Source: an uncultured Gammaproteobacteria bacterium (lineage in GTDB: Bacteria; Pseudomonadota; Gammaproteobacteria; JAGOUU01). Taken from it: a stretch of DNA of 58,780 bases. How positions within the stretch are numbered: position 1 is the first letter of the stretch; each line of letters opens with the position of its first letter. The DNA is taken from contig CAYGUI010000003.1 in assembly GCA_964353115.1 (NCBI GenBank), positions 1 to 58,780 on the forward strand. The letters run 5' to 3'. This document shows, piece by piece, positions 1 to 58,780 of the stretch. The translations under genes and the position numbers were made by a program. A model generated the notes under the pieces. It made no database searches. It worked only from the letters and a program-made list of their open reading frames with translations, and was not told where the DNA came from.

Positions 1-8
1 AAGAATTA

Positions 9-32
9 CGTCATTCCCGCGAAGGCGGGAAT
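9..32. repeat. REP-like palindrome (ATTCCC-N8-GGGAAT type), single copy
   Basis: CGTCATTCCCGCGAAGGCGGGAAT, identical to copies at 4151 and 58446. Confidence 0.9.
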
Positions 33-181
33 TTAGCAATAAATCTAAATGTTTTCGAAATAAAAAAATATAGCAGTAAAATTAAAAATAATTTAGGGCA
101 AAATTTAGCTTGGATCAATAAAAATGATTATAAAAATTATCAAATTTTGCCAGTTACTGTAGATATAATTAATGCCTATTT

Positions 182-997
182 TTAGTATGACGCTCTCTCT
201 GGCTCTGACGGACTGCTCTGTAAAAGTTTATCTTTAGCTTCTTGATCAGAAATTAACTGACCAGTATCTTTGAAAACTCTTTCTTGCTCTTTAGCAATAT
301 CAAACATTCTAAACGGTCTACTTTTGGCTTCTTGTATTATATGGTGGTGATTTGTTGCAAGGGTGTAATGTATGCCATGAATATTATGAGGTTCAAAATG
401 GTATTTTTTTAAAGCTGTAATTACTTTGTGGACATTTTCTTCTTTGTCATCAATAAAAATTACTTTTTGAAAAATAGTTTCTGGGGTCATTCTATTTGCA
501 GCAAATGCTAATTCTAAACATTGACCTTTATGTTTGCCATCGCAAAAAATAATACCTTGTTGTATTTTTATATTTAATGGATTACTGGAATCGCCAAATA
601 GCATATACTCTCCATCCTCTAAAAAATTTTGATCAAATACAATTCCAAGATCGGCAAGTCTTTTGGCAGTAGGTTCAGCAAGAGCAAAGCTTCGTGCGGT
701 TAGCGCAATAATTATTAGGTTATCGCCAAACTCTTCACGCCAACGAGCAAATAATCTAGGAGTACGCGGATCAATTAGATCAAAAGTAGTTATTTTTTGT
801 ACCTGTAAATATAATTCTAGAGTTCCTTCAAAATCACCCGTTTTAACAGCATGATCATAAAACCATTTGTCACGCCCAAGATGTTGAGTGGAATGTGTTA
901 ATACGTCATCTATATCAAAAATTAATAAATTTTTTGCATCTGACTCTAATTTATTATATATATCTGCTATATTTGGCGTGCTGTGCAATCCTTGCAT
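182..997 (-). CDS. HAD-superfamily protein, DUF2608-like
   Basis: LIFDIDD motif I, ALTAR motif II, KG and IFIDD motif IV. Confidence 0.7.
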   Translation of the reverse strand: MQGLHSTPNIADIYNKLESDAKNLLIFDIDDVLTHSTQHLGRDKWFYDHAVKTGDFEGTLELYLQVQKITTFDLIDPRTPRLFARWREEFGDNLIIIALTARSFALAEPTAKRLADLGIVFDQNFLEDGEYMLFGDSSNPLNIKIQQGIIFCDGKHKGQCLELAFAANRMTPETIFQKVIFIDDKEENVHKVITALKKYHFEPHNIHGIHYTLATNHHHIIQEAKSRPFRMFDIAKEQERVFKDTGQLISDQEAKDKLLQSSPSEPERASY

Positions 998-1005
998 AAA
1001 ATCCT

Positions 1006-1419
1006 CTAATTGTTTTTGACGTATTTCAGCCTACCAAATTTATTAATTATTAGACAATGTTTTTTATTAAAGATTATTTTCCCATTAGTGCTATTAGTAG
1101 TTCCATTGGGCAAAAATTCCAAATAATTATTTCTAAAAAATTTAAACTCTAGATTGTCATCAGGTTTTAATAATATTTTTTTATTAATATAAATTTTATT
1201 ATTATTTTTAATAATTATATTTTGCTTATCAGGAATGGCTGTTATAACCTGATTGGTTGCTATCGCATATTGCCTAGCAGTTGATATTGTATTTATTAAA
1301 TTATCAATAATAATTTTGTCATATATATTGTGATGATTTTGAAAAATATACTTAGGTGTTGATATTAATAGCAAAGCGCTTATTAAAATAACCAACTTAA
1401 TTTCAAATAAAATATTCAT
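1006..1419 (-). CDS. FimT/GspH-like minor pilin, degenerate N-terminus
   Basis: Hydrophobic N-terminal helix, ARQYAI, F..NG...NG and INKFGR ending typical of FimT; no G-F prepilin cleavage site. Confidence 0.6.
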   Translation of the reverse strand: MNILFEIKLVILISALLLISTPKYIFQNHHNIYDKIIIDNLINTISTARQYAIATNQVITAIPDKQNIIIKNNNKIYINKKILLKPDDNLEFKFFRNNYLEFLPNGTTNSTNGKIIFNKKHCLIINKFGRLKYVKNN

Positions 1420-1469
1420 AGTACCTGTAAATTTGCCAAAATTTATGCTTTAATTAAATAGTACTTTTT

Positions 1470-3020
1470 ATGATTTGCAGGGAAGCAAGAGTGAAATTCA
1501 ATAAATTATTAATTAGCTTTTTTTTATTAAATTCAACAGCCAATATTTTTGCTTGGCACCCAATTTCAGATAAAGGTCCTTTTGACTATATTTATCCAAA
1601 ATATCCAGAAATTAATTACTCTAATAGCCGTGAAGATCAATTGGCTAAAAAAGGCGAGTATTTATCAAAAGCCGGAGATTGTATAGCCTGTCATACTAAT
1701 ATGGCAGAAAAGGGTAAGCCTTTTGCTGGTGGTTTGCCAATAGTCTCCCCATTTGGAACTTTTTATACTCCAAATATAACCCCTGATAAAAAAACTGGTA
1801 TTGGTACTTGGACTGAGAAAGATTTTATTCGTGCGATGAAGCATGGAAAAATGCCAAGTGGTGCTAATTATTTCCCAGCTTTGCCATATGTATTTTTTTC
1901 AAAAGTATATGAAGAAGATATAAAAGCTATTTTTGCCTTTTTGAAAAAAGTTCCAGCTGTTGAGATGCAAAATAAAGAATATTCTTTTCCACTTAATGTA
2001 CCTGGTGCGAGACTTGGTATGTATGTTTGGAATTTTTTATTTTTTAAGGATACTGGCGATTATAAGTACGATGATACGCATACCAAAGGGTGGAACCGCG
2101 GTGCTTATTTAGTAGAAGGTCTTGGGCATTGCTCTATGTGTCATACGCCGCTTAATGTTTTAGGATCACCGAAAACTAAATATTATTTGACCGGTGGTTT
2201 TGTTGATGGTTACTGGGCGCCAAATATTACTCGTTGGGGGCTTAAAGGTAATAGTCAGTATGAAGTCGCAGAGGTTTTTGCTGATGGTAAGTTAATTAAT
2301 AAAGCTGGCCCTGTTGCAGGTCCTATGGCTGATGTTAATCATAATAGCCTTGGATATTTGACCAAAGAAGATCAAGAAGCAATCGCAACTTATTTAAAAA
2401 CAATAGTTAGTGAAGAGCCATTTCAACCAAATCTTCATGAAGCTCAAGCCCCATTAAAATTAGGTCGACAAGTATATATCAATGCTTGTGTTCATTGTCA
2501 TCAAGAAGGTGTTTTAGGGGCTCCAAGAATAACTGACGAAGGCAACTGGGTTGATAGGTTAAAGGCTGCTGGAAAACAATCTTTATATCGCAATGCAATT
2601 AATGGTTATAACCAAATGCCAGCTAAAGGTGCATGCGTAACTTGCTCTGATCAAGATATTAAAAAAGCAGTGGATTATATTTTACATGAAGCTTTGCCAC
2701 GTGATAAATGGCAGGCATTTGTTGATAATAAAAGCTTTGTTTTAAAGCCAAGTGACATTGATGGCAAAAAAATATATCAAAATAATTGTGCTCATTGTCA
2801 TAATAACGGCTCGGTAGGAGCGCCGAAATTTGGTGATAAAAAAGTATGGAACAGAATTACTGTCAAAAATTTTGACAAAATAATTTATGAAATTAGCTCT
2901 GGCAAAAATAACTCCCATCCAGTTGGCGGATGTAAGCATTGCACAACTGCTGAAGTAATAGCTGCTACTAAATATATAATGGATAACAGTACTGATGAGA
3001 AAAATTACGAATTATGGTAA
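1470..3020 (+). CDS. Multiheme cytochrome c (4 CxxCH)
   Basis: CIACH, CSMCH, CVHCH, CAHCH; signal peptide; likely start GTG 1491; overlaps coxB. Confidence 0.85.
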   Translation: MICREARVKFNKLLISFFLLNSTANIFAWHPISDKGPFDYIYPKYPEINYSNSREDQLAKKGEYLSKAGDCIACHTNMAEKGKPFAGGLPIVSPFGTFYTPNITPDKKTGIGTWTEKDFIRAMKHGKMPSGANYFPALPYVFFSKVYEEDIKAIFAFLKKVPAVEMQNKEYSFPLNVPGARLGMYVWNFLFFKDTGDYKYDDTHTKGWNRGAYLVEGLGHCSMCHTPLNVLGSPKTKYYLTGGFVDGYWAPNITRWGLKGNSQYEVAEVFADGKLINKAGPVAGPMADVNHNSLGYLTKEDQEAIATYLKTIVSEEPFQPNLHEAQAPLKLGRQVYINACVHCHQEGVLGAPRITDEGNWVDRLKAAGKQSLYRNAINGYNQMPAKGACVTCSDQDIKKAVDYILHEALPRDKWQAFVDNKSFVLKPSDIDGKKIYQNNCAHCHNNGSVGAPKFGDKKVWNRITVKNFDKIIYEISSGKNNSHPVGGCKHCTTAEVIAATKYIMDNSTDEKNYELW

Positions 3021-4125
3021 ATATGCGGCCATAGTACCGCTTTTATTATTGTCATCGTGTGGTAATAAAATAAACATGCCTTATGGTGTAACGCCAATTA
3101 GTCATGATATGTATGACTTGCATATGTTTATAATTTACGTGTGCATTGGTATTGCAATATTTGTTTATGGTCTAGCTTCTTATATTTTATTTTTTCATCG
3201 AAAATCACGTGGTGCTGTTGCCAGTAAAACTCATGGAAATACGTATTTAGAAATATTATGGACATTAATACCTGTAATTATTCTAATAATTATTGCTATC
3301 CCAGGAACTAAAGTTACCGCAAAAATTTTTAATGCAGATAAAGCTGATATAAATATAAAAATAACTGGTTATCAGTGGAAATGGCGTTATGAATATTTAG
3401 ATTATGATATCGATTTTTTCAGTAATCTTGCGACACCTCAAGATGAAATTTTAGGAAAAAAAGTAAAAGATAAATGGTACCTATTAGAGGTTGATGAGCC
3501 GATGGTTGTACCAATTCATAAAAAAATTAGATTTTTATTAACATCTAATGATGTTAACCATTCTTGGTGGGTGCCTGATCTTGGTGTAAAACAAGATGCA
3601 ATTCCAGGATTTATTAATGAAAAATGGGCATGGATTGAAACGCCTGGTATTTATCGTGGGCAATGCACCGAGCTTTGTGGTGTTTTTCATGGGTTTATGC
3701 CAGTTGTTGTTAAAGCTGTTCGTCAAGAAGAGTTCGATGCATGGGTAAAATCTCATACTAAGTCGCCACGTAATCAAGATACTGCAGCTACAGATGATAA
3801 ATTAGACTTCCCAACTATTATGGAACGTGGGAAAAAAGTTTATGACAAATATTGCGTTGCTTGTCATCAAGCTGATGGTAAAGGGATTCCACCATTATTT
3901 CCAGCACTTCGTGGTAGTTCGGTTGCAGTTGGCGAGCCAATATCACGTCATATAGATATTATATTGCACGGTGTTACTGGTAGTGCAATGCAGGCTTTTG
4001 CTGATCAAATGACTGATGACGAAATTGCTTATGTTGTTACCTATGAGCGTAATGCTTGGGAAAACAATACCGGGGATATTATTACTCCTGAAGAAGTGGC
4101 AAAAGGTAGGAGGGGAAGTGACTAA
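2995..4125 (+). CDS. coxB: Cytochrome c oxidase subunit II with C-terminal cytochrome c domain
   Basis: GYQWKWRYEY, DVNHSWW, CuA motif CTELCGVFHGFM, C-terminal CVACH. Confidence 0.95.
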   Translation: MRKITNYGKYAAIVPLLLLSSCGNKINMPYGVTPISHDMYDLHMFIIYVCIGIAIFVYGLASYILFFHRKSRGAVASKTHGNTYLEILWTLIPVIILIIIAIPGTKVTAKIFNADKADINIKITGYQWKWRYEYLDYDIDFFSNLATPQDEILGKKVKDKWYLLEVDEPMVVPIHKKIRFLLTSNDVNHSWWVPDLGVKQDAIPGFINEKWAWIETPGIYRGQCTELCGVFHGFMPVVVKAVRQEEFDAWVKSHTKSPRNQDTAATDDKLDFPTIMERGKKVYDKYCVACHQADGKGIPPLFPALRGSSVAVGEPISRHIDIILHGVTGSAMQAFADQMTDDEIAYVVTYERNAWENNTGDIITPEEVAKGRRGSD

Positions 4126-4150
4126 TTTTAGTTCTTTTAGCGAGAACTTC

Positions 4151-4217
4151 CGTCATTCCCGCGAAGGCGGGAATCCATTTTTTATAAGACTAGATTCCCG
4201 CCTTCGCGGGAATGACG
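4151..4217. repeat. Inverted pair of REP-like palindromes between coxB and coxA
   Basis: CGTCATTCCCGCGAAGGCGGGAATC ... GATTCCCGCCTTCGCGGGAATGACG. Confidence 0.9.
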
Positions 4218-4271
4218 AAATCTTTTGTGGGAATAACGAAAATATTAAATTATTTATGGAGAGCATCATTC

Positions 4272-5822
4272 ATGCTACAAGTAATTAAACATTATCTTGG
4301 TACAACTAATCATAAAGATATAGGAAATTTATATTTATGGACCGCTGCAATTGCTTTATTAATTGGCGGAGCCATGGCTTTATTGATTAGAATTGAATTA
4401 GTTCAGCCAGGCAGAGTATTGCTTGATCCTAATTTTTATAACCAGATGATCACTTTGCATGGCCTAATAATGGTTTTTGCGGTTGTTATGCCGGCATTTG
4501 TTGGTTTTGCTAATTGGCAAGTACCTCTTATGATTGGTGCTCCTGATATGGCGCTTCCAAGATTAAATAATTTTAGCTTTTGGATTTTGCCATGCGCAAT
4601 ACTAATGCTTATTAGTACTTTATTTATGGATGGGGGCGCACCAAACTTTGGCTGGACTTTTTATGCCCCGCTATCTACAACATACGCACCGCCAAGCACA
4701 GATTTTTTTATTTTTTCTGTACACATGTTGGGTATTTCTTCAATTGCGGGATCAATAAATATAATTGTAACTATTTTTAATTTACGTGCACCAGGCATGC
4801 GTTTATTGGATATGCCTTTATTTTGCTGGACTTGGTTAATTACGGCTTTCTTATTAATTATTGTAATGCCAGTTTTAGCGGGATGCGTCACAATGATGTT
4901 AACAGATCGTAATTTTGGCACATCTTTTTATGATGCTGCTGGTGGTGGTGATCCGTTATTATTTCAGCATTTATTTTGGTTTTTTGGTCATCCGGAAGTT
5001 TATATTTTAGTTTTACCAGCATTTGGTATTATTTCAGAAATTATTCCAACTTTTAGTCGTAAGCCAATATTTGGTTATGGTTCAATGATTATTGCGATTG
5101 GATGTATCGCATTGGTTTCGATGTTTGTATGGGCGCATCACATGTTTACGGCAGGTATGCCGCTTAATGGTGAATTATTTTTCATGTATACCACAATGGT
5201 TGTTGCAGTTCCCACGGGAATTAAAGTTTTTAACTGGCTTGCGACAATGTTTCGTGGATCGCTTACATTTGAAACTCCAATGTTATTTGCTGTTGCTTTT
5301 GTTTTAATGTTTACCTTTGGCGGATTTACTGGAGTGATGCTCTCTGTTGCGGCAGTTGATTTTCAATATCAAGATACATATTTTGTTGTTGCACATTTTC
5401 ACTATGTATTAGTTGCTGGAGTATTATTCGCTATTTTAGGCGGAATTTATTACTGGTTTCCTAAATGGAGCGGAAAGATGTATAGCGAAAAATTAGGTAG
5501 ATGGCATTTTTGGCTGTCATTAATTTCAGTTAATATAACTTTTTTTCCAATGCATTTCTTAGGTCTAACTGGCATGCCGCGTCGAATACCGGATTATAAT
5601 TTACAATTTACTGATTTTAATGTTCTAGCTACTATTGGGTCATTTGTTTTTGGGTTTGCACAATTAATTATTTTTTATAATATTATTCACTCTATATTTA
5701 AAGGTGAAAAAGCATCAGATAAGGTATGGGAAGGAGCCCATGGGTTAGAGTGGACATTACCATCTCCAGCTCCATATCATAGTTTTTCAACACCACCAAA
5801 ATTTAAACCACAAGAATATTAG
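4272..5822 (+). CDS. coxA: Cytochrome c oxidase subunit I (A1 type)
   Basis: TTNHKDIG, GHPEVY, WAHH, HFH, MPRR; start moved to ATG 4272 (GGAG upstream) because ATG 4212 lies inside the REP. Confidence 0.97.
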   Translation: MLQVIKHYLGTTNHKDIGNLYLWTAAIALLIGGAMALLIRIELVQPGRVLLDPNFYNQMITLHGLIMVFAVVMPAFVGFANWQVPLMIGAPDMALPRLNNFSFWILPCAILMLISTLFMDGGAPNFGWTFYAPLSTTYAPPSTDFFIFSVHMLGISSIAGSINIIVTIFNLRAPGMRLLDMPLFCWTWLITAFLLIIVMPVLAGCVTMMLTDRNFGTSFYDAAGGGDPLLFQHLFWFFGHPEVYILVLPAFGIISEIIPTFSRKPIFGYGSMIIAIGCIALVSMFVWAHHMFTAGMPLNGELFFMYTTMVVAVPTGIKVFNWLATMFRGSLTFETPMLFAVAFVLMFTFGGFTGVMLSVAAVDFQYQDTYFVVAHFHYVLVAGVLFAILGGIYYWFPKWSGKMYSEKLGRWHFWLSLISVNITFFPMHFLGLTGMPRRIPDYNLQFTDFNVLATIGSFVFGFAQLIIFYNIIHSIFKGEKASDKVWEGAHGLEWTLPSPAPYHSFSTPPKFKPQEY

Positions 5823-5829
5823 GATAATC

Positions 5830-6702
5830 ATGGCAACAGGAAATTATTACGTACCACATCAAAGTTATTGGCCTTCATTATGTTGTTTGGGGATCGTATT
5901 GTCATTAGCTGGTTTTGCTAATTGGCTGCATGTTGATTGGTATGGAGCACATGTATTTTTTATTGGTGCGAGTATTTTAGTAACATCATTATTTTTTTGG
6001 TTTCGGGAAGTTATTACAGAAGGGCGTCAGGACTTATTTAGCCATCAGGTTGAGCATAGTTTTAAATTGGGAATGTTATGGTTTATTTTTTCTGAAGTTT
6101 GTTTTTTTGGAACATTCTTTGGAACCCTAGCTTTTATAAGATTATATGTTATCACTTCGTTAGGCGGTGAAGGAGCGCATGATCCGTTAACGCATTATAT
6201 AGAATGGCCAAATTTTGTCGCAAATTGGCCACTGCTTAAAAATCCTGATAATGCTAAATTTCTTGGTGCTTATCGTGGAGAGGGGCCTTGGGGATTGGCA
6301 TTAATTAACACAGCTATATTATTAACAAGTAGTATTACTGTTACGATTGCGCACTGGGGTCTTAATCTTGGTAAGCGCAAAGTTTTAATTGGCGGCTTAA
6401 TTGCGACTGTTTTACTTGGGATATTATTCTTATTTTTGCAGGCCAAAGAGTATCATGAGGCTTATACTCAGTTTAATTTGACTCTAAGATCAGGGATTTA
6501 CGGCGCTACGTTTTTTATGATGACTGGATTTCACGGTGCGCACGTTACACTTGGGACTTTTATGTTGCTGATTATCACTATCAGGGCCATGGCCGGCCAC
6601 TTTTCTCCAGATAAGCAATTTGGATTTGAAGCAGCGGCCTGGTATTGGCACTTTGTTGACGTTGTTTGGTTGTTCTTATTTATTTTTGTTTATTGGTTAT
6701 AG
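5830..6702 (+). CDS. coxC: Cytochrome c oxidase subunit III
   Basis: FIFSEV, TGFHGAHV, AAAWYWHFVDVVWLFLF. Confidence 0.95.
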   Translation: MATGNYYVPHQSYWPSLCCLGIVLSLAGFANWLHVDWYGAHVFFIGASILVTSLFFWFREVITEGRQDLFSHQVEHSFKLGMLWFIFSEVCFFGTFFGTLAFIRLYVITSLGGEGAHDPLTHYIEWPNFVANWPLLKNPDNAKFLGAYRGEGPWGLALINTAILLTSSITVTIAHWGLNLGKRKVLIGGLIATVLLGILFLFLQAKEYHEAYTQFNLTLRSGIYGATFFMMTGFHGAHVTLGTFMLLIITIRAMAGHFSPDKQFGFEAAAWYWHFVDVVWLFLFIFVYWL

Positions 6703-6900
6703 TAAACCATGCGGTTGAATTAGATTAAGAAAATAGCTGACAACTAGTCCAAATAAGAGCATTACCGATAATAAAATACGCAAACTTAACGCTTTAGTAG
6801 CCTTGAGATTCTTATTGTTTTTAGTGATTTGAGAGATGCTGTAGGCCATTAGAGCAATAATTCCAAGCATCATAGTTAAAGAATATAACTTAATAATCAT
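6697..6900 (-). CDS. Small two-TM protein (DUF2909-like)
   Basis: KALSLRILLSV..., C-terminal IQPH, convergent on coxC as commonly seen; start moved to ATG 6900 (AAGG upstream). Confidence 0.65.
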   Translation of the reverse strand: MIIKLYSLTMMLGIIALMAYSISQITKNNKNLKATKALSLRILLSVMLLFGLVVSYFLNLIQPHGLL

Positions 6901-6955
6901 ATATTTCATCCTTGTTGTTAATACAAATAAATTATAACATTTTTTAAAAATATTG

Positions 6956-6984
6956 TTGACAGCCATATATTATCTCTATAGAAT
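6956..6984 (+). promoter_or_regulatory. Sigma70 promoter of the tRNA operon
   Basis: TTGACA-N17-TAGAAT, 16 bp before tRNA-Ala. Confidence 0.8.
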
Positions 6985-7000
6985 TATGCACATAGCTTTC

Positions 7001-7073
<73 letters not shown>

Positions 7074-7100
7074 CAGTACTGAGGCTGGCATATCAAATAT

Positions 7101-7176
7101 GTCCCCATCGTCTAGAGGCCTAGGACATCGCCCTTTCACGGCGGCAACAGGGGTTCGAATCCCCTTGGGGACGCCA
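7101..7176 (+). tRNA. tRNA-Glu(TTC)
   Basis: GTCCCC/GGGGAC acceptor stem, CTTTCAC anticodon loop, GTTCGAA, encoded CCA. Confidence 0.97.
7129..7176 (+). repeat. attL core (48-bp direct repeat)
   Basis: Identical to 41580-41627. Confidence 0.95.
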
Positions 7177-7243
7177 TTTTTCTTTATTAAAATCAAGAAG
7201 ATGGCGTTTGCAGCTCAAGTCTCTTAAATTTTCGTTCATTTTA

Positions 7244-7260
7244 GGGTGCAAATGGGGTGC
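7244..7260 (+). promoter_or_regulatory. Putative integrase arm-type site (left)
   Basis: GGGTGCAAATGGGGTGC; 16/17 match to 41438-41454. Confidence 0.65.
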
Positions 7261-7341
7261 ATTTTTTTGAATATAATTTAAATCTAATGCTATTTAATCA
7301 TTATCTGATATAATTTTATCAAACATCACAAGGTAGTTAGG

Positions 7342-8031
7342 ATGCATGATAAGGACGTAACCAAAATTATTTTTCTTTCAATGTTATTGGCTTTTATCGT
7401 CAATACTTCGTGTTTTGCAGGAAGTAAATTATTTCAGCTTGGTCATTTGTACATATCGGCAGGTTCTTTTATCCATCCGCTATCGTATTTAATAGTTTCG
7501 CTTGTCACTATTGGCTATGGTATTAATTTTGCTAAAAAAATAATATTATTTTCTAGTTTATTTAATTTAGGTTCAGCGTTATTTCTTGTCATTATGTCGC
7601 ATGTTTCAGGTGCTGAAATATTTAATGTACAAAATAATAATTATGATCAGGTAATGGGAGTGACTGGTTCAATACTAATATTTTCTTCTATAGCCTATTA
7701 TTGTTCTGAAATGCTCAATGCCAAGTTATTAAATTATTTTAGTTCGCGATTATTTTCATCAAATTCATTTTTGATCGCTTTACTTTCAACATCTGCAGCA
7801 ATTATTTTGGATACGTTATTTATGATTCCTGTGATGGCCAAAAGTGCGCAATATAATTTTTATATAATATTGTATAAAGTTTTATCACTAATAATAATAA
7901 AAATATGCTTTGAGGCATTAATACTAACTCTATTACCATCTTGCCTTAATTTCATACGTAAGGATGATGTATTATTAAATAGTTCACAAAGAATTAGTTC
8001 GATAAAATATCAGGAGTTGCTTAATGATTAG
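7342..8031 (+). CDS. VUT/YhhQ (queuosine-precursor transporter) family membrane protein
   Basis: Multi-TM; AG.F.HP.SYL......YG...A, SSIAY..SE..N, ST..A..LDT patterns. Confidence 0.75.
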   Translation: MHDKDVTKIIFLSMLLAFIVNTSCFAGSKLFQLGHLYISAGSFIHPLSYLIVSLVTIGYGINFAKKIILFSSLFNLGSALFLVIMSHVSGAEIFNVQNNNYDQVMGVTGSILIFSSIAYYCSEMLNAKLLNYFSSRLFSSNSFLIALLSTSAAIILDTLFMIPVMAKSAQYNFYIILYKVLSLIIIKICFEALILTLLPSCLNFIRKDDVLLNSSQRISSIKYQELLND

Positions 8032-8740
8032 TGCAGTAGAGCGGGGCGCAAAATACTTTAGTTCAATACAAAATTTCCCGCGTGGTACAGGGCGTATTGC
8101 ATTTACTAATCTTAAAGAATTATTATTGCCGCGAGTTTCTGGTAAACAAGCTTTAGATTTTGGTTGTGGGGCAGGGCGTTCAAGTGCAATCTTAAAAGCA
8201 TTAGGGTTTGATGTTTTAGGTGTTGATATTGATCTAAACTCAGTAAAGCTTGCGAAGGAGTCTGATCCTCTTGGTAGTTATATTAATACAGAAGATTTTT
8301 TCAAAGATCACCAAAAAGATAAGTTTGATTTTATATTTTTATCATTTGTCTTAATGGAGCTTAAGGGTAAAGAGCAAATTTCAGATTTATTAAACAGCCT
8401 TATACCTTTTATGCATTCAAAAACACTCGTTTGTGTGATATGTACATCAGAATATTTTTACCAAGGAACATGGGTGAACTGTGATGTACAGCATGATGAA
8501 AATAGAAATTTAAAATCTGGAGATTTAGCTAAAGTTCATTTACCACAGTACGATGCGATAATTCATGACTATTTTTGGCGCGATAAGGATTATAAAGAAT
8601 GTTTTGCAGTATCTGGTTTAAATCTAGAGTTAGAGTCTCGCCCACTTGCAGATATGCAGTCAGATCCATTAAATTGGAAAGATGAGATAACAAAAGCACC
8701 ATTTGTACAATATTTATTAAGACCACATGCAACTATTTAA
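8024..8740 (+). CDS. Class I SAM-dependent methyltransferase
   Basis: ALDFGCGAG motif I, GVD, FDFI. Confidence 0.85.
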   Translation: MISAVERGAKYFSSIQNFPRGTGRIAFTNLKELLLPRVSGKQALDFGCGAGRSSAILKALGFDVLGVDIDLNSVKLAKESDPLGSYINTEDFFKDHQKDKFDFIFLSFVLMELKGKEQISDLLNSLIPFMHSKTLVCVICTSEYFYQGTWVNCDVQHDENRNLKSGDLAKVHLPQYDAIIHDYFWRDKDYKECFAVSGLNLELESRPLADMQSDPLNWKDEITKAPFVQYLLRPHATI

Positions 8741-9179
8741 GCGTAAAAAATATAGCGCTAAATTTATTGTAGAAATTATTGATTTTAATAAATCATTGTT
8801 CAGAGTTCAGACATTGTATAGCCGTGCACATGCTGACAAGATGTTGTTAGATAATGTGTTAAATAATAATTTTTTGTTAAATAATATTTTGCCAGAGCAA
8901 AGTTGTGTTGTGGGTATTTTAGCTGGTTTTAAGCGTAAGTATTTGTCTGAAAATTTGGAATTTTTTGATAAAGTTTCTGGTGTCCGCGAATATAGCCTAT
9001 TTCGATCAAATGTTGTTTATATTTTAGAGACAGAATTAGAGTTAGAAGATCTTTGTACCACACGAAAATTGATTAATCAATTACACCCTGTGGCGGCATT
9101 ATATTTAGGATTTGAGTTTGGTCGTAGCTTACTTAGAAAAAAGACTAATAATATTATTCCTTTTTTACGTATTATTTAA
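8727..9179 (+). CDS. Hypothetical protein with internal duplication
   Basis: Overlaps the methyltransferase; LLNNILPEQSCVVG and LINQLHPVAALYLG look like a repeated unit. Confidence 0.6.
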   Translation: MQLFKRKKYSAKFIVEIIDFNKSLFRVQTLYSRAHADKMLLDNVLNNNFLLNNILPEQSCVVGILAGFKRKYLSENLEFFDKVSGVREYSLFRSNVVYILETELELEDLCTTRKLINQLHPVAALYLGFEFGRSLLRKKTNNIIPFLRII

Positions 9180-9837
9180 CAATCTGCATTATCATTGTCC
9201 CAATAATAGTCATTTTATCTGATTCAAAACTAACGGCACCAGTCTCAGATGCAATAGGCTGCAAAATAGGTTGTGGATTATCAATTAAAAATTCGCGCAA
9301 AGAAAATCCATTATCAAATTTAACCAATACAGTATCTCCATCGCGAGGATGCACGGTATTATCAATAATTAATAAACACCCGTGTTTAAATCTTTTACCA
9401 AGTGCAGTACCAGTTTGAATAGCAATAGATTTATTTGAAATTGAAGTATGTTTACCGCTGTATACAGCTTGCCATTTGTGCCAATTATCTGGCGATAGAT
9501 CATCTAAGTTTCCTATATTGTTTAATTCTTCCAGTAAAAAAATTGGAACACTGATTAAGGCCGCGTTTGTGGTTTTTTGATTCGTGTTATCTGTTAAATG
9601 CTGGGTTAATAAATCATCAGTTGTAACATTAAAGTGCTGCGCTAAAAGGCAGAGTAGTGATGTTCGGCATTCTGTATCTCCGTTTACAATGCGTGAGAGC
9701 GTCATAAAAGGAATTTCTAAAACTTTAGATAATTTATTTACAGTTAAATTATTTTTCTGCAATAAATATTTCAGATTATTTGTAAACGTATTTTGTTCGG
9801 CAGTAGCTTGTTGCTGGTTTAAAATTTTAATCACCAC
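9172..9837 (-). CDS. XRE HTH + S24-like regulator
   Basis: N-terminal HTH_3 (NLKYLL...LSRIVNG); C-terminal LexA/CI-like fold lacking catalytic Ser/Lys. Confidence 0.8.
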   Translation of the reverse strand: MVIKILNQQQATAEQNTFTNNLKYLLQKNNLTVNKLSKVLEIPFMTLSRIVNGDTECRTSLLCLLAQHFNVTTDDLLTQHLTDNTNQKTTNAALISVPIFLLEELNNIGNLDDLSPDNWHKWQAVYSGKHTSISNKSIAIQTGTALGKRFKHGCLLIIDNTVHPRDGDTVLVKFDNGFSLREFLIDNPQPILQPIASETGAVSFESDKMTIIGTMIMQIVK

Positions 9838-10000
9838 AATTGATGTCTCTTTGTCCTATTTTATGTTTTTTATTCTAACAGTTATAGCTAAGAAAGAAAA
9901 TATCTAAAATATTCACCATAAGTGGTGATAATGTTTTTGCTTTATGGTAAATTGTATCAACTTGTTAATACATGAAGTTTAAAAAACAAATGGAGTTTAT

Positions 10001-10282
10001 ATGAGCGCATTAGCACTAAAAATTGAAGATAATAAAATTTTTGCTAAAAGCCTAAAGGCTTATCAGATTAATCATTCACAAAATTTTGATGATTTTAAAG
10101 TTAAAAAAAATGAAATTATAATTGTTGAATGTTGTGACCAATTTTTTGTTGATGGTTATTATTTAGTTAATTCTCGGGAAACAGGAAATTTTGTTGTTTT
10201 TGTAAACAATAAAGAAGTTGTTTTTAATTCTGGCGTAGGGGAATTTAAAGTTCTAGGTTTTTTAGCTGCACGTAATTTATAA
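10001..10282 (+). CDS. Hypothetical protein
   Basis: GGAG RBS; divergent from the XRE regulator. Confidence 0.55.
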   Translation: MSALALKIEDNKIFAKSLKAYQINHSQNFDDFKVKKNEIIIVECCDQFFVDGYYLVNSRETGNFVVFVNNKEVVFNSGVGEFKVLGFLAARNL

Positions 10283-10314
10283 TTCGGACTAGGATTTAAT
10301 GCAAAAGGTGTTGT

Positions 10315-11655
10315 ATGAGTATTGCAAAGGAAAAAGTAGAAAATTTTCTAAATGAAGTAGAATTGTTTTTTACTGAAAATAATGTTCGAGATGAGTTTTT
10401 ACTATCTGCCGTTAATCATTCACTAAATTTACTAGAGCAACAGCTCAAAAAAGGATTTTTTAGTGGGAGTTATGAGTTATTAGGAAAAATTCGAAGTTTA
10501 CGCGAAAAAATTAATTCAGATATCCTACCACAACCATTACCATTTCTAGCCAAAGGATCACAAAAAGAAAAAGAACTATTAATTAGCGAAGCTATTGCAT
10601 TTAATGCCGCAATGGAAGATCTTAGTACGCAATATAATTTCCAAAACAAAGTTTCTGGAGCTGGCTTTTTAAGTGATAAAAAGCGGTTTGGCAGAAAAAG
10701 ATCGCAGTCATGGCATTTAATGACTCGTGGTTTAGGTCTTTTCCAATGTTTCGGTGGTGCAACTCAAGCTGTAGTAGGTGTTGCAGGAGGAATTGCTTCT
10801 TTTGAGACAGGGGTAGGGCCGGTGTTGGCGGCTGCTTTTTCAACTATGGGAGTTGATAATGCTGTAGCTGGTTGTTCTGCTGCTTGGACTGGTGAATATC
10901 AAAAAACTAAAGTTAATAGAGGTTTTCATGGTTTAGGTCTTAGTGATACTCAATCTGATGTTGCGGAGTTAATTGCTAATTTAGGATTTTTCTGGGGACC
11001 AACATTATTTGAGAGGGGACTGCAATCTTCTAAAAACCTTTATTTAGGAAGAAAGGTTGTCGTTGGTATTGATTATAGTAATAAGCCGGCTTTAAGCTTT
11101 GTAAAACAGCATAAAAACGAGGTGCTTAGGAGAACTTCTCACATTAGAGAAAAGAAAATAATTAGTCTTAAAAAATTCGGCGCAGATGATAGTAAGAGAA
11201 TTCGTAGTATTGCTGCAAAAAATATACGAGAAGCGAGAAAAATATTAATAAGCGCTAAAGTTCCTAGAAAGAGTAGAAATGAGATTATTCGCTCTTTTGA
11301 TTTAGAAACTTTTCGTGTTGTTAGGACTCCAATTTCAGAAATTATGTTTAGAACTTTTGGTGATAAAGGGTCTTACTTAGAGGGTCGCTATGCTACTAGA
11401 TCTATATTGCCAAATCAGACTGACAGAATTATAAAATTAGCATTGCCTGAAAATTCTGCAACAAGATTAGGAGAGGTAGGTGTTCCAAAGTTTAGTGTGG
11501 TATTTGAAGGTAAAATAGCTCCACAAACAAATTTGACCTCTGGTCTAAGAGGCGGTGAAAATCAAGTATTTTTGACTGGCCCATTGGAAAAATATTCTTT
11601 TAAAGAAGTTTTAATGCCTAGAGCTGTCGAAAGTGTTAAATTAAAAATGAGGTAA
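10315..11655 (+). CDS. Candidate polymorphic toxin (DUF4225-like hydrophobic region + TNT/ART-like C-terminus)
   Basis: Gly/Ala-rich GATQAVVGVAGG segment; C-terminal R..G...G.Y.T, LALP.N.A, G.IAPQ, GG..Q. Confidence 0.6.
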   Translation: MSIAKEKVENFLNEVELFFTENNVRDEFLLSAVNHSLNLLEQQLKKGFFSGSYELLGKIRSLREKINSDILPQPLPFLAKGSQKEKELLISEAIAFNAAMEDLSTQYNFQNKVSGAGFLSDKKRFGRKRSQSWHLMTRGLGLFQCFGGATQAVVGVAGGIASFETGVGPVLAAAFSTMGVDNAVAGCSAAWTGEYQKTKVNRGFHGLGLSDTQSDVAELIANLGFFWGPTLFERGLQSSKNLYLGRKVVVGIDYSNKPALSFVKQHKNEVLRRTSHIREKKIISLKKFGADDSKRIRSIAAKNIREARKILISAKVPRKSRNEIIRSFDLETFRVVRTPISEIMFRTFGDKGSYLEGRYATRSILPNQTDRIIKLALPENSATRLGEVGVPKFSVVFEGKIAPQTNLTSGLRGGENQVFLTGPLEKYSFKEVLMPRAVESVKLKMR

Positions 11656-11656
11656 A

Positions 11657-11941
11657 ATGAATAGCAGAGATAGTTTAAAGAAAATTCTGGATGAAAATAT
11701 AGAGGCACTTCGTTTTGGCTTAACTAAGGATACCCTTAACTGGTATATTTATCATCATCTTTTAGAGTATAGAAAAACTTTAATTTCAAGTAATGATCAT
11801 ATTGATTTAGATAGAGCTGCAAGTAAGTTCGGAATGTTTTGCACAGAAAGTATGGATTGGGATACTCCAGAATACAGAAAGTGGATAGAAATATCTGAAA
11901 TTGGCGATAAAATTAGCAGGAGAGAAAGAAGTAAAGAGTAG
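11657..11941 (+). CDS. Candidate immunity protein
   Basis: 94-aa helical ORF starting 1 bp after the toxin stop; GAGG RBS. Confidence 0.55.
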   Translation: MNSRDSLKKILDENIEALRFGLTKDTLNWYIYHHLLEYRKTLISSNDHIDLDRAASKFGMFCTESMDWDTPEYRKWIEISEIGDKISRRERSKE

Positions 11942-12072
11942 CCGCTTTGATTTTTTTCATTTTTCGAATCCGCAAAGCGGAAGAGAAGAATCATCGCGCA
12001 CATGATGATCTGATAGAAACTACAATAGTTTTTAGAGGATTATATGATACACTATCAAATCAAGTTATTTAA

Positions 12073-12849
12073 GTGATTTTAATTATGCGCATTTTTATGG
12101 TTTCTAGAGATATGTTAGCTCGAAGGAGCCTTTTTTCAAGAACATGGATTGATAGTATTGGTATGAGAAGTAATATATTAGAAGAATGGAATCCTGATAC
12201 TTGCACAGCTAGATATAAAGAATCTTATGCAGCTATCTTTGATAATATTAACGATGCAAGATTAGCAGCTGGATCTTGGTCAGAGAATTATGCTACCTTG
12301 AATTTTTCTGCTTCAGCAATTATTTTTGAGCTTGAAGTGGAGGATTCCGTATGGCAAGAATTTAAGGATGCTGCTGCTGATAAATTTAGTCTTGAGCGTG
12401 ATTGCCTGTGGATGCAATTGTCGGCTTTATGGACAAAACCTCCTTCCGTTATTGAGCATAGAAAAGGTCTGACTGGAAAAGATATATCTAAAAAATTTCT
12501 AGATAGATCGGAGTTGATTCAAGCAGAAATAGTTAATAGAGGGGAAAGTATAAATCATCGAACAAGCAGTTTTTATGCTGTTGGATGTATAGGGCTTCCA
12601 GGTAAAACTTATGATCTACGTCCTAGATGGTATGAAAGATTTTTAGCTTATATAATTAAATTATGTAAGGGAAAATCTGCTCCTTGCACTCAAAGTGACC
12701 CACTTGACACTGTGGAGGATGGGTGTGGTAATGTTAATGGCGTCGGCACCGCCGCGCCGCCACATAGTTTTTGCGGCGCAAGCTCTAGAGAAAGTCGTGC
12801 TATAGCTGTTGGTCTAGCATCCACTAGTCCTAGTAAATTAGAGACATAA
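12073..12849 (+). CDS. Hypothetical protein
   Basis: 258-aa ORF (start may be ATG 12085); low-complexity C-terminal tail. Confidence 0.6.
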   Translation: MILIMRIFMVSRDMLARRSLFSRTWIDSIGMRSNILEEWNPDTCTARYKESYAAIFDNINDARLAAGSWSENYATLNFSASAIIFELEVEDSVWQEFKDAAADKFSLERDCLWMQLSALWTKPPSVIEHRKGLTGKDISKKFLDRSELIQAEIVNRGESINHRTSSFYAVGCIGLPGKTYDLRPRWYERFLAYIIKLCKGKSAPCTQSDPLDTVEDGCGNVNGVGTAAPPHSFCGASSRESRAIAVGLASTSPSKLET

Positions 12850-14259
12850 TGCTGATATTTTCTGAAAATAATTACTAGATTTTTTAGCTAAAAAAGCTTC
12901 GCCTAATTTTAGACTTTTAATTTCATCAGGATGAACCGCAAACTCCCTAACACTCTTCACCGACCCAACATTCTCCATTTTATTATTCAGTTGCGCCGTA
13001 ACTTCTAAATTTTCGCGAGTTCCAATAACATTAGCCAAAGTCTCTGCATCATTAGGATTATTTTGGCGTTGGATAATATAATTATTACAGTTATTTAAAA
13101 TTTGACCTAATAAGTCTTCACCGCCTTTTTTACTAATATCAGAGAGAGACTGCGTGGCTAAAACAGCATGCACACCAGCACCACGGCCTTGATTAATTAG
13201 ATTTACAATTTGGTCGCCTGCAAAGACTGAGAATTCATCAAAGATGGTATAGATTTTTTTCTTATTTTTATTAGCTATAGATAACTGCTGTGAGATTAAA
13301 GATTTCAGATCATTAATAACTAATTTACCAAGTAATTCAGCATAAGCAGGGAACTGCAGTGGCTGCAGACAAAAATAAACTACAGCATTCTCATCAAAAG
13401 CCTGGTTTAAATTTAAAACTTCACCACTTTTGCAATCAAACAAATGCCCAATCTCGCTATTCGCTAAATTTTCTATCTCAAAAATTAAACTTTGAATGTT
13501 TTTTTCTTGTTCACTAAGCTTCGCTGTTGTTTTTATAAGTTCATCATTATTGGAATTACGAGCTAAGAGAGATAAATTTGGTCCAGATATATATTGAGCT
13601 AATGTTTTTATATCAACATTAATATTACATTGCTCCAAGACTTTAAATACAGTCTGTAAATATCCTTCAGAAATTTTACGATAATGATCTTCTGACCATT
13701 CTCGTAGCTCAATAATTCGATCTTTCTTGGCGGTATAGCCGCCAGTGGCTAGTGGGTTGTATTTACAGCTGTCACCAACCATAGAAAATAAATAAAATTT
13801 ACGATTATGTTTTGCACAAATAACTCTTACTTTATTTGCTAATTCTAAATCACCTTTGCCATCAACATAAAATAGTGGCAAATCTCGTGCTACAGCGCTA
13901 TGAACTATATTAAAAATAGTTGTGGTCTTGCCAGAGCCTGTGGTGCCTACGGCTAACGTATGCAAATTTGCATCTTTATCATATAAAACAGCTTGTTCAC
14001 CGGTGTTCTTGTCGACTCCTAAAATACTACCGTTGTTTATTACAGATGATTTTATTTTATTTAATTTTTTATATATTTTTTTAGCTGATAATTCTCGGGT
14101 TTTATTTTCTAGATTTCCATGCTTTAATTTTCTAAGTCTCTTCTTTAATTTATTTTTATTTAAAATAGCAATGCTGGTATAAACTGTAAAAAGACTAATG
14201 CTTGCCGCAAATAATTTTTCAGGATTAGCCAATATTTGTTTTAGCATGTGTATCCTCAA
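12838..14259 (-). CDS. Type IV coupling protein (TraD/VirD4/MobB-like)
   Basis: Walker A GTTGSGKT, VDGKGD, Walker B IFDEF, QGRGAG, ATQSLSD. Confidence 0.9.
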   Translation of the reverse strand: MRIHMLKQILANPEKLFAASISLFTVYTSIAILNKNKLKKRLRKLKHGNLENKTRELSAKKIYKKLNKIKSSVINNGSILGVDKNTGEQAVLYDKDANLHTLAVGTTGSGKTTTIFNIVHSAVARDLPLFYVDGKGDLELANKVRVICAKHNRKFYLFSMVGDSCKYNPLATGGYTAKKDRIIELREWSEDHYRKISEGYLQTVFKVLEQCNINVDIKTLAQYISGPNLSLLARNSNNDELIKTTAKLSEQEKNIQSLIFEIENLANSEIGHLFDCKSGEVLNLNQAFDENAVVYFCLQPLQFPAYAELLGKLVINDLKSLISQQLSIANKNKKKIYTIFDEFSVFAGDQIVNLINQGRGAGVHAVLATQSLSDISKKGGEDLLGQILNNCNNYIIQRQNNPNDAETLANVIGTRENLEVTAQLNNKMENVGSVKSVREFAVHPDEIKSLKLGEAFLAKKSSNYFQKISALCL

Positions 14260-14866
14260 AAAAAGTATCTAAATTGAAAACTTTAAAAAAATTAGCTTTT
14301 TCAGAGTAGGGCGCTAAAAACTTTAGGACTTCTTTGCTATCACTAAAATACCAAACTTCTTTGTATTTAGGAGTCTGCAAATAGTGCTGAAAGATTTTAT
14401 CAAAACGCGCCTTACTCTTACGAGTTAACTCTAGCTCTAAGGCGATATTTTGACTGTTTAGATCTAATATGGCATCTGGGGTATGGTTTTGTGTACCCCA
14501 TGAATTACGAGCAAAATTATGGCGAATTTCGCGCTCTGTTGTAACTTTATAATTTAAATTATGTTGTAGATCTAAAATTAGATCAGTTAATTTTATATCA
14601 TGATTATAATTCATGATATTTATCCGTCGTAGAGCTGGTAAATTTTCGTCTGCTAGAGCTGCTCCTCGGGGCGTTAATTTGTATGCACCTTTTTGTCGGT
14701 GGAAAATCATTTCATGTAAAAGATATTTATTAACTACCAATCGATTAATCATTTCATAGCCTGCTGATTTCTTAATTCCTAAAAATTTAGTAACTTGATT
14801 GATCGTTACAAACCCAAATTTATTAATCCATTTTAATAATTTTATATCCCTTTCCGTTACTCTCAT
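14225..14866 (-). CDS. Replication-relaxation family / MOBC-like relaxase
   Basis: MRVTERD winged-helix start, HD motif, PD...ALELELTRKSKARF PD-(D/E)xK motif; start moved to ATG 14866 (AGGGG RBS). Confidence 0.8.
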   Translation of the reverse strand: MRVTERDIKLLKWINKFGFVTINQVTKFLGIKKSAGYEMINRLVVNKYLLHEMIFHRQKGAYKLTPRGAALADENLPALRRINIMNYNHDIKLTDLILDLQHNLNYKVTTEREIRHNFARNSWGTQNHTPDAILDLNSQNIALELELTRKSKARFDKIFQHYLQTPKYKEVWYFSDSKEVLKFLAPYSEKANFFKVFNLDTFFEDTHAKTNIG

Positions 14867-14927
14867 TTTCTTCTTCCCCTTCTTTTTTCTTTTCTTATTT
14901 ATATCTCCACACTCCACACTCGCCCGA

Positions 14928-14974
14928 TACCTGACCACATTCTCGAAACCATGTTGAGAGGGTGTGGTCAGGTA
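14928..14974. other. Candidate oriT inverted repeat
   Basis: TACCTGACCACA (14928-14939) / TGTGGTCAGGTA (14963-14974), perfect 12-bp IR upstream of the relaxase. Confidence 0.55.
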
Positions 14975-15078
14975 ATTTTAAGCGCTAGCGCAAAATAGGG
15001 CGAGCATGTATGTGTGTATTTAATATATTGATTTTTCTTAAAAAATAGCGCTATTAAATTCCACAATTGCTGAATATA

Positions 15079-15624
15079 TTACCGGACACTATTTCCGGTA
15101 ACCAATACGGGTCTATACACGCCTTTAATTTGGCTTTTCCACACCCCTCCAAAGTATCTTGAATCCCAAGAACCACGTGGATTGTTGTTACCATATAACC
15201 AATATCCTAAGCTCAAATGATTTTTATTTTGATGAACCCAGGTTTTTATTTTGGGGGATTGAGGTGCAAAATATTCTTTATTACCGACTCTAATGTAATC
15301 ATCTTTGTAATGAACTATATTGCCTGGTAAGGCAATTACTTCTTTAAATATGGGCATGGAGCCATTGCTACAAATTCCATGTTTAATAAAATCATGCTCA
15401 ATTCCATAATCAGCAATTTCATCACTCAGGCAAACTTCAACCCACGAACCACGATCAAGCATGCCGCCAGTGCGATAATAAATTCCAATGGGCATTGATG
15501 AACTAAGATTAATTCGAAAGCCAAATAGGTATAAAAAAATAGCCAAGATAATGAATAATCTAAATAAAAGATTAAAGCTAAAATTTAAAATAAATTCCAT
15601 AAGAAAAATAAATGCAGTAACCAT
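15079..15624 (-). CDS. traF: Conjugative pilin-processing S26 peptidase
   Basis: INLSSSMPIGIY, K.V.ALPG, SWDSRYFG. Confidence 0.88.
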   Translation of the reverse strand: MVTAFIFLMEFILNFSFNLLFRLFIILAIFLYLFGFRINLSSSMPIGIYYRTGGMLDRGSWVEVCLSDEIADYGIEHDFIKHGICSNGSMPIFKEVIALPGNIVHYKDDYIRVGNKEYFAPQSPKIKTWVHQNKNHLSLGYWLYGNNNPRGSWDSRYFGGVWKSQIKGVYRPVLVTGNSVR

Positions 15625-16748
15625 TACGCTCCCTTAATATATTTTTTTGGTAAAATTAAATCTTTAGATAGTAGAACATTAAACGAACTTCCAGCTCTAA
15701 TTGTTAAGGTTGGCTGTACATTCATTTCTTTAGCTAATAGTTGAGCTCCAGTTTGCGATAGTTGTTGGCCCACAGCTCCAAAAGCAGTTTGCTGCGGGGA
15801 AGGTCCTTTGTCACCATTATTTTGTGGCTGGCTTAATTGTCCTGCAGCTCCAACCACACTGTAGAGTAGGGCGCTGCCAAAGATTTTAAGGTAATGAGAA
15901 TTCACTTTGTCATGCAAACCAGCGGCTCCCAAATTATCAACGCCCGGCATATTTTCTAAATTAATGCTACTACCATTAGGAAAAATTAAGCGCTGCCAGC
16001 CAATTAAAACACGGGACTGACCATACGATATTTGCGAATCAAATCTTCCTAATAATTTTGCTCCTTGCGGAATTAACAAATAATTTCCTGATGGTGAATC
16101 ATAAACATCACGAGAAACTTGTGCGCTAATAAAGCCTGGTAAATCAGAATTAATAGCTGTATTTAATACAGCAGGAATAATACTGCCAGCTGAAACGGTG
16201 TATGGTGAAACCTTAGGCTCAAAACTCAGTAATTTATCTTTTTGATGATATTTATCCAAGCTTAAAAACTTAGCTTTTTGGCCCTGCATATTTTGTTCTT
16301 TATAATTATTAGCGTCTGACGGCATAGTTATATTTGGATTTGACAGTTGATTATCTGCGGCATAATTTTTCTCATGAGAGATCAAGTCTTGCTCGTGATG
16401 AGCATTGTTATAAATTGAAATGTTTGACGCATAAGATTTATCTGGTTCACCGTCAGCATCTTTTTTTATATTCTCAATAAACTTTATTTCAGTCTTCGGT
16501 GTAACAGCTACAGGGCGCACAACCTCTTTTCTTGCTGCCTCGTGAACTATTGAATTATCATTTTCGTTTATATTTTTTGCGATATTTAATGGCTCATCAG
16601 GATTAATGTTTTTACTATTTGAGCTGTATTTATTCATCATTAGAAGAAATGAAATAACTACAAATACCAATAATCCCGCACCAATCATAATCACTCTTTT
16701 GCTGATCCCAGTTATTTCTGGGATTTGATATAAGTTTATTTTTTTCAT
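15624..16748 (-). CDS. trbI: TrbI/VirB10
   Basis: AGSIIPAVL.TAINSDLPG, LLIPQG, W.RLIFPNG, PTLTIRAG. Confidence 0.92.
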   Translation of the reverse strand: MKKINLYQIPEITGISKRVIMIGAGLLVFVVISFLLMMNKYSSNSKNINPDEPLNIAKNINENDNSIVHEAARKEVVRPVAVTPKTEIKFIENIKKDADGEPDKSYASNISIYNNAHHEQDLISHEKNYAADNQLSNPNITMPSDANNYKEQNMQGQKAKFLSLDKYHQKDKLLSFEPKVSPYTVSAGSIIPAVLNTAINSDLPGFISAQVSRDVYDSPSGNYLLIPQGAKLLGRFDSQISYGQSRVLIGWQRLIFPNGSSINLENMPGVDNLGAAGLHDKVNSHYLKIFGSALLYSVVGAAGQLSQPQNNGDKGPSPQQTAFGAVGQQLSQTGAQLLAKEMNVQPTLTIRAGSSFNVLLSKDLILPKKYIKGA

Positions 16749-17656
16749 TATGACATCCGAGTTATAATTACCTTTTTATTGTTTGAGCTAATCAGCGCAG
16801 CTCTTTGAATAACGCTATCAATAACGTAGTAAGGATGTTTGTATCGATAATTAACCAATTCGGTTTTGCCATTATTTTCTAAATACAAAACTGGTAAATT
16901 ATTTTGCTCAATATCTTGCGGCATTTCTATTAATGTATGAACGCCGTCATCGAATATCCTATCAGGACAGATTGCATATCTTTCAGCGGCAATATCATAA
17001 TGAAAATTAACTTTATCTAAATTAATATTAGGACTTGCCGTTATAACTTCATTGCTATGATTATTATTTTCTAGATTTTGTAAGGATTTTTTAAGTGTAT
17101 CTTCAGGGTAATAGAAGCTCATAATTCGTGTAGTAGCTCCTTCACGACTAATTAAACCAACGTTATAAGTTCTTTTTGTCGTAGTTATGACCATATCTGT
17201 TGCCAGCTCAATTGACTTTGGCTTGATAGTTATTTGATATGAGCCAGTTTCAGCAGTTCCAACGCTAGATGTACTAACCAGCCAATTTATCGAATCTCCC
17301 ACATCAATATTATTTATTTTTTCACCTTGTTCGAGTTGCAGCACACATAAATGAAGGGGAGAGCATTGCACCATAAATTGTTCGTAAGGGTTGTAAGCCA
17401 TTATGTTTATTCCTTTGCCTGCAATATTTTTAGCAATGCCGTTTTTCGAATATTCTTTATAAGCCTTTACAACTTTAGGGTCTTCTCCTAAATTAAAAGT
17501 CGCATTAACTTTTGGTTCTGGCAAATGCACAGCTATTTTTTCTGTGACTATTCTCTTAGGAGCGATAAAGTTTTGATAGTTTATTTGTTGCGGTGGTCGT
17601 GTTGCTTGGCATGATGCTAAAGTAGCTATCATTGGTATCAGTAATAATTTTTTCAT
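16748..17656 (-). CDS. trbG: TrbG/VirB9 lipoprotein
   Basis: LASC lipobox, L..GE, GDS..W, TTKRTY, FDDG..T.I, VNYR. Confidence 0.9.
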   Translation of the reverse strand: MKKLLLIPMIATLASCQATRPPQQINYQNFIAPKRIVTEKIAVHLPEPKVNATFNLGEDPKVVKAYKEYSKNGIAKNIAGKGINIMAYNPYEQFMVQCSPLHLCVLQLEQGEKINNIDVGDSINWLVSTSSVGTAETGSYQITIKPKSIELATDMVITTTKRTYNVGLISREGATTRIMSFYYPEDTLKKSLQNLENNNHSNEVITASPNINLDKVNFHYDIAAERYAICPDRIFDDGVHTLIEMPQDIEQNNLPVLYLENNGKTELVNYRYKHPYYVIDSVIQRAALISSNNKKVIITRMS

Positions 17657-17664
17657 ATTTTCTC

Positions 17665-18300
17665 CTATCCTTCTTTAGTTAATACAAATTGCGTCACATA
17701 AAATCCTAACGGATTATTCTTCAAAATTAATTCATCCTTAGATGGTGTGCCATATTGATAAGTAATGGTCGCTAAATAGTTTTCTCCTCCTGTTTTTTCT
17801 CCAGTATTTTTACGTATTGTTTCTTGCCAACGAATATCAAAAGTATTGTCAGAGCGTTTCAAAATACTGCTGATATTTATTTCAGTAATGTTTTCCGTTG
17901 ATTTTTGTCGTTCATAAAAGCTATTTTCAGTACGCTTACGAGCAGCACCAGTGCTTAATGACATGGCGCGAATAATATTATCTTTATTAGCAAAGTTATC
18001 TAGCGTTTGATTGCGCGAATAAATTAAAAACTGTTTTACAAAATAGGGCGCAAGATTATCTTTAATATTTTTATCCTGAAATTCTTTGGGTGAAGTTATG
18101 ATGGCATCACCATGAATAATGAAAGGGTAGGGCTTAATAAAAGATTTTTGCGCAGTAATTATCAGTCCAACAATGGTTAAAGCTAATAATCCCGCTAGAA
18201 TAAAGTTAATCTTTACACTGGTTTTCAACTTATTCTCAACCGAGCCGTATAAATCATTCCACAATAATTTTGACTGCAAATATGGATTGTTATCTTTCAT
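17665..18300 (-). CDS. trbF: TrbF/VirB8
   Basis: NPY...W...YG, TM helix, W.E, NPLGFYV. Confidence 0.88.
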   Translation of the reverse strand: MKDNNPYLQSKLLWNDLYGSVENKLKTSVKINFILAGLLALTIVGLIITAQKSFIKPYPFIIHGDAIITSPKEFQDKNIKDNLAPYFVKQFLIYSRNQTLDNFANKDNIIRAMSLSTGAARKRTENSFYERQKSTENITEINISSILKRSDNTFDIRWQETIRKNTGEKTGGENYLATITYQYGTPSKDELILKNNPLGFYVTQFVLTKEG

Positions 18301-19238
18301 TATTTTCTCCTAAAGTTTGGTGGTGATATTTTTCGTAGTGCTTGAGCCAAGTTTTTAGCGCCTTTTAACGTATTTACAGCTGCTTTCATTGAACCCTTTG
18401 TCATATATTTAGCATTCATTACGGTGCTCATGGCGCCACTAGCGTAATCTCCTGATAACCCCGGAGCTACCAGATTAGACATAAAGCTAGGAATATTTTT
18501 AAAGATAGAAAAATAAACGATGACTGTCGCTAAAATAAGCAGCATGCTCATAGCTTCGCCATTTTCTGCAGCTTTTTTTGTTAAATCTGCCCATTCATAA
18601 CCTAAGTTTTGGCCGACAGATAAAATTAAATAAGTAATCATTAAGCGCACGCCTAGTGCTATTACGGCGCGCATGAAATTAACTGCTAGATCACGAGAGT
18701 GCTGATTAGCCCCGCAGGCAAAAAAGAAACTGCTTGTTGCAACTAAAACATATGATTTCACGATTAGAATCGTAAGCTCTGCTGCGATAAAAGCATAAAT
18801 TATCATTATAATAATGCAGATCATTACTGCTAGAGCTGAAACAAACGGATGCCTTAATAATCCCACGCTAGCTAATGAATAATAAATAGAGCCGACTATT
18901 TGATATCCCTGATCGATTATGCTGCTAGGATTAACGGCAATATTGGTATTAGCTTGATTACCTATTTCCATAAAGCTATTGAAAATGTCTGGCAGCCAGT
19001 TTCCTCCTAAATCTATTAAGGCGTAAAAGACTGCAAAAAAGATGCAAGATTTTATTATTTCTATAGCAGCTTTTTGTGCAGACTCACCAGTTAAGCTTAA
19101 CCATAAAGATGTTGTAGCTAATTGAATAATCGCCAGATATTTAAATATGCTATATGCCGTTTGTTGCAAAAAAAGACTATCTTTTATTAATGCGACTGAA
19201 AATTCATTTGTTACTGAATCTAAAATTCCTGCATCCAT
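18300..19238 (-). CDS. trbL: TrbL/VirB6
   Basis: Polytopic membrane protein, PSSIIDQG, position between trbJ and trbF. Confidence 0.85.
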   Translation of the reverse strand: MDAGILDSVTNEFSVALIKDSLFLQQTAYSIFKYLAIIQLATTSLWLSLTGESAQKAAIEIIKSCIFFAVFYALIDLGGNWLPDIFNSFMEIGNQANTNIAVNPSSIIDQGYQIVGSIYYSLASVGLLRHPFVSALAVMICIIIMIIYAFIAAELTILIVKSYVLVATSSFFFACGANQHSRDLAVNFMRAVIALGVRLMITYLILSVGQNLGYEWADLTKKAAENGEAMSMLLILATVIVYFSIFKNIPSFMSNLVAPGLSGDYASGAMSTVMNAKYMTKGSMKAAVNTLKGAKNLAQALRKISPPNFRRK

Positions 19239-19246
19239 GCTAACTC

Positions 19247-19966
19247 CTATTTAAATCTCATTCGATTAAAATTTATTTTGGGCTTATAACGCTCTTTAGG
19301 AAAGCTATCAATAACTTCTTGCATCGCTTTATCTTCTTGCGCTTCATTAGTCACCTGATGCGACATAAAAACTGCACTAGCATTAGACTGTGCAGCAATA
19401 ATCTTTTTAAGTTCTTGTAATTGATTTACATTTTCTGCTGCAATTTCACTAGAAACTTGCAGTGCTTGCATTTGGCCAGCGGAAGATTTACTTTGAGCTT
19501 TTAAAGCCTCGATAGTCCTTTGTTGTTTTTCAAAGTTTTCCGCGCTTTTTTGTAGCAATAAAATATTATTTTTTATGGTGTCACGTGCAGTTTGCAGTTG
19601 CGCTTTATTTTGCTGATTTTTTTGCTGTAAATTATTATTTGATTGCATTTTATCTATATCAGGAAAAATTTTATTAAACTTTTCATCCGCATTTTTCATG
19701 GTGTAAGATAAAGCTTTTCCGCGTCTTGACACATCATCCATTTGATTCATTAGCCCGCTTAGATCTCTCCATTCTAATTTTTTTATATTTTTTACATTGT
19801 CTATAGCAATTTCAACTGCACGAATTTCATTTTTTAATTGCTCGTACTGCCTCACATACATTAGACCATTTTGAATGCCGTTAACTATGTCAACAACAGG
19901 AAATCCTGATGCTAAAATATTGGCTGATGCAAAGACTAATGTAGCTGCTAGTAAAGTTTTTTTCAT
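19247..19966 (-). CDS. trbJ: TrbJ/VirB5
   Basis: Signal peptide, GFPVVD, Gln-rich coiled coil, GQMQALQ. Confidence 0.85.
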   Translation of the reverse strand: MKKTLLAATLVFASANILASGFPVVDIVNGIQNGLMYVRQYEQLKNEIRAVEIAIDNVKNIKKLEWRDLSGLMNQMDDVSRRGKALSYTMKNADEKFNKIFPDIDKMQSNNNLQQKNQQNKAQLQTARDTIKNNILLLQKSAENFEKQQRTIEALKAQSKSSAGQMQALQVSSEIAAENVNQLQELKKIIAAQSNASAVFMSHQVTNEAQEDKAMQEVIDSFPKERYKPKINFNRMRFK

Positions 19967-19995
19967 CGTAAATTTCTCCTTTTTATTTATTTTAA

Positions 19996-20091
19996 AATCC
20001 CCAGCGCCGTTGGCGCTGCCCCCTTTTTCAAAGTGGGCTAATTCTCTACTTTGAAAAAGGGGAGATGTCGCCTATGGCGACAGAGGGGATT
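19996..20091. repeat. Multibranch palindromic element between trbE and trbJ
   Basis: Outer AATCCCC/GGGGATT; inner stems AGCGCC/GGCGCT, CCCTTTTTCAAAGT/ACTTTGAAAAAGGG, TGTCGCC/GGCGACA. Confidence 0.8.
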
Positions 20092-22285
20092 ACCCACACG
20101 TATATTCCTTCGCCACATCCCCAAGCTCTAAATTAAATAACCTCGAGCCATTTGGAGACTGATAATAATAGTCTCGTTTAGGTTGTGCATTTTTTATAAC
20201 TGCTATTTCCTCCGTGGTTAAGCCAAAAGATTGATAATGTTCCGATAGTAATTTTTCTTGTGCTTTACTATTTGGTAAAAATATTCGTGTGAGACAAGCT
20301 GATTGAATAGTGCTTGCTGCTTTAGAAGTCGCTATATCAGAAACATCTTGGGAGGCAATAATAACTGCAACATTAAATTTTCTTAAGGTTTTAAACCAAT
20401 CAACCAGTTTTTCCTGAAATAATGGGTGTTTCAAGTAACACCAGGCTTCCTCTAGTACTAGTAAGGTTCTCTTTTTTTCGCGAAACAACAAGTCTAACTG
20501 ATTGAATATTGCTGTAATTACTGGTAACGCGATGTTTTTTTGATTATCATCCAGGAAATTTCCTAGCTCAAAGCCTAAAATATCTAAATTATTAAGATTA
20601 TTTTCAGTGCCATTTAATAAGTATTTAAAAATTCCTTGGTTTAAAGTATCAATAGCAATGCGCAGTTCTTGGTCTTGTAAACTCAAATGCTCTAGATTTT
20701 TATATTCTTGTGGCTCAGTAGCTAATCTTGTAACAGCTTCAAACAATATTTTTTGTCTGTCAGCATCGACAATAACTCCTTTAGACTCACAGCAAATACG
20801 CAACCATTCTGTTGCTAGGCTAATCTGATAATCATTGCCAGGATTGATTTGTGCTAATGGAGATAGTTGAAAGTCTTTTTGCATTAAATCAAAATAATTA
20901 CCATCTAAGGCTTTAATGATTTTTTTATTTGAATAATCTTTATCTAAAACAATAATTCTAGAATCATCATATTTTCTGTGTGCTGCAATTAAATTCGCCA
21001 ACAAGGTACTTTTGCCTGTTCCAGTTGGCCCAAGAATTGCAGTGTGACCTACATCTCCCACATGTAAACTTAAATAAAATGGTCGCGAGCCTTTAGTTAC
21101 AGTTTGTAGTAAATAATCTGGCTCGCCGCTGTACACTGAGCTTATGGGTAAAACATGGCTGGCAAATTTACTGTCAATAAGCATTTTGCGTAAATTATAT
21201 TCACCATGACCGGGCAGGCTACCTAAGTATGCCGCGCAAGCATTTACAGTCTCGATTCTGGCTTTAAAATTTAACTGTTGAATATGATTAATAATTTCTT
21301 GGGAAATGTTTTTTAATTTAATTAAATCTTCGCCCTGTAAAATCAATACCGAACTATAAAAACCAAAAGTTAAATTGCCGCTTTCATTTTCGCATTGTAA
21401 ATCTCTTAGATTATCTGCGGTATTTTGTGCATCTTCATTTAACTGCACGCTAAGCCCCATCGACTCACGGATAATACCGAAAATGCCAATAGCTTTTGAC
21501 GACCAGTTTTTAGTGTGTTTTTTTAAATAATTTTGTGCTGCATCTTTACCTAGCGGTATAAATCTTGAAGAAAAGCGATAATTTATCGATAAATAACTTA
21601 AATTTTCTAAAATTGCCGGATAACTTGCAGCTGGGATATCATCGATAGAAATAGTTAAGATATTTTTATTATTAATTTTTGGCTCAAACCCGGTAGTAAA
21701 ATCATAAGCTAAATAATTATCTAAAAATGCTCCTTGAAAAGGCTTTTGTAGCTTGTTATTGCTGCCTGTTATGCAGGTGTTTAAAAAAGATACTAAATCA
21801 GTATCTTCGAGAGCATTAATAGATAATAAGCTACGCGCTAAAAAACTAATAAATTCTTCAGTCTTATCATTGAAAAATTTACTGAAATCACTAGTGTAAT
21901 TATCTAGAGCTATTTTTGATAATCTATTCTGAGCTTCAATATTTTGTTTGAAGCTGATAGATAAAATATATTTTGTATCAACAATCTGTGAGCTTTCACA
22001 GCGTTCCTTGTTAATTTCCCGTGCTACTTTTTCTTTATATTGATGATTATTAATATTTTTTTGTGCTTGGCTAATTATATTAGTTTCCAGCATCCAACCA
22101 TCGCCTAAAAAACTAAATGCCTGCTGCCAGGTACTACTTAAAAAATCAATATCATCTTCTGACATAGAATCAATATCTGGCGCTTTATAACTAAAATGAC
22201 GCGATAAAGATCCGTCTTTGTGTAGTACCGTTTTTGAATCAATTAGTAATAAGTAATTTAATAACTCGCTAAATCCTTGTTTCAC
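20090..22285 (-). CDS. trbE: TrbE/VirB4 ATPase
   Basis: KDGS, GSLPGH, LHVGDVGHT, Walker A GPTGTGKS, EEAW, KTLRK. Confidence 0.93.
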   Translation of the reverse strand: MKQGFSELLNYLLLIDSKTVLHKDGSLSRHFSYKAPDIDSMSEDDIDFLSSTWQQAFSFLGDGWMLETNIISQAQKNINNHQYKEKVAREINKERCESSQIVDTKYILSISFKQNIEAQNRLSKIALDNYTSDFSKFFNDKTEEFISFLARSLLSINALEDTDLVSFLNTCITGSNNKLQKPFQGAFLDNYLAYDFTTGFEPKINNKNILTISIDDIPAASYPAILENLSYLSINYRFSSRFIPLGKDAAQNYLKKHTKNWSSKAIGIFGIIRESMGLSVQLNEDAQNTADNLRDLQCENESGNLTFGFYSSVLILQGEDLIKLKNISQEIINHIQQLNFKARIETVNACAAYLGSLPGHGEYNLRKMLIDSKFASHVLPISSVYSGEPDYLLQTVTKGSRPFYLSLHVGDVGHTAILGPTGTGKSTLLANLIAAHRKYDDSRIIVLDKDYSNKKIIKALDGNYFDLMQKDFQLSPLAQINPGNDYQISLATEWLRICCESKGVIVDADRQKILFEAVTRLATEPQEYKNLEHLSLQDQELRIAIDTLNQGIFKYLLNGTENNLNNLDILGFELGNFLDDNQKNIALPVITAIFNQLDLLFREKKRTLLVLEEAWCYLKHPLFQEKLVDWFKTLRKFNVAVIIASQDVSDIATSKAASTIQSACLTRIFLPNSKAQEKLLSEHYQSFGLTTEEIAVIKNAQPKRDYYYQSPNGSRLFNLELGDVAKEYTCG

Positions 22286-22563
22286 ACTAATCCTCCAATT
22301 GCAGGATAAAACTTGGTTAAATTAAACTTCATATTTTGTTTGATTAATGCTGCCAGATACACATCGTAATTGGTTAAAATCTTAGTTATAAAGTGCATGA
22401 CAATAAACAAACCCACACCTATAAACACAGCAGGAAATCTAAAATGACTGGCAGCTAATAAAGGAAAAGAGATTAAAAAATTCATGCTAATCCATTTTTT
22501 ATGCACGCCAAAAACTAAGATAGGGCGGCTCAGTGCTTTGTTAACCATGCTGACATTTTTCAT
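22282..22563 (-). CDS. trbD: TrbD/VirB3
   Basis: KALSRPILVFGV and two TMs; start ATG 22563 overlaps the trbC stop (ATGA). Confidence 0.8.
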   Translation of the reverse strand: MKNVSMVNKALSRPILVFGVHKKWISMNFLISFPLLAASHFRFPAVFIGVGLFIVMHFITKILTNYDVYLAALIKQNMKFNLTKFYPAIGGLV

Positions 22564-22850
22564 GAAATAACTGCTCCTGAAAATCCTAAAAAATTTGTAA
22601 CTATCTGAGTTGAGAAAACTGCTAAAGATATTCCACAACATGATTGTAATAATCCTTTTGCCCCACTTTGTAAATCTGTAAAAGCAATAACAAAGCCGCA
22701 AACAGCAATGGAAATAATCGCTAATGAATATGCAATATTTCCCGATAAGGCGCCAATTATTTTAGTAAATACTCCGTCTAGCTCATGAAGCCCATCTGAG
22801 GCAAAAGTGTTTTGTGTGAATATAGCCAATAAAATTAAATACTTTTTCAT
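22560..22850 (-). CDS. trbC: TrbC/VirB2 pilin
   Basis: Signal peptide, two hydrophobic helices, FSGAVI C-terminus. Confidence 0.82.
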   Translation of the reverse strand: MKKYLILLAIFTQNTFASDGLHELDGVFTKIIGALSGNIAYSLAIISIAVCGFVIAFTDLQSGAKGLLQSCCGISLAVFSTQIVTNFLGFSGAVIS

Positions 22851-23776
22851 AAAATCTCCGTTAAGTTAAATCGTTTAGTTTTAGAATCAAAGCTTTCAAC
22901 TTCTGCAATACTCGTCACTTTGCGTTTACCGTTTTCTACCGCTATTTGCACAATGATGTTAATTGTCGCTGCAATAAGTGCGTATGGTGGATTGGCAACA
23001 GCCTCCATGCATAAATCAATAATTCGCTGAATAGCAAGCTTAGGAGTATTTGCGTGAATTGTTGCTAGGCCGCCAGGGCATCCAGTGTTAAATGCTTTTA
23101 GCATATCTAACGCTGCGCTATCTCGCACCTCCCCGATCACAATTCTGTCTGGCGTGTTACGCATGCAGATCCATAGAAGTTTATTCATGTTCACTGTTGT
23201 ACTTTCTTGCATCTTTTTAGTATTTTTTAATGCACATTCGAGCTCAGGAATTTGTTCTAAAATTAAAATTCTGTGCCCTCCACTTTCAACTTCTGATATT
23301 TTTTTTAAAATTGCGTTTACAAAAGTTGTCTTGCCAGATGCTGGAGCTCCGCTAACTAAAATATTTTTACGAGACTTAATTGCATCGACTAAAAAATGAA
23401 ATTGTTCTAAATTTAAAACATCTTGCTGCACGTATTCTTTGAGTGATATTTCTTTTGTCGTTTTAAGGCGAATATTAAACGAAATTCCAGGAGTTATTGG
23501 TGAAGTAGTAACGTTGATCCTCTCTCCACCAAAAGGTAAAATTTCATCCAAATACGGCGTTTTATCTGAAATGAATTTTCCAGAATAATTTGCAACGGCG
23601 TGAACAAAATTTTCTGCTTCAGTTTGCGACATTGATCCTGCTTGCATGTTGCCATGCTGCGCATGTTTAAACCAAACATCCCCATTTGGGTTTAACATAA
23701 TTTCTTGAATGCCAGGAAGCGCAAATCCTTCTTGAACTATTAACCCCATTTTTTGCCATAAATATTCTTGTTGCAT
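22847..23776 (-). CDS. trbB: TrbB/VirB11 ATPase
   Basis: EIMLNP.G, Walker A GAPASGKTT, PDRIVIGEVR, NTG.PG..TIHAN. Confidence 0.92.
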   Translation of the reverse strand: MQQEYLWQKMGLIVQEGFALPGIQEIMLNPNGDVWFKHAQHGNMQAGSMSQTEAENFVHAVANYSGKFISDKTPYLDEILPFGGERINVTTSPITPGISFNIRLKTTKEISLKEYVQQDVLNLEQFHFLVDAIKSRKNILVSGAPASGKTTFVNAILKKISEVESGGHRILILEQIPELECALKNTKKMQESTTVNMNKLLWICMRNTPDRIVIGEVRDSAALDMLKAFNTGCPGGLATIHANTPKLAIQRIIDLCMEAVANPPYALIAATINIIVQIAVENGKRKVTSIAEVESFDSKTKRFNLTEIL

Positions 23777-24762
23777 TATTGTTTCCTGATTCCTACTGAT
23801 CTCATTGCTTGCTGCATCATCAAATTAACTTTTGCTTTTTCTTCAGCGCTTAATACTTTTCGTTCTTTAACTTCCGCAGGTTTGTGGTAATTAGCGCTTT
23901 GCCCTTTTGGTGCTTTAAGATTAACCTCGTCTTCCCAGCGCTTATCACGAAGCCAGGTGTCAGGATCTGGCCATTGAGGTGTGAACTCGTTATTTTGTTT
24001 TTTGATTTTTTTTGCTTGCGCTTGATTGTTTAGAGCGCTAAGAATTTTCTCTAGATTTTCAGAATTGATATTGGCATTAAAAAAACTGTCTTGAGCTTTT
24101 TGTTTTTTGATTGGCTTATCGGTTACTTCAGACCACTTGTTCCAGAATTTTTCAAAATAATCACACGCGCTCTCTTTGTGTGTAATCTTTGTAGTAGTCT
24201 TTGTATATAGTATATCGCTTTGGTTTGTACGTCCCGGCTGATCACTTTGTACTTCCGGGTTGCACATTTGTATATCTGGGGATGTACATTTGGTAGGTTC
24301 CGTTGGTACATTTGTACACTCGGTATTGTTAGATTTGTTGTAGTGATTATCAAGCCATGTATCGACCCTATCAGGGTGAAATAAAAAATATCTGGTACTG
24401 TCAAAGGCGTAACGAGGATTTGGATTTTTATGAATACTAACAAACCCCATTTTCAATATTATTTGCAGTGCTTTTTCAACTTTTCTACGGCCAAAACCCA
24501 TCAAGCTTTTTTGTAGATCATCCATCGTATGCCACTGAAATAATGACTCTATCTGCTGGCGATTGTCTCCATGTCGTTCAGCTATATCATTATATTTCTT
24601 GGCTTGCGAATATTGGTCCAATTTGATATTGTGCCAATATTCGAATAGATTTAAGAGAGCAGCGGCAACAAAGTCATTTTCACATGCGGCAACATAGCTT
24701 TCTCGTGTTATGACTAAGCGTTCTTTGGCTGGATGGTTTTTAACACATGAGGTTCTTGGCAT
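23776..24762 (-). CDS. Phage-type replication initiator (lambda O / replisome-organiser-like)
   Basis: N-terminal winged helix, repeat-rich linker, YTKTTTKIT, FEKFW...K..K..A...F, P.TWL...RWEDE; GGAGG RBS. Confidence 0.75.
   Translation of the reverse strand: MPRTSCVKNHPAKERLVITRESYVAACENDFVAAALLNLFEYWHNIKLDQYSQAKKYNDIAERHGDNRQQIESLFQWHTMDDLQKSLMGFGRRKVEKALQIILKMGFVSIHKNPNPRYAFDSTRYFLFHPDRVDTWLDNHYNKSNNTECTNVPTEPTKCTSPDIQMCNPEVQSDQPGRTNQSDILYTKTTTKITHKESACDYFEKFWNKWSEVTDKPIKKQKAQDSFFNANINSENLEKILSALNNQAQAKKIKKQNNEFTPQWPDPDTWLRDKRWEDEVNLKAPKGQSANYHKPAEVKERKVLSAEEKAKVNLMMQQAMRSVGIRKQ
24224..24324. repeat. Iteron-like array inside the initiator gene (candidate oriV)
   Basis: TTTG(T/G)TA-type units at 24224, 24246, 24267, 24289, 24311 (spacing 22/21/22/22). 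Confidence 0.65.
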
Positions 24763-24796
24763 ATGTGCCTCCTTGCTGTTTTGTCGATTTTTGTTT

Positions 24797-24834
24797 ACAA
24801 TTTAAATGTACAACAAAAAATGTATTTTTGTCAA
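24797..24834 (-). promoter_or_regulatory. Leftward promoter/operator for the rep-trb operon
   Basis: TTGACA-N18-TACATT with a TACA-N8-TGTA palindrome between the boxes; 28/29 inverted match to 25552-25580. Confidence 0.75.
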
Positions 24835-24854
24835 GATTGAACTAGAATTTTTTT

Positions 24855-25514
24855 ATGAAAACATTAGCAGAGCGTATAAAATTAGTAATGAAAGAGTCTG
24901 GAATGACTCAAGTCTCATTAGCAGATAAAATTGGCGTTAAACAACAGACTGTACAATCAATTTGCTCCGGTCGAATTAAGCGTTCGCGTTATACGCATGA
25001 TATCGCTGATAAATTGGGTGTAAATCATGATTGGCTATTAAGTGGGGATGGCGATAAATGGTTACAAAATGACGAAGGAGCTTTAATAAATCCCCCTGTT
25101 AAATATGTTCCTATTTTGCGATGGGAAGAGTCTGCAGAATGGGATGAGCTCAGAAACACTCCTAATGCCTTGAAAAACCATACTTTATTGCCAGTTATTG
25201 GCGATGTAAACCCTTCTTCTTTTGCTTTGCAAGTTACTGGTGACAGTATGTTATCAGATGATAGTTATAGTATTCCAGATGGCAGTATTATTATTGTTGA
25301 TCCGGTTAAGGAGCCAGAGCATAAGTCATTAGTTGTTGTTTCGATACCTGAAACAGATGATATTATTTTGCGTTTGCTTAGCGTTGAAGGAAGTAAACGG
25401 TATCTAAAAGCATCTAATACATCTTATCCTGATGCTGTTATAGAATTTCCTCGAAATGGAAAGATGTTAGGTGTTGTATCTATGAGTCTACGGTCGTTCA
25501 TTAACTTTTTTTAA
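24855..25514 (+). CDS. CI/LexA-like repressor (HTH_3 + S24)
   Basis: TLAERIK...TQVSLADKIGVKQQTV HTH; FALQVTGDSM; IVDP. Confidence 0.9.
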   Translation: MKTLAERIKLVMKESGMTQVSLADKIGVKQQTVQSICSGRIKRSRYTHDIADKLGVNHDWLLSGDGDKWLQNDEGALINPPVKYVPILRWEESAEWDELRNTPNALKNHTLLPVIGDVNPSSFALQVTGDSMLSDDSYSIPDGSIIIVDPVKEPEHKSLVVVSIPETDDIILRLLSVEGSKRYLKASNTSYPDAVIEFPRNGKMLGVVSMSLRSFINFF

Positions 25515-25543
25515 AGTGTTTTAACATTTCTGTTGTTTTTTTC

Positions 25544-25580
25544 TTGCATCTATACATTTTTTGTTGTACATTTAGATTGT
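25544..25580 (+). promoter_or_regulatory. Rightward promoter/operator for the xis-like gene
   Basis: TTGCAT-N17-TACATT with the same TACATTTTTTGTTGTA element. Confidence 0.75.
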
Positions 25581-25606
25581 GGATTAACAATTAATGGAGA
25601 CGACAG

Positions 25607-25804
25607 ATGGAAATTAAAAAAGTGTTAACGGAAATGGAAGCGGCAAATTACATTTGCATGAGCCGTTCTTTCTTGGCTCAAGATCGTATGAATGGCCAAT
25701 ATAAAAATCGTACTGCTGGTCCCAAATATATGAAAATTGGCCGTGCTATTCGTTATTTGCTTGATGATCTGGATTCTTGGTTAATGCTGCATCGTTGTGG
25801 CTAA
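25607..25804 (+). CDS. AlpA/excisionase-like HTH protein
   Basis: LTE.EAA.YI.MSRSFL, GP.Y.KIGRAIRY...DLD.W; GGAG RBS. Confidence 0.85.
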   Translation: MEIKKVLTEMEAANYICMSRSFLAQDRMNGQYKNRTAGPKYMKIGRAIRYLLDDLDSWLMLHRCG

Positions 25805-25884
25805 AACCATCATTACGCCCAGGCGCGTATTAGCGCCTGCGGTGGAATCAAAACAAAATCTAAATAAAAAACTTCAAATCTATC

Positions 25885-27027
25885 ATGCTATCCCGAGAAA
25901 TAAACAATAAAGTACAACACTTTACTCAATTTAAATACAAAGTTTCCAATTCGGTATATTACACTACTCACCTCTTATCTTTTCTAGGATTTATAATCAG
26001 TATTTCATACACTGGTATTTATGGCTGGCAGCAAGGAATTACTTTTTATGAAAAGATTTGTAATTGCTCGGCTTATATTATTGCTGATGCGATGCTCGCC
26101 TTTTTTTGCGCTTATTTAGGTGCTTTTAATGCACATCGATCATGTAAGTTACGAATTTGGCAAATGCGTTTAATCGGCTTTGTATTGTTCTGCTTATCGA
26201 TTGTTGCAATGGTTTCCGATTTGGCATCACAACATGATCTTTCGAATCAACAAATAGCTTCGTCCTATGTTAAAACTTTAAATGATCAATATACTGGCAG
26301 TTTGGATACAGAAAATAGGCTTAAAAAAGCTATAGAAAAATTAGACCCCCTATCCCAACCTGGTAATTATCGTCAGATATCACGACATTTATCTGATATA
26401 ACATTGCAAAAAAGAGAGATTTTACACCGCCTTCCAAAGCCTGAAGTTTCTTCTGTTAACAGCTTAAACTCCTGGTTAGCTCAAAGATTTGAGCTGGCTG
26501 AAAAGTCAGTAAATATTATTATTAAGGCTATTTGGGCCATTTTCTTTATTGCTGGATTTACAGTTATAGCATCAACTGGTGCTAGTCAGTACTGTGATGC
26601 CAGCCTTTTTCATTTTATTTCAAAGCAGCAAAGATTGGCTTTGAAAGCTATTAGAAAGCAAGCCAATTTTAATAGGAAGCTAGCACAAGCAACAGGAGAG
26701 CTAGATGGAAGCAAGAATGAGCAAGGTGGAAGCCAAAAGAAGCAACCAGGAAGCCAAAAGAAGCAGACACGAAGCATAGCTAAATTATCTTTAAAACCAA
26801 AGGGTTCTGGTAATTTTGGCGGAAGGCAAATTTCAACTTGGGTCGCCAACTATAAATACAAAAATATAGTCAAGTCGCTGAGTCAGAGCAAGGGAAACCC
26901 ATCACAGCGTAAGCTCCAGGATGTTTATGCGCTGACTAAAGAGCAGGCTAAATTGATGATAGGGTGGATGTTGGTTGATGGGGTTATTCGGCAGCAGGCT
27001 AATAGACAATATAGGTGGATAAATTAG
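25885..27027 (+). CDS. Membrane protein with coiled coil and C-terminal winged-helix-like domain
   Basis: About 4 TM segments, coiled coil, C-terminal PSQRKLQ...A..MI..M...GVI. Confidence 0.6.
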   Translation: MLSREINNKVQHFTQFKYKVSNSVYYTTHLLSFLGFIISISYTGIYGWQQGITFYEKICNCSAYIIADAMLAFFCAYLGAFNAHRSCKLRIWQMRLIGFVLFCLSIVAMVSDLASQHDLSNQQIASSYVKTLNDQYTGSLDTENRLKKAIEKLDPLSQPGNYRQISRHLSDITLQKREILHRLPKPEVSSVNSLNSWLAQRFELAEKSVNIIIKAIWAIFFIAGFTVIASTGASQYCDASLFHFISKQQRLALKAIRKQANFNRKLAQATGELDGSKNEQGGSQKKQPGSQKKQTRSIAKLSLKPKGSGNFGGRQISTWVANYKYKNIVKSLSQSKGNPSQRKLQDVYALTKEQAKLMIGWMLVDGVIRQQANRQYRWIN

Positions 27028-27094
27028 TTTTAAGTTTTGTTTTTTATAAAATTAAGGTATTATCATTTTAATGAAATGATTTCAAATATTTTTT

Positions 27095-29185
27095 ATGGAA
27101 AAGAAAATTACTAATATATTCATCTTAATTTTATCTTTTTGTATGTTTTCTATAAGTTACGGAAAATTAGTTGAATATAATCTCGATATAGATTACAAAA
27201 TTGTTAATTTTGCTAACAAAAATATTAAAACATTAGCTATTAATAACCAAATTCCAGCACCACTTATAAAAGCACGAGAAGGAGATATTCTTCGCGTTAC
27301 TTTTAATAATAAACTTGATGAAGAGACTTCTATTCATTGGCATGGAATTTTGCTCCCTAATGATCAGGATGGTGTACCATATTTAACTACAATGCCAATA
27401 AGAGCCCACACAAGCTTCACTTATGAGTTCCCAATTATTCAAAGCGGAACGTACTGGTATCATTCGCATACTAATTTACAAGAGCAACAGGGGCTCTATG
27501 GACCTTTAGTTTTTTTGCCAAAAACAAGTGAAAAATATAAAGAAGATCTAGTAATTATGTTCTCTGATTGGAGTAATGAAAATTCTAATACTATTTGGCG
27601 TCATTTAAAGATAGATGATGATTATTATTCACTAAAAAAAGATACCGTGCAGTCATGGCTTAAAGTATTGCAACATGGAAAGTCCGCAATCAAAAATCGT
27701 CTAAAAAGCGCCTGGACACGCATGGGGCCAATGGATGTTTCTGATGTTGGATATGATGCTTTTTTAGTAAATGGTTCTCAAAAGATATCGTATTCTAAAT
27801 ACAAAAAAGGCGATAAAGTTTTATTGCGCCTAATTAATGGCTCAGCGTCTACTTACTTTAATGTTGAGTTTGCAGGCGGTTCAATGGAGATTATTGCGGC
27901 TGACGGCCTAAATGTTAAGCCGATTAAAGTTGAAAAATTAAAAATTGCAATAGCGGAAACTTATGATGTTTTAGTAACTTTGCCTAAAAATGAATCTTAT
28001 GAACTTAGAGCAACAGCGGTAGATGGCAGCGGGTATTCTTCGACTATTCTTGGATCTGGCAAATTAAATAAAGCGCCGGATATGCCAAAACCAAATTTAT
28101 TTGTTGGCCATGATCATCATATGATGATGAATCATAAGGGTCACAATATGAGCCAAAGCATGGATCATTCTGCTCATAGTCATATGGAGCATATGAAAAT
28201 GGCTGTACCTAAAATTATCGAGCTTAATAATTATAAAGAACTAGCGGCGCCTCATAAAACAACTTTGCCAAAAGGGCGGCCAGAGCGAGTAGTAAATTTA
28301 GAACTCACAGGATTTATGGAAGGCTATGTGTGGTCTTTTAATAATAAAACTTTGTCAGAGGCAGATAAAATTTTAATTAAAAAAGGGGAGAATGTTAAAT
28401 TTGTTTTAGACAATAAGACTATGATGAATCATCCCATACATCTTCACGGCCATTTTTTCAGAGTTCTAAACGGGCAGGGGGATTACAGTCCGCTTAAACA
28501 TACTGTAGATGTGCCGGCTATGAGTAAGGTTGAGATAGAATTTGCAGCAGATGAGAAAAAAGACTGGTTTTTTCATTGCCATAATTTATATCACATGAAA
28601 TCTGGTATGGCACGAGTAGTTCGTTATGAAGGAACCGTTACTGATCCTAAATTAATTGAAGCTAAAAAAACTGATCCGTGGCCGCATGACGATACGTATT
28701 TTTTCCAGCCAAAAATTTCTGTGATGTCTAATAAACTACAAGGCATGGCGCGTGTATTTAATACCAAAAATACCGTATCGATTAAAGCTGAATATAATTA
28801 CAAAGACGAATATGATATTGATTTATTGTATTCTCGAAGATTTACTAGACATTTTTACGCTTATGCTGGTGGGAATTTCAAAAAAGAGCATGATGCACCT
28901 GATGACGGCAATAAAGGAGTTTTTGGTTTTACTTATGTGCTGCCATTATTGATTCATACGGATTTGCGAGTTGATACTAACGGGCATGTGAAATTTGCTG
29001 CAGGAAGCGATTTACAATTAACAGATCGGTTTGATTTTGAATGGGAAGTTAATACTGATAAAGAATATGAATTTATGTTGAATTTTGCCTTTAATAAAAA
29101 AATATATGCTAGCGTGAATTATTCTTCGGATTTAAATTATGATGAAAAGATAAAATTTGGTGCAGGTATTACTGTAATGTATTAA
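27095..29185 (+). CDS. Multicopper oxidase (CopA/PcoA type) with C-terminal beta-rich extension
   Basis: HWHG, WYHSH, HPIHLHGH, HCHNLYHM; His/Met-rich linker. Confidence 0.93.
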   Translation: MEKKITNIFILILSFCMFSISYGKLVEYNLDIDYKIVNFANKNIKTLAINNQIPAPLIKAREGDILRVTFNNKLDEETSIHWHGILLPNDQDGVPYLTTMPIRAHTSFTYEFPIIQSGTYWYHSHTNLQEQQGLYGPLVFLPKTSEKYKEDLVIMFSDWSNENSNTIWRHLKIDDDYYSLKKDTVQSWLKVLQHGKSAIKNRLKSAWTRMGPMDVSDVGYDAFLVNGSQKISYSKYKKGDKVLLRLINGSASTYFNVEFAGGSMEIIAADGLNVKPIKVEKLKIAIAETYDVLVTLPKNESYELRATAVDGSGYSSTILGSGKLNKAPDMPKPNLFVGHDHHMMMNHKGHNMSQSMDHSAHSHMEHMKMAVPKIIELNNYKELAAPHKTTLPKGRPERVVNLELTGFMEGYVWSFNNKTLSEADKILIKKGENVKFVLDNKTMMNHPIHLHGHFFRVLNGQGDYSPLKHTVDVPAMSKVEIEFAADEKKDWFFHCHNLYHMKSGMARVVRYEGTVTDPKLIEAKKTDPWPHDDTYFFQPKISVMSNKLQGMARVFNTKNTVSIKAEYNYKDEYDIDLLYSRRFTRHFYAYAGGNFKKEHDAPDDGNKGVFGFTYVLPLLIHTDLRVDTNGHVKFAAGSDLQLTDRFDFEWEVNTDKEYEFMLNFAFNKKIYASVNYSSDLNYDEKIKFGAGITVMY

Positions 29186-29192
29186 AGATTTT

Positions 29193-30401
29193 TTATTCAA
29201 CAGGGATTCCAAGGACAATGACTAAGATCATCATGAATAATAAAAAGCTGTAGAATAATACAGGCCAAAATATTTGCTTAATGCATTTGCAGCTTATAAT
29301 TGCTATTAATGTTAGGATTATTTGTGAAGCATAGTAAATAGCAAATGCTTTAGATGCTATAGGAATAATGCGGTAAATATTAACACTCCAGGTTAATACT
29401 AAAGTGATTAGAGTAATTAATAGATAACTGTTATTTACTGATATTTTTTTTCTAGTTGCTTCAGATATTAATCCGCCACTGCCAACAAGATCTGCAATAG
29501 CTGCGCTAAATTGACTCATAATTGCGGCTATAATTAAAAGTAGGGCTAGTGCAGGAGCCACAATGCGGCATAGGTTTATTACGGTAGTCTCACTTATTTG
29601 GTGAATATCATTAAAGACTACCATGGCAAGAGCTATAAAAAAGACGTAAATTACGCCTGAAATGTATTGTGCATATTTCATGGTTTTAATTCTCAAACTC
29701 GCACTATATTCATCTCCTATATAACGTGATGTTTCAAAGCCCTGGATAATAATTAGCATTCCCAAAATTTTCCTAAATCCAAGCCACCATGATTCATGTG
29801 GATATGCTTTTAAAATCCATTTTCCTTGCGTAAATAGTTCGGCATTGTATAAAAAATGGGTGACCATAATAGCAAAAATAATTGCTAATTTGGTATTAAC
29901 AGAATATATTTCAAAAAATTCTAAGATCGATAGACCACGAATTTTACCCATTATTCCAATAAATAATAATAGAGAAGAAGTCAAAATATTTTCATATAAA
30001 ATATTTTCAAATCCGATGCCACGAAGTGCAAAAGCTGATAATAGTTTCAAATAAAATGTTACAGAGATAATATATGCAAGACCCAGTGCAATACGAGATA
30101 TTTCTTCTAGGCGATAAATTCCATGCTCTGGCATTTTAATTAATAATGGCTCAAGATGTTTGATATTAAAACGCACGCTTGAGCCTAATGCATAGGCAAA
30201 AATTACGATCACAAGCATAATTAGTACTGCCCATTTTCCTGTAGCAAGTAATAGCAGGGGAGCGGATACTAAAAATCCACTACCAATTATTGATGCCAAA
30301 GGCGTTATAGTTGCATGCCAAGTTTTTGAGTTAATGATTTTCTTATGAAATAATGCCCAGAGGCCAAATAGGGTGGAGGCAATAGCGATAAAATTTAACA
30401 T
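29193..30401 (-). CDS. APC-like multi-pass membrane protein
   Basis: TPLASIIGSGFL, QGFETSRY; start ATG 30401 overlaps the upstream stop (TAATG). Confidence 0.7.
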   Translation of the reverse strand: MLNFIAIASTLFGLWALFHKKIINSKTWHATITPLASIIGSGFLVSAPLLLLATGKWAVLIMLVIVIFAYALGSSVRFNIKHLEPLLIKMPEHGIYRLEEISRIALGLAYIISVTFYLKLLSAFALRGIGFENILYENILTSSLLLFIGIMGKIRGLSILEFFEIYSVNTKLAIIFAIMVTHFLYNAELFTQGKWILKAYPHESWWLGFRKILGMLIIIQGFETSRYIGDEYSASLRIKTMKYAQYISGVIYVFFIALAMVVFNDIHQISETTVINLCRIVAPALALLLIIAAIMSQFSAAIADLVGSGGLISEATRKKISVNNSYLLITLITLVLTWSVNIYRIIPIASKAFAIYYASQIILTLIAIISCKCIKQIFWPVLFYSFLLFMMILVIVLGIPVE

Positions 30402-30760
30402 TATTCTACGATTAATCTCCCGCGATACATTCCCATTTGACAAGTAAATTCATATTCACCAGGCTTATCGATTTTTACATCAATTTGATGAATTTTATCG
30501 ACAGGGAGTTCCGCACAGATATCTAAATCTTTAAATACAACTACAGAAGAGCAGGGTGATTTATCTTGCCGTAAAAATTTTAGGTGCAAAGTCTGCCCAG
30601 CTTTGACGTTTATAACAGCAGGGGAGTAAATACCGTCGTGAACTTTTATTTCTATAGTATCGCCAGATATTGTGGTAGCTTGTGGTTTTTTAATTAAAAA
30701 CCACCAAATTATTAATCCTATTAAGACTAATCCAGATAAATTTACAATTATAGTAATCAT
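30401..30760 (-). CDS. Cupredoxin-domain protein
   Basis: N-terminal TM, YSP, C...V, FTCQMGMYRG. Confidence 0.85.
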   Translation of the reverse strand: MITIIVNLSGLVLIGLIIWWFLIKKPQATTISGDTIEIKVHDGIYSPAVINVKAGQTLHLKFLRQDKSPCSSVVVFKDLDICAELPVDKIHQIDVKIDKPGEYEFTCQMGMYRGRLIVE

Positions 30761-30761
30761 T

Positions 30762-32984
30762 TTATTTCTCCGAAACTTTAAACCAGCGTAATCTATTAGC
30801 GTTGCTTACAACGGTAACAGATGATAATGCCATAGCAGCGCCAGCAATCATTGGGTTTAATAATAAGCCAATAAACGGATATAAAATTCCGGCTGCAATT
30901 GGAATTCCAATGCCGTTGTAGAAAAATGCACCTACAAGATTTTGTTTTATATTTGTCAAAGTAGCTCCAGAAATAGCTATAGCATTGGTAACGCCGTGTA
31001 TAGAACTTCGCATAAGCGTTATATCAGCACTTTCAATGGCAACATCAGTACCTGAACCAATTGCAAAGCCAATATCGGCTTGCGCGAGAGCAGGAGCGTC
31101 GTTAATGCCGTCTCCTACCATGCCAACTATGTGTCCTTGAGTCTGTAATTCTTTTACTTTATCTGCTTTATGCTCGGGTAAAACATCAGCAAAGACTTTA
31201 TCAATGCCGACCTGCTTAGCCACAACTTTAGCAGTCGTCTCATTATCGCCAGTTAACATCACTACTTCTATGCCTAATTTTTTGAGGCGCCCTATAGCAT
31301 CTTTTGAATCATCTTTAATCGGATCAGCAACAGCAATAATTCCAGCTGCATTATTATCAATCGCCATGTACATTGGTGTATGACCTAGGTTGGCAAGTTC
31401 AAGGGCTTTGTTTTGTAGTGAATCAATATTAATATTATTTTTAGTCATTAATTTATCATTGCCGAATAAAATATTTTTGTTATCCAAACTTGCTGAGACC
31501 CCATGTCCCGCAATAGCAGCAAAATTATTTATTTTCAAAATTTCTAGATTTTTACTTTTTGCAGATTCAACAATTGCTTCGCCAAGAGGATGTTCAGAGC
31601 CGCTTTCAATGCTCGCAGCTAATTGCAGTAAATTATCTTGAGATAAATTATTAGCTGCATAAACTTCAGTGACTTCTGGATGTCCCAAAGTTATAGTTCC
31701 AGTTTTATCTAGAATAACGGCAGTTAATTTTGTAGCCTGTTGAAGCGCTTCGCCGTTTCGAATTAAAGTACCATTTTCTGCGGCTTTGCCCATGCCGACC
31801 ATGACAGAAATAGGCGCAGCAAGACCTAATGCGCAAGGGCAGGCGATAATTAATACGGTCATTGATGTTACTAAAATAAAGCCAACTTTAGGATCGGGTC
31901 CAAAGTTAAACCAAATAAGCCCAGTTAAAACAGAAATAACCATAACTGCAGGCACAAAAAATGATGATACTGTGTCGGCCAGGCGCGCAATTGGCATTTT
32001 TGTATTTTGTGCTTGCTGCACTAAATTTACAATTTGTGCAAGAGCAGTATCTTTACCAATGCGAGTTGCTTTAAAAAGAAAACTTCCAGTTTTATTGATT
32101 GTACTGCCAATAACTTCATCGCCAACTTGTTTTTTAACAGGGATGGGTTCACCAGTTAGCATTGACTCATCAACTGTTGAGTGTCCCTCAGTAATTTCAC
32201 CGTCTACTGCTATTTTCTCGCCAGGACGGACGCGTACAATATCATTTAATTGTACATCTTCTATGGGTATATCAATTTCTTGGCCATCTCGTAGCACTCG
32301 TGCAGTTTTGGCTTGCAAACCGATTAGGCGTTTTATAGCTTGCGATGTTTTACCGCGTGCACGAATTTCAAGTGCTGCCCCAAGATCAACTAGGGCAATA
32401 ATAATTAAAGCTGCTTCAAAATATACATGCTGGGCTAGAGGTGGAACGATATTAGGAAAAACTGTAATAAACTGTGAGTATATCCATGCAGTGCCAGTTC
32501 CTAAGGCTATTAGCGTATCCATTGTCGCATAATTATTTAAAAACGCCTTAAAGGCATTGCGATATAAATATCCACCAGAATATCCCATAATTATTACAGT
32601 GATAATTCCTATAATAAACCAAATAATTTGTCCCGCTGTTTCAGTGATGGGTGGGGTGAAATTTGTAATTCCTAGAATATAAAAAATAACCCCGAAAATG
32701 CCAGCTACAATAAATTTACGCATTAGCATTCTAAAACGCACAAATTCTTCTTGCTCTTCTTCTATAATATCGAATTTTTCAAATGGCTCAGCATCATAGC
32801 CAACGTTTTTAATAGCAGAAATTAGTGTGTCGGATGAGACATTACCGATTATAACAGCGGTTTTTTCTGCAAAGTTAACTTGTGCATTTTCTACTCCATC
32901 AACTTGATTTAATGCAGTTTCTATAGTTTTCACGCAGCTTGCGCAGCTGATATCTTTTAGAGATAGTTTTATTTGTTCGTCCAT
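30762..32984 (-). CDS. copA: Cu(I)-translocating P1B-ATPase
   Basis: CASC HMA domain, TGE, CPC, DKTGT, SEHP, GDGIND, YN, MALSS. Confidence 0.95.
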
Positions 32985-33038
32985 GATTTAGATTGTTATT
33001 TGGTATGGTGTGATTATAGCATTAGACTTAATGAATAT

Positions 33039-34172
33039 TTAGTCTACGCATTTACACCATGTACAATCACAATGCGATTTTTTTGCATAATTGGCACTAC
33101 GCTTTAATTTCAGCCGCATTCTGGCCCATGGATAAATTATTTTCCTTCCCAGCGATGGTTTGTATAATTTATACAGCCAATTGTGAGGGTTACTTTGGGA
33201 GTTAAGACTTTTTAAAACACGTTTGTATCCACGATTACCTAGAAAATTATATAAATAGCGGTTCACAAGTGCTGTTTTCATTGGGTCCTGCAAAGATTTT
33301 TTCCATAGAGAATTATATTGTTGATAAGGATACTTTTGAATGAAATTTTGAGCAGCTAAATGTCCTGAAACCATTGCAAAGCGCAATCCAAATCCCCATA
33401 GGGGATCTTAAAATCCTGCGCATTCACCAGTATATAGAATTTTTTCTTTAACGGCTGATTTCGGCAAAATGAAATTAACAGCACCTCCAAAACGGTGCTT
33501 ATTTTCCATATTAAAATTTAATTTATTCTGAAAAAATTCTAATGTGCGTTCAAGATAATGATTTTCATTATGGAAATCTTCAAACAAACATGTTGATATA
33601 GTTGCATAGTTATTATGAATTAATAGATACGCATAACCTTTTATTGCTAACTCATCATCTAGCACCGTATAAGCACCATCATCAAGCTCTGTATTAAAAG
33701 TATAGCCAACAGCAATAGCATCAGGTGCTCGCGGACCGATAGATACTATGCCGCCTTGTGGTAATTTTGTAAGTGTTTCTTCAAAAGAAATAGTTACACC
33801 AGCATCAATAGCCTGCTTTCTTAGCCCATTATCCAAGCTACCCGGGTTACTTCCTCGGCGAACTAAATAATAAAAAGGTTTTTCACTATGAAACGCATAT
33901 TCGTTATTATAATGATCATAACCTTTAACGTCATAACTTGGAGTAGCATCAAAATTTATTTGAATATTCATTGCATGAAGCTGCTCTAAAATATCTACAG
34001 TTGAACTCCAATTTTCTAAGCCCTGAAAATCATTGCTAAAACGTGCACCAACCGTTTTTCTTTTTTCATAAACAGTAACATTTATCCCTGCTCTGGCCGC
34101 AGTAATTGCCGCTACTAAACCTGATGGCCCAGCCCCAATAATTTTTAAATCCTTAGCTTTTGTTGCATCCAT
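33039..34172 (-). pseudogene. NAD(P)/FAD-dependent oxidoreductase (geranylgeranyl-reductase-like) with in-frame stop
   Basis: IIGAGPSG Rossmann motif; two ORFs in one frame: GECAGF-TAA(33408-33410)-DPLWGFGLRFAM. Confidence 0.85.
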
Positions 34173-34270
34173 AAAGGAACTCTCCTAGTTAATACTAGTA
34201 ATTTAGTCTATATTAGCCCTCTCTGTCAGGATAGTTGTCGTGTTGATTATCAAAAAGGAAGTATCAAAGT

Positions 34271-34765
34271 ATGGCCTCATATACTGTTATATTTAGAGAA
34301 GAAATTATAAAAAAAGTACTATCATCAGATAGAGAAGATAGTATAAGATCTATATCTGAAAAATCTGGCGTCACAACTCGAACAATACATCGCTGGGTTA
34401 CGCGCCACTTAAATCAATTACCATTTAATCAGCATTTATCTGATCTACGAAAAATAGATGCTGTTTTAGAAAATATAAATATTCCTATTGAAGTAAAATC
34501 TATGTTTTGTCGAGAGCATGGGATTATGCTCGAAGATCTAAATGAGTGGGAATTAGATTTAAAAAATAGTTTATCTGGAGGAGCAGTGAGTAAATTCGAA
34601 TACGGTAAATTAAATGCTGAAAAAAAAGAGTTAGAAAAATTATTAGCATCAAAAGAAAAGGAATTAACCGTAAAAGATAAAGCTTTAGCTGAAGCTGCTG
34701 CGTTACTAGACCTTCAAAAAAAAATCCAAAAATTATTGGAAAAAGAGGGTGTAAATTTAAGCTAG
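34271..34765 (+). CDS. IS3-family OrfA
   Basis: HTH, FCREHG, KDKALAEAAALL..QKK; A9 slippery run at 34716-34724. Confidence 0.85.
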   Translation: MASYTVIFREEIIKKVLSSDREDSIRSISEKSGVTTRTIHRWVTRHLNQLPFNQHLSDLRKIDAVLENINIPIEVKSMFCREHGIMLEDLNEWELDLKNSLSGGAVSKFEYGKLNAEKKELEKLLASKEKELTVKDKALAEAAALLDLQKKIQKLLEKEGVNLS

Positions 34766-35769
34766 AGACAAAGGAAGAAATAATAAAATTAATATCAGAA
34801 GCTAAATACAAGGGTGCTAGACTATATAAAATTTGTGAAGCAATTGGAATATCACTTCGAACTTATCAAAGATGGATTAAAAAATCTGATAAGTCTGACA
34901 AAAGGAGGGGAGCTTTAAAAAATACACCAAACAAGCTTAGTAATCAGGAAAAATCTCAGGTGTTAAAAATAGTAAATATGCCTGAGTTTGCGTCACTACC
35001 ACCTAGCCAGATAGTGCCTATTCTTGCTGATAGAGGCGAGTATATTTGCTCAGAAAGCACTTTTTATCGCATTCTTAGGCAAGAAAGAATGCAACATCAT
35101 AGAGGTCGCTCTAAGCCTCCACAAAAAAGACCATGCCCAAGGCTTACGGCATCAAGCCCCAATCAAGTTTACAGTTGGGGCATCACTTTTTTACCAACTG
35201 AAATAAAAGGTAAGTTTTATTATTTATACTTGTTTATTGATATTTATAGTCGCTATATTGTTGGTTGGCATGTAAATGATTATCAAGATAATAAGGTTTC
35301 AGCTAAAGTTTTCCGACAAATATGTGAATCTAATAATATTGAGAAGTCACAGCTTACGTTGCATTCTGATAATGGCGGGGCAATGAAAGGCGCAACAATG
35401 CTCGCTACTATGCAAAATTTAGGGGTAATAAAATCATTTTCCAGGCCTGCTACAAGCAATGATAATCCATTTTCAGAAGCATTATTCAAAACGTTAAAAT
35501 ATTGTCCCAGCTACCCAAGAAAACCGTTTAAAGATATTGAACAAGCTGAGCAATGGATGACAAAATTTACTCGATGGTACAATTATGAGCATAGGCATAG
35601 CGGAATAAACTTCGTTACGCCACACCAGCGGCATACAGGTTTGGAGCATGAGATTTTGAGTAAAAGAAGTCAAGTATATAATGAAGCTAGAGCCAAAAAC
35701 CCTAAAAGATGGAATTGTAAAACTAGATGCTGGGAACCTGTTGAGAAGGTCCATATAAATCCTGCTTAG
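34717..35769 (+). CDS. IS3-family OrfB (DDE), reached by -1 frameshift; first catalytic Asp appears replaced
   Basis: Frame open from the A9 run; SWGIT in place of SWDIT; LHSDNG; DNPFSE.LFKTLKY. Confidence 0.82.
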   Translation, partial: KKNPKIIGKRGCKFKLETKEEIIKLISEAKYKGARLYKICEAIGISLRTYQRWIKKSDKSDKRRGALKNTPNKLSNQEKSQVLKIVNMPEFASLPPSQIVPILADRGEYICSESTFYRILRQERMQHHRGRSKPPQKRPCPRLTASSPNQVYSWGITFLPTEIKGKFYYLYLFIDIYSRYIVGWHVNDYQDNKVSAKVFRQICESNNIEKSQLTLHSDNGGAMKGATMLATMQNLGVIKSFSRPATSNDNPFSEALFKTLKYCPSYPRKPFKDIEQAEQWMTKFTRWYNYEHRHSGINFVTPHQRHTGLEHEILSKRSQVYNEARAKNPKRWNCKTRCWEPVEKVHINPA

Positions 35770-35796
35770 AGGCGACAACTATGTTGACAACCACCG

Positions 35797-36093
35797 GTTG
35801 AAGTTTCAGTCCCCAATATAGAGCCTTATATGCATCATACACCCGTTTTGGTAGATGATATTATTTCCACTGCGCGTACAATGATTGAAGCGGTTAAGCA
35901 TTTTAAATCGACTAAAATTAAGGCTCCAGTTTGTATTGGTGTACATGGAATCTTTGCAGGAGATGCGTATGATAGTTTGATAAAAGCTGGAGCGGGGCAG
36001 ATTATTACATGCAATACGATTAGTCACTTTAGCAATGCTATAGATTTATCCACTATACTTAGTGGTAGTATTGAAAAACAATTAGGAGAATAG
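35797..36093 (+). pseudogene. 5'-truncated ribose-phosphate pyrophosphokinase-like gene
   Basis: VEVSVP...PVLVDDIISTARTM PRPP motif, HGIFAG, TCNTI; N-terminal part absent at the IS junction. Confidence 0.8.
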
Positions 36094-36097
36094 TCAT

Positions 36098-36397
36098 ATG
36101 ATGATGTTTTTATTAGATTTAGCATTTGCTAATGAGTTAATTGCAATGGCCGTTGGAGTTGCTCTTTTGGTTTGGGCTTTTCGTAATGACGGTGCAGGAG
36201 TGAAACTAGCTAGAGTTTTTGGTTATATAATTACTATAGCGGCTGTTTTAGGAGCTTTGTGTACTAGTTATTTTGGCTCCATGTACATGTTCAAAGGGTA
36301 CTTTAATAAGCCTATGATGATGAATATGCAAATGATGAATAAACAAATGATGCAGCAGCATAAACCAATGATGATGCAGGACCAACATAGGCGATAA
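36098..36397 (+). CDS. Small membrane protein with Met-rich tail
   Basis: Two TMs, PMMMNMQMM tail; GGAG RBS. Confidence 0.65.
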   Translation: MMMFLLDLAFANELIAMAVGVALLVWAFRNDGAGVKLARVFGYIITIAAVLGALCTSYFGSMYMFKGYFNKPMMMNMQMMNKQMMQQHKPMMMQDQHRR

Positions 36398-36399
36398 AT

Positions 36400-36618
36400 A
36401 TGCCAACGATTGTTAAATTACTATGGGTTATATTATTCCTAATACTGGGTTATACCTTGTGGATGGAGCACTATGACCATATAGTTGCCTATTTACCAAC
36501 GCTGCTATTAATAGTTGTACTTTTATTATGCCCATTGATGCATATTTTTATGCATCGTGGGCATAATGATCATAAAAATAAAAATGATCAGGATAGTGAC
36601 AAGAATTATAGCAAATAA
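36400..36618 (+). CDS. DUF2933-like membrane protein
   Basis: EH..H, LLCPLMHIFMHRGH. Confidence 0.85.
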   Translation: MPTIVKLLWVILFLILGYTLWMEHYDHIVAYLPTLLLIVVLLLCPLMHIFMHRGHNDHKNKNDQDSDKNYSK

Positions 36619-36631
36619 AAAGGGATAATAT

Positions 36632-37276
36632 ATGCATCATGGGGAAGCCGGCTATGGCATGTGGTTTGTAGTTTTAATTAATTCCGCTATATTTATCATT
36701 TTTGCTTTTAGTTTTTATCACCCCAAAACAAAACGTGATTGGCATAGTTTTGGCGCCTTTTCAGCATTTATTGTTGCGTTATTTACAGAAATGTATGGTT
36801 TCCCGTTGACAATTTATTTAGCGTCAGGATGGCTAGAATCTAAATTTCCAGGATTGAATATTTTTTCGCACGAGGCGGGTCATTTATGGCACACGATATT
36901 TGGATTAAAAGGCAATCCACATTTTGATATTTTTCACATATTAAGTTATATATTTATTTTAGGTGGTTTTTTTCTATTATCTTCCGCATGGAAGGTATTA
37001 TTTTTCGCTCAAAAAAATCATGTTTTAGCTACTACTGGACCTTACGCAAGAATTCGCCATCCGCAATATGTAGCTTTTATTTTGGTAATGATAGGATTTT
37101 TATTGCAGTGGCCAACATTATTAACATTCATTATGTTTCCAATTTTAACTTATGTTTATGTGCGGCTAGCAAAAAGTGAGGAGGGAGAGGCTATAGTAGA
37201 ATTTGGAGATGTATATAAAAATTATATGCAGAATGTACCAGCATTTATTCCGCATGTAAGTGGAAAAGGGGCGTAA
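36632..37276 (+). CDS. Isoprenylcysteine carboxyl methyltransferase/PEMT-family protein
   Basis: EMYGFPLTIY, TTGPYARIRHPQY, EE, Y...VPAFIP. Confidence 0.88.
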   Translation: MHHGEAGYGMWFVVLINSAIFIIFAFSFYHPKTKRDWHSFGAFSAFIVALFTEMYGFPLTIYLASGWLESKFPGLNIFSHEAGHLWHTIFGLKGNPHFDIFHILSYIFILGGFFLLSSAWKVLFFAQKNHVLATTGPYARIRHPQYVAFILVMIGFLLQWPTLLTFIMFPILTYVYVRLAKSEEGEAIVEFGDVYKNYMQNVPAFIPHVSGKGA

Positions 37277-37278
37277 TC

Positions 37279-37935
37279 ATGTGCTATTCAGCGACAGCTA
37301 GCTTTACAACAGCGGTATTATTAATTCCAGCAGGGACATATGCAGTTTATCAGTCAATAAAAATTAATAAGAAGTATTTATTGTTATCCTTAATTCCATT
37401 TTTCTTTGCAATTCAGCAGGCTTTTGAAGGAATGGTTTGGCTTGAAATTTCAAATAAAAATTTAATTATTCATTTTTACGCTGCAGGATTTTTATTTTTT
37501 GCATATTGGTTTTGGTTAGTGTGGATGGCTCTTAGTGCTTACGCAATAGAAGGGGATAAGCATAAACGCATATTTCAAATTTTTATGGTTTTAGGATTTA
37601 TTTATGGTGCCATAATTTATTTACCTATGGTGTTTTATCATTACAATAGTTTATTCATTCATGCCAAGCAAAACTCAATTCATTATCAAACTCCGGCATT
37701 ATTTTATGTAAATATTCCAATGTTTGTGCTTAGGTTAATATATGTATCTTTAATTGTTATACCTGTGTTGATGGTAAGTAATAGGTTGATACAGATTTGG
37801 GCAATTGTATTAGCGATTACTTTTTTTATAGCAGTTTATTATTATGAATATGCTTTTACTTCAATATGGTGTTATTTTGGTGCGGTTTTAGCTCTGGGAC
37901 TTTCATATATTGCATATAAAATGCCTAAAAAATAA
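37279..37935 (+). CDS. Membrane protein (DUF6629-like)
   Basis: MCYSATASF start, QQAFEGMVW, SIWCYF. Confidence 0.7.
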   Translation: MCYSATASFTTAVLLIPAGTYAVYQSIKINKKYLLLSLIPFFFAIQQAFEGMVWLEISNKNLIIHFYAAGFLFFAYWFWLVWMALSAYAIEGDKHKRIFQIFMVLGFIYGAIIYLPMVFYHYNSLFIHAKQNSIHYQTPALFYVNIPMFVLRLIYVSLIVIPVLMVSNRLIQIWAIVLAITFFIAVYYYEYAFTSIWCYFGAVLALGLSYIAYKMPKK

Positions 37936-37946
37936 GGAACGTTAAT

Positions 37947-38885
37947 ATGAATCATGAACATAAATCTAACTCAGGACATCTTTTTCATGGTATGGAAGCA
38001 GATGCTCGCGCTCTTAAGATTACCGGGTGGTTAACTGGAATTTATTTTTTAATTGAATTATTTTTGGGATTTTATTCTGGCTCTGTTGCTGTAATTTCCG
38101 ATGCTTTTCATACTTTTTCTGCTGTTGGAGGGGTTTTAATAGCATTAGTTGCCAATCGTATTTCTATGCGCCCATCTGGTAAAGTAAAAACATTTGGAAT
38201 GATGCGCTCTGAAATTATTGGAGCATTGCTAAATGGTCTTTTTTTGCTATTGATGTCTTTTTATATTTTATGGATGGGGTTTCATCGTCTGCAGCAAAGC
38301 ATTGAGCTGCCTACTGGTATCATGTATCTTTCAGCAGTAGGAGGATTGATAACAGAGTTTATTTCTATCGGAGTTATGTGGAAAAGCGTAAAAGGTAATC
38401 TTAATATGCAGGGGGCATTCTGGCATATTTTACAAACCTTTGTAGGAAGTATTATCATTATTATCGCTGCCGTTGTAATTAATTTGACCGGGTGGTATCC
38501 CATTGATCCTATTCTAGGTATGGTATTTGGATTAGTTCTTTTTTGGGCATCATGGGGAATTATAAGGGATAGCTTTAATATCCTTTTAGAGTCATCACCA
38601 AAAGATGTTGATATTAGTGACGTAACAACAAAATTACAAAACATTGATGGTGTGAAAAATGTGCATCATACACATGCATGGACTTTAACCTCAGGCAAAA
38701 ACTTATTTATGACGCATGTCAAAATTGATGATAATGCAGATTATGAGGTAATTTTGGATAAATCTAATAAGATATTGGTAGATGATTTTGGTTTTTATTT
38801 TACGACGTTGCAAGTAGAAAAAATCTGTCATTCATCACAAGAAGCCGAATTTATAGATTATTCTAAGCATGGAGATAATGGTTAA
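37947..38885 (+). CDS. Cation diffusion facilitator (CzcD/ZitB-like)
   Basis: SDAFH, TFG..R.E, NLN..GAFWH, IDPIL, H.HAW. Confidence 0.9.
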   Translation: MNHEHKSNSGHLFHGMEADARALKITGWLTGIYFLIELFLGFYSGSVAVISDAFHTFSAVGGVLIALVANRISMRPSGKVKTFGMMRSEIIGALLNGLFLLLMSFYILWMGFHRLQQSIELPTGIMYLSAVGGLITEFISIGVMWKSVKGNLNMQGAFWHILQTFVGSIIIIIAAVVINLTGWYPIDPILGMVFGLVLFWASWGIIRDSFNILLESSPKDVDISDVTTKLQNIDGVKNVHHTHAWTLTSGKNLFMTHVKIDDNADYEVILDKSNKILVDDFGFYFTTLQVEKICHSSQEAEFIDYSKHGDNG

Positions 38886-39334
38886 TGATTGGTCAGCTAA
38901 TAATAATATCCTTATCATCCATCGTAGCTATTTTTATTACTACAGGTTTATTTTATGAATGCATGTGCCTTATTTCACGTGTTGTAGCAAATACATCAAT
39001 AAGGCCGCGCTTTCTTATGTTTATTACTATTACTGGTATTTTTATTGCTCATGCAGCGGCAGTTTTTGCTTATGCTGTTGTGTATTGGGTACTGATACAT
39101 TTTGCTGGTTTTTCAGATTTAGCAGGTAATACTCAAGACCATTTTCCTACGTATTTATATTTTTCTATTACAACCTATTCCTCTTTAGGTATAGGGGATG
39201 TCTTTCCGCGTGATGCCTTACGTTTTTTAACAGGAGTTGAAGCTATTAATGGTTTAATACTTATTACTTGGTCAGCAGCTTTTACTTATTTTTCTATTGA
39301 AAAAATGAGAGAAGGGCATAACAATCATTTGTGA
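38885..39334 (+). CDS. Ion_trans_2 (KcsA-like) small channel-family protein
   Basis: LYFSITTYSSLGIGDVFP, R....EA..G. Confidence 0.8.
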   Translation: MIGQLIIISLSSIVAIFITTGLFYECMCLISRVVANTSIRPRFLMFITITGIFIAHAAAVFAYAVVYWVLIHFAGFSDLAGNTQDHFPTYLYFSITTYSSLGIGDVFPRDALRFLTGVEAINGLILITWSAAFTYFSIEKMREGHNNHL

Positions 39335-39361
39335 AAACAAATGTTTTAAAATGCATAAATA

Positions 39362-39874
39362 TTAATCTTTATGTGGATCACTGTGTTCATGCTTATGTCC
39401 TGGGCCTTCTGCTTTGGGTAATGACTGCACTCCAATACCATGTTTAAATACCACTTCAGCTCCATACCACCCTGTAATCATTGTTAAAATAAATACCGCT
39501 ATCATTGTAGAAACAAAAAGAAATTTAGGCTTTTTATCTTTATAAAATATAACTAAAGACCACAGCGCTGTACTTAAAATAGCAATAAACGTTGCAATAG
39601 CCCAATTTCTATGGATAGTCATTGCTGCATGTGATGGAGTGTCGTGAATCACTGTGTAATAAGCGATAAATCCAGCGATTATAGTTGCAATGGATGCTAT
39701 GGAGCCAAACCAGAGTGACCAGCGCGCGACAATGGATAGTTCATCACTAATTTTAAAATTATTAAATAAGTATGTAAATAAATAACATGCCGTTGCAGTG
39801 CTGATTAATGCAACAGTAAAGTGTACATACAAGGGATGAAAATTTGGGATAATGTTAATATTCATTTGAAGCAC
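39362..39874 (-). CDS. DUF2231-like membrane protein
   Basis: NFHP..VHF, H, TGWYGA.VF.HG.GV, His-rich tail; start may be ATG 39865. Confidence 0.8.
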   Translation of the reverse strand: MLQMNINIIPNFHPLYVHFTVALISTATACYLFTYLFNNFKISDELSIVARWSLWFGSIASIATIIAGFIAYYTVIHDTPSHAAMTIHRNWAIATFIAILSTALWSLVIFYKDKKPKFLFVSTMIAVFILTMITGWYGAEVVFKHGIGVQSLPKAEGPGHKHEHSDPHKD

Positions 39875-40029
39875 GCAGGATTTTAATTGTCATATTAGAA
39901 ATGTGCTAATATTAAAGTATAGTATAAAAGTCACTATTTAATAGCTTTACATGATGAATATTACTGTATAAGTTATTGAATTAGTTTCATTTTAGCGATC
40001 TTTATTTCTTAAAATAAAAAGTAAATAAT

Positions 40030-40230
40030 ATGGATAAAGAAACAATTTTAGAATCAGAAATAATTTGCCCCAAATGTGGGCATAAAAAAATTGAAACAAT
40101 GCCTACTGATTCGTGCCAATGGTTTTATCAGTGTGAAAAGTGTAGCGCGATATTAAAACCTGAGGCAGGGGATTGTTGTGTCTTTTGCTCTTACGGTTCT
40201 ATTAAGTGTCCATCTAGGCAAAATGGATAG
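40030..40230 (+). CDS. GDCCVxC-domain small Cys-rich protein
   Basis: CPKCG, CEKC, GDCCVFCSYG..KCP. Confidence 0.88.
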   Translation: MDKETILESEIICPKCGHKKIETMPTDSCQWFYQCEKCSAILKPEAGDCCVFCSYGSIKCPSRQNG

Positions 40231-40249
40231 TGATAAAAGTTAAAATAAA

Positions 40250-41413
40250 TTAGCTTATTAACACTAATTTCTCAACAGCCCTTGCCTTATGCTCTGGCGC
40301 CAAATGCGCGTATCTTAACGTCATTTTAATATCCGAATGACCTAATAATTCTCTCACGGTATTTAAATCAACTCCAGCCATCACTAATTTACTTGCAAAA
40401 TGATGGCGCATGTCGTGCCAGCGGAAATCCTTAATTTCAGCTTGTTCTAAAAAAGCTTTCCATTTACGCTGTACTGCAGTAATTATTTTACCGTTTGCAT
40501 GTGAAAATACTAAATTATGATGTTCATTGATTTTTTTCCAAGCTGTAAGACACTCTAAAGCCGGTTTATTTAATGGCACATGGCGTAAAACTTGGCTTTT
40601 ACCAATTATTGAAATTAATTTATTATCAAAATCGACATTAGACCAGGTAAGAGTTAATAATTCTCCGCGGCGTGCACCAGTATTAAGAGAAATAGTTATT
40701 AAAGATTCAAGGCAATCATCAAAATGATGTTCTTCTAAATAATCAGATCTATCGATACGATTTTGTTGTCGTTTAGATATAGTTTTTGATAGACGTAAAA
40801 ATTCTTCATTACTTAAATAACGCACTTTAGGTCTTCGATCAAATTTTAGTGGTTTAATCTTTTCAAAAGGGTGGTCTGTAATTACACTCCACTCTACAGC
40901 TTTGGATAATGAAGCTTTTAGAACATTTACATCACGATTTATCGTTTCTGCATGTATACCATTGTTTAATCTTTTAGAGCGCCATTTTTCTAACGTAATA
41001 TTTTTTAATTCATTAATATTTTTATTGCCGAAAAGTTCAAAGAAATGGGTTTTAAGACGTAAAATATCTTCTTTTCCATGTTTGCGATGAGCTATACGCC
41101 ATGGTGCATACGTATCTTCAATAAATTTTTTAAATGTTGTAGTAGGGGGCTTATCTAGTTTTTTATGTGGATCATTTCCTTGGGCATGATCAAATAATAT
41201 CTGCCTTGCTAAATCACGTGCTTGATTAGGAGATATAGCATCCGCTCTACCAATGTTAATTTTTCGGCCGCGCTTAAATTCGCATAGATAAACCATTTTT
41301 CCAGTAGGGTTTACACGCAAGATAAAGCCTGTTAATTTAGAATCACGAACTTCATATCTATTTTCTTTTGGCGATAATTTATTTATTAGTGAGTTTGTTA
41401 TTAAATCTCTCAT
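40250..41413 (-). CDS. int: Tyrosine integrase with N-terminal arm-binding domain
   Basis: TGARRGE, GK, HDMRH, LGHSD, RYAH catalytic set; next to attR. Confidence 0.95.
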   Translation of the reverse strand: MRDLITNSLINKLSPKENRYEVRDSKLTGFILRVNPTGKMVYLCEFKRGRKINIGRADAISPNQARDLARQILFDHAQGNDPHKKLDKPPTTTFKKFIEDTYAPWRIAHRKHGKEDILRLKTHFFELFGNKNINELKNITLEKWRSKRLNNGIHAETINRDVNVLKASLSKAVEWSVITDHPFEKIKPLKFDRRPKVRYLSNEEFLRLSKTISKRQQNRIDRSDYLEEHHFDDCLESLITISLNTGARRGELLTLTWSNVDFDNKLISIIGKSQVLRHVPLNKPALECLTAWKKINEHHNLVFSHANGKIITAVQRKWKAFLEQAEIKDFRWHDMRHHFASKLVMAGVDLNTVRELLGHSDIKMTLRYAHLAPEHKARAVEKLVLIS

Positions 41414-41437
41414 AAATTTTTACGGTATTAGTTTTTG

Positions 41438-41454
41438 GGGTGCAAATAGGGTGC
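41438..41454 (+). promoter_or_regulatory. Putative integrase arm-type site (right)
   Basis: GGGTGCAAATAGGGTGC; matches 7244-7260. Confidence 0.65.
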
Positions 41455-41579
41455 TGGTGCGCTAAATTTCTATGATATTCAGTGAACAGTGAAAAATTAA
41501 AACGCATGAAAAACTCTATTAATACAGGGTATTATAACAAATATAAACAATTAAGAATAGGTGTAAATAATATATAGTG

Positions 41580-41627
41580 CGCCCTTTCACGGCGGCAACA
41601 GGGGTTCGAATCCCCTTGGGGACGCCA
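41580..41627 (+). repeat. attR core (3' 48 bp of tRNA-Glu)
   Basis: Identical to 7129-7176; no tRNA 5' half upstream. Confidence 0.95.
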
Positions 41628-41817
41628 ATTTTTTCTTTTGAAGATTATTAAAGTAAAAATTGGTGTTCATTGATTCAATTATTATTTTAATTTATAGTTA
41701 TCCAAAATTAAGAATTTGGCTTGCAATCTTTTAAGACTGGCTTTTCTGCTGCTCAAACTGATCTGTTAATTTAGATTGATTATTAAGATAAAATTGTGAA
41801 AAGTAAGATTTTTAATT

Positions 41818-41850
41818 TATACCATTAAAAAAGTGCCTGACACCTAAATA
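41818..41850 (+). repeat. GTGCCTGACAC-type REP-like half element
   Basis: 32/33 identical to 42395-42427. Confidence 0.75.
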
Positions 41851-41897
41851 ATTCTTTCCAAGAAATCACAAAATCACCTAACCTACTTCACTGCTAA

Positions 41898-42308
41898 TCA
41901 TTCATTATCATCTATTACTTTTTGAACCAGCGCAGAATCCACATATGCTGTAACATCAGTAATAATTTTATTATCATCGAATTTCACTATCCAACAATAT
42001 GTATTATTGAATGGCTCACCATTTTTTGCCGTCGATAACGACCTCATTTCAACAACAGCAGTATCACCAGATGCAATAACATTTTCTACTGTAAGCACCA
42101 CCCCTTCGTTCAACACTCCATTTAATCTTTCAAATGTAGCTTTTAAAAAGTCTGCTTTTGAATTATACACACCGGCCAAAGGGTGAGTGCCCATAACTGT
42201 CCAATGTACATTATCTGATACTTGGTCAAAAAAAGTTCCCGAATTTCCAGTTTCAAGGTTTGAGAATAATTCTTGAATAAACTCTTGATTTATCATTATA
42301 TGCCTCAT
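41898..42308 (-). CDS. SnoaL/NTF2-like protein
   Basis: DNVHWTVMGTHPLAG, NTYCW, YVDSALV. Confidence 0.85.
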   Translation of the reverse strand: MRHIMINQEFIQELFSNLETGNSGTFFDQVSDNVHWTVMGTHPLAGVYNSKADFLKATFERLNGVLNEGVVLTVENVIASGDTAVVEMRSLSTAKNGEPFNNTYCWIVKFDDNKIITDVTAYVDSALVQKVIDDNE

Positions 42309-42363
42309 GTTTTGCAGTTATGTATAGCTATATCGCTTAAACAGCACAAAACTTTAAATTACC

Positions 42364-42427
42364 GAGCCAGGCTCTTTAATTATGGTATAAAAAATATACC
42401 ATTAAAAAAGTGCCTGACACTTAAATA
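42364..42427. repeat. GTGCCTGACAC-type REP-like hairpin
   Basis: GCCAGGCTCTTT...ATGGTATA-AAAAA-TATACCAT...AAAGTGCCTGAC imperfect long inverted repeat. Confidence 0.75.
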
Positions 42428-42445
42428 CAGTAAAGTTGCTAAAGT

Positions 42446-42868
42446 TTAAAGTGATACTTTTTGACATTCATCGGCATAAAAATTATCAGCCCATTGATTA
42501 ATTTCTGGACTAAATCCAGCAATTGTAGATAAATGCACTCTTTTAAATTCACCATAATGATTTTCATATTTTAGACTAAATCCTGGAGCTGTAAGTATTC
42601 CAGATAAATGTCCGTCATAAAGATGAGATACATTATTATGTCTATAAGCAATATGCGGAGTGTTATTTAAATAATGAACAAACACCATTGCAGTTTGTGT
42701 TCCTATAGTATTAGAAAAATTAGTGTCACGTGGTATATATTCATAATCTGGCGAGAAATAAACGTGTAGAATAAACTGTTTATTTTGAAATTCACACTTT
42801 ATGTAATTTTCTGCTAAAACCATTGATGATTGGGTAAATAATAGTGCAAATAAAGCTATTTTTTTCAT
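42446..42868 (-). CDS. Hypothetical secreted protein
   Basis: MKK signal peptide, two Cys, AGGAG RBS. Confidence 0.65.
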   Translation of the reverse strand: MKKIALFALLFTQSSMVLAENYIKCEFQNKQFILHVYFSPDYEYIPRDTNFSNTIGTQTAMVFVHYLNNTPHIAYRHNNVSHLYDGHLSGILTAPGFSLKYENHYGEFKRVHLSTIAGFSPEINQWADNFYADECQKVSL

Positions 42869-43037
42869 AAAATTTTCTCTCCTTAATTGATTAACTTAAG
42901 AAATTAATATAATCAATAAAGCTAAAATCTCATAATAAATATTGGCTATATTTATAATAGAGAAATTTTATTGTATTTTTTTTACTATTAATTAGTATCC
43001 TATTAAGAGTTTAAAATAATAAACATGGAGAAAATTT

Positions 43038-43664
43038 ATGAGTTTTATGTTGAGAAAAATCTTTTTGGTAGCTTCAATTTTTTTATCAATGCAAAGTATT
43101 TCTTTTGCAAATATTAATCATTATGAGTCTTGCGGTAAAGATAATGTTGGAACATATCGTCCTGATCTAGGAGGGATAATTTTAATACATGATTTTAAAA
43201 GATGTGTGGTCGCGGCGCTTAATAATGTTGCAGATAATATTATTTGGCAGCCCGAGCCTGCTGGTGGTTGGAATAATTTTGTAAGCCACCAATGTTATGT
43301 AAAATATAATAAAGATAATAAAGCATGGGTCCCTGATTTTTGTAATGGCAGTGTAGAAGAAACCGACAAAATCGCAAGCATTGATAATACCTTTGCTGCT
43401 CGAGCTTGCCAACAAAGTTTGCAAGGAGGATTTGATGATTGGTATTTGCCAGGGTTATATGAATTACATTCAATGTATAAATTAAAAGATGCACTTGGTG
43501 TTAGAAAGAAGGAACATTTTTGGTCCTCTTCTGAATTTAATACTTGGGGCATTGTTTGGGGTGAGGATTTATCTATTGGTTATCCTTATATCATTGCGAA
43601 AGATGGTTATGATATTGGACCTCATCTTGCAAATGTTAGATGCGTGCGCTCAATTGAAAATTAA
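43038..43664 (+). CDS. Secreted DUF1566 (Lcl C-terminal) domain protein
   Basis: A..AC, FDDWYLP...EL, FWSSSE, VRCVR. Confidence 0.82.
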   Translation: MSFMLRKIFLVASIFLSMQSISFANINHYESCGKDNVGTYRPDLGGIILIHDFKRCVVAALNNVADNIIWQPEPAGGWNNFVSHQCYVKYNKDNKAWVPDFCNGSVEETDKIASIDNTFAARACQQSLQGGFDDWYLPGLYELHSMYKLKDALGVRKKEHFWSSSEFNTWGIVWGEDLSIGYPYIIAKDGYDIGPHLANVRCVRSIEN

Positions 43665-43677
43665 ATAAATATTTAGT

Positions 43678-43706
43678 GTGCCAGGCTCTTAAAAAGAGTC
43701 TGGCAC
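43678..43706. repeat. GTGCCAGGC-type hairpin between convergent genes (possible terminator)
   Basis: GTGCCAGGCTCTT-AAA-AAGAGTCTGGCAC. Confidence 0.7.
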
Positions 43707-43725
43707 TTAAAAGTTTCTTTAATAA

Positions 43726-44472
43726 CTATGGTGTAGGACTAGAAAAAGCCTGATTAAATAATTCATCAGATATCGGCTCGATAACATGAATATTTGGTAT
43801 TGAATAATTTATAAAGTATTTAATACAAAAACGATCAAACGGCGTACTTTTACTGAGATCATACGTGTAGAATGCTAAAAATAATATCCCTCTAAATTCA
43901 GAAAAACTTTCAACTATATTATCAAGTGTGCTGCTACTGCCTCCATTGCGAAGATCCATAGAAATTTGTTGTGCAAATTTTCTAATTTTTTTATAAAAAT
44001 TAATAACTTCTTCTTCAGATACTGTAACTATTTCTTGTCTATAAATTTTAATAAAAGATTTTTTGACTTGCTCTATTTCTAAAATAAGAGATAATGATTT
44101 ATCTTTATGCAGACAATAATTTATATACTCAGTTGGATTTCTTGAAATAGCTTCAATGACTCCAGGACATGTTTGAATTATTTTTTTTAACACTATATGG
44201 TCGCAATAATAAATTATATTTTTTAATACAACGCCATCTTCGTATGTAGCAACGTTTTCACGAACTTCATCTATAGTTAATAACAAATTAACTACATTTT
44301 GATTGCGTCGATTAGCAAAGAGAAAAATCCATTTTAGTAAAAGATTTCTTGTTTCAATATCTACTGTTATGTTGGTAACAAGTATCTCTATTAATTCTGA
44401 TGATACACAATCAATATTTTTTGGGCTTTCAAGAAATAACTTATCCATTACTAATAATGTTGAGTTCGACAT
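43726..44472 (-). CDS. Hypothetical protein
   Basis: 248-aa helical ORF, no confident motif. Confidence 0.55.
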   Translation of the reverse strand: MSNSTLLVMDKLFLESPKNIDCVSSELIEILVTNITVDIETRNLLLKWIFLFANRRNQNVVNLLLTIDEVRENVATYEDGVVLKNIIYYCDHIVLKKIIQTCPGVIEAISRNPTEYINYCLHKDKSLSLILEIEQVKKSFIKIYRQEIVTVSEEEVINFYKKIRKFAQQISMDLRNGGSSSTLDNIVESFSEFRGILFLAFYTYDLSKSTPFDRFCIKYFINYSIPNIHVIEPISDELFNQAFSSPTP

Positions 44473-44517
44473 AGACTATAAATTTTCATGATAATGAAGT
44501 TAGTCAGTATTCTACCA

Positions 44518-45000
44518 CTAACAGCTAGATGTTACAATACTAACAGTGCATGCAAATGAGTCATATACAACATAGCAGTTACCAGGTGGTAAATCATAGC
44601 CAATCCAAGCTGATTGATTAGTAACATTAGTTTGAAAATCGCTACTAAGATCTAAGAAATCAGTTATTCTTAGCCTATCTCCCATTTCTGCGATGCTTTC
44701 TGGACATAAATTACGCCAATCTACTTCAAATGATCCAAGATTGGTAGTAACAATATAATTACTTTGCCCTGAACCAGGGTTTGAGCCAGTTGGACTCAAA
44801 CCCTGGGCTACAGCAGCAGATTTAACTTGATAAATTATTGATCTAAGTGCCCCGGCCACTGCATTTAACGAAGCAATTTTTGCAGACTCTCTAAGGTTAA
44901 CAAATCTTGGAATGGCAAAGGCTGCTAAAATTCCTACAATTGCAATAACAATAACTAGTTCAACAAGAGTGAACCCATTGCTTTTATAATTATCTTTCAT
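44518..45000 (-). CDS. Type IV pilin, MSHA-like
   Basis: GFTLVELVIVIAIVGILAAFAIPRF N-methylation motif; C-terminal Cys residues. Confidence 0.88.
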   Translation of the reverse strand: MKDNYKSNGFTLVELVIVIAIVGILAAFAIPRFVNLRESAKIASLNAVAGALRSIIYQVKSAAVAQGLSPTGSNPGSGQSNYIVTTNLGSFEVDWRNLCPESIAEMGDRLRITDFLDLSSDFQTNVTNQSAWIGYDLPPGNCYVVYDSFACTVSIVTSSC

Positions 45001-45003
45001 ATT

Positions 45004-46710
45004 TTAAAGATAGCTTAACGGCAGTAACCCTTGGGTTAATATTCGATCATGAAAGCCAATTATCGAATATTTATCTCCTAATCTTTGTTTTTCATTCTCA
45101 CGCGCTTCTAAAATAGCTGTAAGACCTATGTAATAACTAGTAGCTTGTCCGCCATAAGTAATATATCTATCAACTTCAGAATTAATCTTTAATTCATCAA
45201 GAGAAGTGTGCGTGCGCATAAAATTAATTGCATCTTCTTTGCTCCAATTAAAAACATGTAATCCAGTATCAATAACTAGTCGTGAAGCGCGAAGTAAGGC
45301 ATTGCTAATATATCCAACTTTTGCTAGTGGATCAGAAAATAAATCATACTCATATGCTAATTGCTCGGCATAAAGTGCCCATCCTTCAATAATTGCGTTA
45401 TTAGCTATTATTTTAGAAATAGAATGCAAATTTTTATTTTCAACAATAAGTGCTAATTGCAAATGGTGCCCGGGAATACCTTCATGGAATAAGGTACTTT
45501 CTTGATCAGCATAACCAACTTTATCATATCCAAAAGTATTTATATAAAAAATACCGGGATTTTTACCATCTTCTGACGGTAAGTGATATTCACCAACAGC
45601 GCCAGCTTTTGCACGAAATTCCGGATAGGGGTGAATTTCAAAAGCAGAAGTGGGGGTGACACTCATTAATTTTGGTAGAGCAGCTTTCGCACGTTCAAGG
45701 GCTTTATAATTATAATCAAGCATATCTTGCTCACTACTAAACGGATATTGTTTTGTTGCAGCAAGCTGTAATAATTCTGTAATTGGCAGATTATTAAAAT
45801 ATTTTTCACTAATTTTTTCTAACTCAGTTGATAAATTAGTGATAGCTTTAAAACCCAGATCTCTAATTTTTTCAGGTGAAATATTAACTGTAGTGTGTGA
45901 GCGCACCATAGCCTTATAACATTCCATGCCATGAGGAAGGTCACCAACACCAAGAGAGCTGCGTGCACTTTGCATATATTCTTGCGCTAAAAAATCACGA
46001 AACTTTTTAAGACCAGGATTAATTATAGTATTCATAATTTCAGTAAAATCTTTCTGAAATTGCGCATCCAAATCGCGTATACCTGGTACAAAAAATGGTG
46101 AGTCTTTAATCGGTGTTGATAATAAAGAGTCTAATTGGCCAATAATCCTTGGCAATACAGCTTTAGATGTGGAATAACCTTGTTTTAATCCCGCTTTAAG
46201 ATTATTAATTTCATCATTAACTATTGAATCAAAAGTTTTCCAGCGTTTAAGAGCATCATTTCGTGCTTTCTCATCACCAACAGGCTGAATTTGAGCAAGA
46301 TTAGCTAATGCTGCAAACCACGGGAACATTGAATCTAGGTGCCATAGTTCTTGTCGACAAATTTGTAAATTATGGGCAGCTTCTAGATGCTCACGTAAAA
46401 TACGATATTCTGATAGAGAATTTCCAACTAAATTTTTATCATCAATTTGATATAAAGTTTTAAGATTATCTTCTTGAACTTGATTCCAGGTATCAGCAAA
46501 TTTTAATGAATGATTATTAAAAACATCATGACGGGCATTGGGAGCTTGAATTTCCTCCATCATTTCAGGTTGATGCTGATAATTTTGCGCTAAATATTGA
46601 TTTTCTAAATCTTTAAGTTTTTCATTATCAGAAATAACATGAGCGTAAGCAAAGTTATAACCACTTAAATTTAAAGATAATATTATCCCTGTAATACCGA
46701 ACTTTTTCAT
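45004..46710 (-). CDS. DUF885-family protein
   Basis: HEGIPGHHLQ, EGWALYAE, RASRLVIDTGLH, EVDRY, GQATSY. Confidence 0.9.
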   Translation of the reverse strand: MKKFGITGIILSLNLSGYNFAYAHVISDNEKLKDLENQYLAQNYQHQPEMMEEIQAPNARHDVFNNHSLKFADTWNQVQEDNLKTLYQIDDKNLVGNSLSEYRILREHLEAAHNLQICRQELWHLDSMFPWFAALANLAQIQPVGDEKARNDALKRWKTFDSIVNDEINNLKAGLKQGYSTSKAVLPRIIGQLDSLLSTPIKDSPFFVPGIRDLDAQFQKDFTEIMNTIINPGLKKFRDFLAQEYMQSARSSLGVGDLPHGMECYKAMVRSHTTVNISPEKIRDLGFKAITNLSTELEKISEKYFNNLPITELLQLAATKQYPFSSEQDMLDYNYKALERAKAALPKLMSVTPTSAFEIHPYPEFRAKAGAVGEYHLPSEDGKNPGIFYINTFGYDKVGYADQESTLFHEGIPGHHLQLALIVENKNLHSISKIIANNAIIEGWALYAEQLAYEYDLFSDPLAKVGYISNALLRASRLVIDTGLHVFNWSKEDAINFMRTHTSLDELKINSEVDRYITYGGQATSYYIGLTAILEARENEKQRLGDKYSIIGFHDRILTQGLLPLSYL

Positions 46711-46765
46711 GACATCCTCGATTATTGTCTATAATTACTAATATTCATATTACATCGGGGATCTT

Positions 46766-58780: not shown

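Follow-up and report, generated by a model that had tools for sequence, protein, structure and literature searches.

A predicted phage-derived control cassette of the lvrR/lvrA kind heads the trb operon of an intact-looking ICE in an uncultured gammaproteobacterium

The 58,780-nucleotide stretch of DNA that we analysed (the window) carries, as far as its sequence can tell, an intact-looking integrative conjugative element (ICE) inserted at a tRNA-Glu gene; the host is an uncultured, AT-rich gammaproteobacterium. The control region of the ICE is predicted to be a phage-derived cassette of the lvrR/lvrA kind for immunity and replication. Its design would be that of the little-understood lvr control module of Legionella mobile islands and not of a new element class: an lvrR/lvrA-type cassette without lvrB and lvrC, joined to a DNA-processing module of MobC and TraD-like type. 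We assign a probability of about 0.58 to the reading that an intact ICE here combines an lvrR/lvrA-type, phage-derived switch with an initiator that replicates the excised circle.

The element is bounded by a direct repeat (7129-7191 and 41580-41642; 63 nt, 92% identity), the first 48 nt of which are identical, and the start-to-start spacing of the two copies gives a length of 34,451 bp (Table 1). A tyrosine integrase gene adjoins attR and codes for a protein 41-46% identical to integrases encoded beside initiator homologues in Legionellales loci. G+C content did not distinguish the element from its flanks. From the 76 open reading frames of at least 60 aa in positions 5000-44000 we chose the 42 non-shadow frames inside the element, leaving out overlapping shadow frames, and scanned all of these against Pfam, which returned no capsid, terminase, portal or tail family. 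The single PHROG match to a 'terminase large subunit' (1.8e-9) proved to be the P-loop of the coupling protein. The genes for the coupling protein (T4CP), the relaxase-like protein, traF-trb and a 328-aa protein all lie on the minus strand, and those for the S24/HTH repressor, the xis-like protein and a 380-aa membrane protein on the plus strand. These results uphold a preliminary description of this DNA as an att-bounded element devoid of capsid, terminase and tail genes, along with the core gene order from T4CP to membrane protein that it had given; with att sites, integrase, T4SS, T4CP and a relaxase candidate all located, its assignment to the ICEs likewise holds.

Table 1. Predicted features of the element, with positions in the window
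Feature	Position	Strand	Evidence
tRNA-Glu(ttc)	7101..7176	+	ARAGORN
attL, last 48 nt of tRNA-Glu(ttc)	7129-7176	+	repeat search
Left-end cargo: Vut_1 transporter, TehB-like methyltransferase, 150-aa protein	7342..9179	+	Pfam
Second HTH_3 + Peptidase_S24 repressor	9172..9837	-	Pfam; PHROG transcriptional repressor families
Four genes (93, 446, 94, 258 aa), divergent from second repressor	10001..12849	+	
Type IV coupling protein, 473 aa	12838..14259	-	Pfam TrwB_AAD_bind, TraG-D_C, T4SS-DNA_transf
MobC/Replic_Relax-type relaxase candidate	14225..14938	-	NCBIfam MobC_subf, Pfam Replic_Relax
Hairpin inverted repeat, candidate oriT, relaxase-traF intergenic region	14928..14974	.	inverted-repeat search
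P-type (MPF_T) T4SS operon, traF-trbI-G-F-L-J-E-D-C-B	15079..23776	-	Pfam; TrbJ TIGR02780
328-aa LvrA-like, phage-O/DnaD-like initiator candidate	23776..24762	-	PHROG, AF2, BFVD, PDB, homologues
Iteron-like array in 328-aa gene, linker-coding part	24195..24342	-	repeat search, shuffles
Promoter/operator copy 1, TACA-N8-TGTA at 24809-24824	24797..24825	.	repeat and motif search
HTH_3 + Peptidase_S24 repressor (CI/LexA/LvrR-type), 219 aa	24855..25514	+	Pfam; phrog_4 2.5e-31
Promoter/operator copy 2, TACA-N8-TGTA at 25553-25568	25552..25580	.	repeat and motif search
AlpA/excisionase-like HTH protein, 65 aa	25607..25804	+	phrog_66 0.0054, HTH_17 0.021, both weak
Membrane protein, 380 aa, internal 21-bp tandem repeat	25885..27027	+	ORF, repeat search
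Metal-handling cargo block	27095..39874	.	Pfam
IS3-family element in cargo	34271-35769		Pfam
Tyrosine integrase, Arm-DNA-bind_3 N-terminus	40250..41413	-	Pfam Phage_integrase 7.5e-32; phrog_1 2.1e-63
attR, exact 48-nt copy of tRNA-Glu 3' end	41580..41627	+	repeat search, sequence read

The gene for the 219-aa repressor is flanked by 29-nt arms that are 97% complementary, differing at one of 29 positions. Copy 1 overlaps the -10 of a promoter (TTGACA-18-TACATT) that reads into the initiator-trb operon and copy 2 lies upstream of the xis-like gene, reading into it; in each the palindrome covers the -10, and these arms account for two of the three TACA-N8-TGTA sites in the window. Thus, the two promoter sites proposed previously are real, and the gene of a CI-like repressor has a twin operator on each side, one directed at the initiator-trb operon and the other at xis. 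A comparable arrangement is seen in a metagenome locus (L059) whose repressor is 32% identical, with TACAA-N6-TTGTA in both corresponding promoter regions. The xis-like protein is 53-68% identical to the products of genes that accompany this repressor/initiator cassette in L006, L016, L056 and L059, and to that of a gene in L152. The repressor translation displays a GDSM serine motif with a lysine downstream; an Ala-Gly cleavage site could not be made out. Given that RecA is present in the genome and that its only two Peptidase_S24 genes both lie on the element, RecA-assisted self-cleavage of the repressor is possible.

The 328-aa gene heads the trb operon, directly before trbB. An AF2 model of its product comprises an N-terminal winged helix (~20-145), a disordered linker (148-194) and a C-terminal helical domain (194-280). 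PHROG searches recovered phrog_270 'replication initiation protein' (1.7e-14) along with phrog_9327, phrog_9474 and phrog_678, and the model obtained 51 matches in BFVD at E<=1e-3 with alignments spanning both domains, the named ones including DnaD, a replisome organizer and a RepA-like initiator. Against PDB, the model matched N-terminal domains of DnaD (Z 6.7 and 6.2) as well as the MDR initiator 4pta (Z 7.8), although Z scores of this size (8.2 at the highest for this model) are also obtained with generic winged-helix regulators. Pfam had no match for the protein and its profile found no PDB sequence. Its N-terminal domain is encoded in 24 IMG/VR loci, where DnaB_C helicases make up 6 of the 45 next-door proteins (23 of the 24 loci). 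Judged by its modelled two-domain build and its family matches, the protein does look like the O/DnaD-type initiators of phages, in agreement with the earlier proposal, and we infer a replication function for it.

Consistent with this, the linker-coding part of the gene contains an iteron-like array of four good and three degenerate repeats with a phase of 22-23 bp, out of codon register. On the minus strand the good, ACAAATGTAC-like cores start at 24338, 24315, 24293 and 24271, and the degenerate TACAAA cores at 24249, 24227 and 24205; the codon frame changes along the seven TACAAA cores with their 22-bp steps. Allowing one mismatch, a 9-mer occurs at gene positions 424, 447, 469 and 491, as against none in 60 shuffles, these being mononucleotide shuffles of a 255-nt stretch picked after the repeats were noticed. 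The homologue in L006 has five copies of a different 11-mer exactly 22 bp apart (0/60 shuffles), and those in L059, L011, L001 and L004 each have a repeat sequence of their own, 22-23 bp apart; per-gene autocorrelation was clearly above the null in L006 only. Among viral homologue genes, 8 of 23 have at least four copies (0/20 shuffles), seven of the eight at 21-22 bp; with 21 bp being divisible by 3, the repeats there may be peptide repeats. The combination of a variable repeat sequence with a constant phase of ~22 bp and gene position reads as a pattern of initiator/iteron co-evolution.

Legionella P-type Trb islands with lvrRABC were reportedly described by Glockner 2008 and by Lautner 2013. 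The sections on these islands in PMC3218107 and PMC3864950 give the gene order lvrR-lvrA-lvrB-lvrC, and those in PMC3218107, PMC3864950 and PMC2859405 present Trb-1 to Trb-4 as Legionella P-type islands with lvrRABC. In the Legionella-genus Trb loci we find the order S24 repressor, 294-aa protein, 155-aa protein, CsrA and trbB. The 294-aa, lvrA-position protein and the 328-aa protein have the C-terminal domain in common (82 aa aligned at 33% identity, E 3e-11; the trb-heading gene of L151, L153 and L154). It matches the PHROG initiator families of the 328-aa protein as well (2.1e-13), and its gene contains 4-5 intragenic repeats followed by an AT-rich run. The lvrB-position protein matches phrog_109 'P-like helicase loader' (6.6e-6). 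Island and element are further alike in their tRNA-type integration and flanking repeats; both also have genes for an integrase and an AlpA-like protein, and a 'phage repressor' (S24) gene that diverges from the one directly heading the trb genes. Because order, C-terminal domain and PHROG families are shared, the lambdoid switch and initiator are the counterpart of lvrR/lvrA. The contrast with lvrRABC drawn in the preliminary description is hence unsupported, and so is the undescribed element class that it had proposed, the control cassette being of the same kind.

The N-terminal domains of the initiators are unrelated, the repressors are alike at the family level only, and the element is without lvrB (P-like) and lvrC (CsrA): when CsrA and the lvrB-position protein of Legionella served as tblastn queries, the window gave no match even at E<=1. 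The trb order is B-C-D-E-J-L-F-G-I in the element but B..E-F-G-I-J in Legionella, with 26-35% identity, and the Legionella loci carry a TraG-type T4CP, TraL and a MOBP, IncP-like TraI, as had been noted before, whereas the element has MobC and a TraD-like T4CP. The match to a described ICE family is thus a partial one, covering the lvrR/lvrA counterpart but neither lvrB and lvrC nor the DNA-processing module.

Possible, though doubtful in our view, is that the 328-aa (LvrA-like) protein is no initiator but an exapted DNA-binding regulator activating or timing excision and T4SS expression, with the intragenic repeats serving as regulatory or titration sites or persisting as phage-origin relics, and with any circle replication being relaxase-driven rolling circle. 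The relevant section of PMC3864950, citing Lautner 2013, describes the lvr genes as a module affecting excision, a phenotype of regulation and not of replication. Such a role would also suit a gene placed first in a T4SS operon, and many MarR/ArsR-type regulators are among the best PDB matches of the winged-helix N-domain. Moreover, genes for a helicase, a primase or a loader are missing from the element, with no loader match in PHROG either, and the core AAATGTA recurs twice in each promoter copy, with 6 of its 15 copies in the window falling within 1.4 kb. Against it, the phage members of the family sit in replication modules with DnaB_C neighbours, the next gene in Legionella resembles P-like loaders, phase and gene position of the repeats are kept among relatives while their sequence varies, and the promoter motifs in L059 and L006 differ from the respective iteron sequences.

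In the lambda immunity/replication region, cI is joined by P and by O, whose gene contains the ori iterons. The element resembles it in having an S24 repressor at divergent promoters and a two-domain initiator with a flexible linker and phased repeats in the linker-coding DNA, and a P-like gene follows in Legionella; it differs in giving no Pfam match to Phage_rep_O or lambda_P, in lacking Cro, N, Q and structural genes and in that the operon runs on into the T4SS. Under the preferred reading of a switch coupled to an initiator, the repressor would silence both promoters and its loss, possibly by RecA-assisted self-cleavage, would turn both on at once. Xis and integrase would then excise the circle, and the initiator would bind the intragenic iterons and start plasmid-like replication of the circle with the host helicase, no loader being encoded on the element. 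A copy would be transferred by the T4SS, the TraD-like coupling protein and the MobC-type relaxase, for which the hairpin is the candidate oriT.

The T4SS operon consists of ten genes, with traF coding for an S26 peptidase and TrbE showing 32-35% identity to that of MPF_T/MOBP plasmids whose genes are ordered alike. In translation, the coupling protein shows Walker A and B motifs and one hydrophobic segment near the N-terminus, and its best family is the SXT-type TraD (TIGR03743 SXT_TraD, 1.3e-37; 130 bits, far under the family cut-off of 366). SXT/R391 combine the SetR repressor, the TraD coupling protein, an MPF_F T4SS, a MOBH relaxase, SetCD activators and integration at prfC; the likeness extends to a CI-like S24 repressor that controls, or in the element would control, excision and transfer, whereas the element has a trb T4SS, a MobC-type relaxase and a tRNA-Glu site. 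MOBC relaxases (CloDF13 MobC, pAD1 TraX) are restriction-endonuclease-like. The element's candidate, which likely starts at the ATG at 14866, matches MobC_subf (2.7e-14; 53 bits, cut-off 200) and Replic_Relax (21 bits, cut-off 25.3) over nearly its whole length, so the MOBC-like relaxase proposed earlier is borne out by matches under both curated cut-offs. Like MOBC relaxases it has a winged helix followed by an alpha/beta domain (AF2, pLDDT 94.8) with a conserved D...E-x-E...K, and its gene adjoins the hairpin (-16.1 kcal/mol, z -4.2; 0/200 shuffles as good), but it is only 213 aa long. Among its 822 relatives (E<=1e-3), D7, H89, D131 and E146 are invariant and H128, E144 and K150 near-invariant in 40 sequences, 15 of which match Replic_Relax.

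These features bear on whether the element is instead a decayed, immobile island, its exact att repeats marking a recent arrival and its relaxase-like protein being a non-nicking, nuclease-fold DNA-binding protein. The sub-threshold relaxase match, the short coupling protein, the IS3 element and gene fragment in the cargo and the lack of junction reads (the only runs with element sequence being low-depth contigs without junction information) are compatible with decay; we nevertheless consider it quite improbable in view of the invariant relaxase residues, the identical att copies, the near-identical promoter copies, and the ten trb/traF genes, T4CP, integrase, xis and repressor, all of which are open and have the usual length. 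In iteron plasmids, centromeres and handcuffing sites likewise consist of phased repeats to which a winged-helix protein binds, and the repeat sequence here is element-specific, yet it is very improbable that array and protein, instead of initiating replication, maintain the excised form or mediate its incompatibility (by centromere-like pairing, handcuffing or the exclusion of related elements), for the family matches are initiators and primosomal proteins, not ParB/ParR, and Pfam found no ParA/ParM-type ATPase among the 42 frames.

Relatives of the cassette, or of its initiator alone, occur elsewhere too. In three metagenome loci, repressor, xis and initiator genes stand before trb/virB genes, and an initiator homologue precedes F-type tra genes in Legionellales genomes (L. 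qingyii, L. quateirensis and Legionellales MAGs; L001, L003, L004, L009 and L011); the host itself lies outside Legionellales as sampled, its order holding only 5 genomes. In these F-type islands the 328-aa protein has full-length homologues (39-42% identity), two of which are called 'Vir region protein' or 'Vir protein' in UniRef; 22-23-bp repeats lie in the same gene part, and in four of the islands (all but L009) a 43-46%-identical integrase is encoded 3-10 kb upstream. In L011, the locus scanned, the homologue and an S24 repressor are encoded divergently. The T4SS of these islands belongs to the F type (TraL, E, K, B, C, U), unlike the element's trb system, and the search for a MobC homologue found none in four of the five genomes covered.

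The genes divergent from the second repressor had no match in Pfam, PHROG or PADLOC; the 446-aa product has a feature-level likeness of 0.91 to polymorphic-toxin clusters, a lead only. The cargo is predicted to be for handling of, or resistance to, copper and other metals, with genes for a multicopper oxidase, a cupredoxin, a Cu-type P-type ATPase and a CDF transporter, next to an FAD oxidoreductase fragment, an ICMT-like methyltransferase, a K-channel-like protein and DUF2231.

We propose that the lvr genes, the 'regulatory module' of Legionella-type ICEs, and their relative in this element represent a domesticated lambdoid immunity-plus-replication cassette comprising a CI-like repressor, an O-like initiator with intragenic iterons and, in Legionella, also a P-like loader, a reading to which we assign a probability of about 0.4. 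Central to it is the 328-aa product of the first gene of the trb operon, which displays both family and fold likeness to phage initiators. This protein has no match in Pfam or NCBIfam; it matches phrog_270, annotated as 'replication initiation protein' (1.7e-14, residues 64-302), along with phrog_9327, phrog_9474 and phrog_678. Searches against viral models recovered 51 matches at E<=1e-3 covering both of its domains, some of them named as DnaD, replisome organizer or RepA-like initiator models. Its AlphaFold model (26-row alignment, pLDDT 77) has a winged helix at the N-terminus and a helical C-domain, joined by a disordered linker (residues 148-194). The fold matches in PDB are modest (4ro3, Z 8.2; the MDR initiator 4pta, Z 7.8; the DnaD N-terminal domain, Z 6.7), with generic regulators reaching scores comparable to those of the initiators; a profile search against PDB sequences gave nothing at E<=10 and Foldseek with the model nothing in PDB at E<=1e-3. 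The N-domain is present in 24 IMG/VR loci, and the 45 proteins neighboring these viral genes in 23 loci include six DnaB_C helicases and two proteins with Toprim_2. TBLASTN searches with the 328-aa protein retrieved one weak match among phages and, among plasmids, just two weak matches to the N-domain and no Legionella plasmid.

The ori of phage lambda is made of iterons inside gene O, and the 328-aa gene carries an array that is like it in position, phase and element-specific sequence. Tandem Repeats Finder detected weak repeats in this region, and a 9-mer (one mismatch allowed) occurs four times in the linker-coding DNA, at gene positions 424, 447, 469 and 491, a count equaled in 0 of 60 shuffles, these and the following repeat statistics being post hoc and based on simple shuffles. 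Seven TACAAA-type cores align at 22-bp steps with a shifting codon frame; hence, the array is not a peptide repeat. The gene thereby shows the phased iterons in linker-coding DNA that characterize phage initiators with an intragenic origin, and the initiator would fire an origin located in its own gene. Of all the arrays, the one inside the initiator homologue of L006, a locus from a Ca. Berkiella MAG, is the clearest: an 11-mer recurs five times with a spacing of exactly 22 bp (0 of 60 shuffles), and the encoded peptide is not repeated in register. The metagenome locus L059 has five repeat copies at 22-23 bp (1 of 60 shuffles), and the Legionella/Legionellales F-type tra islands L011, L001 and L004 each contain three copies spaced at multiples of 22-23 bp, which are singly not significant. 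While the repeat sequences differ between relatives, their layout in the gene is the same. Among the genes of viral homologues, 8 of 23 contain at least four copies (0 of 20 shuffles), seven of these eight at 21-22 bp, and the first 330 nt of these genes (n=23) never contain more than three. Per-gene autocorrelation over 9-35 bp, which clearly exceeds the shuffle null in L006 only, peaked at an offset of 22 in four of nine genes, at 23 in L004 and at 24 in all three genes in the lvrA position of Legionella loci.

Full-length homologues of the 328-aa protein, with 39-42% identity, are encoded in L. pneumophila, Fluoribacter dumoffii, L. quateirensis and L. qingyii, and UniRef names two of these homologues 'Vir region protein' and 'Vir protein'. 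Five of 14 genome loci (L001, L003, L004, L009 and L011) display the homologue ahead of F-type tra genes; an integrase with 43-46% identity lies upstream in four of these five, and in L011 an S24 repressor is divergently oriented to the homologue. Of the 64 genomes scored in the GTDB genus of L. quateirensis (two more being unscored), 21 have a match at E<=1e-8, three of them aligning over the N-domain or the full length and the remainder over residues ~200-290 only, in proteins of ~294-320 aa. Two Trb loci of the Legionella genus, L153 and L154, and in part a third, L151, code successively for an S24 repressor, the lvrA-position protein, a 155-aa protein, CsrA and TrbB-E-F-G-I-J. This order equals the lvrR-A-B-C order ahead of P-type T4SSs in PMC3864950 and PMC3218107, and it is from position and this published order, rather than from a named record, that the gene in L153 is designated 'lvrA'. 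The C-terminal domain of the lvrA-position protein can be aligned with that of the 328-aa protein (33% over 82 aa, E 3e-11), the N-terminal domains not being alignable, and the lvrA-position protein matches phrog_270 (2.1e-13) and has PHROG families in common with the 328-aa protein. In L153 (region 6004-7496), and likewise in L154 and L151, the lvrA-position gene contains an 11-mer repeated four to five times at 12/24-bp steps, with a different 11-mer in L151, followed by a 30-nt AT-only run. The lvrB-position protein of L153 has a match (6.6e-6) to phrog_109, 'P-like helicase loader'.

The element itself shows no P-like helicase loader in the window, either in a PHROG scan of its ORFs or by TBLASTN with the lvrB-position protein. 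This lack, the position of the gene and the published excision phenotype of the lvr genes all favor the main rival explanation, namely exaptation of the LvrA-like protein as a regulator. However, a P-like gene adjoins the lvrA-position gene in Legionella, members of the family occur in a phage replication context, and the phased repeats co-vary among relatives, all of which argue against exaptation. A complex prediction of host DnaB with the C-terminal domain of the initiator scored 0.00 and was uninformative. In PMC2859405 LvrA is called the CsrA homologue, and no statement that it is an initiator was found in the literature searched on Legionella lvrA, a search that lies outside the primary lvh/Trb-1/csrT papers. 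The interpretation in which lvrA and lvrB are O/P-like genes of a replicon whose origin is intragenic may be new. Should the 328-aa protein and the counterparts of it in Legionella prove to be true initiators with intragenic origins, the long-unexplained lvrA and lvrB would gain a concrete, testable function.

As for lvrR, the repressor of the element is similar to that of the Legionella loci in combining HTH_3 and Peptidase_S24 domains, in matching phrog_4 and in its divergent orientation, and the two give no pairwise TBLASTN match. No counterpart of lvrB was detected in the window (TBLASTN, E<=1), the 328-aa gene directly abutting trbB, and two Legionella CsrA queries retrieved none of lvrC, a CsrA paralogue. 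TraG, a MOBP TraI and TraL are encoded in the Legionella Trb loci, none of which is matched in the window, and the coupling protein and MobC of the element are in turn without matches in those loci. A plasmid accession that we take to be pLPP was discarded as a source of a named LvrA, as only a CsrA gene and TraT precede its tra genes. The preliminary description had put the element forward as a candidate for an undescribed class, which is not borne out, for the same kind of control cassette is joined to a P-type T4SS in the Legionella islands. Differing from the described islands in the lack of lvrB and lvrC, in another initiator N-domain and in the use of MobC with a TraD-like coupling protein, the element is a variant relative to them and not a new class.

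The repressor, which bears a GDSM serine motif, is flanked at the gene level by two 29-nt arms that are 97% complementary. Arm 1 overlaps the -10 box of a TTGACA-18-TACATT promoter directed into the 328-aa gene, and arm 2 is upstream of a 65-aa AlpA-like gene. Each arm contains a TACA-N8-TGTA palindrome, together two of the three such sites in the window, and L059, whose repressor is 32% identical, has TACAA-N6-TTGTA in both corresponding promoter regions. Given these equivalents and the positions and promoter overlap of the arms, the palindromes are predicted to be operators of the repressor. The third site, inside an ORF beyond the element, may be due to chance (at least three sites in 9 of 100 shuffles). 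The core AAATGTA is enriched at the promoters, with 6 of 15 window copies within 1.4 kb. The possibility that the initiator also binds the two promoters was considered, but the promoter motifs of L059 and L006 do not track the iteron sequence, and the operators were therefore assigned to the repressor. The host genome (G000; 1.5 Mb, 119 contigs, 97.7% complete) encodes RecA, and a Peptidase_S24 family search of it recovered only the two genes of the element and no LexA. A single derepression event would switch on xis and the initiator-trb operon at once.

Positions of the features discussed, in window coordinates unless a locus is named
Feature	Position	Detail
tRNA-Glu(ttc)	7101-7176	
att core, first copy	7129-7176	48 nt
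Second repressor region	9172-12849	
Hairpin repeat downstream of trb genes	14928-14974	47 nt; -16.1 kcal/mol, z -4.2, 0/200 shuffles
328-aa initiator candidate gene	23776-24762	minus strand
Weak repeats (Tandem Repeats Finder)	24173-24272	
Arm 1	24797-24825	
Repressor gene	24855-25514	
Arm 2	25552-25580	
Tandem repeat	26699-26775	21-bp unit, ~3 copies
IS3-family element and adjacent gene fragment	34271-36093	
att core, second copy	41580-41627	48 nt
Direct repeat beyond attR, first copy	41801-41850	50 nt
Direct repeat beyond attR, second copy	42378-42427	50 nt
Third TACA-N8-TGTA palindrome	52145-52160	
Iteron array in initiator homologue of L006	L006:10465-10565	

The cassette, in which the initiator gene diverges from the repressor gene and xis lies on the other side of the latter (xis <- repressor <-> initiator), recurs in five loci: L006, the metagenome loci L056 and L059, L016 and L075. 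VirB-type genes come after the cassette in L059, and in L075 the repressor and trbE only were detected. In a further locus, L066, the initiator gene is followed by trbB-trbC. Of the 120 loci examined, the majority are short contigs or lie in phage-like contexts, with no T4SS present. L016, a short contig of the sister genome G001 from the family of the host, shows identities of 42% for the initiator N-domain, 33% for the repressor and 53% for xis; accordingly, the cassette is present in two of the five genomes that make up the host order. If our proposal is correct, such islands would be conditional plasmids with theta-type replication upon derepression, which would account for reports of multi-copy episomal forms of Legionella islands and define a widespread cassette joined to P-type, VirB-type and F-type T4SSs. 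A phage-derived replicon under one repressor would then cross the ICE/plasmid boundary, with two copies of one operator coupling excision, amplification and mating. The element also shows the cassette passing from one T4SS type or DNA-processing module to another, and out of Legionella to an unsampled lineage with a reduced genome. In other respects it is another metal-resistance ICE.

The minus-strand T4SS genes, traF (S26 peptidase), trbI, trbG, trbF, trbL, trbJ, trbE, trbD, trbC and trbB, constitute a complete mating-pair formation set including a VirB4-type ATPase. The assignment to MPF_T (P-type, trb) is based on this gene set, on the Ti/RP4 order TrbB-C-D-E-J-L-F-G-I, and on the 32-35% identity of TrbE to that of small plasmids typed MPF_T/MOBP in PLSDB, which share the gene order. 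The coupling protein (473 aa) is closest to the SXT-type TraD family, and its T4CP domains exceed the Pfam cut-offs. The relaxase candidate matches NCBIfam MobC_subf at 2.7e-14 (53 bits against a cut-off of 200), and scores below the curated threshold for Pfam Replic_Relax (21.1 bits against 25.3), a family matched at E<=1e-3 by 15 of 40 of its relatives. We recovered 822 relatives at E<=1e-3 from 1.84 billion representatives, and an alignment of 40 revealed no variation at D7, H89, D131 and E146 and almost none at H128, E144 and K150. In its AlphaFold model (pLDDT 94.8), which combines a winged helix with an alpha/beta domain, the nuclease-like residues D131, E146, H128, E144 and K150, of the type that we take to define MOBC relaxases, lie on adjacent strands. 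Fold searches were swamped by the winged helix and barely probed the nuclease-like C-terminal domain, the sole nuclease-fold matches of whole-protein Foldseek being weak (Bax1, 4.7e-3; FokI, 9.3e-3). The MobC-type protein would nick at the hairpin downstream of the trb genes.

Both the element and the limits given for it in the preliminary description are confirmed: a 63-nt direct repeat (92% identity) contains an identical core, whose two copies have a start-to-start spacing of 34,451 and which corresponds to the 3' end of the tRNA gene. Thus, the recombination apparatus of an ICE, a tyrosine integrase with exact flanking att repeats, is present. The absence of phage structural genes also holds: from the 76 ORFs in 5000-44000 with a length of 60 aa or more we obtained 42 non-overlapping ones inside the element, excluding shadow ORFs, and none of the 42 matched such a family in a Pfam scan. 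The G+C content (0.30-0.39) is no different between element and flanks. Four sequencing runs of a single study contain 15-18% of the sampled words; their contigs are short, of low depth and cover flank and element, and no att-spanning contig or joint was found in these four runs, which may be those that the assembly was built from.

The second repressor region contains an S24/HTH repressor gene divergent from four genes without a family match. The 446-aa product of one gene in it shows a feature-level likeness of 0.91 to polymorphic-toxin (Ntox46/TNT) clusters, with a 94-aa gene following it, and the region may be a toxin/immunity or exclusion cassette controlled by its own repressor. PADLOC made no defence-system assignment for 10 ORFs, namely seven without a Pfam match, a methyltransferase, this second repressor and a 380-aa membrane protein encoded downstream of xis. 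The gene for the latter includes the 21-bp tandem repeat. Elsewhere in the element, an IS3-family element (orfA/orfB) is adjacent to a phosphoribosyltransferase fragment of 87 aa, which suggests that the insertion broke a cargo gene. Just beyond attR, each copy of a 50-nt direct repeat (82% identity) is found upstream of a small minus-strand gene.

What the first reader, a model, noticed from the sequence alone, without database searches (positions are those of the whole stretch)
23776..24762. Phage-like initiator with an internal iteron array as first gene of the conjugation operon
Seen: five units TTTGTACGTCCCGG, TTTGTACTTCCGGG, TTTGTATATCTGGG, TTTGGTAGGTTCCG, TTTGTACACTCGGT at 22/21/22/22-bp spacing. 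The spacing is not a multiple of 3, so this is a DNA-level repeat of about two helical turns. Several units carry a quasi-palindromic GTACATTTGTAC core, next to an AT-rich TCTTTGTA x2 tract; the stop overlaps the trbB ATG (TAATG). Known: lambda ori (iterons plus AT-rich region) lies within gene O between its two domains. No helicase loader is encoded. Inference: a self-contained oriV co-expressed with the mating pore.
Basis: partly seen in the sequence, partly recalled or inferred. Interest (0 to 1): 0.82.

Follow-up and report, generated by a model that had tools for sequence, protein, structure and literature searches.

The report
Replication initiator with origin inside gene
The first gene of a conjugation operon on an integrated mobile element looks like a phage-type DNA replication starter whose binding repeats sit inside its own coding sequence, which would give this class of element, so far thought to lack replication genes, an origin of its own.

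Summary
Five about 22-bp units lie at 24224-24332 at 22/21/22/22 spacing and fall in all three reading frames. The gene's stop overlaps the trbB start (TAATG).

The gene (23776-24762, minus strand, 328 aa) has no Pfam or NCBIfam match. It is 36-42% identical to Legionella 'Vir region protein' (which I take to be LvrA). It hits PHROG replication-initiation families and folds into two confident domains joined by a disordered linker. The repeats lie in the linker-coding DNA.

Relatives carry 21-23-bp repeats at the same place but with other motifs. This holds for Legionella, a sister genus, two plasmids and 20 of 33 viral contigs. In six Legionella-clade genes, synonymous sites are most conserved exactly there. 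A 12-13-nt repeat containing AGAYTAC follows the iterons in many members. Some phage relatives are followed by DnaB-like helicase genes.

The gene sits in a 34.5-kb tRNA-Glu ICE, divergent from a CI/LexA-like repressor.

Best reading (about 0.6): a lambda-O-like initiator with an intragenic oriV. Replication itself is untested. One 2013 paper that I read calls lvrRABC 'regulatory' and reports no replication module on these islands.

The parts
23776..24762 (-). lvrA-like gene, 328 aa: putative replication initiator and first gene of the Trb operon
   Evidence: ORF and translation. Legionella 'Vir region protein' homologues at 36-42% identity. PHROG 270 'replication initiation protein', E 1.7e-14.
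24325..24762 (-). Coding DNA of the N-terminal winged-helix domain (residues 1-146)
   Evidence: AlphaFold2 pLDDT above 90 for residues about 20-140. Best solved-structure match is 4pta_D, a plasmid 'MDR initiator', at Z 8.4, tied with generic winged-helix regulators. This domain is shared by 10,951 representative proteins at E <= 1e-3.
24224..24332 (.). Five about 22-bp iterons (+ strand consensus TTTGTAc..ccgGG.Tgg); a weaker sixth unit lies at 24334-24355
   Evidence: They lie in the linker-coding DNA (residues about 144-180, pLDDT about 42-52).
24170..24211 (.). Three 12-nt repeats (coding strand TACAAAGAYTAC type): candidate unwinding element
   Evidence: TRF period 12, 3.1 copies. Local stability minimum within the gene, but modest. 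The AGAYTAC motif at 12-13-nt spacing recurs at the same gene position in relatives.
23908..24177 (-). Coding DNA of the helical C-terminal domain (residues 196-285)
   Evidence: pLDDT above 90. Matches PHROG 9327 'primosomal protein' and PHROG 9474. No solved-structure match above noise.
24797..24834 (-). Promoter-like site (-35 TTGACA, 18-nt spacer, -10 TACATT) overlapping one arm of a 29-nt inverted repeat
   Evidence: (10 of 12 matches).
24855..25514 (+). Divergent lvrR-like repressor gene (HTH_3 plus Peptidase_S24; CI/LexA type)
25552..25580 (+). Second arm of the 29-nt inverted repeat (28 of 29 complementary), upstream of a 65-aa ORF at 25607-25804
22847..23776 (-). trbB (VirB11-type ATPase); its ATG overlaps the lvrA-like stop (TAATG)
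   Evidence: NCBIfam TrbB_P, E 3e-82, below the model's cutoff.
12838..22850 (-). Remainder of the transfer genes: TrbC, D, E, J, L, F, G, I, TraF-like peptidase, MobC-like protein and the T4 coupling protein
7129..7176 (.). attL: the last 48 nt of tRNA-Glu
   Evidence: tRNA-Glu 7101-7176; 48-nt perfect direct repeat.
41580..41627 (.). attR: the second copy of the 48-nt repeat. The ICE therefore spans about 7129-41627 (34.5 kb).
40250..41413 (-). Tyrosine integrase next to attR
   Evidence: Phage_integrase, Arm-DNA-bind_3.

Best explanation
The gene encodes a two-domain, phage-derived replication initiator of the LvrA family. Its origin is written into the DNA that codes for its own disordered interdomain linker.

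Inferred mechanism:
1. A CI/LexA-type repressor (24855-25514) keeps the leftward promoter (24834-24805) shut.
2. On derepression, the initiator is made as the first product of the Trb operon.
3. Its winged-helix N-domain binds the five or six about 22-bp iterons, which are phased about two helical turns apart.
4. The adjacent 12-nt repeat tract (24170-24211) opens.
5. The helical C-domain brings in the host helicase and primosome.
6. The excised 34.5-kb ICE circle is then copied, theta-type, while the mating pore is being built.

Shown here: the repeats and their frame-independence, the domain layout, the family's replication-type relatives, the same layout with lineage-specific motifs in relatives, a DNA-level constraint in the Legionella clade, and the operon and ICE context.

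Inferred only: binding, unwinding, helicase recruitment, and replication itself.
For: Repeats: searches show the array is real, above shuffles, and in three frames.

Fold: one search gives an N-domain and a C-domain with pLDDT above 90 and a linker (147-195) with pLDDT about 42. The iterons lie in the linker-coding DNA.

Family:
- PHROG 270 at E 1.7e-14, and PHROG 9327, 9474 and 678.
- Of 136 family representatives, 25 hit 'DnaD-like helicase loader', 16 hit phrog_270 and 14 hit 'replication initiation O-like'. Every named family among the 25 listed (34 matched) is replication-related.
- BFVD gives 89 fold matches at E <= 1e-3. Names that point to a function are mostly replication names, beside generic HTH or DNA-binding names, one 'Regulatory protein' and one 'Transcriptional regulator'.
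- The Atlas's nearest clusters are auto-named 'replication protein' and Phg_2220_C.

Comparative evidence:
- ATCGAT-type repeats at 22-23-nt spacing lie at gene nt about 470-555 in L001-L004 and L006-L008.
- A Deinococcus plasmid gene has 22-nt repeats and a Bacillus phage-plasmid gene has 21-nt repeats just after the N-domain.
- The sister-genus locus L017 has 22-23-nt repeats followed by four 13-mers.
- In 20 of 33 viral loci and 5 of 8 genome loci, the strongest 17-26-nt periodic array of the whole locus starts within -70 to +116 nt of the N-domain end.

Synonymous-codon identity among L001-L006 is 0.83-0.94 over the iterons and 0.89-0.99 over the 13-mer box. It is 0.52-0.78 in the N-domain and 0.35-0.68 in the C-domain.

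AGAYTAC occurs at 3.29 per kb in gene nt 480-700, against 0.10 per kb elsewhere in the genes and 0.06 per kb in the flanks.

DnaB-like helicase or primase-helicase genes lie downstream in 5 of 10 phage relatives scanned.

Context.

The cumulative GC skew has a local minimum at about 22-24 kb, but this is confounded with gene orientation.
Against: - No experiment exists, and no read-depth or circular-junction data could be obtained (assembled contigs only).
- The window's units are only about 50% identical to one another.
- The window gene has no close relative (best 41-46% identity), so the synonymous-site test could be made only on the Legionella clade and not on this array.
- In single-locus shuffles, four loci were not significant: L004 (99 of 200), L005 (73 of 200), L007 (27 of 200) and L008 (26 of 200). 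L005 keeps only one ATCGAT.
- In the phage relatives the period is mostly 21 or 24, which is in frame, so DNA-level and peptide-level repetition cannot be separated there.
- 13 of 33 viral loci had their best array elsewhere.
- The 'AT-rich' tract is only about 1.3 sd less stable than the window mean.
- There is no DnaA box with at most 1 mismatch inside the gene.
- No helicase, loader or primase family was found on the ICE.
- Structural matches to solved initiators are not above generic winged-helix regulators, and there are no Pfam Phage_rep_O or RepA_N matches.
- AGAYTAC was defined after seeing the sequences, and the loci are not independent.
- The downstream ORFs scanned were partly picked for their size.
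Confidence: 0.6

Rival explanations
1. The protein is a DNA-binding transcription regulator of the transfer genes, in line with the published label 'regulatory module' for lvrRABC. On this reading the internal repeats are regulatory binding sites (autoregulation, a roadblock or a nucleation site) and not an origin.
For: Wee et al. 2013 (PMC3864950, passages read) call lvrRABC a regulatory module. The N-domain fold matches many winged-helix regulators as well as it matches initiators. The motif AAATGTAC occurs in the gene's own promoter and at one more promoter nearby; all 4 copies in the window lie within 1.3 kb.
Against: The promoter copies lie inside a 29-nt sequence that is duplicated in inverted orientation on both sides of the repressor gene. 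That pattern fits the repressor's operators better. None of 7 other loci has its own iteron core within 140 nt upstream of the gene. The family's named relatives in PHROGs are replication proteins and no regulator family was listed; phage members sit beside replicative helicases. Phasing at 21-23 bp followed by 12-13-mer repeats is origin-like architecture.
Confidence: 0.15
2. The module is a relic. A phage or plasmid initiator was captured by the ICE, and its internal origin no longer fires. The protein may have another role or none.
For: The units are only about 50% alike. Some clade members have decayed arrays, namely L004 and L005. The sister-genus gene lacks the C-domain. No helicase or loader gene was found on the ICE.
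Against: The ORF is intact and translationally coupled to trbB. Both domains fold confidently. Synonymous sites over the repeats are under the strongest constraint in the Legionella clade. The lvrR/lvrA pair is kept in front of three kinds of T4SS: P-type here, F-type in L006, and VirB2/B3-like in L017.
Confidence: 0.1
3. The repeats and the protein serve conjugative DNA processing, as an oriT-proximal accessory protein or relaxosome loader, and not vegetative replication.
For: The gene is the first of the transfer operon. No canonical relaxase was recognised on the ICE; only a MobC-like protein was found. Wee et al. note that no oriT or conserved relaxase was found on the Legionella islands.
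Against: Hundreds of relatives lie in phage contigs, which have no oriT, and some are next to DnaB-like helicases. Two are on plasmids typed non-mobilizable.
Confidence: 0.08
4. The repeat is chance, or a by-product of a low-complexity linker peptide.
For: The linker is disordered. The bare 7-mer is not enriched window-wide.
Against: The units fall in three different frames. 0 of 200 synonymous shuffles and 0 of 5000 random sets reach the observed values. The same layout recurs in relatives with other motifs.
Confidence: 0.02

Closest known systems
Phage lambda O protein with ori-lambda inside gene O (also P22 gene 18); recalled textbook knowledge, no paper read here
   Same: A two-domain initiator with iterons in the DNA that codes for the interdomain linker, followed by an A/T-richer tract. 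It sits next to a CI-type repressor region. Some phage relatives of the window's protein are followed by a DnaB-type helicase, as in P22.
   Different: There is no Pfam Phage_rep_O match, and PHROG 'O-like' 678 reaches only E 1e-3. No P-type loader or helicase gene was found on the element. The gene heads a type IV secretion operon on an ICE and not a phage replication operon.
RepA_N plasmid initiators (pSK41/pTZ2162 RepA; PLE RepA of Vibrio cholerae)
   Same: The N-terminal domain is a DnaD-like winged helix that binds semi-palindromic iterons, and the C-domain is variable and host-specific (PMC7145576, passages read). The best solved-structure match of the model is 4pta_D, 'MDR initiator': Z 8.4, rmsd 5.0, 110 residues aligned. 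I recall that RepA_N origins lie inside the central part of the rep gene; I did not check this.
   Different: There is no PF06970 match. The structural score is tied with generic regulators. The element is an ICE of a Gram-negative bacterium.
LvrA of the Legionella lvrRABC cassette
   Same: It is a homologue: 36-42% identity over 86-100% of the query. One Legionella quateirensis member is named 'Vir region protein' by UniRef. It is divergent from an lvrR-like repressor and lies upstream of a T4SS.
   Different: It is shorter (328 aa against about 360-400 aa). No lvrB or lvrC follows, because trbB is coupled directly. The iteron motif is different (TGTACA type against ATCGAT type). The one paper I read on the cassette treats it as regulatory and reports no replication module. 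My equation of 'Vir region protein' with LvrA rests partly on recall.
SPP1 G38P replisome organizer with oriL inside gene 38 (recalled, not checked)
   Same: It is an origin-binding organizer whose binding repeats lie within its own gene. Family members hit PHROG 'replisome organizer' and 'DnaD-like helicase loader' families.
   Different: SPP1 encodes its own loader G39P and helicase G40P. Here the C-domain gives only a sub-threshold fold resemblance to the G39P N-domain: Z 5.7, rmsd 2.3, 64 of 67 residues.
ICE replication by relaxase-driven rolling circle (ICEBs1), as cited in the passages read
   Same: It is an integrated conjugative element that replicates after excision.
   Different: That mechanism starts at oriT with the relaxase and a host helicase. 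The present module has the architecture of an iteron (theta-type) origin.

Membership tests
Lambda O-type initiator (Pfam Phage_rep_O) | Sequence match to the O N-terminal domain family | tested here: not met
   Pfam found 0 families at E <= 0.01. There is only a marginal PHROG 678 'replication initiation O-like' hit at E 1e-3.
Lambda O-type initiator (Pfam Phage_rep_O) | Iterons inside its own gene, between two domains | tested here: met
   the array at 24224-24332 lies in DNA coding for residues about 144-180 of the disordered linker.
Lambda O-type initiator (Pfam Phage_rep_O) | An easily melted A/T-rich tract beside the iterons | tested here: inconclusive
   It is a local stability minimum within the gene, but only about 1.3 sd from the window mean. 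12-nt repeats are present.
Lambda O-type initiator (Pfam Phage_rep_O) | The C-domain recruits a loader-helicase complex, and the origin fires | not testable with these tools
   No loader or helicase family was found on the ICE. About eight of its ORFs have no family match.
RepA_N plasmid initiators (PF06970) | Sequence match to RepA_N | tested here: not met
   Pfam found 0 families.
RepA_N plasmid initiators (PF06970) | DnaD-like winged-helix N-terminal fold | tested here: inconclusive
   4pta_D is the top match at Z 8.4. DnaD NTD entries 8ojj and 2vn2 score Z 6.5 and 6.0. All are tied with generic regulators at Z 7-8.2. Foldseek gave nothing at E <= 1e-3.
LvrA (Legionella vir region protein A) | Homology to the Legionella protein over most of its length | tested here: met
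   for example P0017 (L. quateirensis, 'Vir region protein') at E 5e-65, 41% identity, 87% coverage. See also alignment A1.
LvrA (Legionella vir region protein A) | Divergent from an lvrR-type (HTH plus S24 peptidase) gene and upstream of a T4SS | tested here: met
   The same arrangement is seen in L006 and L017.
LvrA (Legionella vir region protein A) | Followed by lvrB and the CsrA-like lvrC | tested here: not met
   trbB follows with a 1-nt overlap.
Iteron-type theta origin | Three or more direct repeats phased about two helical turns apart | tested here: met
   Five units at 22/21/22/22 spacing.
Iteron-type theta origin | DnaA box(es) in the origin | tested here: not met
   None of the 32 window matches to TTATCCACA (at most 1 mismatch) lies in 23776-24762.
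Iteron-type theta origin | The initiator binds the repeats and the region replicates autonomously | not testable with these tools
   This needs bench work.
Integrative conjugative element | att repeats at a tRNA, an integrase, and a T4SS with coupling protein | tested here: met
   48-nt repeat at tRNA-Glu; integrase; Trb genes and coupling protein.
Integrative conjugative element | A relaxase | tested here: inconclusive
   Only a MobC-family 'replication-relaxation' match was found, at E 2.7e-14 and below the model cutoff, for 14225-14938. ORFs 10315-11655 and 12073-12849 have no family match.

The most novel reading that the evidence does not exclude
The lvrR/lvrA pair is the 'missing replication module' of Legionella-type conjugative islands. 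It would be a one-protein, SOS-gated theta replicon whose origin is hidden inside the initiator's linker codons, and which can be plugged in front of any type of T4SS operon. The family-wide 12-13-nt AGAYTAC repeats would be a conserved unwinding or loading element distinct from the lineage-specific iterons. The C-domain would act as a built-in helicase-loader adaptor, so no separate loader gene would be needed.
Probability: 0.25. Interest if true: 0.8.

Novelty: new variant of a known kind. Interest (0 to 1): 0.62.

Why it matters
A comparative study of Legionella genomic islands reported that these elements lack a recognisable replication module. It treated lvrRABC as a regulatory cassette unique to Legionella (PMC3864950, passages read). 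Yet the islands exist as episomes (PMC4010831, passages read).

If the lvrA family is an initiator with an intragenic origin, three things follow. It explains how such circles are kept and amplified during transfer. It gives a directly testable origin. And it re-labels a large family, unnamed in Pfam and NCBIfam, as O-like initiators: 10,951 representative proteins at E <= 1e-3.

It also gives a clean example of overlapping codes, with strong synonymous-site constraint, that gene-only annotation misses.

Tried and rejected
Searches that gave nothing useful:
- Pfam and NCBIfam gave nothing for the protein or for either domain alone.
- A profile of A1 against PDB sequences gave one noise hit at E = 1.
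- tblastn found only 1 weak hit among deposited phages and 3 among plasmids.
- Foldseek against the PDB gave nothing at E <= 1e-3 for the whole model or for the C-domain.
- VIA-align on the C-domain gave a best Z of 6.1. The SPP1 G39P match (Z 5.7) is below the tool's stated noise level for helical bundles, so I keep it only as a lead.

Autoregulation through iteron-like promoter sites was considered, because all 4 window copies of AAATGTAC lie within 24284-25573. I rejected it as a family feature for two reasons. The promoter copies belong to a 29-nt inverted repeat flanking the repressor gene. And 0 of 7 other loci carry their own iteron core within 140 nt upstream.

No DnaA box lies inside the gene. 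The AT-richness is only modest.

The family-level and order-level genome searches returned the same 5 genomes, with 2 matches including the window's own. No close relative carrying the same iteron type was found, so no synonymous-site test on the window's own array was possible.

Sequencing runs: no RNA holder was listed. The three runs, from one study, are kept as assembled contigs, with word shares of 0.26, 0.12 and 0.00.

Literature:
- 'lvrA' plus Legionella: 11 papers listed.
- 'lvrRABC': 1 paper.
- Legionella plus ICE plus iteron: 3 papers, none relevant by title or abstract.
- RepA_N plus iterons.
- Legionella plus lvh plus episomal plus excision.
- Replication initiator plus iterons (listing only).

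I read passages only, not whole texts, of PMC3864950, PMC7145576, PMC5071653 and PMC4010831. Subscription papers on lvr and lvh are not in the library, and supplements were closed. Table S1 and Table S6 of PMC3864950 may bear on lvrA annotation. So the statement that this is not in print holds only for these searches.
Full report
**What is there**

The finding's coordinates hold an ORF on the minus strand (23776-24762, 328 aa). Its stop shares one base with the ATG of the next gene (TAATG). That next gene is a TrbB/VirB11-type ATPase (Pfam T2SSE at E 2e-27; NCBIfam TrbB_P at E 3e-82, below the model's cutoff).

Downstream on the same strand lie TrbC, TrbD/VirB3, TrbE/VirB4, TrbJ, TrbL, VirB8-like, CagX/TrbG-like and TrbI. 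After these come a TraF-like peptidase, a MobC-like protein and a coupling protein.

Divergent from the gene is a 219-aa HTH_3 plus Peptidase_S24 protein of the CI/LexA type.

The whole region is an integrated element. The last 48 nt of tRNA-Glu (7129-7176) are repeated perfectly at 41580-41627, and a tyrosine integrase lies at 40250-41413. This ICE of about 34.5 kb carries copper and other metal genes as cargo.

**The repeats**

- Their mean pairwise identity is 11.1 of 22. In 5000 random in-phase sets the mean was 6.12 (sd 0.81, max 10.10), and none reached the observed value.
- A periodicity score exceeds all 200 synonymous-codon shuffles and 199 of 200 codon shuffles.
- The units sit in frames 2, 1, 1, 0 and 2 of the coding strand, so they are a DNA repeat and not a peptide repeat.
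- The three stronger arrays of similar period elsewhere in the window have periods that are multiples of three.
- Next to the array are three 12-nt repeats (24173-24211). This is the least stable stretch within the gene, but only modestly so.

**What the protein is**

Pfam and NCBIfam have no model for it. Its nearest full-length relatives (36-42% identity) are Legionella and Legionellales proteins. One of them is named 'Vir region protein' by UniRef. I take this to be LvrA of the lvrRABC cassette, partly from recall.

PHROGs matches 'replication initiation protein' (phrog_270, E 1.7e-14), 'primosomal protein', and marginally 'replication initiation O-like'.

A profile search finds 10,951 representative proteins at E <= 1e-3 and 507 at E <= 1e-30. 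Most share only the N-domain. Of 136 representatives scanned, 34 PHROG families matched. Every named family among the 25 listed is replication-related: 'DnaD-like helicase loader' in 25 members, phrog_270 in 16 and 'O-like' in 14. Pfam recognised only Phg_2220_C in 2, DnaT in 1 and MarR_2 in 1.

**Fold**

AlphaFold2 with 150 sequences gives three parts: a confident N-domain (residues about 10-146), a disordered linker (147-195, pLDDT about 42) and a confident helical C-domain (196-285).

The iterons (gene nt 431-539) and the 12-mers (nt 552-593) lie in the linker-coding DNA.

- The N-domain is a winged helix. Its best solved match is a staphylococcal plasmid initiator (4pta_D: Z 8.4, rmsd 5.0, 110 aligned), and DnaD N-domains score Z 6.0-6.5. 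Generic regulators score as well, so membership is inconclusive. Foldseek against the PDB gave nothing at E <= 1e-3.
- Against predicted viral structures there are 89 matches at E <= 1e-3. Names that point to a function are mostly replication names: DnaD-like, replication protein, replisome organizer and RepA-like. The same list also carries generic HTH or DNA-binding names, one 'Regulatory protein' and one 'Transcriptional regulator'.
- The C-domain alone has no match above noise.

**The decisive comparison**

Relatives keep the layout but not the motif.

- In six Legionella-clade genes and two MAG genes, ATCGAT-centred repeats at 22-23-nt spacing lie at gene nt about 470-555. There are 3 copies in L001, L002, L003, L006 and L008, 2 in L004 and L007, and 1 in L005.
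- A Deinococcus plasmid gene has three 22-nt repeats just after the N-domain, and a Bacillus phage-plasmid gene has three 21-nt repeats there.
- A gene from the only other matching genome of the window's small order has 22-23-nt repeats followed by four 13-mers.
- In 20 of 33 viral contigs and 5 of 8 genome loci, the strongest 17-26-nt periodic array of the whole locus starts within -70 to +116 nt of the N-domain's end. In the viral cases the period is mostly 21 or 24, which is in frame, so those cases cannot by themselves separate DNA repeats from peptide repeats.

By single-locus shuffles, the window, L001, L014 and L015 are clearly significant (0 of 200), L002 shows 1 of 200, and L003 and L006 show 6 of 200. 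L004, L005, L007 and L008 are not significant.

**DNA-level constraint**

Among L001-L006 (61-85% amino-acid identity), I measured the share of identical codons at identical residues:

| Region | Share of identical codons |
|---|---|
| Iterons | 0.83-0.94 |
| Following 13-mer box | 0.89-0.99 |
| N-domain | 0.52-0.78 |
| C-domain | 0.35-0.68 |

The least length-conserved part of the protein is therefore the most conserved at silent sites.

The window's gene has no close relative, so the test could not be made on its own array.

**A second element**

After the iterons, many members carry 2-4 repeats of 12-13 nt that contain AGAYTAC: the window, L017, L001, L004, L006 and several phage loci. The 7-mer occurs at 3.29 per kb in gene nt 480-700, against 0.10 per kb elsewhere in the genes and 0.06 per kb in the flanks. 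9 of 33 genes have two or more copies there.

The motif was defined after I had seen the data, and the loci are related, so this is descriptive. Still, a motif kept across members whose iterons differ, at period 12 in some and 13 in others, suggests a shared DNA element such as an unwinding or loading site.

**Context in relatives**

In phage contigs, the ORF after the gene is a DnaB-like helicase or primase-helicase in 5 of 10 scanned. The ten came from 16 loci, and the five large ORFs were picked for their size.

In Legionella quateirensis the pair lvrR-like/lvrA-like precedes an F-type set (TraL, TraE, TraK, TraB-like). In the sister genus it precedes VirB2/VirB3-like genes. Here it precedes a P-type Trb set. 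The pair is therefore a portable module placed before different secretion systems.

**Regulation**

A promoter-like site (-35 TTGACA, 18-nt spacer, -10 TACATT; 10 of 12 matches) lies at 24834-24805. It overlaps one arm of a 29-nt inverted repeat (28 of 29 complementary). The other arm lies upstream of a 65-aa ORF on the far side of the repressor gene.

I read these as twin operators of the repressor (inference). The iteron-like octamer in them is probably part of that operator. None of 7 other loci has its own iteron core upstream.

**Reading**

The most economical explanation is a lambda-O-like (or RepA_N-like) initiator with an intragenic iteron origin, switched on together with the mating pore.

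Against it:
- nothing has been tested at the bench;
- the A/T tract is weak;
- there is no DnaA box;
- no helicase or loader was recognised on the ICE;
- some clade members have decayed arrays.

The rivals are a regulator with internal sites, a relic origin, a transfer-processing role, and chance. They are scored in their own section.

**Novelty**

In the papers I could search, lvrRABC is called regulatory and the islands are said to lack a replication module. Searches for lvrA, lvrRABC, and Legionella with ICE and iteron found nothing that proposes an origin. Subscription papers and supplements were out of reach.

The organism is not Legionella. Its GTDB order holds 5 genomes, and the genome is 1.5 Mb at about 34% G+C.

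Noticed in passing
window 7129-7176 and 41580-41627: A perfect 48-nt direct repeat, made of the 3' end of tRNA-Glu and its copy, bounds an ICE of about 34.5 kb. The integrase (40250-41413) sits at the end far from the tRNA.
   Followed up: yes
window 24797-24825 and 25552-25580: A 29-nt inverted repeat (28 of 29 complementary) flanks the CI/LexA-like repressor gene. Each arm lies in a promoter-like region, one for the initiator/Trb operon and one for a 65-aa ORF (25607-25804). That ORF looks by eye like a small AlpA/Xis-type HTH protein, but Pfam gave no match. The arms are probably twin operators.
   Followed up: partly
window 9172-9837 (-): There is a second HTH_3 plus Peptidase_S24 repressor-like gene on the same ICE, near its left end.
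   Followed up: no
window 14225-14938 (-) with 10315-11655 and 12073-12849 (+): A MobC-family 'replication-relaxation' protein sits next to the coupling protein, but no canonical relaxase was recognised on the ICE. The two nearby ORFs of 446 and 258 aa have no family match.
   Followed up: partly
window 27095-29185, 30762-32984, 37947-38885: The cargo consists of metal genes: a multicopper oxidase, a copper-type P-type ATPase with an HMA domain, and a cation-diffusion facilitator. An IS3-like element (34271-35769, HTH_Tnp_1 plus rve in two ORFs) lies among them.
   Followed up: no
window 58306-58457: 7.5 copies of a 21-bp tandem repeat (93% matches) lie inside ORF 57979-58719 (-). This is an in-frame heptapeptide repeat and the strongest tandem array in the window.
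   Followed up: no
window 26699-26775: In-frame 21-bp repeats (about 3 copies) lie inside the 380-aa ORF 25885-27027, whose function is unknown.
   Followed up: no
L017 (G001 contig 41), ORFs 1114-1896 (-) and 726-1244 (-): The sister-genus lvrA-like gene is shorter (260 aa). It lacks the FW...RWEDE C-domain but keeps the iterons, four 13-mers and the C-terminal tail. A 172-aa ORF overlaps its 3' end.
   Followed up: partly
L009-L013 (Clostridia and other MAG contigs): The C-domain motif (F..FW..YP ... P.P.TWL...RWEDE) also occurs alone behind unrelated N-termini such as DUF6291 and DUF1376-like domains. It is therefore a separate, mobile module with no Pfam model.
   Followed up: partly
window 1-60000, cumulative GC skew: Within the ICE, the cumulative GC skew has a local minimum at about 22-24 kb, where the putative origin lies. 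It coincides with the switch in gene orientation, so it is not independent evidence.
   Followed up: no

Follow-up and report, generated by a model that had tools for sequence, protein, structure and literature searches.

A phage 434-type repressor gene between two candidate outward promoters as a probable control module of a Trb-type integrative conjugative element

The window analysed here (the whole stretch of 58,780 nucleotides, from an uncultured, AT-rich, Legionellales-like bacterium) contains, as judged from its gene content and repeats, an integrative conjugative element (ICE) of 34.5 kb with a 48-bp att repeat at either end, and the locus described below lies inside it. The ICE contains an integrase, att repeats at tRNA-Glu, a T4SS of the Trb type and a T4CP coupling protein, while domain searches recognised no relaxase family in it. 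Its relevant features are the following:

7129..7176, plus strand: attL, a 48-nt repeat that is the 3' end of tRNA-Glu (repeat and tRNA search)
12838..23776, minus strand: trbB-C-(D)-E-J-L-F/VirB8-G-I, S26 peptidase, MobC-like and T4CP genes (same-strand string, gaps of -142 to 140 nt)
23776..24762, minus strand: replication-initiator-like protein, 328 aa, first gene on the left (phrog_270, E 1.7e-14)
24855..25514, plus strand: repressor, 219 aa, with 434-like HTH_3 and Peptidase_S24-like domain (Pfam, phrog and solved-structure matches, alignments)
25607..25804, plus strand: HTH_17/AlpA-like protein, 65 aa, probable recombination directionality factor (RDF, excisionase) (HTH_17, RdfS profile)
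25885..27027, plus strand: membrane ORF, 380 aa, without family match, next gene on the right after the 65-aa gene (ORF list, family searches)
40250..41413, minus strand: tyrosine integrase, Arm-DNA-bind_3 and Phage_integrase (domain search)
41580..41627, plus strand: attR, an exact 48-nt copy of attL (repeat search)

The string to the left of the repressor gene comprises members of the TrbB, TrbC, TrbE, TrbJ, TrbL, VirB8, CagX, TrbI and T4CP families. The N-terminal domain of the 328-aa replication-initiator-like (rep-like) protein is conserved in elements of Legionella and Legionellales, and its best relatives lie on Legionella and Legionellales contigs. For the 65-aa protein on the other side, the HTH_17 match stayed below the cut-off but reached E 5e-5 in the homologue from locus L004, and a profile built from five homologues matched RdfS (PDB 8dgl) with E 3.6e-6. 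The initial annotation had inferred joint control of rep-trb and xis and had seen no cro gene. The genes named in the first point agree with the phrog_270, Trb and T4CP families on the left and the RdfS-profile match on the right; the second is confirmed by the identities of the two ORFs next to the repressor, which are rep-like (328 aa) and excisionase-like (65 aa).

The bracketed gene itself had been read as a repressor gene, and it proved to be of the cI/434 type. Pfam matched HTH_3 (PF01381, E 3.7e-8) and, above the cut-off, Peptidase_S24 (PF00717, E 1.4e-14), phrog_4 ('transcriptional repressor') spans residues 1-218 (E 2.5e-31), and among solved structures residues 4-68 come closest to the phage 434 repressor (E 1.8e-10). 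The ICE repressor reads KQQTVQS in its recognition helix, unlike 434 and unlike most relatives, which have KPQAIQY. The protein is nearly an orphan: of 332 candidates from a set of 5.8 billion proteins only five reached E <= 0.001, and the best non-self match (P0002, on a 1190-bp contig) is 54% identical and has the same recognition helix. A contig search with the repressor alone gave 41 pattern matches, none of which was confirmed, and an order-level search for relatives added nothing, the order of the host comprising five genomes. By eye, no Shine-Dalgarno-like sequence precedes the ATG, so a leaderless repressor mRNA is possible. The lambda cI mRNA is leaderless.

In its C-terminal domain the repressor can be aligned with lambda cI (E 0.0025). 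The Ser nucleophile is kept in the alignment (GDSM, Ser131, opposite GNSM of lambda cI); in relatives of the G002 lineage this motif is gone (NDVM). In the column of the catalytic Lys (the residue altered in PDB entries named K192A) the repressor has Arg173, and Arg also occurs there in P0002, L004, L027 and others, while prophage-like relatives keep the Lys. Its linker reads RWEESAE and is missing the Ala-Gly (or Cys-Gly) cleavage site, compared to xxQAGx in the Lys-keeping relatives. In these two respects, the Arg and the missing cleavage site, the ICE repressor is unlike those of phage 434/lambda, and since both features are altered, its self-cleavage in an SOS response appears unlikely.

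The features that surround the repressor gene are these (arms and operators are given without strand):

24797..24825: left arm of a 29-nt inverted repeat (repeat search 28/29, shuffle control)
24805..24810, minus strand: candidate -10 TACATT of the leftward promoter (promoter scan; 2-nt overlap with the operator)
24809..24824: left operator candidate, T-ACA-N8-TGT-A (14-bp 434-type core 24810-24823; motif type on both repressor-gene flanks in relatives)
24829..24834, minus strand: candidate -35 TTGACA of the leftward (rep-trb) promoter (promoter scan; geometry also in L004, L038 and L043)
25544..25549, plus strand: candidate -35 TTGCAT of the rightward promoter (read by eye; weak, 3/6)
25552..25580: right arm of this repeat, likewise 29 nt (repeat search)
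25553..25568: right operator candidate, T-ACA-N8-TGT-A (core 25554-25567)
25567..25572, plus strand: candidate -10 TACATT of the rightward promoter (read by eye)

The two arms are complementary at 28/29 positions (97%) and lie 726 nt apart, and the repeat search together with the shuffles bore out the inverted repeat as first described. When the whole window was scanned for inverted repeats with at most one mismatch and arms 100-2000 nt apart, this pair was the longest, whereas in 60 dinucleotide-preserving shuffles the longest inverted repeat did not exceed 19 nt (mean 16.9, sd 0.93). The repeat is thus real and far above chance. Its 21-nt core, with up to three mismatches allowed, occurs at no third place in the 1.5-Mb assembly. 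No match was obtained by blastn of positions 23700-26100 against a plasmid collection or in Rfam (E <= 1) for 23700-27100.

A near-perfect 29-nt inverted repeat around a single gene could mark the ends of a small mobile cassette, as terminal inverted repeats do, with which the repressor gene came into the element. However, the bracket holds no transposase, no target-site duplication was seen by eye beside the arms, and the core is confined to the two arms in this genome. The same cassette was not found at unrelated positions in plasmid, assembly, contig and protein searches, and relatives keep the gene order but with direct instead of inverted sites. We regard such an origin as extremely improbable.

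Each arm contains TACATTTTTTGTTGTA without mismatch, at 24809-24824 on the minus strand and at 25553-25568 on the plus strand. As had been noted, this motif runs into TACATT in each arm, its final two bases being the first two of TACATT. The 14-bp core of each arm, ACA-N8-TGT, shares the geometry of 434 operators. In the available text of PMC1636474 these are described as 14 bp long with conserved outer 4+4 bases, the reference being ACAATNNNNATTGT; compared with it, the core found here, ACATTTTTTGTTGT and its complement, retains 7 of the 8 outer bases of ACAA/TTGT. One outer base thus departs in the window, and sites of the G002 lineage have 8/8. Sites of the form ACAW-N6-WTGT occur six times in the 58.8-kb window, of which 8.3% is intergenic, and the only intergenic ones are the two in the arms. 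There is one operator-type site on each side of the repressor gene, and no tandem three-operator sets as at OR/OL were found in the window. The operator candidates are 744 bp apart from centre to centre, the left one 30 nt upstream of the repressor start codon. The possibility of a second operator per arm was discarded, as the second ACA...TGT pair is separated by N7 and not N8 and, in the right arm, has TGTG at its outer end. Less well explained are the 13 nt of each arm past the operator, for which a duplicated -10/start region is the only account.

Two -35 boxes, TTGACA and TTGCAT, had been placed just inside the bracket, and both are present there. The left candidate promoter (minus strand; TTGACA 24834-24829, 18-nt spacer, TACATT 24810-24805) scored 10/12 in the promoter scan. 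The right one (TTGCAT 25544-25549, 17-nt spacer, TACATT 25567-25572) agrees with the consensus at 7/12 positions as read by eye, with 3/6 for its -35, which falls under the threshold of the scan, and is absent from its output. As the scan found 14 promoter-like matches, about twice the 7.4 +/- 2.7 in shuffles, such matches are common here and the hexamers alone are weak evidence.

Rep-like, repressor and RDF-like genes occur in synteny in relatives (G002/L004, identical to L037; L038/L039; L043) whose repressors are 30-33% identical to that of the window. Only three or four independent lineages have this ICE-type synteny. All of these relatives have exactly one TACAAG...TTTGTA site on each flank of the repressor gene, and L004 shows no further such site across its 3.6 kb. 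The site spacing is 747 bp in L004, L037, L038, L039 and L043. The window, L004, L038 and L043 share the geometry of the left-hand promoter: the -35 is followed after 3-4 nt by the operator, and the -10 shares the final TA of the operator. The proposal that both sides share an operator gained indirect support from the 434-type core geometry and from the single operator type that flanks the repressor gene in these relatives.

While the sites are inverted in the window, they form direct repeats in L004/L037, L038/L039 and L043, a difference that favours operators over an inversion site. The initial annotation had offered as an alternative that the inverted repeat serves as recombination sites of an invertible cassette, in which a flip of the repressor gene would swap the -35 boxes and alter expression. 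Its geometry is correct insofar as a regulator gene stands between the repeats together with both -35 boxes, which a flip would exchange. Direct repeats as in the syntenic relatives, however, cannot support inversion, and the core of each arm finds an explanation as a 434-type operator. No invertase or resolvase family is present among the 41 ORFs from 7342 to 43664, where recombinases are limited to the integrase of the ICE and a transposase of the IS3 type. The locus occurs in four DNA runs of one study, as short Logan contigs only, and in no RNA run; the left arm is spanned by a single 306-nt contig (24565-24870), which has the reference orientation and shows no strand-switch joint. With 10 short contigs from these four runs, none of which crosses the right arm, this check is too thin for a rare inverted form. 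Taken together, we consider an invertible cassette very unlikely, and the alternative did not hold up.

A wider survey covered 39 loci with near-full-length relatives of the repressor. Their flanks contain 64 sites in 17,040 nt compared to 29 in 168,050 nt elsewhere; a site lies within 200 nt upstream of the repressor gene in 27 of the 39 loci, and sites are found on both sides in 10. When the loci were collapsed at >=80% identity into 26 clusters, 16 of the 19 with the recognition-helix motif G-x-[KT]-[PQ]-Q-x-[IV] had an upstream site and none of the 7 without it, an association that is biased because the peptide patterns used for retrieval included the recognition helix and the motif was defined after the data had been seen. 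The clusters with the motif but without a site are L040, L149 and L130, the last assigned by eye since the script covered the first 70 residues only. L040 has a helix of the G002 type, yet it shows no site of the ACA-N8-TGT type and a different context. L027, from a Berkiella MAG, encodes a 29%-identical repressor and an RDF-like protein, but has a different helix and no ACA-N8-TGT site. Prophage-like relatives have two or three sites per side and a Cro-like gene, the OL/OR layout of lambda/434; Cro-type genes are YdaS/Cro-like in L048 and L051 and encode a 68-aa HTH protein in L124/125/127. The comparison with lambda PL/PR drawn at the outset was therefore apt.

These data also bear on whether the arms are merely duplicated promoter pieces, or sites for a protein other than the bracketed repressor. 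They do hold a -10-like hexamer and a probable start region, parts that need no repressor, and the ICE encodes a second HTH/S24-like regulator (9172-9837). Besides this regulator, the RDF-like protein and a host factor would be candidates for such a binder. However, the helix of the second regulator is a different one, and a separate palindrome at 9913-9928 goes with it. Across loci, the operator type follows the recognition helix found in the bracketed-repressor family, and the core fits the operator geometry of the closest solved relative, the 434 repressor. We judge this explanation to be unlikely.

In our view the locus is probably an immunity or control module of the ICE, a stripped-down version of the OL-cI-OR arrangement of phage 434/lambda. 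Regarding repressor binding, promoter activity, co-repression, autoregulation and mode of release, we infer the following course. A dimer of the 219-aa repressor would bind the one 14-bp operator (ACA-N8-TGT) in each arm via its 434-like helix-turn-helix. Each operator lies in the spacer of a predicted outward promoter of the sigma-70 type and overlaps its -10, so bound repressor would exclude RNA polymerase. From the leftward promoter, the replication-initiator-like gene would be transcribed together with the ~12-kb string of trb/T4CP conjugation genes, and from the rightward one the RdfS-like excisionase gene, and one repressor could hold excision and transfer silent together. It very probably also regulates its own synthesis, because the left operator lies 30 nt upstream of its start codon. 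The inverted form of the repeat and its length of 29 nt would be due to a doubling of the whole block of operator, -10 and start region, in which either copy points the way of its outward promoter and the -35 boxes stay outside the copies. Release by an anti-repressor, or by dilution on entry into a new cell, seems more likely than RecA-stimulated self-cleavage, given that both the catalytic Lys and the Ala-Gly site are gone from the S24-like C-terminal domain.

The same operators and promoters could also act in a different way, if the essential feature were a DNA loop around the repressor gene with dimers joined via their C-terminal domains, giving cooperative and switch-like repression without Cro. 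In lambda cI, dimer-dimer contacts and OL-OR looping depend on the C-terminal domain, to which that of the ICE repressor is homologous. Moreover, a single operator per side leaves no adjacent site for local cooperativity, and the spacing is alike in relatives (747 bp compared to 744 bp in the window). The similar spacing, however, simply follows from gene length, oligomerisation is suggested by homology, with the catalytic-site changes silent on tetramer contacts, and simple occlusion at each promoter suffices. We therefore treat an essential loop as possible but rather unlikely. Carried further, a Cro-less, protease-dead repressor of the 434 type might tetramerise across the two single operators and loop its own gene, making a self-contained, SOS-blind epigenetic on/off switch for excision and conjugation that is released by an anti-repressor or only by zygotic induction; this remains speculative and we find it rather doubtful.

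Read as a control module with one operator in each arm, the locus resembles the immunity region of phage 434/lambda (OL/PL - cI - OR/PR-PRM) in that a repressor gene lies between two outward promoters which share operators. The HTH closest to that of the 434 repressor, 14-bp operators with ACA...TGT outer triplets, and an upstream site common to the promoter region of the repressor itself are further likenesses. The phages, however, have three operators per side and cro, whereas the ICE locus has one per side and no cro, and its candidate targets are conjugation, replication and excision genes instead of phage early genes.

Among conjugative elements, SetR of the SXT/R391 ICEs is likewise a cI-like HTH_3 and Peptidase_S24 repressor that silences an ICE, with a divergent early promoter adjoining. 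According to the review PMC4542580, SetR has its four operators together in one intergenic region and works through SetCD, which are activators; a Cro-like partner belongs to the PL transcript, and RecA-stimulated cleavage at Ala-Gly inactivates the repressor. In contrast, the operators described here bracket the repressor gene, the repressor apparently targets the T4SS string and the gene of the excisionase directly, no activator or Cro was seen, and the cleavage features are missing. PrpA, a putative phage repressor of Legionella Trb/Tra islands, is also encoded by an S24/HTH gene inside P-type (trb) conjugative islands; the sections of PMC3218107 that were available contain no description of it at the operator level. 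Six loci of the Legionella branch found via the rep-like domain (L022, L024, L025, L026, L031 and L032) differ from the ICE in that their divergent regulator is another protein of about 220-226 aa, and they have no RDF-like gene after the regulator and no ACA-N8-TGT site nearby; these loci are uninformative on the operator of the ICE. For the conjugation operon of plasmid pLS20, the portions of PMC4207663 and PMC7641744 at hand describe repression by Rco from two separated operators, with looping and overlapping divergent promoters. Rco belongs to an unrelated repressor family, however, the host of pLS20 is Gram-positive, and release depends on a quorum-sensing anti-repressor; looping in the ICE is hypothetical.

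For its conjugative element, this uncultured, AT-rich, Legionellales-like bacterium now offers a concrete candidate for a repressor-operator pair. The finding does not overturn current understanding, but presents a known phage design in trimmed form. In the wider survey, pairing of a 434-type operator with its recognition helix was common in environmental prophage-like loci, and such pairings could serve as a source of orthogonal repressor-operator parts. For the elements themselves, our data suggest that Trb-type ICEs of this group borrowed the immunity layout of phage 434/lambda in minimal form, with one operator per side and no Cro. This layout would put transfer machinery and excisionase under direct common control. 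Since the ICE lineage has lost the residues for self-cleavage, its transfer, unlike that of SXT, would be uncoupled from the SOS response; if this is true, induction of the ICE needs some signal other than SOS.

The 219-aa repressor gene at 24855-25514 (plus strand) is bracketed by an inverted repeat with arms at 24797-24825 and 25552-25580, 29 nt each, 28/29 complementary and 726 nt apart, exactly as the initial annotation had placed them. These arms are the longest inverted repeat of the whole window (at most one mismatch, arms 100-2000 nt apart), while in 60 dinucleotide-preserving shuffles the longest repeat reached at most 19 nt (mean 16.9, sd 0.93). With up to three mismatches, their 21-nt core is found only in these two places of the 1.5-Mb, 119-contig assembly. 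TACATTTTTTGTTGTA is present in both arms, and its final TA is the start of a TACATT hexamer, as had also been noticed before. The outward-facing promoter boxes are the following:

Leftward boxes, minus strand: TTGACA, 18-nt spacer, TACATT (10/12 in the promoter scan)
Rightward boxes: TTGCAT, 17-nt spacer, TACATT (7/12, read from the sequence and absent from the promoter-scan list)

Since the window has about twice as many promoter-like matches as the shuffles (14 versus 7.4 ± 2.7), the hexamers alone prove little.

The arms lie within an integrated element (ICE) of ∼34.5 kb, which is delimited by 48-nt repeats and a tyrosine integrase:

7129-7176: 48-nt direct repeat, first copy, at the tRNA-Glu 3' end
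40250-41413: tyrosine integrase, far end of the ICE
41580-41627: exact second copy of the 48-nt repeat

Left of the arms runs a minus-strand gene string with intergenic gaps of -142 to 140 nt. Its first gene encodes a 328-aa protein matching phage replication-initiator families (phrog_270, E 1.7e-14), followed by TrbB, TrbC, TrbE, TrbJ, TrbL, VirB8-like, CagX/TrbG, TrbI, S26 peptidase, MobC-like and coupling proteins. Family searches of the ORFs recognised no relaxase family anywhere in the ICE. On the right, the plus strand carries a 65-aa ORF, then a membrane ORF of 380 aa with no assigned family, then copper-resistance cargo. By itself the 65-aa protein matches HTH_17 at E 0.021, under Pfam thresholds, and a profile built from five homologues hits RdfS of ICEMlSymR7A, a solved structure (8dgl, E 3.6e-6). 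Given phrog_270, the Trb families and the RdfS profile match, the earlier labels 'rep-trb' and 'xis' are reasonable, and we refer to the 65-aa gene as recombination directionality factor (RDF)-like. Directly 3' of it, a GC-rich stem-loop without T-run (CAGGCGC-GTATTA-GCGCCTG, 25819-25841) is a candidate for a weak terminator or for a processing site in the interval from the RDF gene to the 380-aa ORF (25885-27027), in which a tandem 21-nt repeat (26698-26739) encodes a repeated GGSQKKQ-like stretch. Multicopper oxidase, cupredoxin-like protein, copper P-type ATPase and CDF transporter genes are among the cargo (27095-39334), and an IS3-type transposase pair lies within this region at 34271-35769.

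The operators of phage 434 are described in PMC1636474 as 14 bp long, with conserved, two-fold symmetric outer 4+4 bases (reference ACAATNNNNATTGT). The arm core ACATTTTTTGTTGT has this geometry, ACA-N8-TGT, and matches 7/8 of the outer bases. The 58.8-kb window, 8.3% of it intergenic, has six ACAW-N6-WTGT sites, and none but the two arm sites falls between genes. The repressor itself, composed of HTH_3 and Peptidase_S24 domains, gives a full-length match to phrog_4, a family of phage repressors (E 2.5e-31). For residues 4-68 the nearest solved structure is the phage 434 repressor (E 1.8e-10), and C-terminally the repressor can be aligned to the corresponding domain of lambda cI (E 0.0025). 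In this alignment the Ser nucleophile is retained (GDSM), Arg173 occupies the position of the Lys mutated in 'K192A' structures, and Ala-Gly is absent from the linker, which reads RWEESAE where Lys-keeping relatives have xxQAGx. The Lys-to-Arg exchange and the Ala-Gly loss also occur in the nearest relatives, namely the 54% identical homologue P0002, the G002 lineage and locus L027. On sequence grounds, we infer that the window repressor does not undergo RecA-responsive self-cleavage. In a marine 27%-GC lineage (loci L004/L037, L038/L039, L040 and L043) the repressors are without all three self-cleavage features, with NDVM or NNVM for GDSM, Arg for Lys and no Ala-Gly, and their retained S24-like domain suggests a role now only in oligomerisation. 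The same ICE encodes a second HTH_3 and S24-like regulator (9172-9837, minus strand) without Ser (GTAL), Lys (Arg instead) and Ala-Gly. Upstream of it lies an intergenic dyad, TCACCA-N4-TGGTGA (9913-9928), unique in the window and distinct from the arm operator; the adjoining plus-strand ORFs of 93, 446, 94 and 258 aa (10001-12849) matched no Pfam or NCBIfam family.

Among the sequence evidence, the comparison with syntenic relatives is decisive for the nature of the arms. Genome G002, of the same family, carries at L004 the gene order of the window, i.e. a replication-initiator-like (rep-like) gene, a 33% identical repressor and an RDF-like gene; L004 and the marine contig L037 are identical in the parts compared. 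The 3.6 kb of L004 hold exactly two TACA-N8-TGTA sites, TACAAGTTTATTTGTA, one per intergenic flank of the repressor gene and both matching the 434 outer bases 8/8, and this arrangement recurs in L038/L039 and L043. In each of these loci the pair of sites is repeated in direct, not inverted, orientation over 16-19 nt, which fits a dyad operator, indifferent to orientation, rather than an inversion site, which depends on it. The alternative first proposed, that the arms serve as inversion sites of the repressor cassette, is therefore not supported, and no invertase-type family was found among the 41 ORFs scanned. Among public reads, a single biofilm-metagenome study contains the locus, in four DNA runs and only as ten short contigs. 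The left arm is spanned in its reference orientation by one 306-nt contig (24565-24870), from runs that may include the window's own source sample; the right arm is crossed by none of the ten, and no joints were reported, at a coverage that could miss a rare inverted form.

If the arms are operators, their inverted arrangement and length can be read from promoter geometry. Towards the rep-like gene, one order is common to the window and its syntenic relatives: -35 box, 3-4 nt, operator, and a -10 box beginning with the final TA of the operator (TTGACA-aaaa-operator-TAcatt in the window, TTGTTC-tgt-operator-TAtcat in L004, L038 and L043 alike). Next to the RDF-like gene, the order in the relatives is TTGACA, a spacer of 17-18 nt, TATATT/TATTAT/TATCAT and finally the operator, which covers the probable start, whereas in the window the rep-side geometry is repeated. 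In the simplest reading, a block of operator, -10 box and start region would be present twice in the ICE, each copy oriented with its outward promoter. The second block could have arisen by duplication or gene conversion, and the doubling would produce a 29-nt inverted repeat ending at the operator edge and the predicted start.

With a repressor dimer bound to each operator, the -10/spacer region of the outward promoter would be blocked, so that the leftward replication/conjugation string and the rightward excisionase gene would be silenced together. Because 30 nt separate the left operator from the repressor ATG, any repressor promoter must overlap it, and autoregulation is thus likely. Two candidates are present:

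TTTACA-16-AAAAAT (promoter scan)
24841-24846: TAGAAT, with a leaderless start (read from the sequence)

No purine-rich ribosome-binding sequence was seen ahead of this ATG; the setR mRNA of SXT is called leaderless in a review (PMC4542580). The operators are 744 bp apart centre to centre, and looping between them is possible by analogy with lambda cI. As a release route, SOS-driven self-cleavage is argued against by the residue pattern.

According to PMC3218107, Legionella Trb/Tra islands carry a 'putative phage repressor (PrpA)'. For SXT/R391, PMC4542580 describes a cI-like SetR whose four operators share one intergenic region, together with a Cro-like partner, activation by SetCD and cleavage that depends on SOS; for pLS20, looping by a repressor unrelated to that of the window is reported (PMC4207663, PMC7641744). 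A literature search, with subscription journals largely outside it, yielded no account of a 434-type repressor that lacks the cleavage site, is bracketed by its operators and controls a Trb-type ICE.

Alignment-based scans returned 118 loci (80 metagenomic, 38 from viral collections). We analysed 37 of them, chosen by eye as near-full-length matches before counting, together with the window and L004 (39 loci); the 81 dropped were partial matches or near-duplicates, e.g. a large 25%-identity gut-metagenome group. Counting ACAA-N6-TTGT with one deviation permitted at position 4, we found 64 sites in 17,040 nt of flanks versus 29 in 168,050 nt elsewhere. At least one site lies ≤200 nt upstream in 27/39 loci; in 10/39 (6/26 clusters after collapsing at ≥80% identity), upstream sites are accompanied by others ≤200 nt downstream. 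An upstream site occurs in 16/19 clusters with the helix motif G-x-[KT]-[PQ]-Q-x-[IV] versus 0/7 without, the motif being set post hoc and the scan patterns having contained the helix; the script counts 16/18 and 0/8, L130 having been reassigned by eye since its helix lies beyond the 70 residues read. Of the prophage-like members, L047/L123, L048 and L051 have a pair of sites upstream of the repressor gene and two or three shortly behind it; in L048 and L051, the loci checked for it, a divergent YdaS/Cro-like gene is present. Upstream of the gene, L042 and L117 each contain three sites at intervals of 22-24 nt, and a second cluster follows 1-2 kb downstream. In the environmental prophage-like L042, L117 and L048, two clusters hold 2-3 sites each, spaced 19-46 nt within a cluster:

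L042: 955-1001 and 2762-2809
L117: 2427-2473 and 4663-4696
L048: 2411-2457 and 3225-3269

This putative 434-like immunity family is widespread in metagenomes. Homology and comparative evidence support the principal reading of the initial annotation, in which one repressor would act on a shared operator at twin outward promoters in a lambda-like manner, and the predicted arrangement is a variation on the well-known lambda/434 design. Since prophage-like relatives (L042, L047/L123, L048, L051, L117) have the classical OR/OL layout of lambda/434, the window would represent its minimal, Cro-less version inside a conjugative element.
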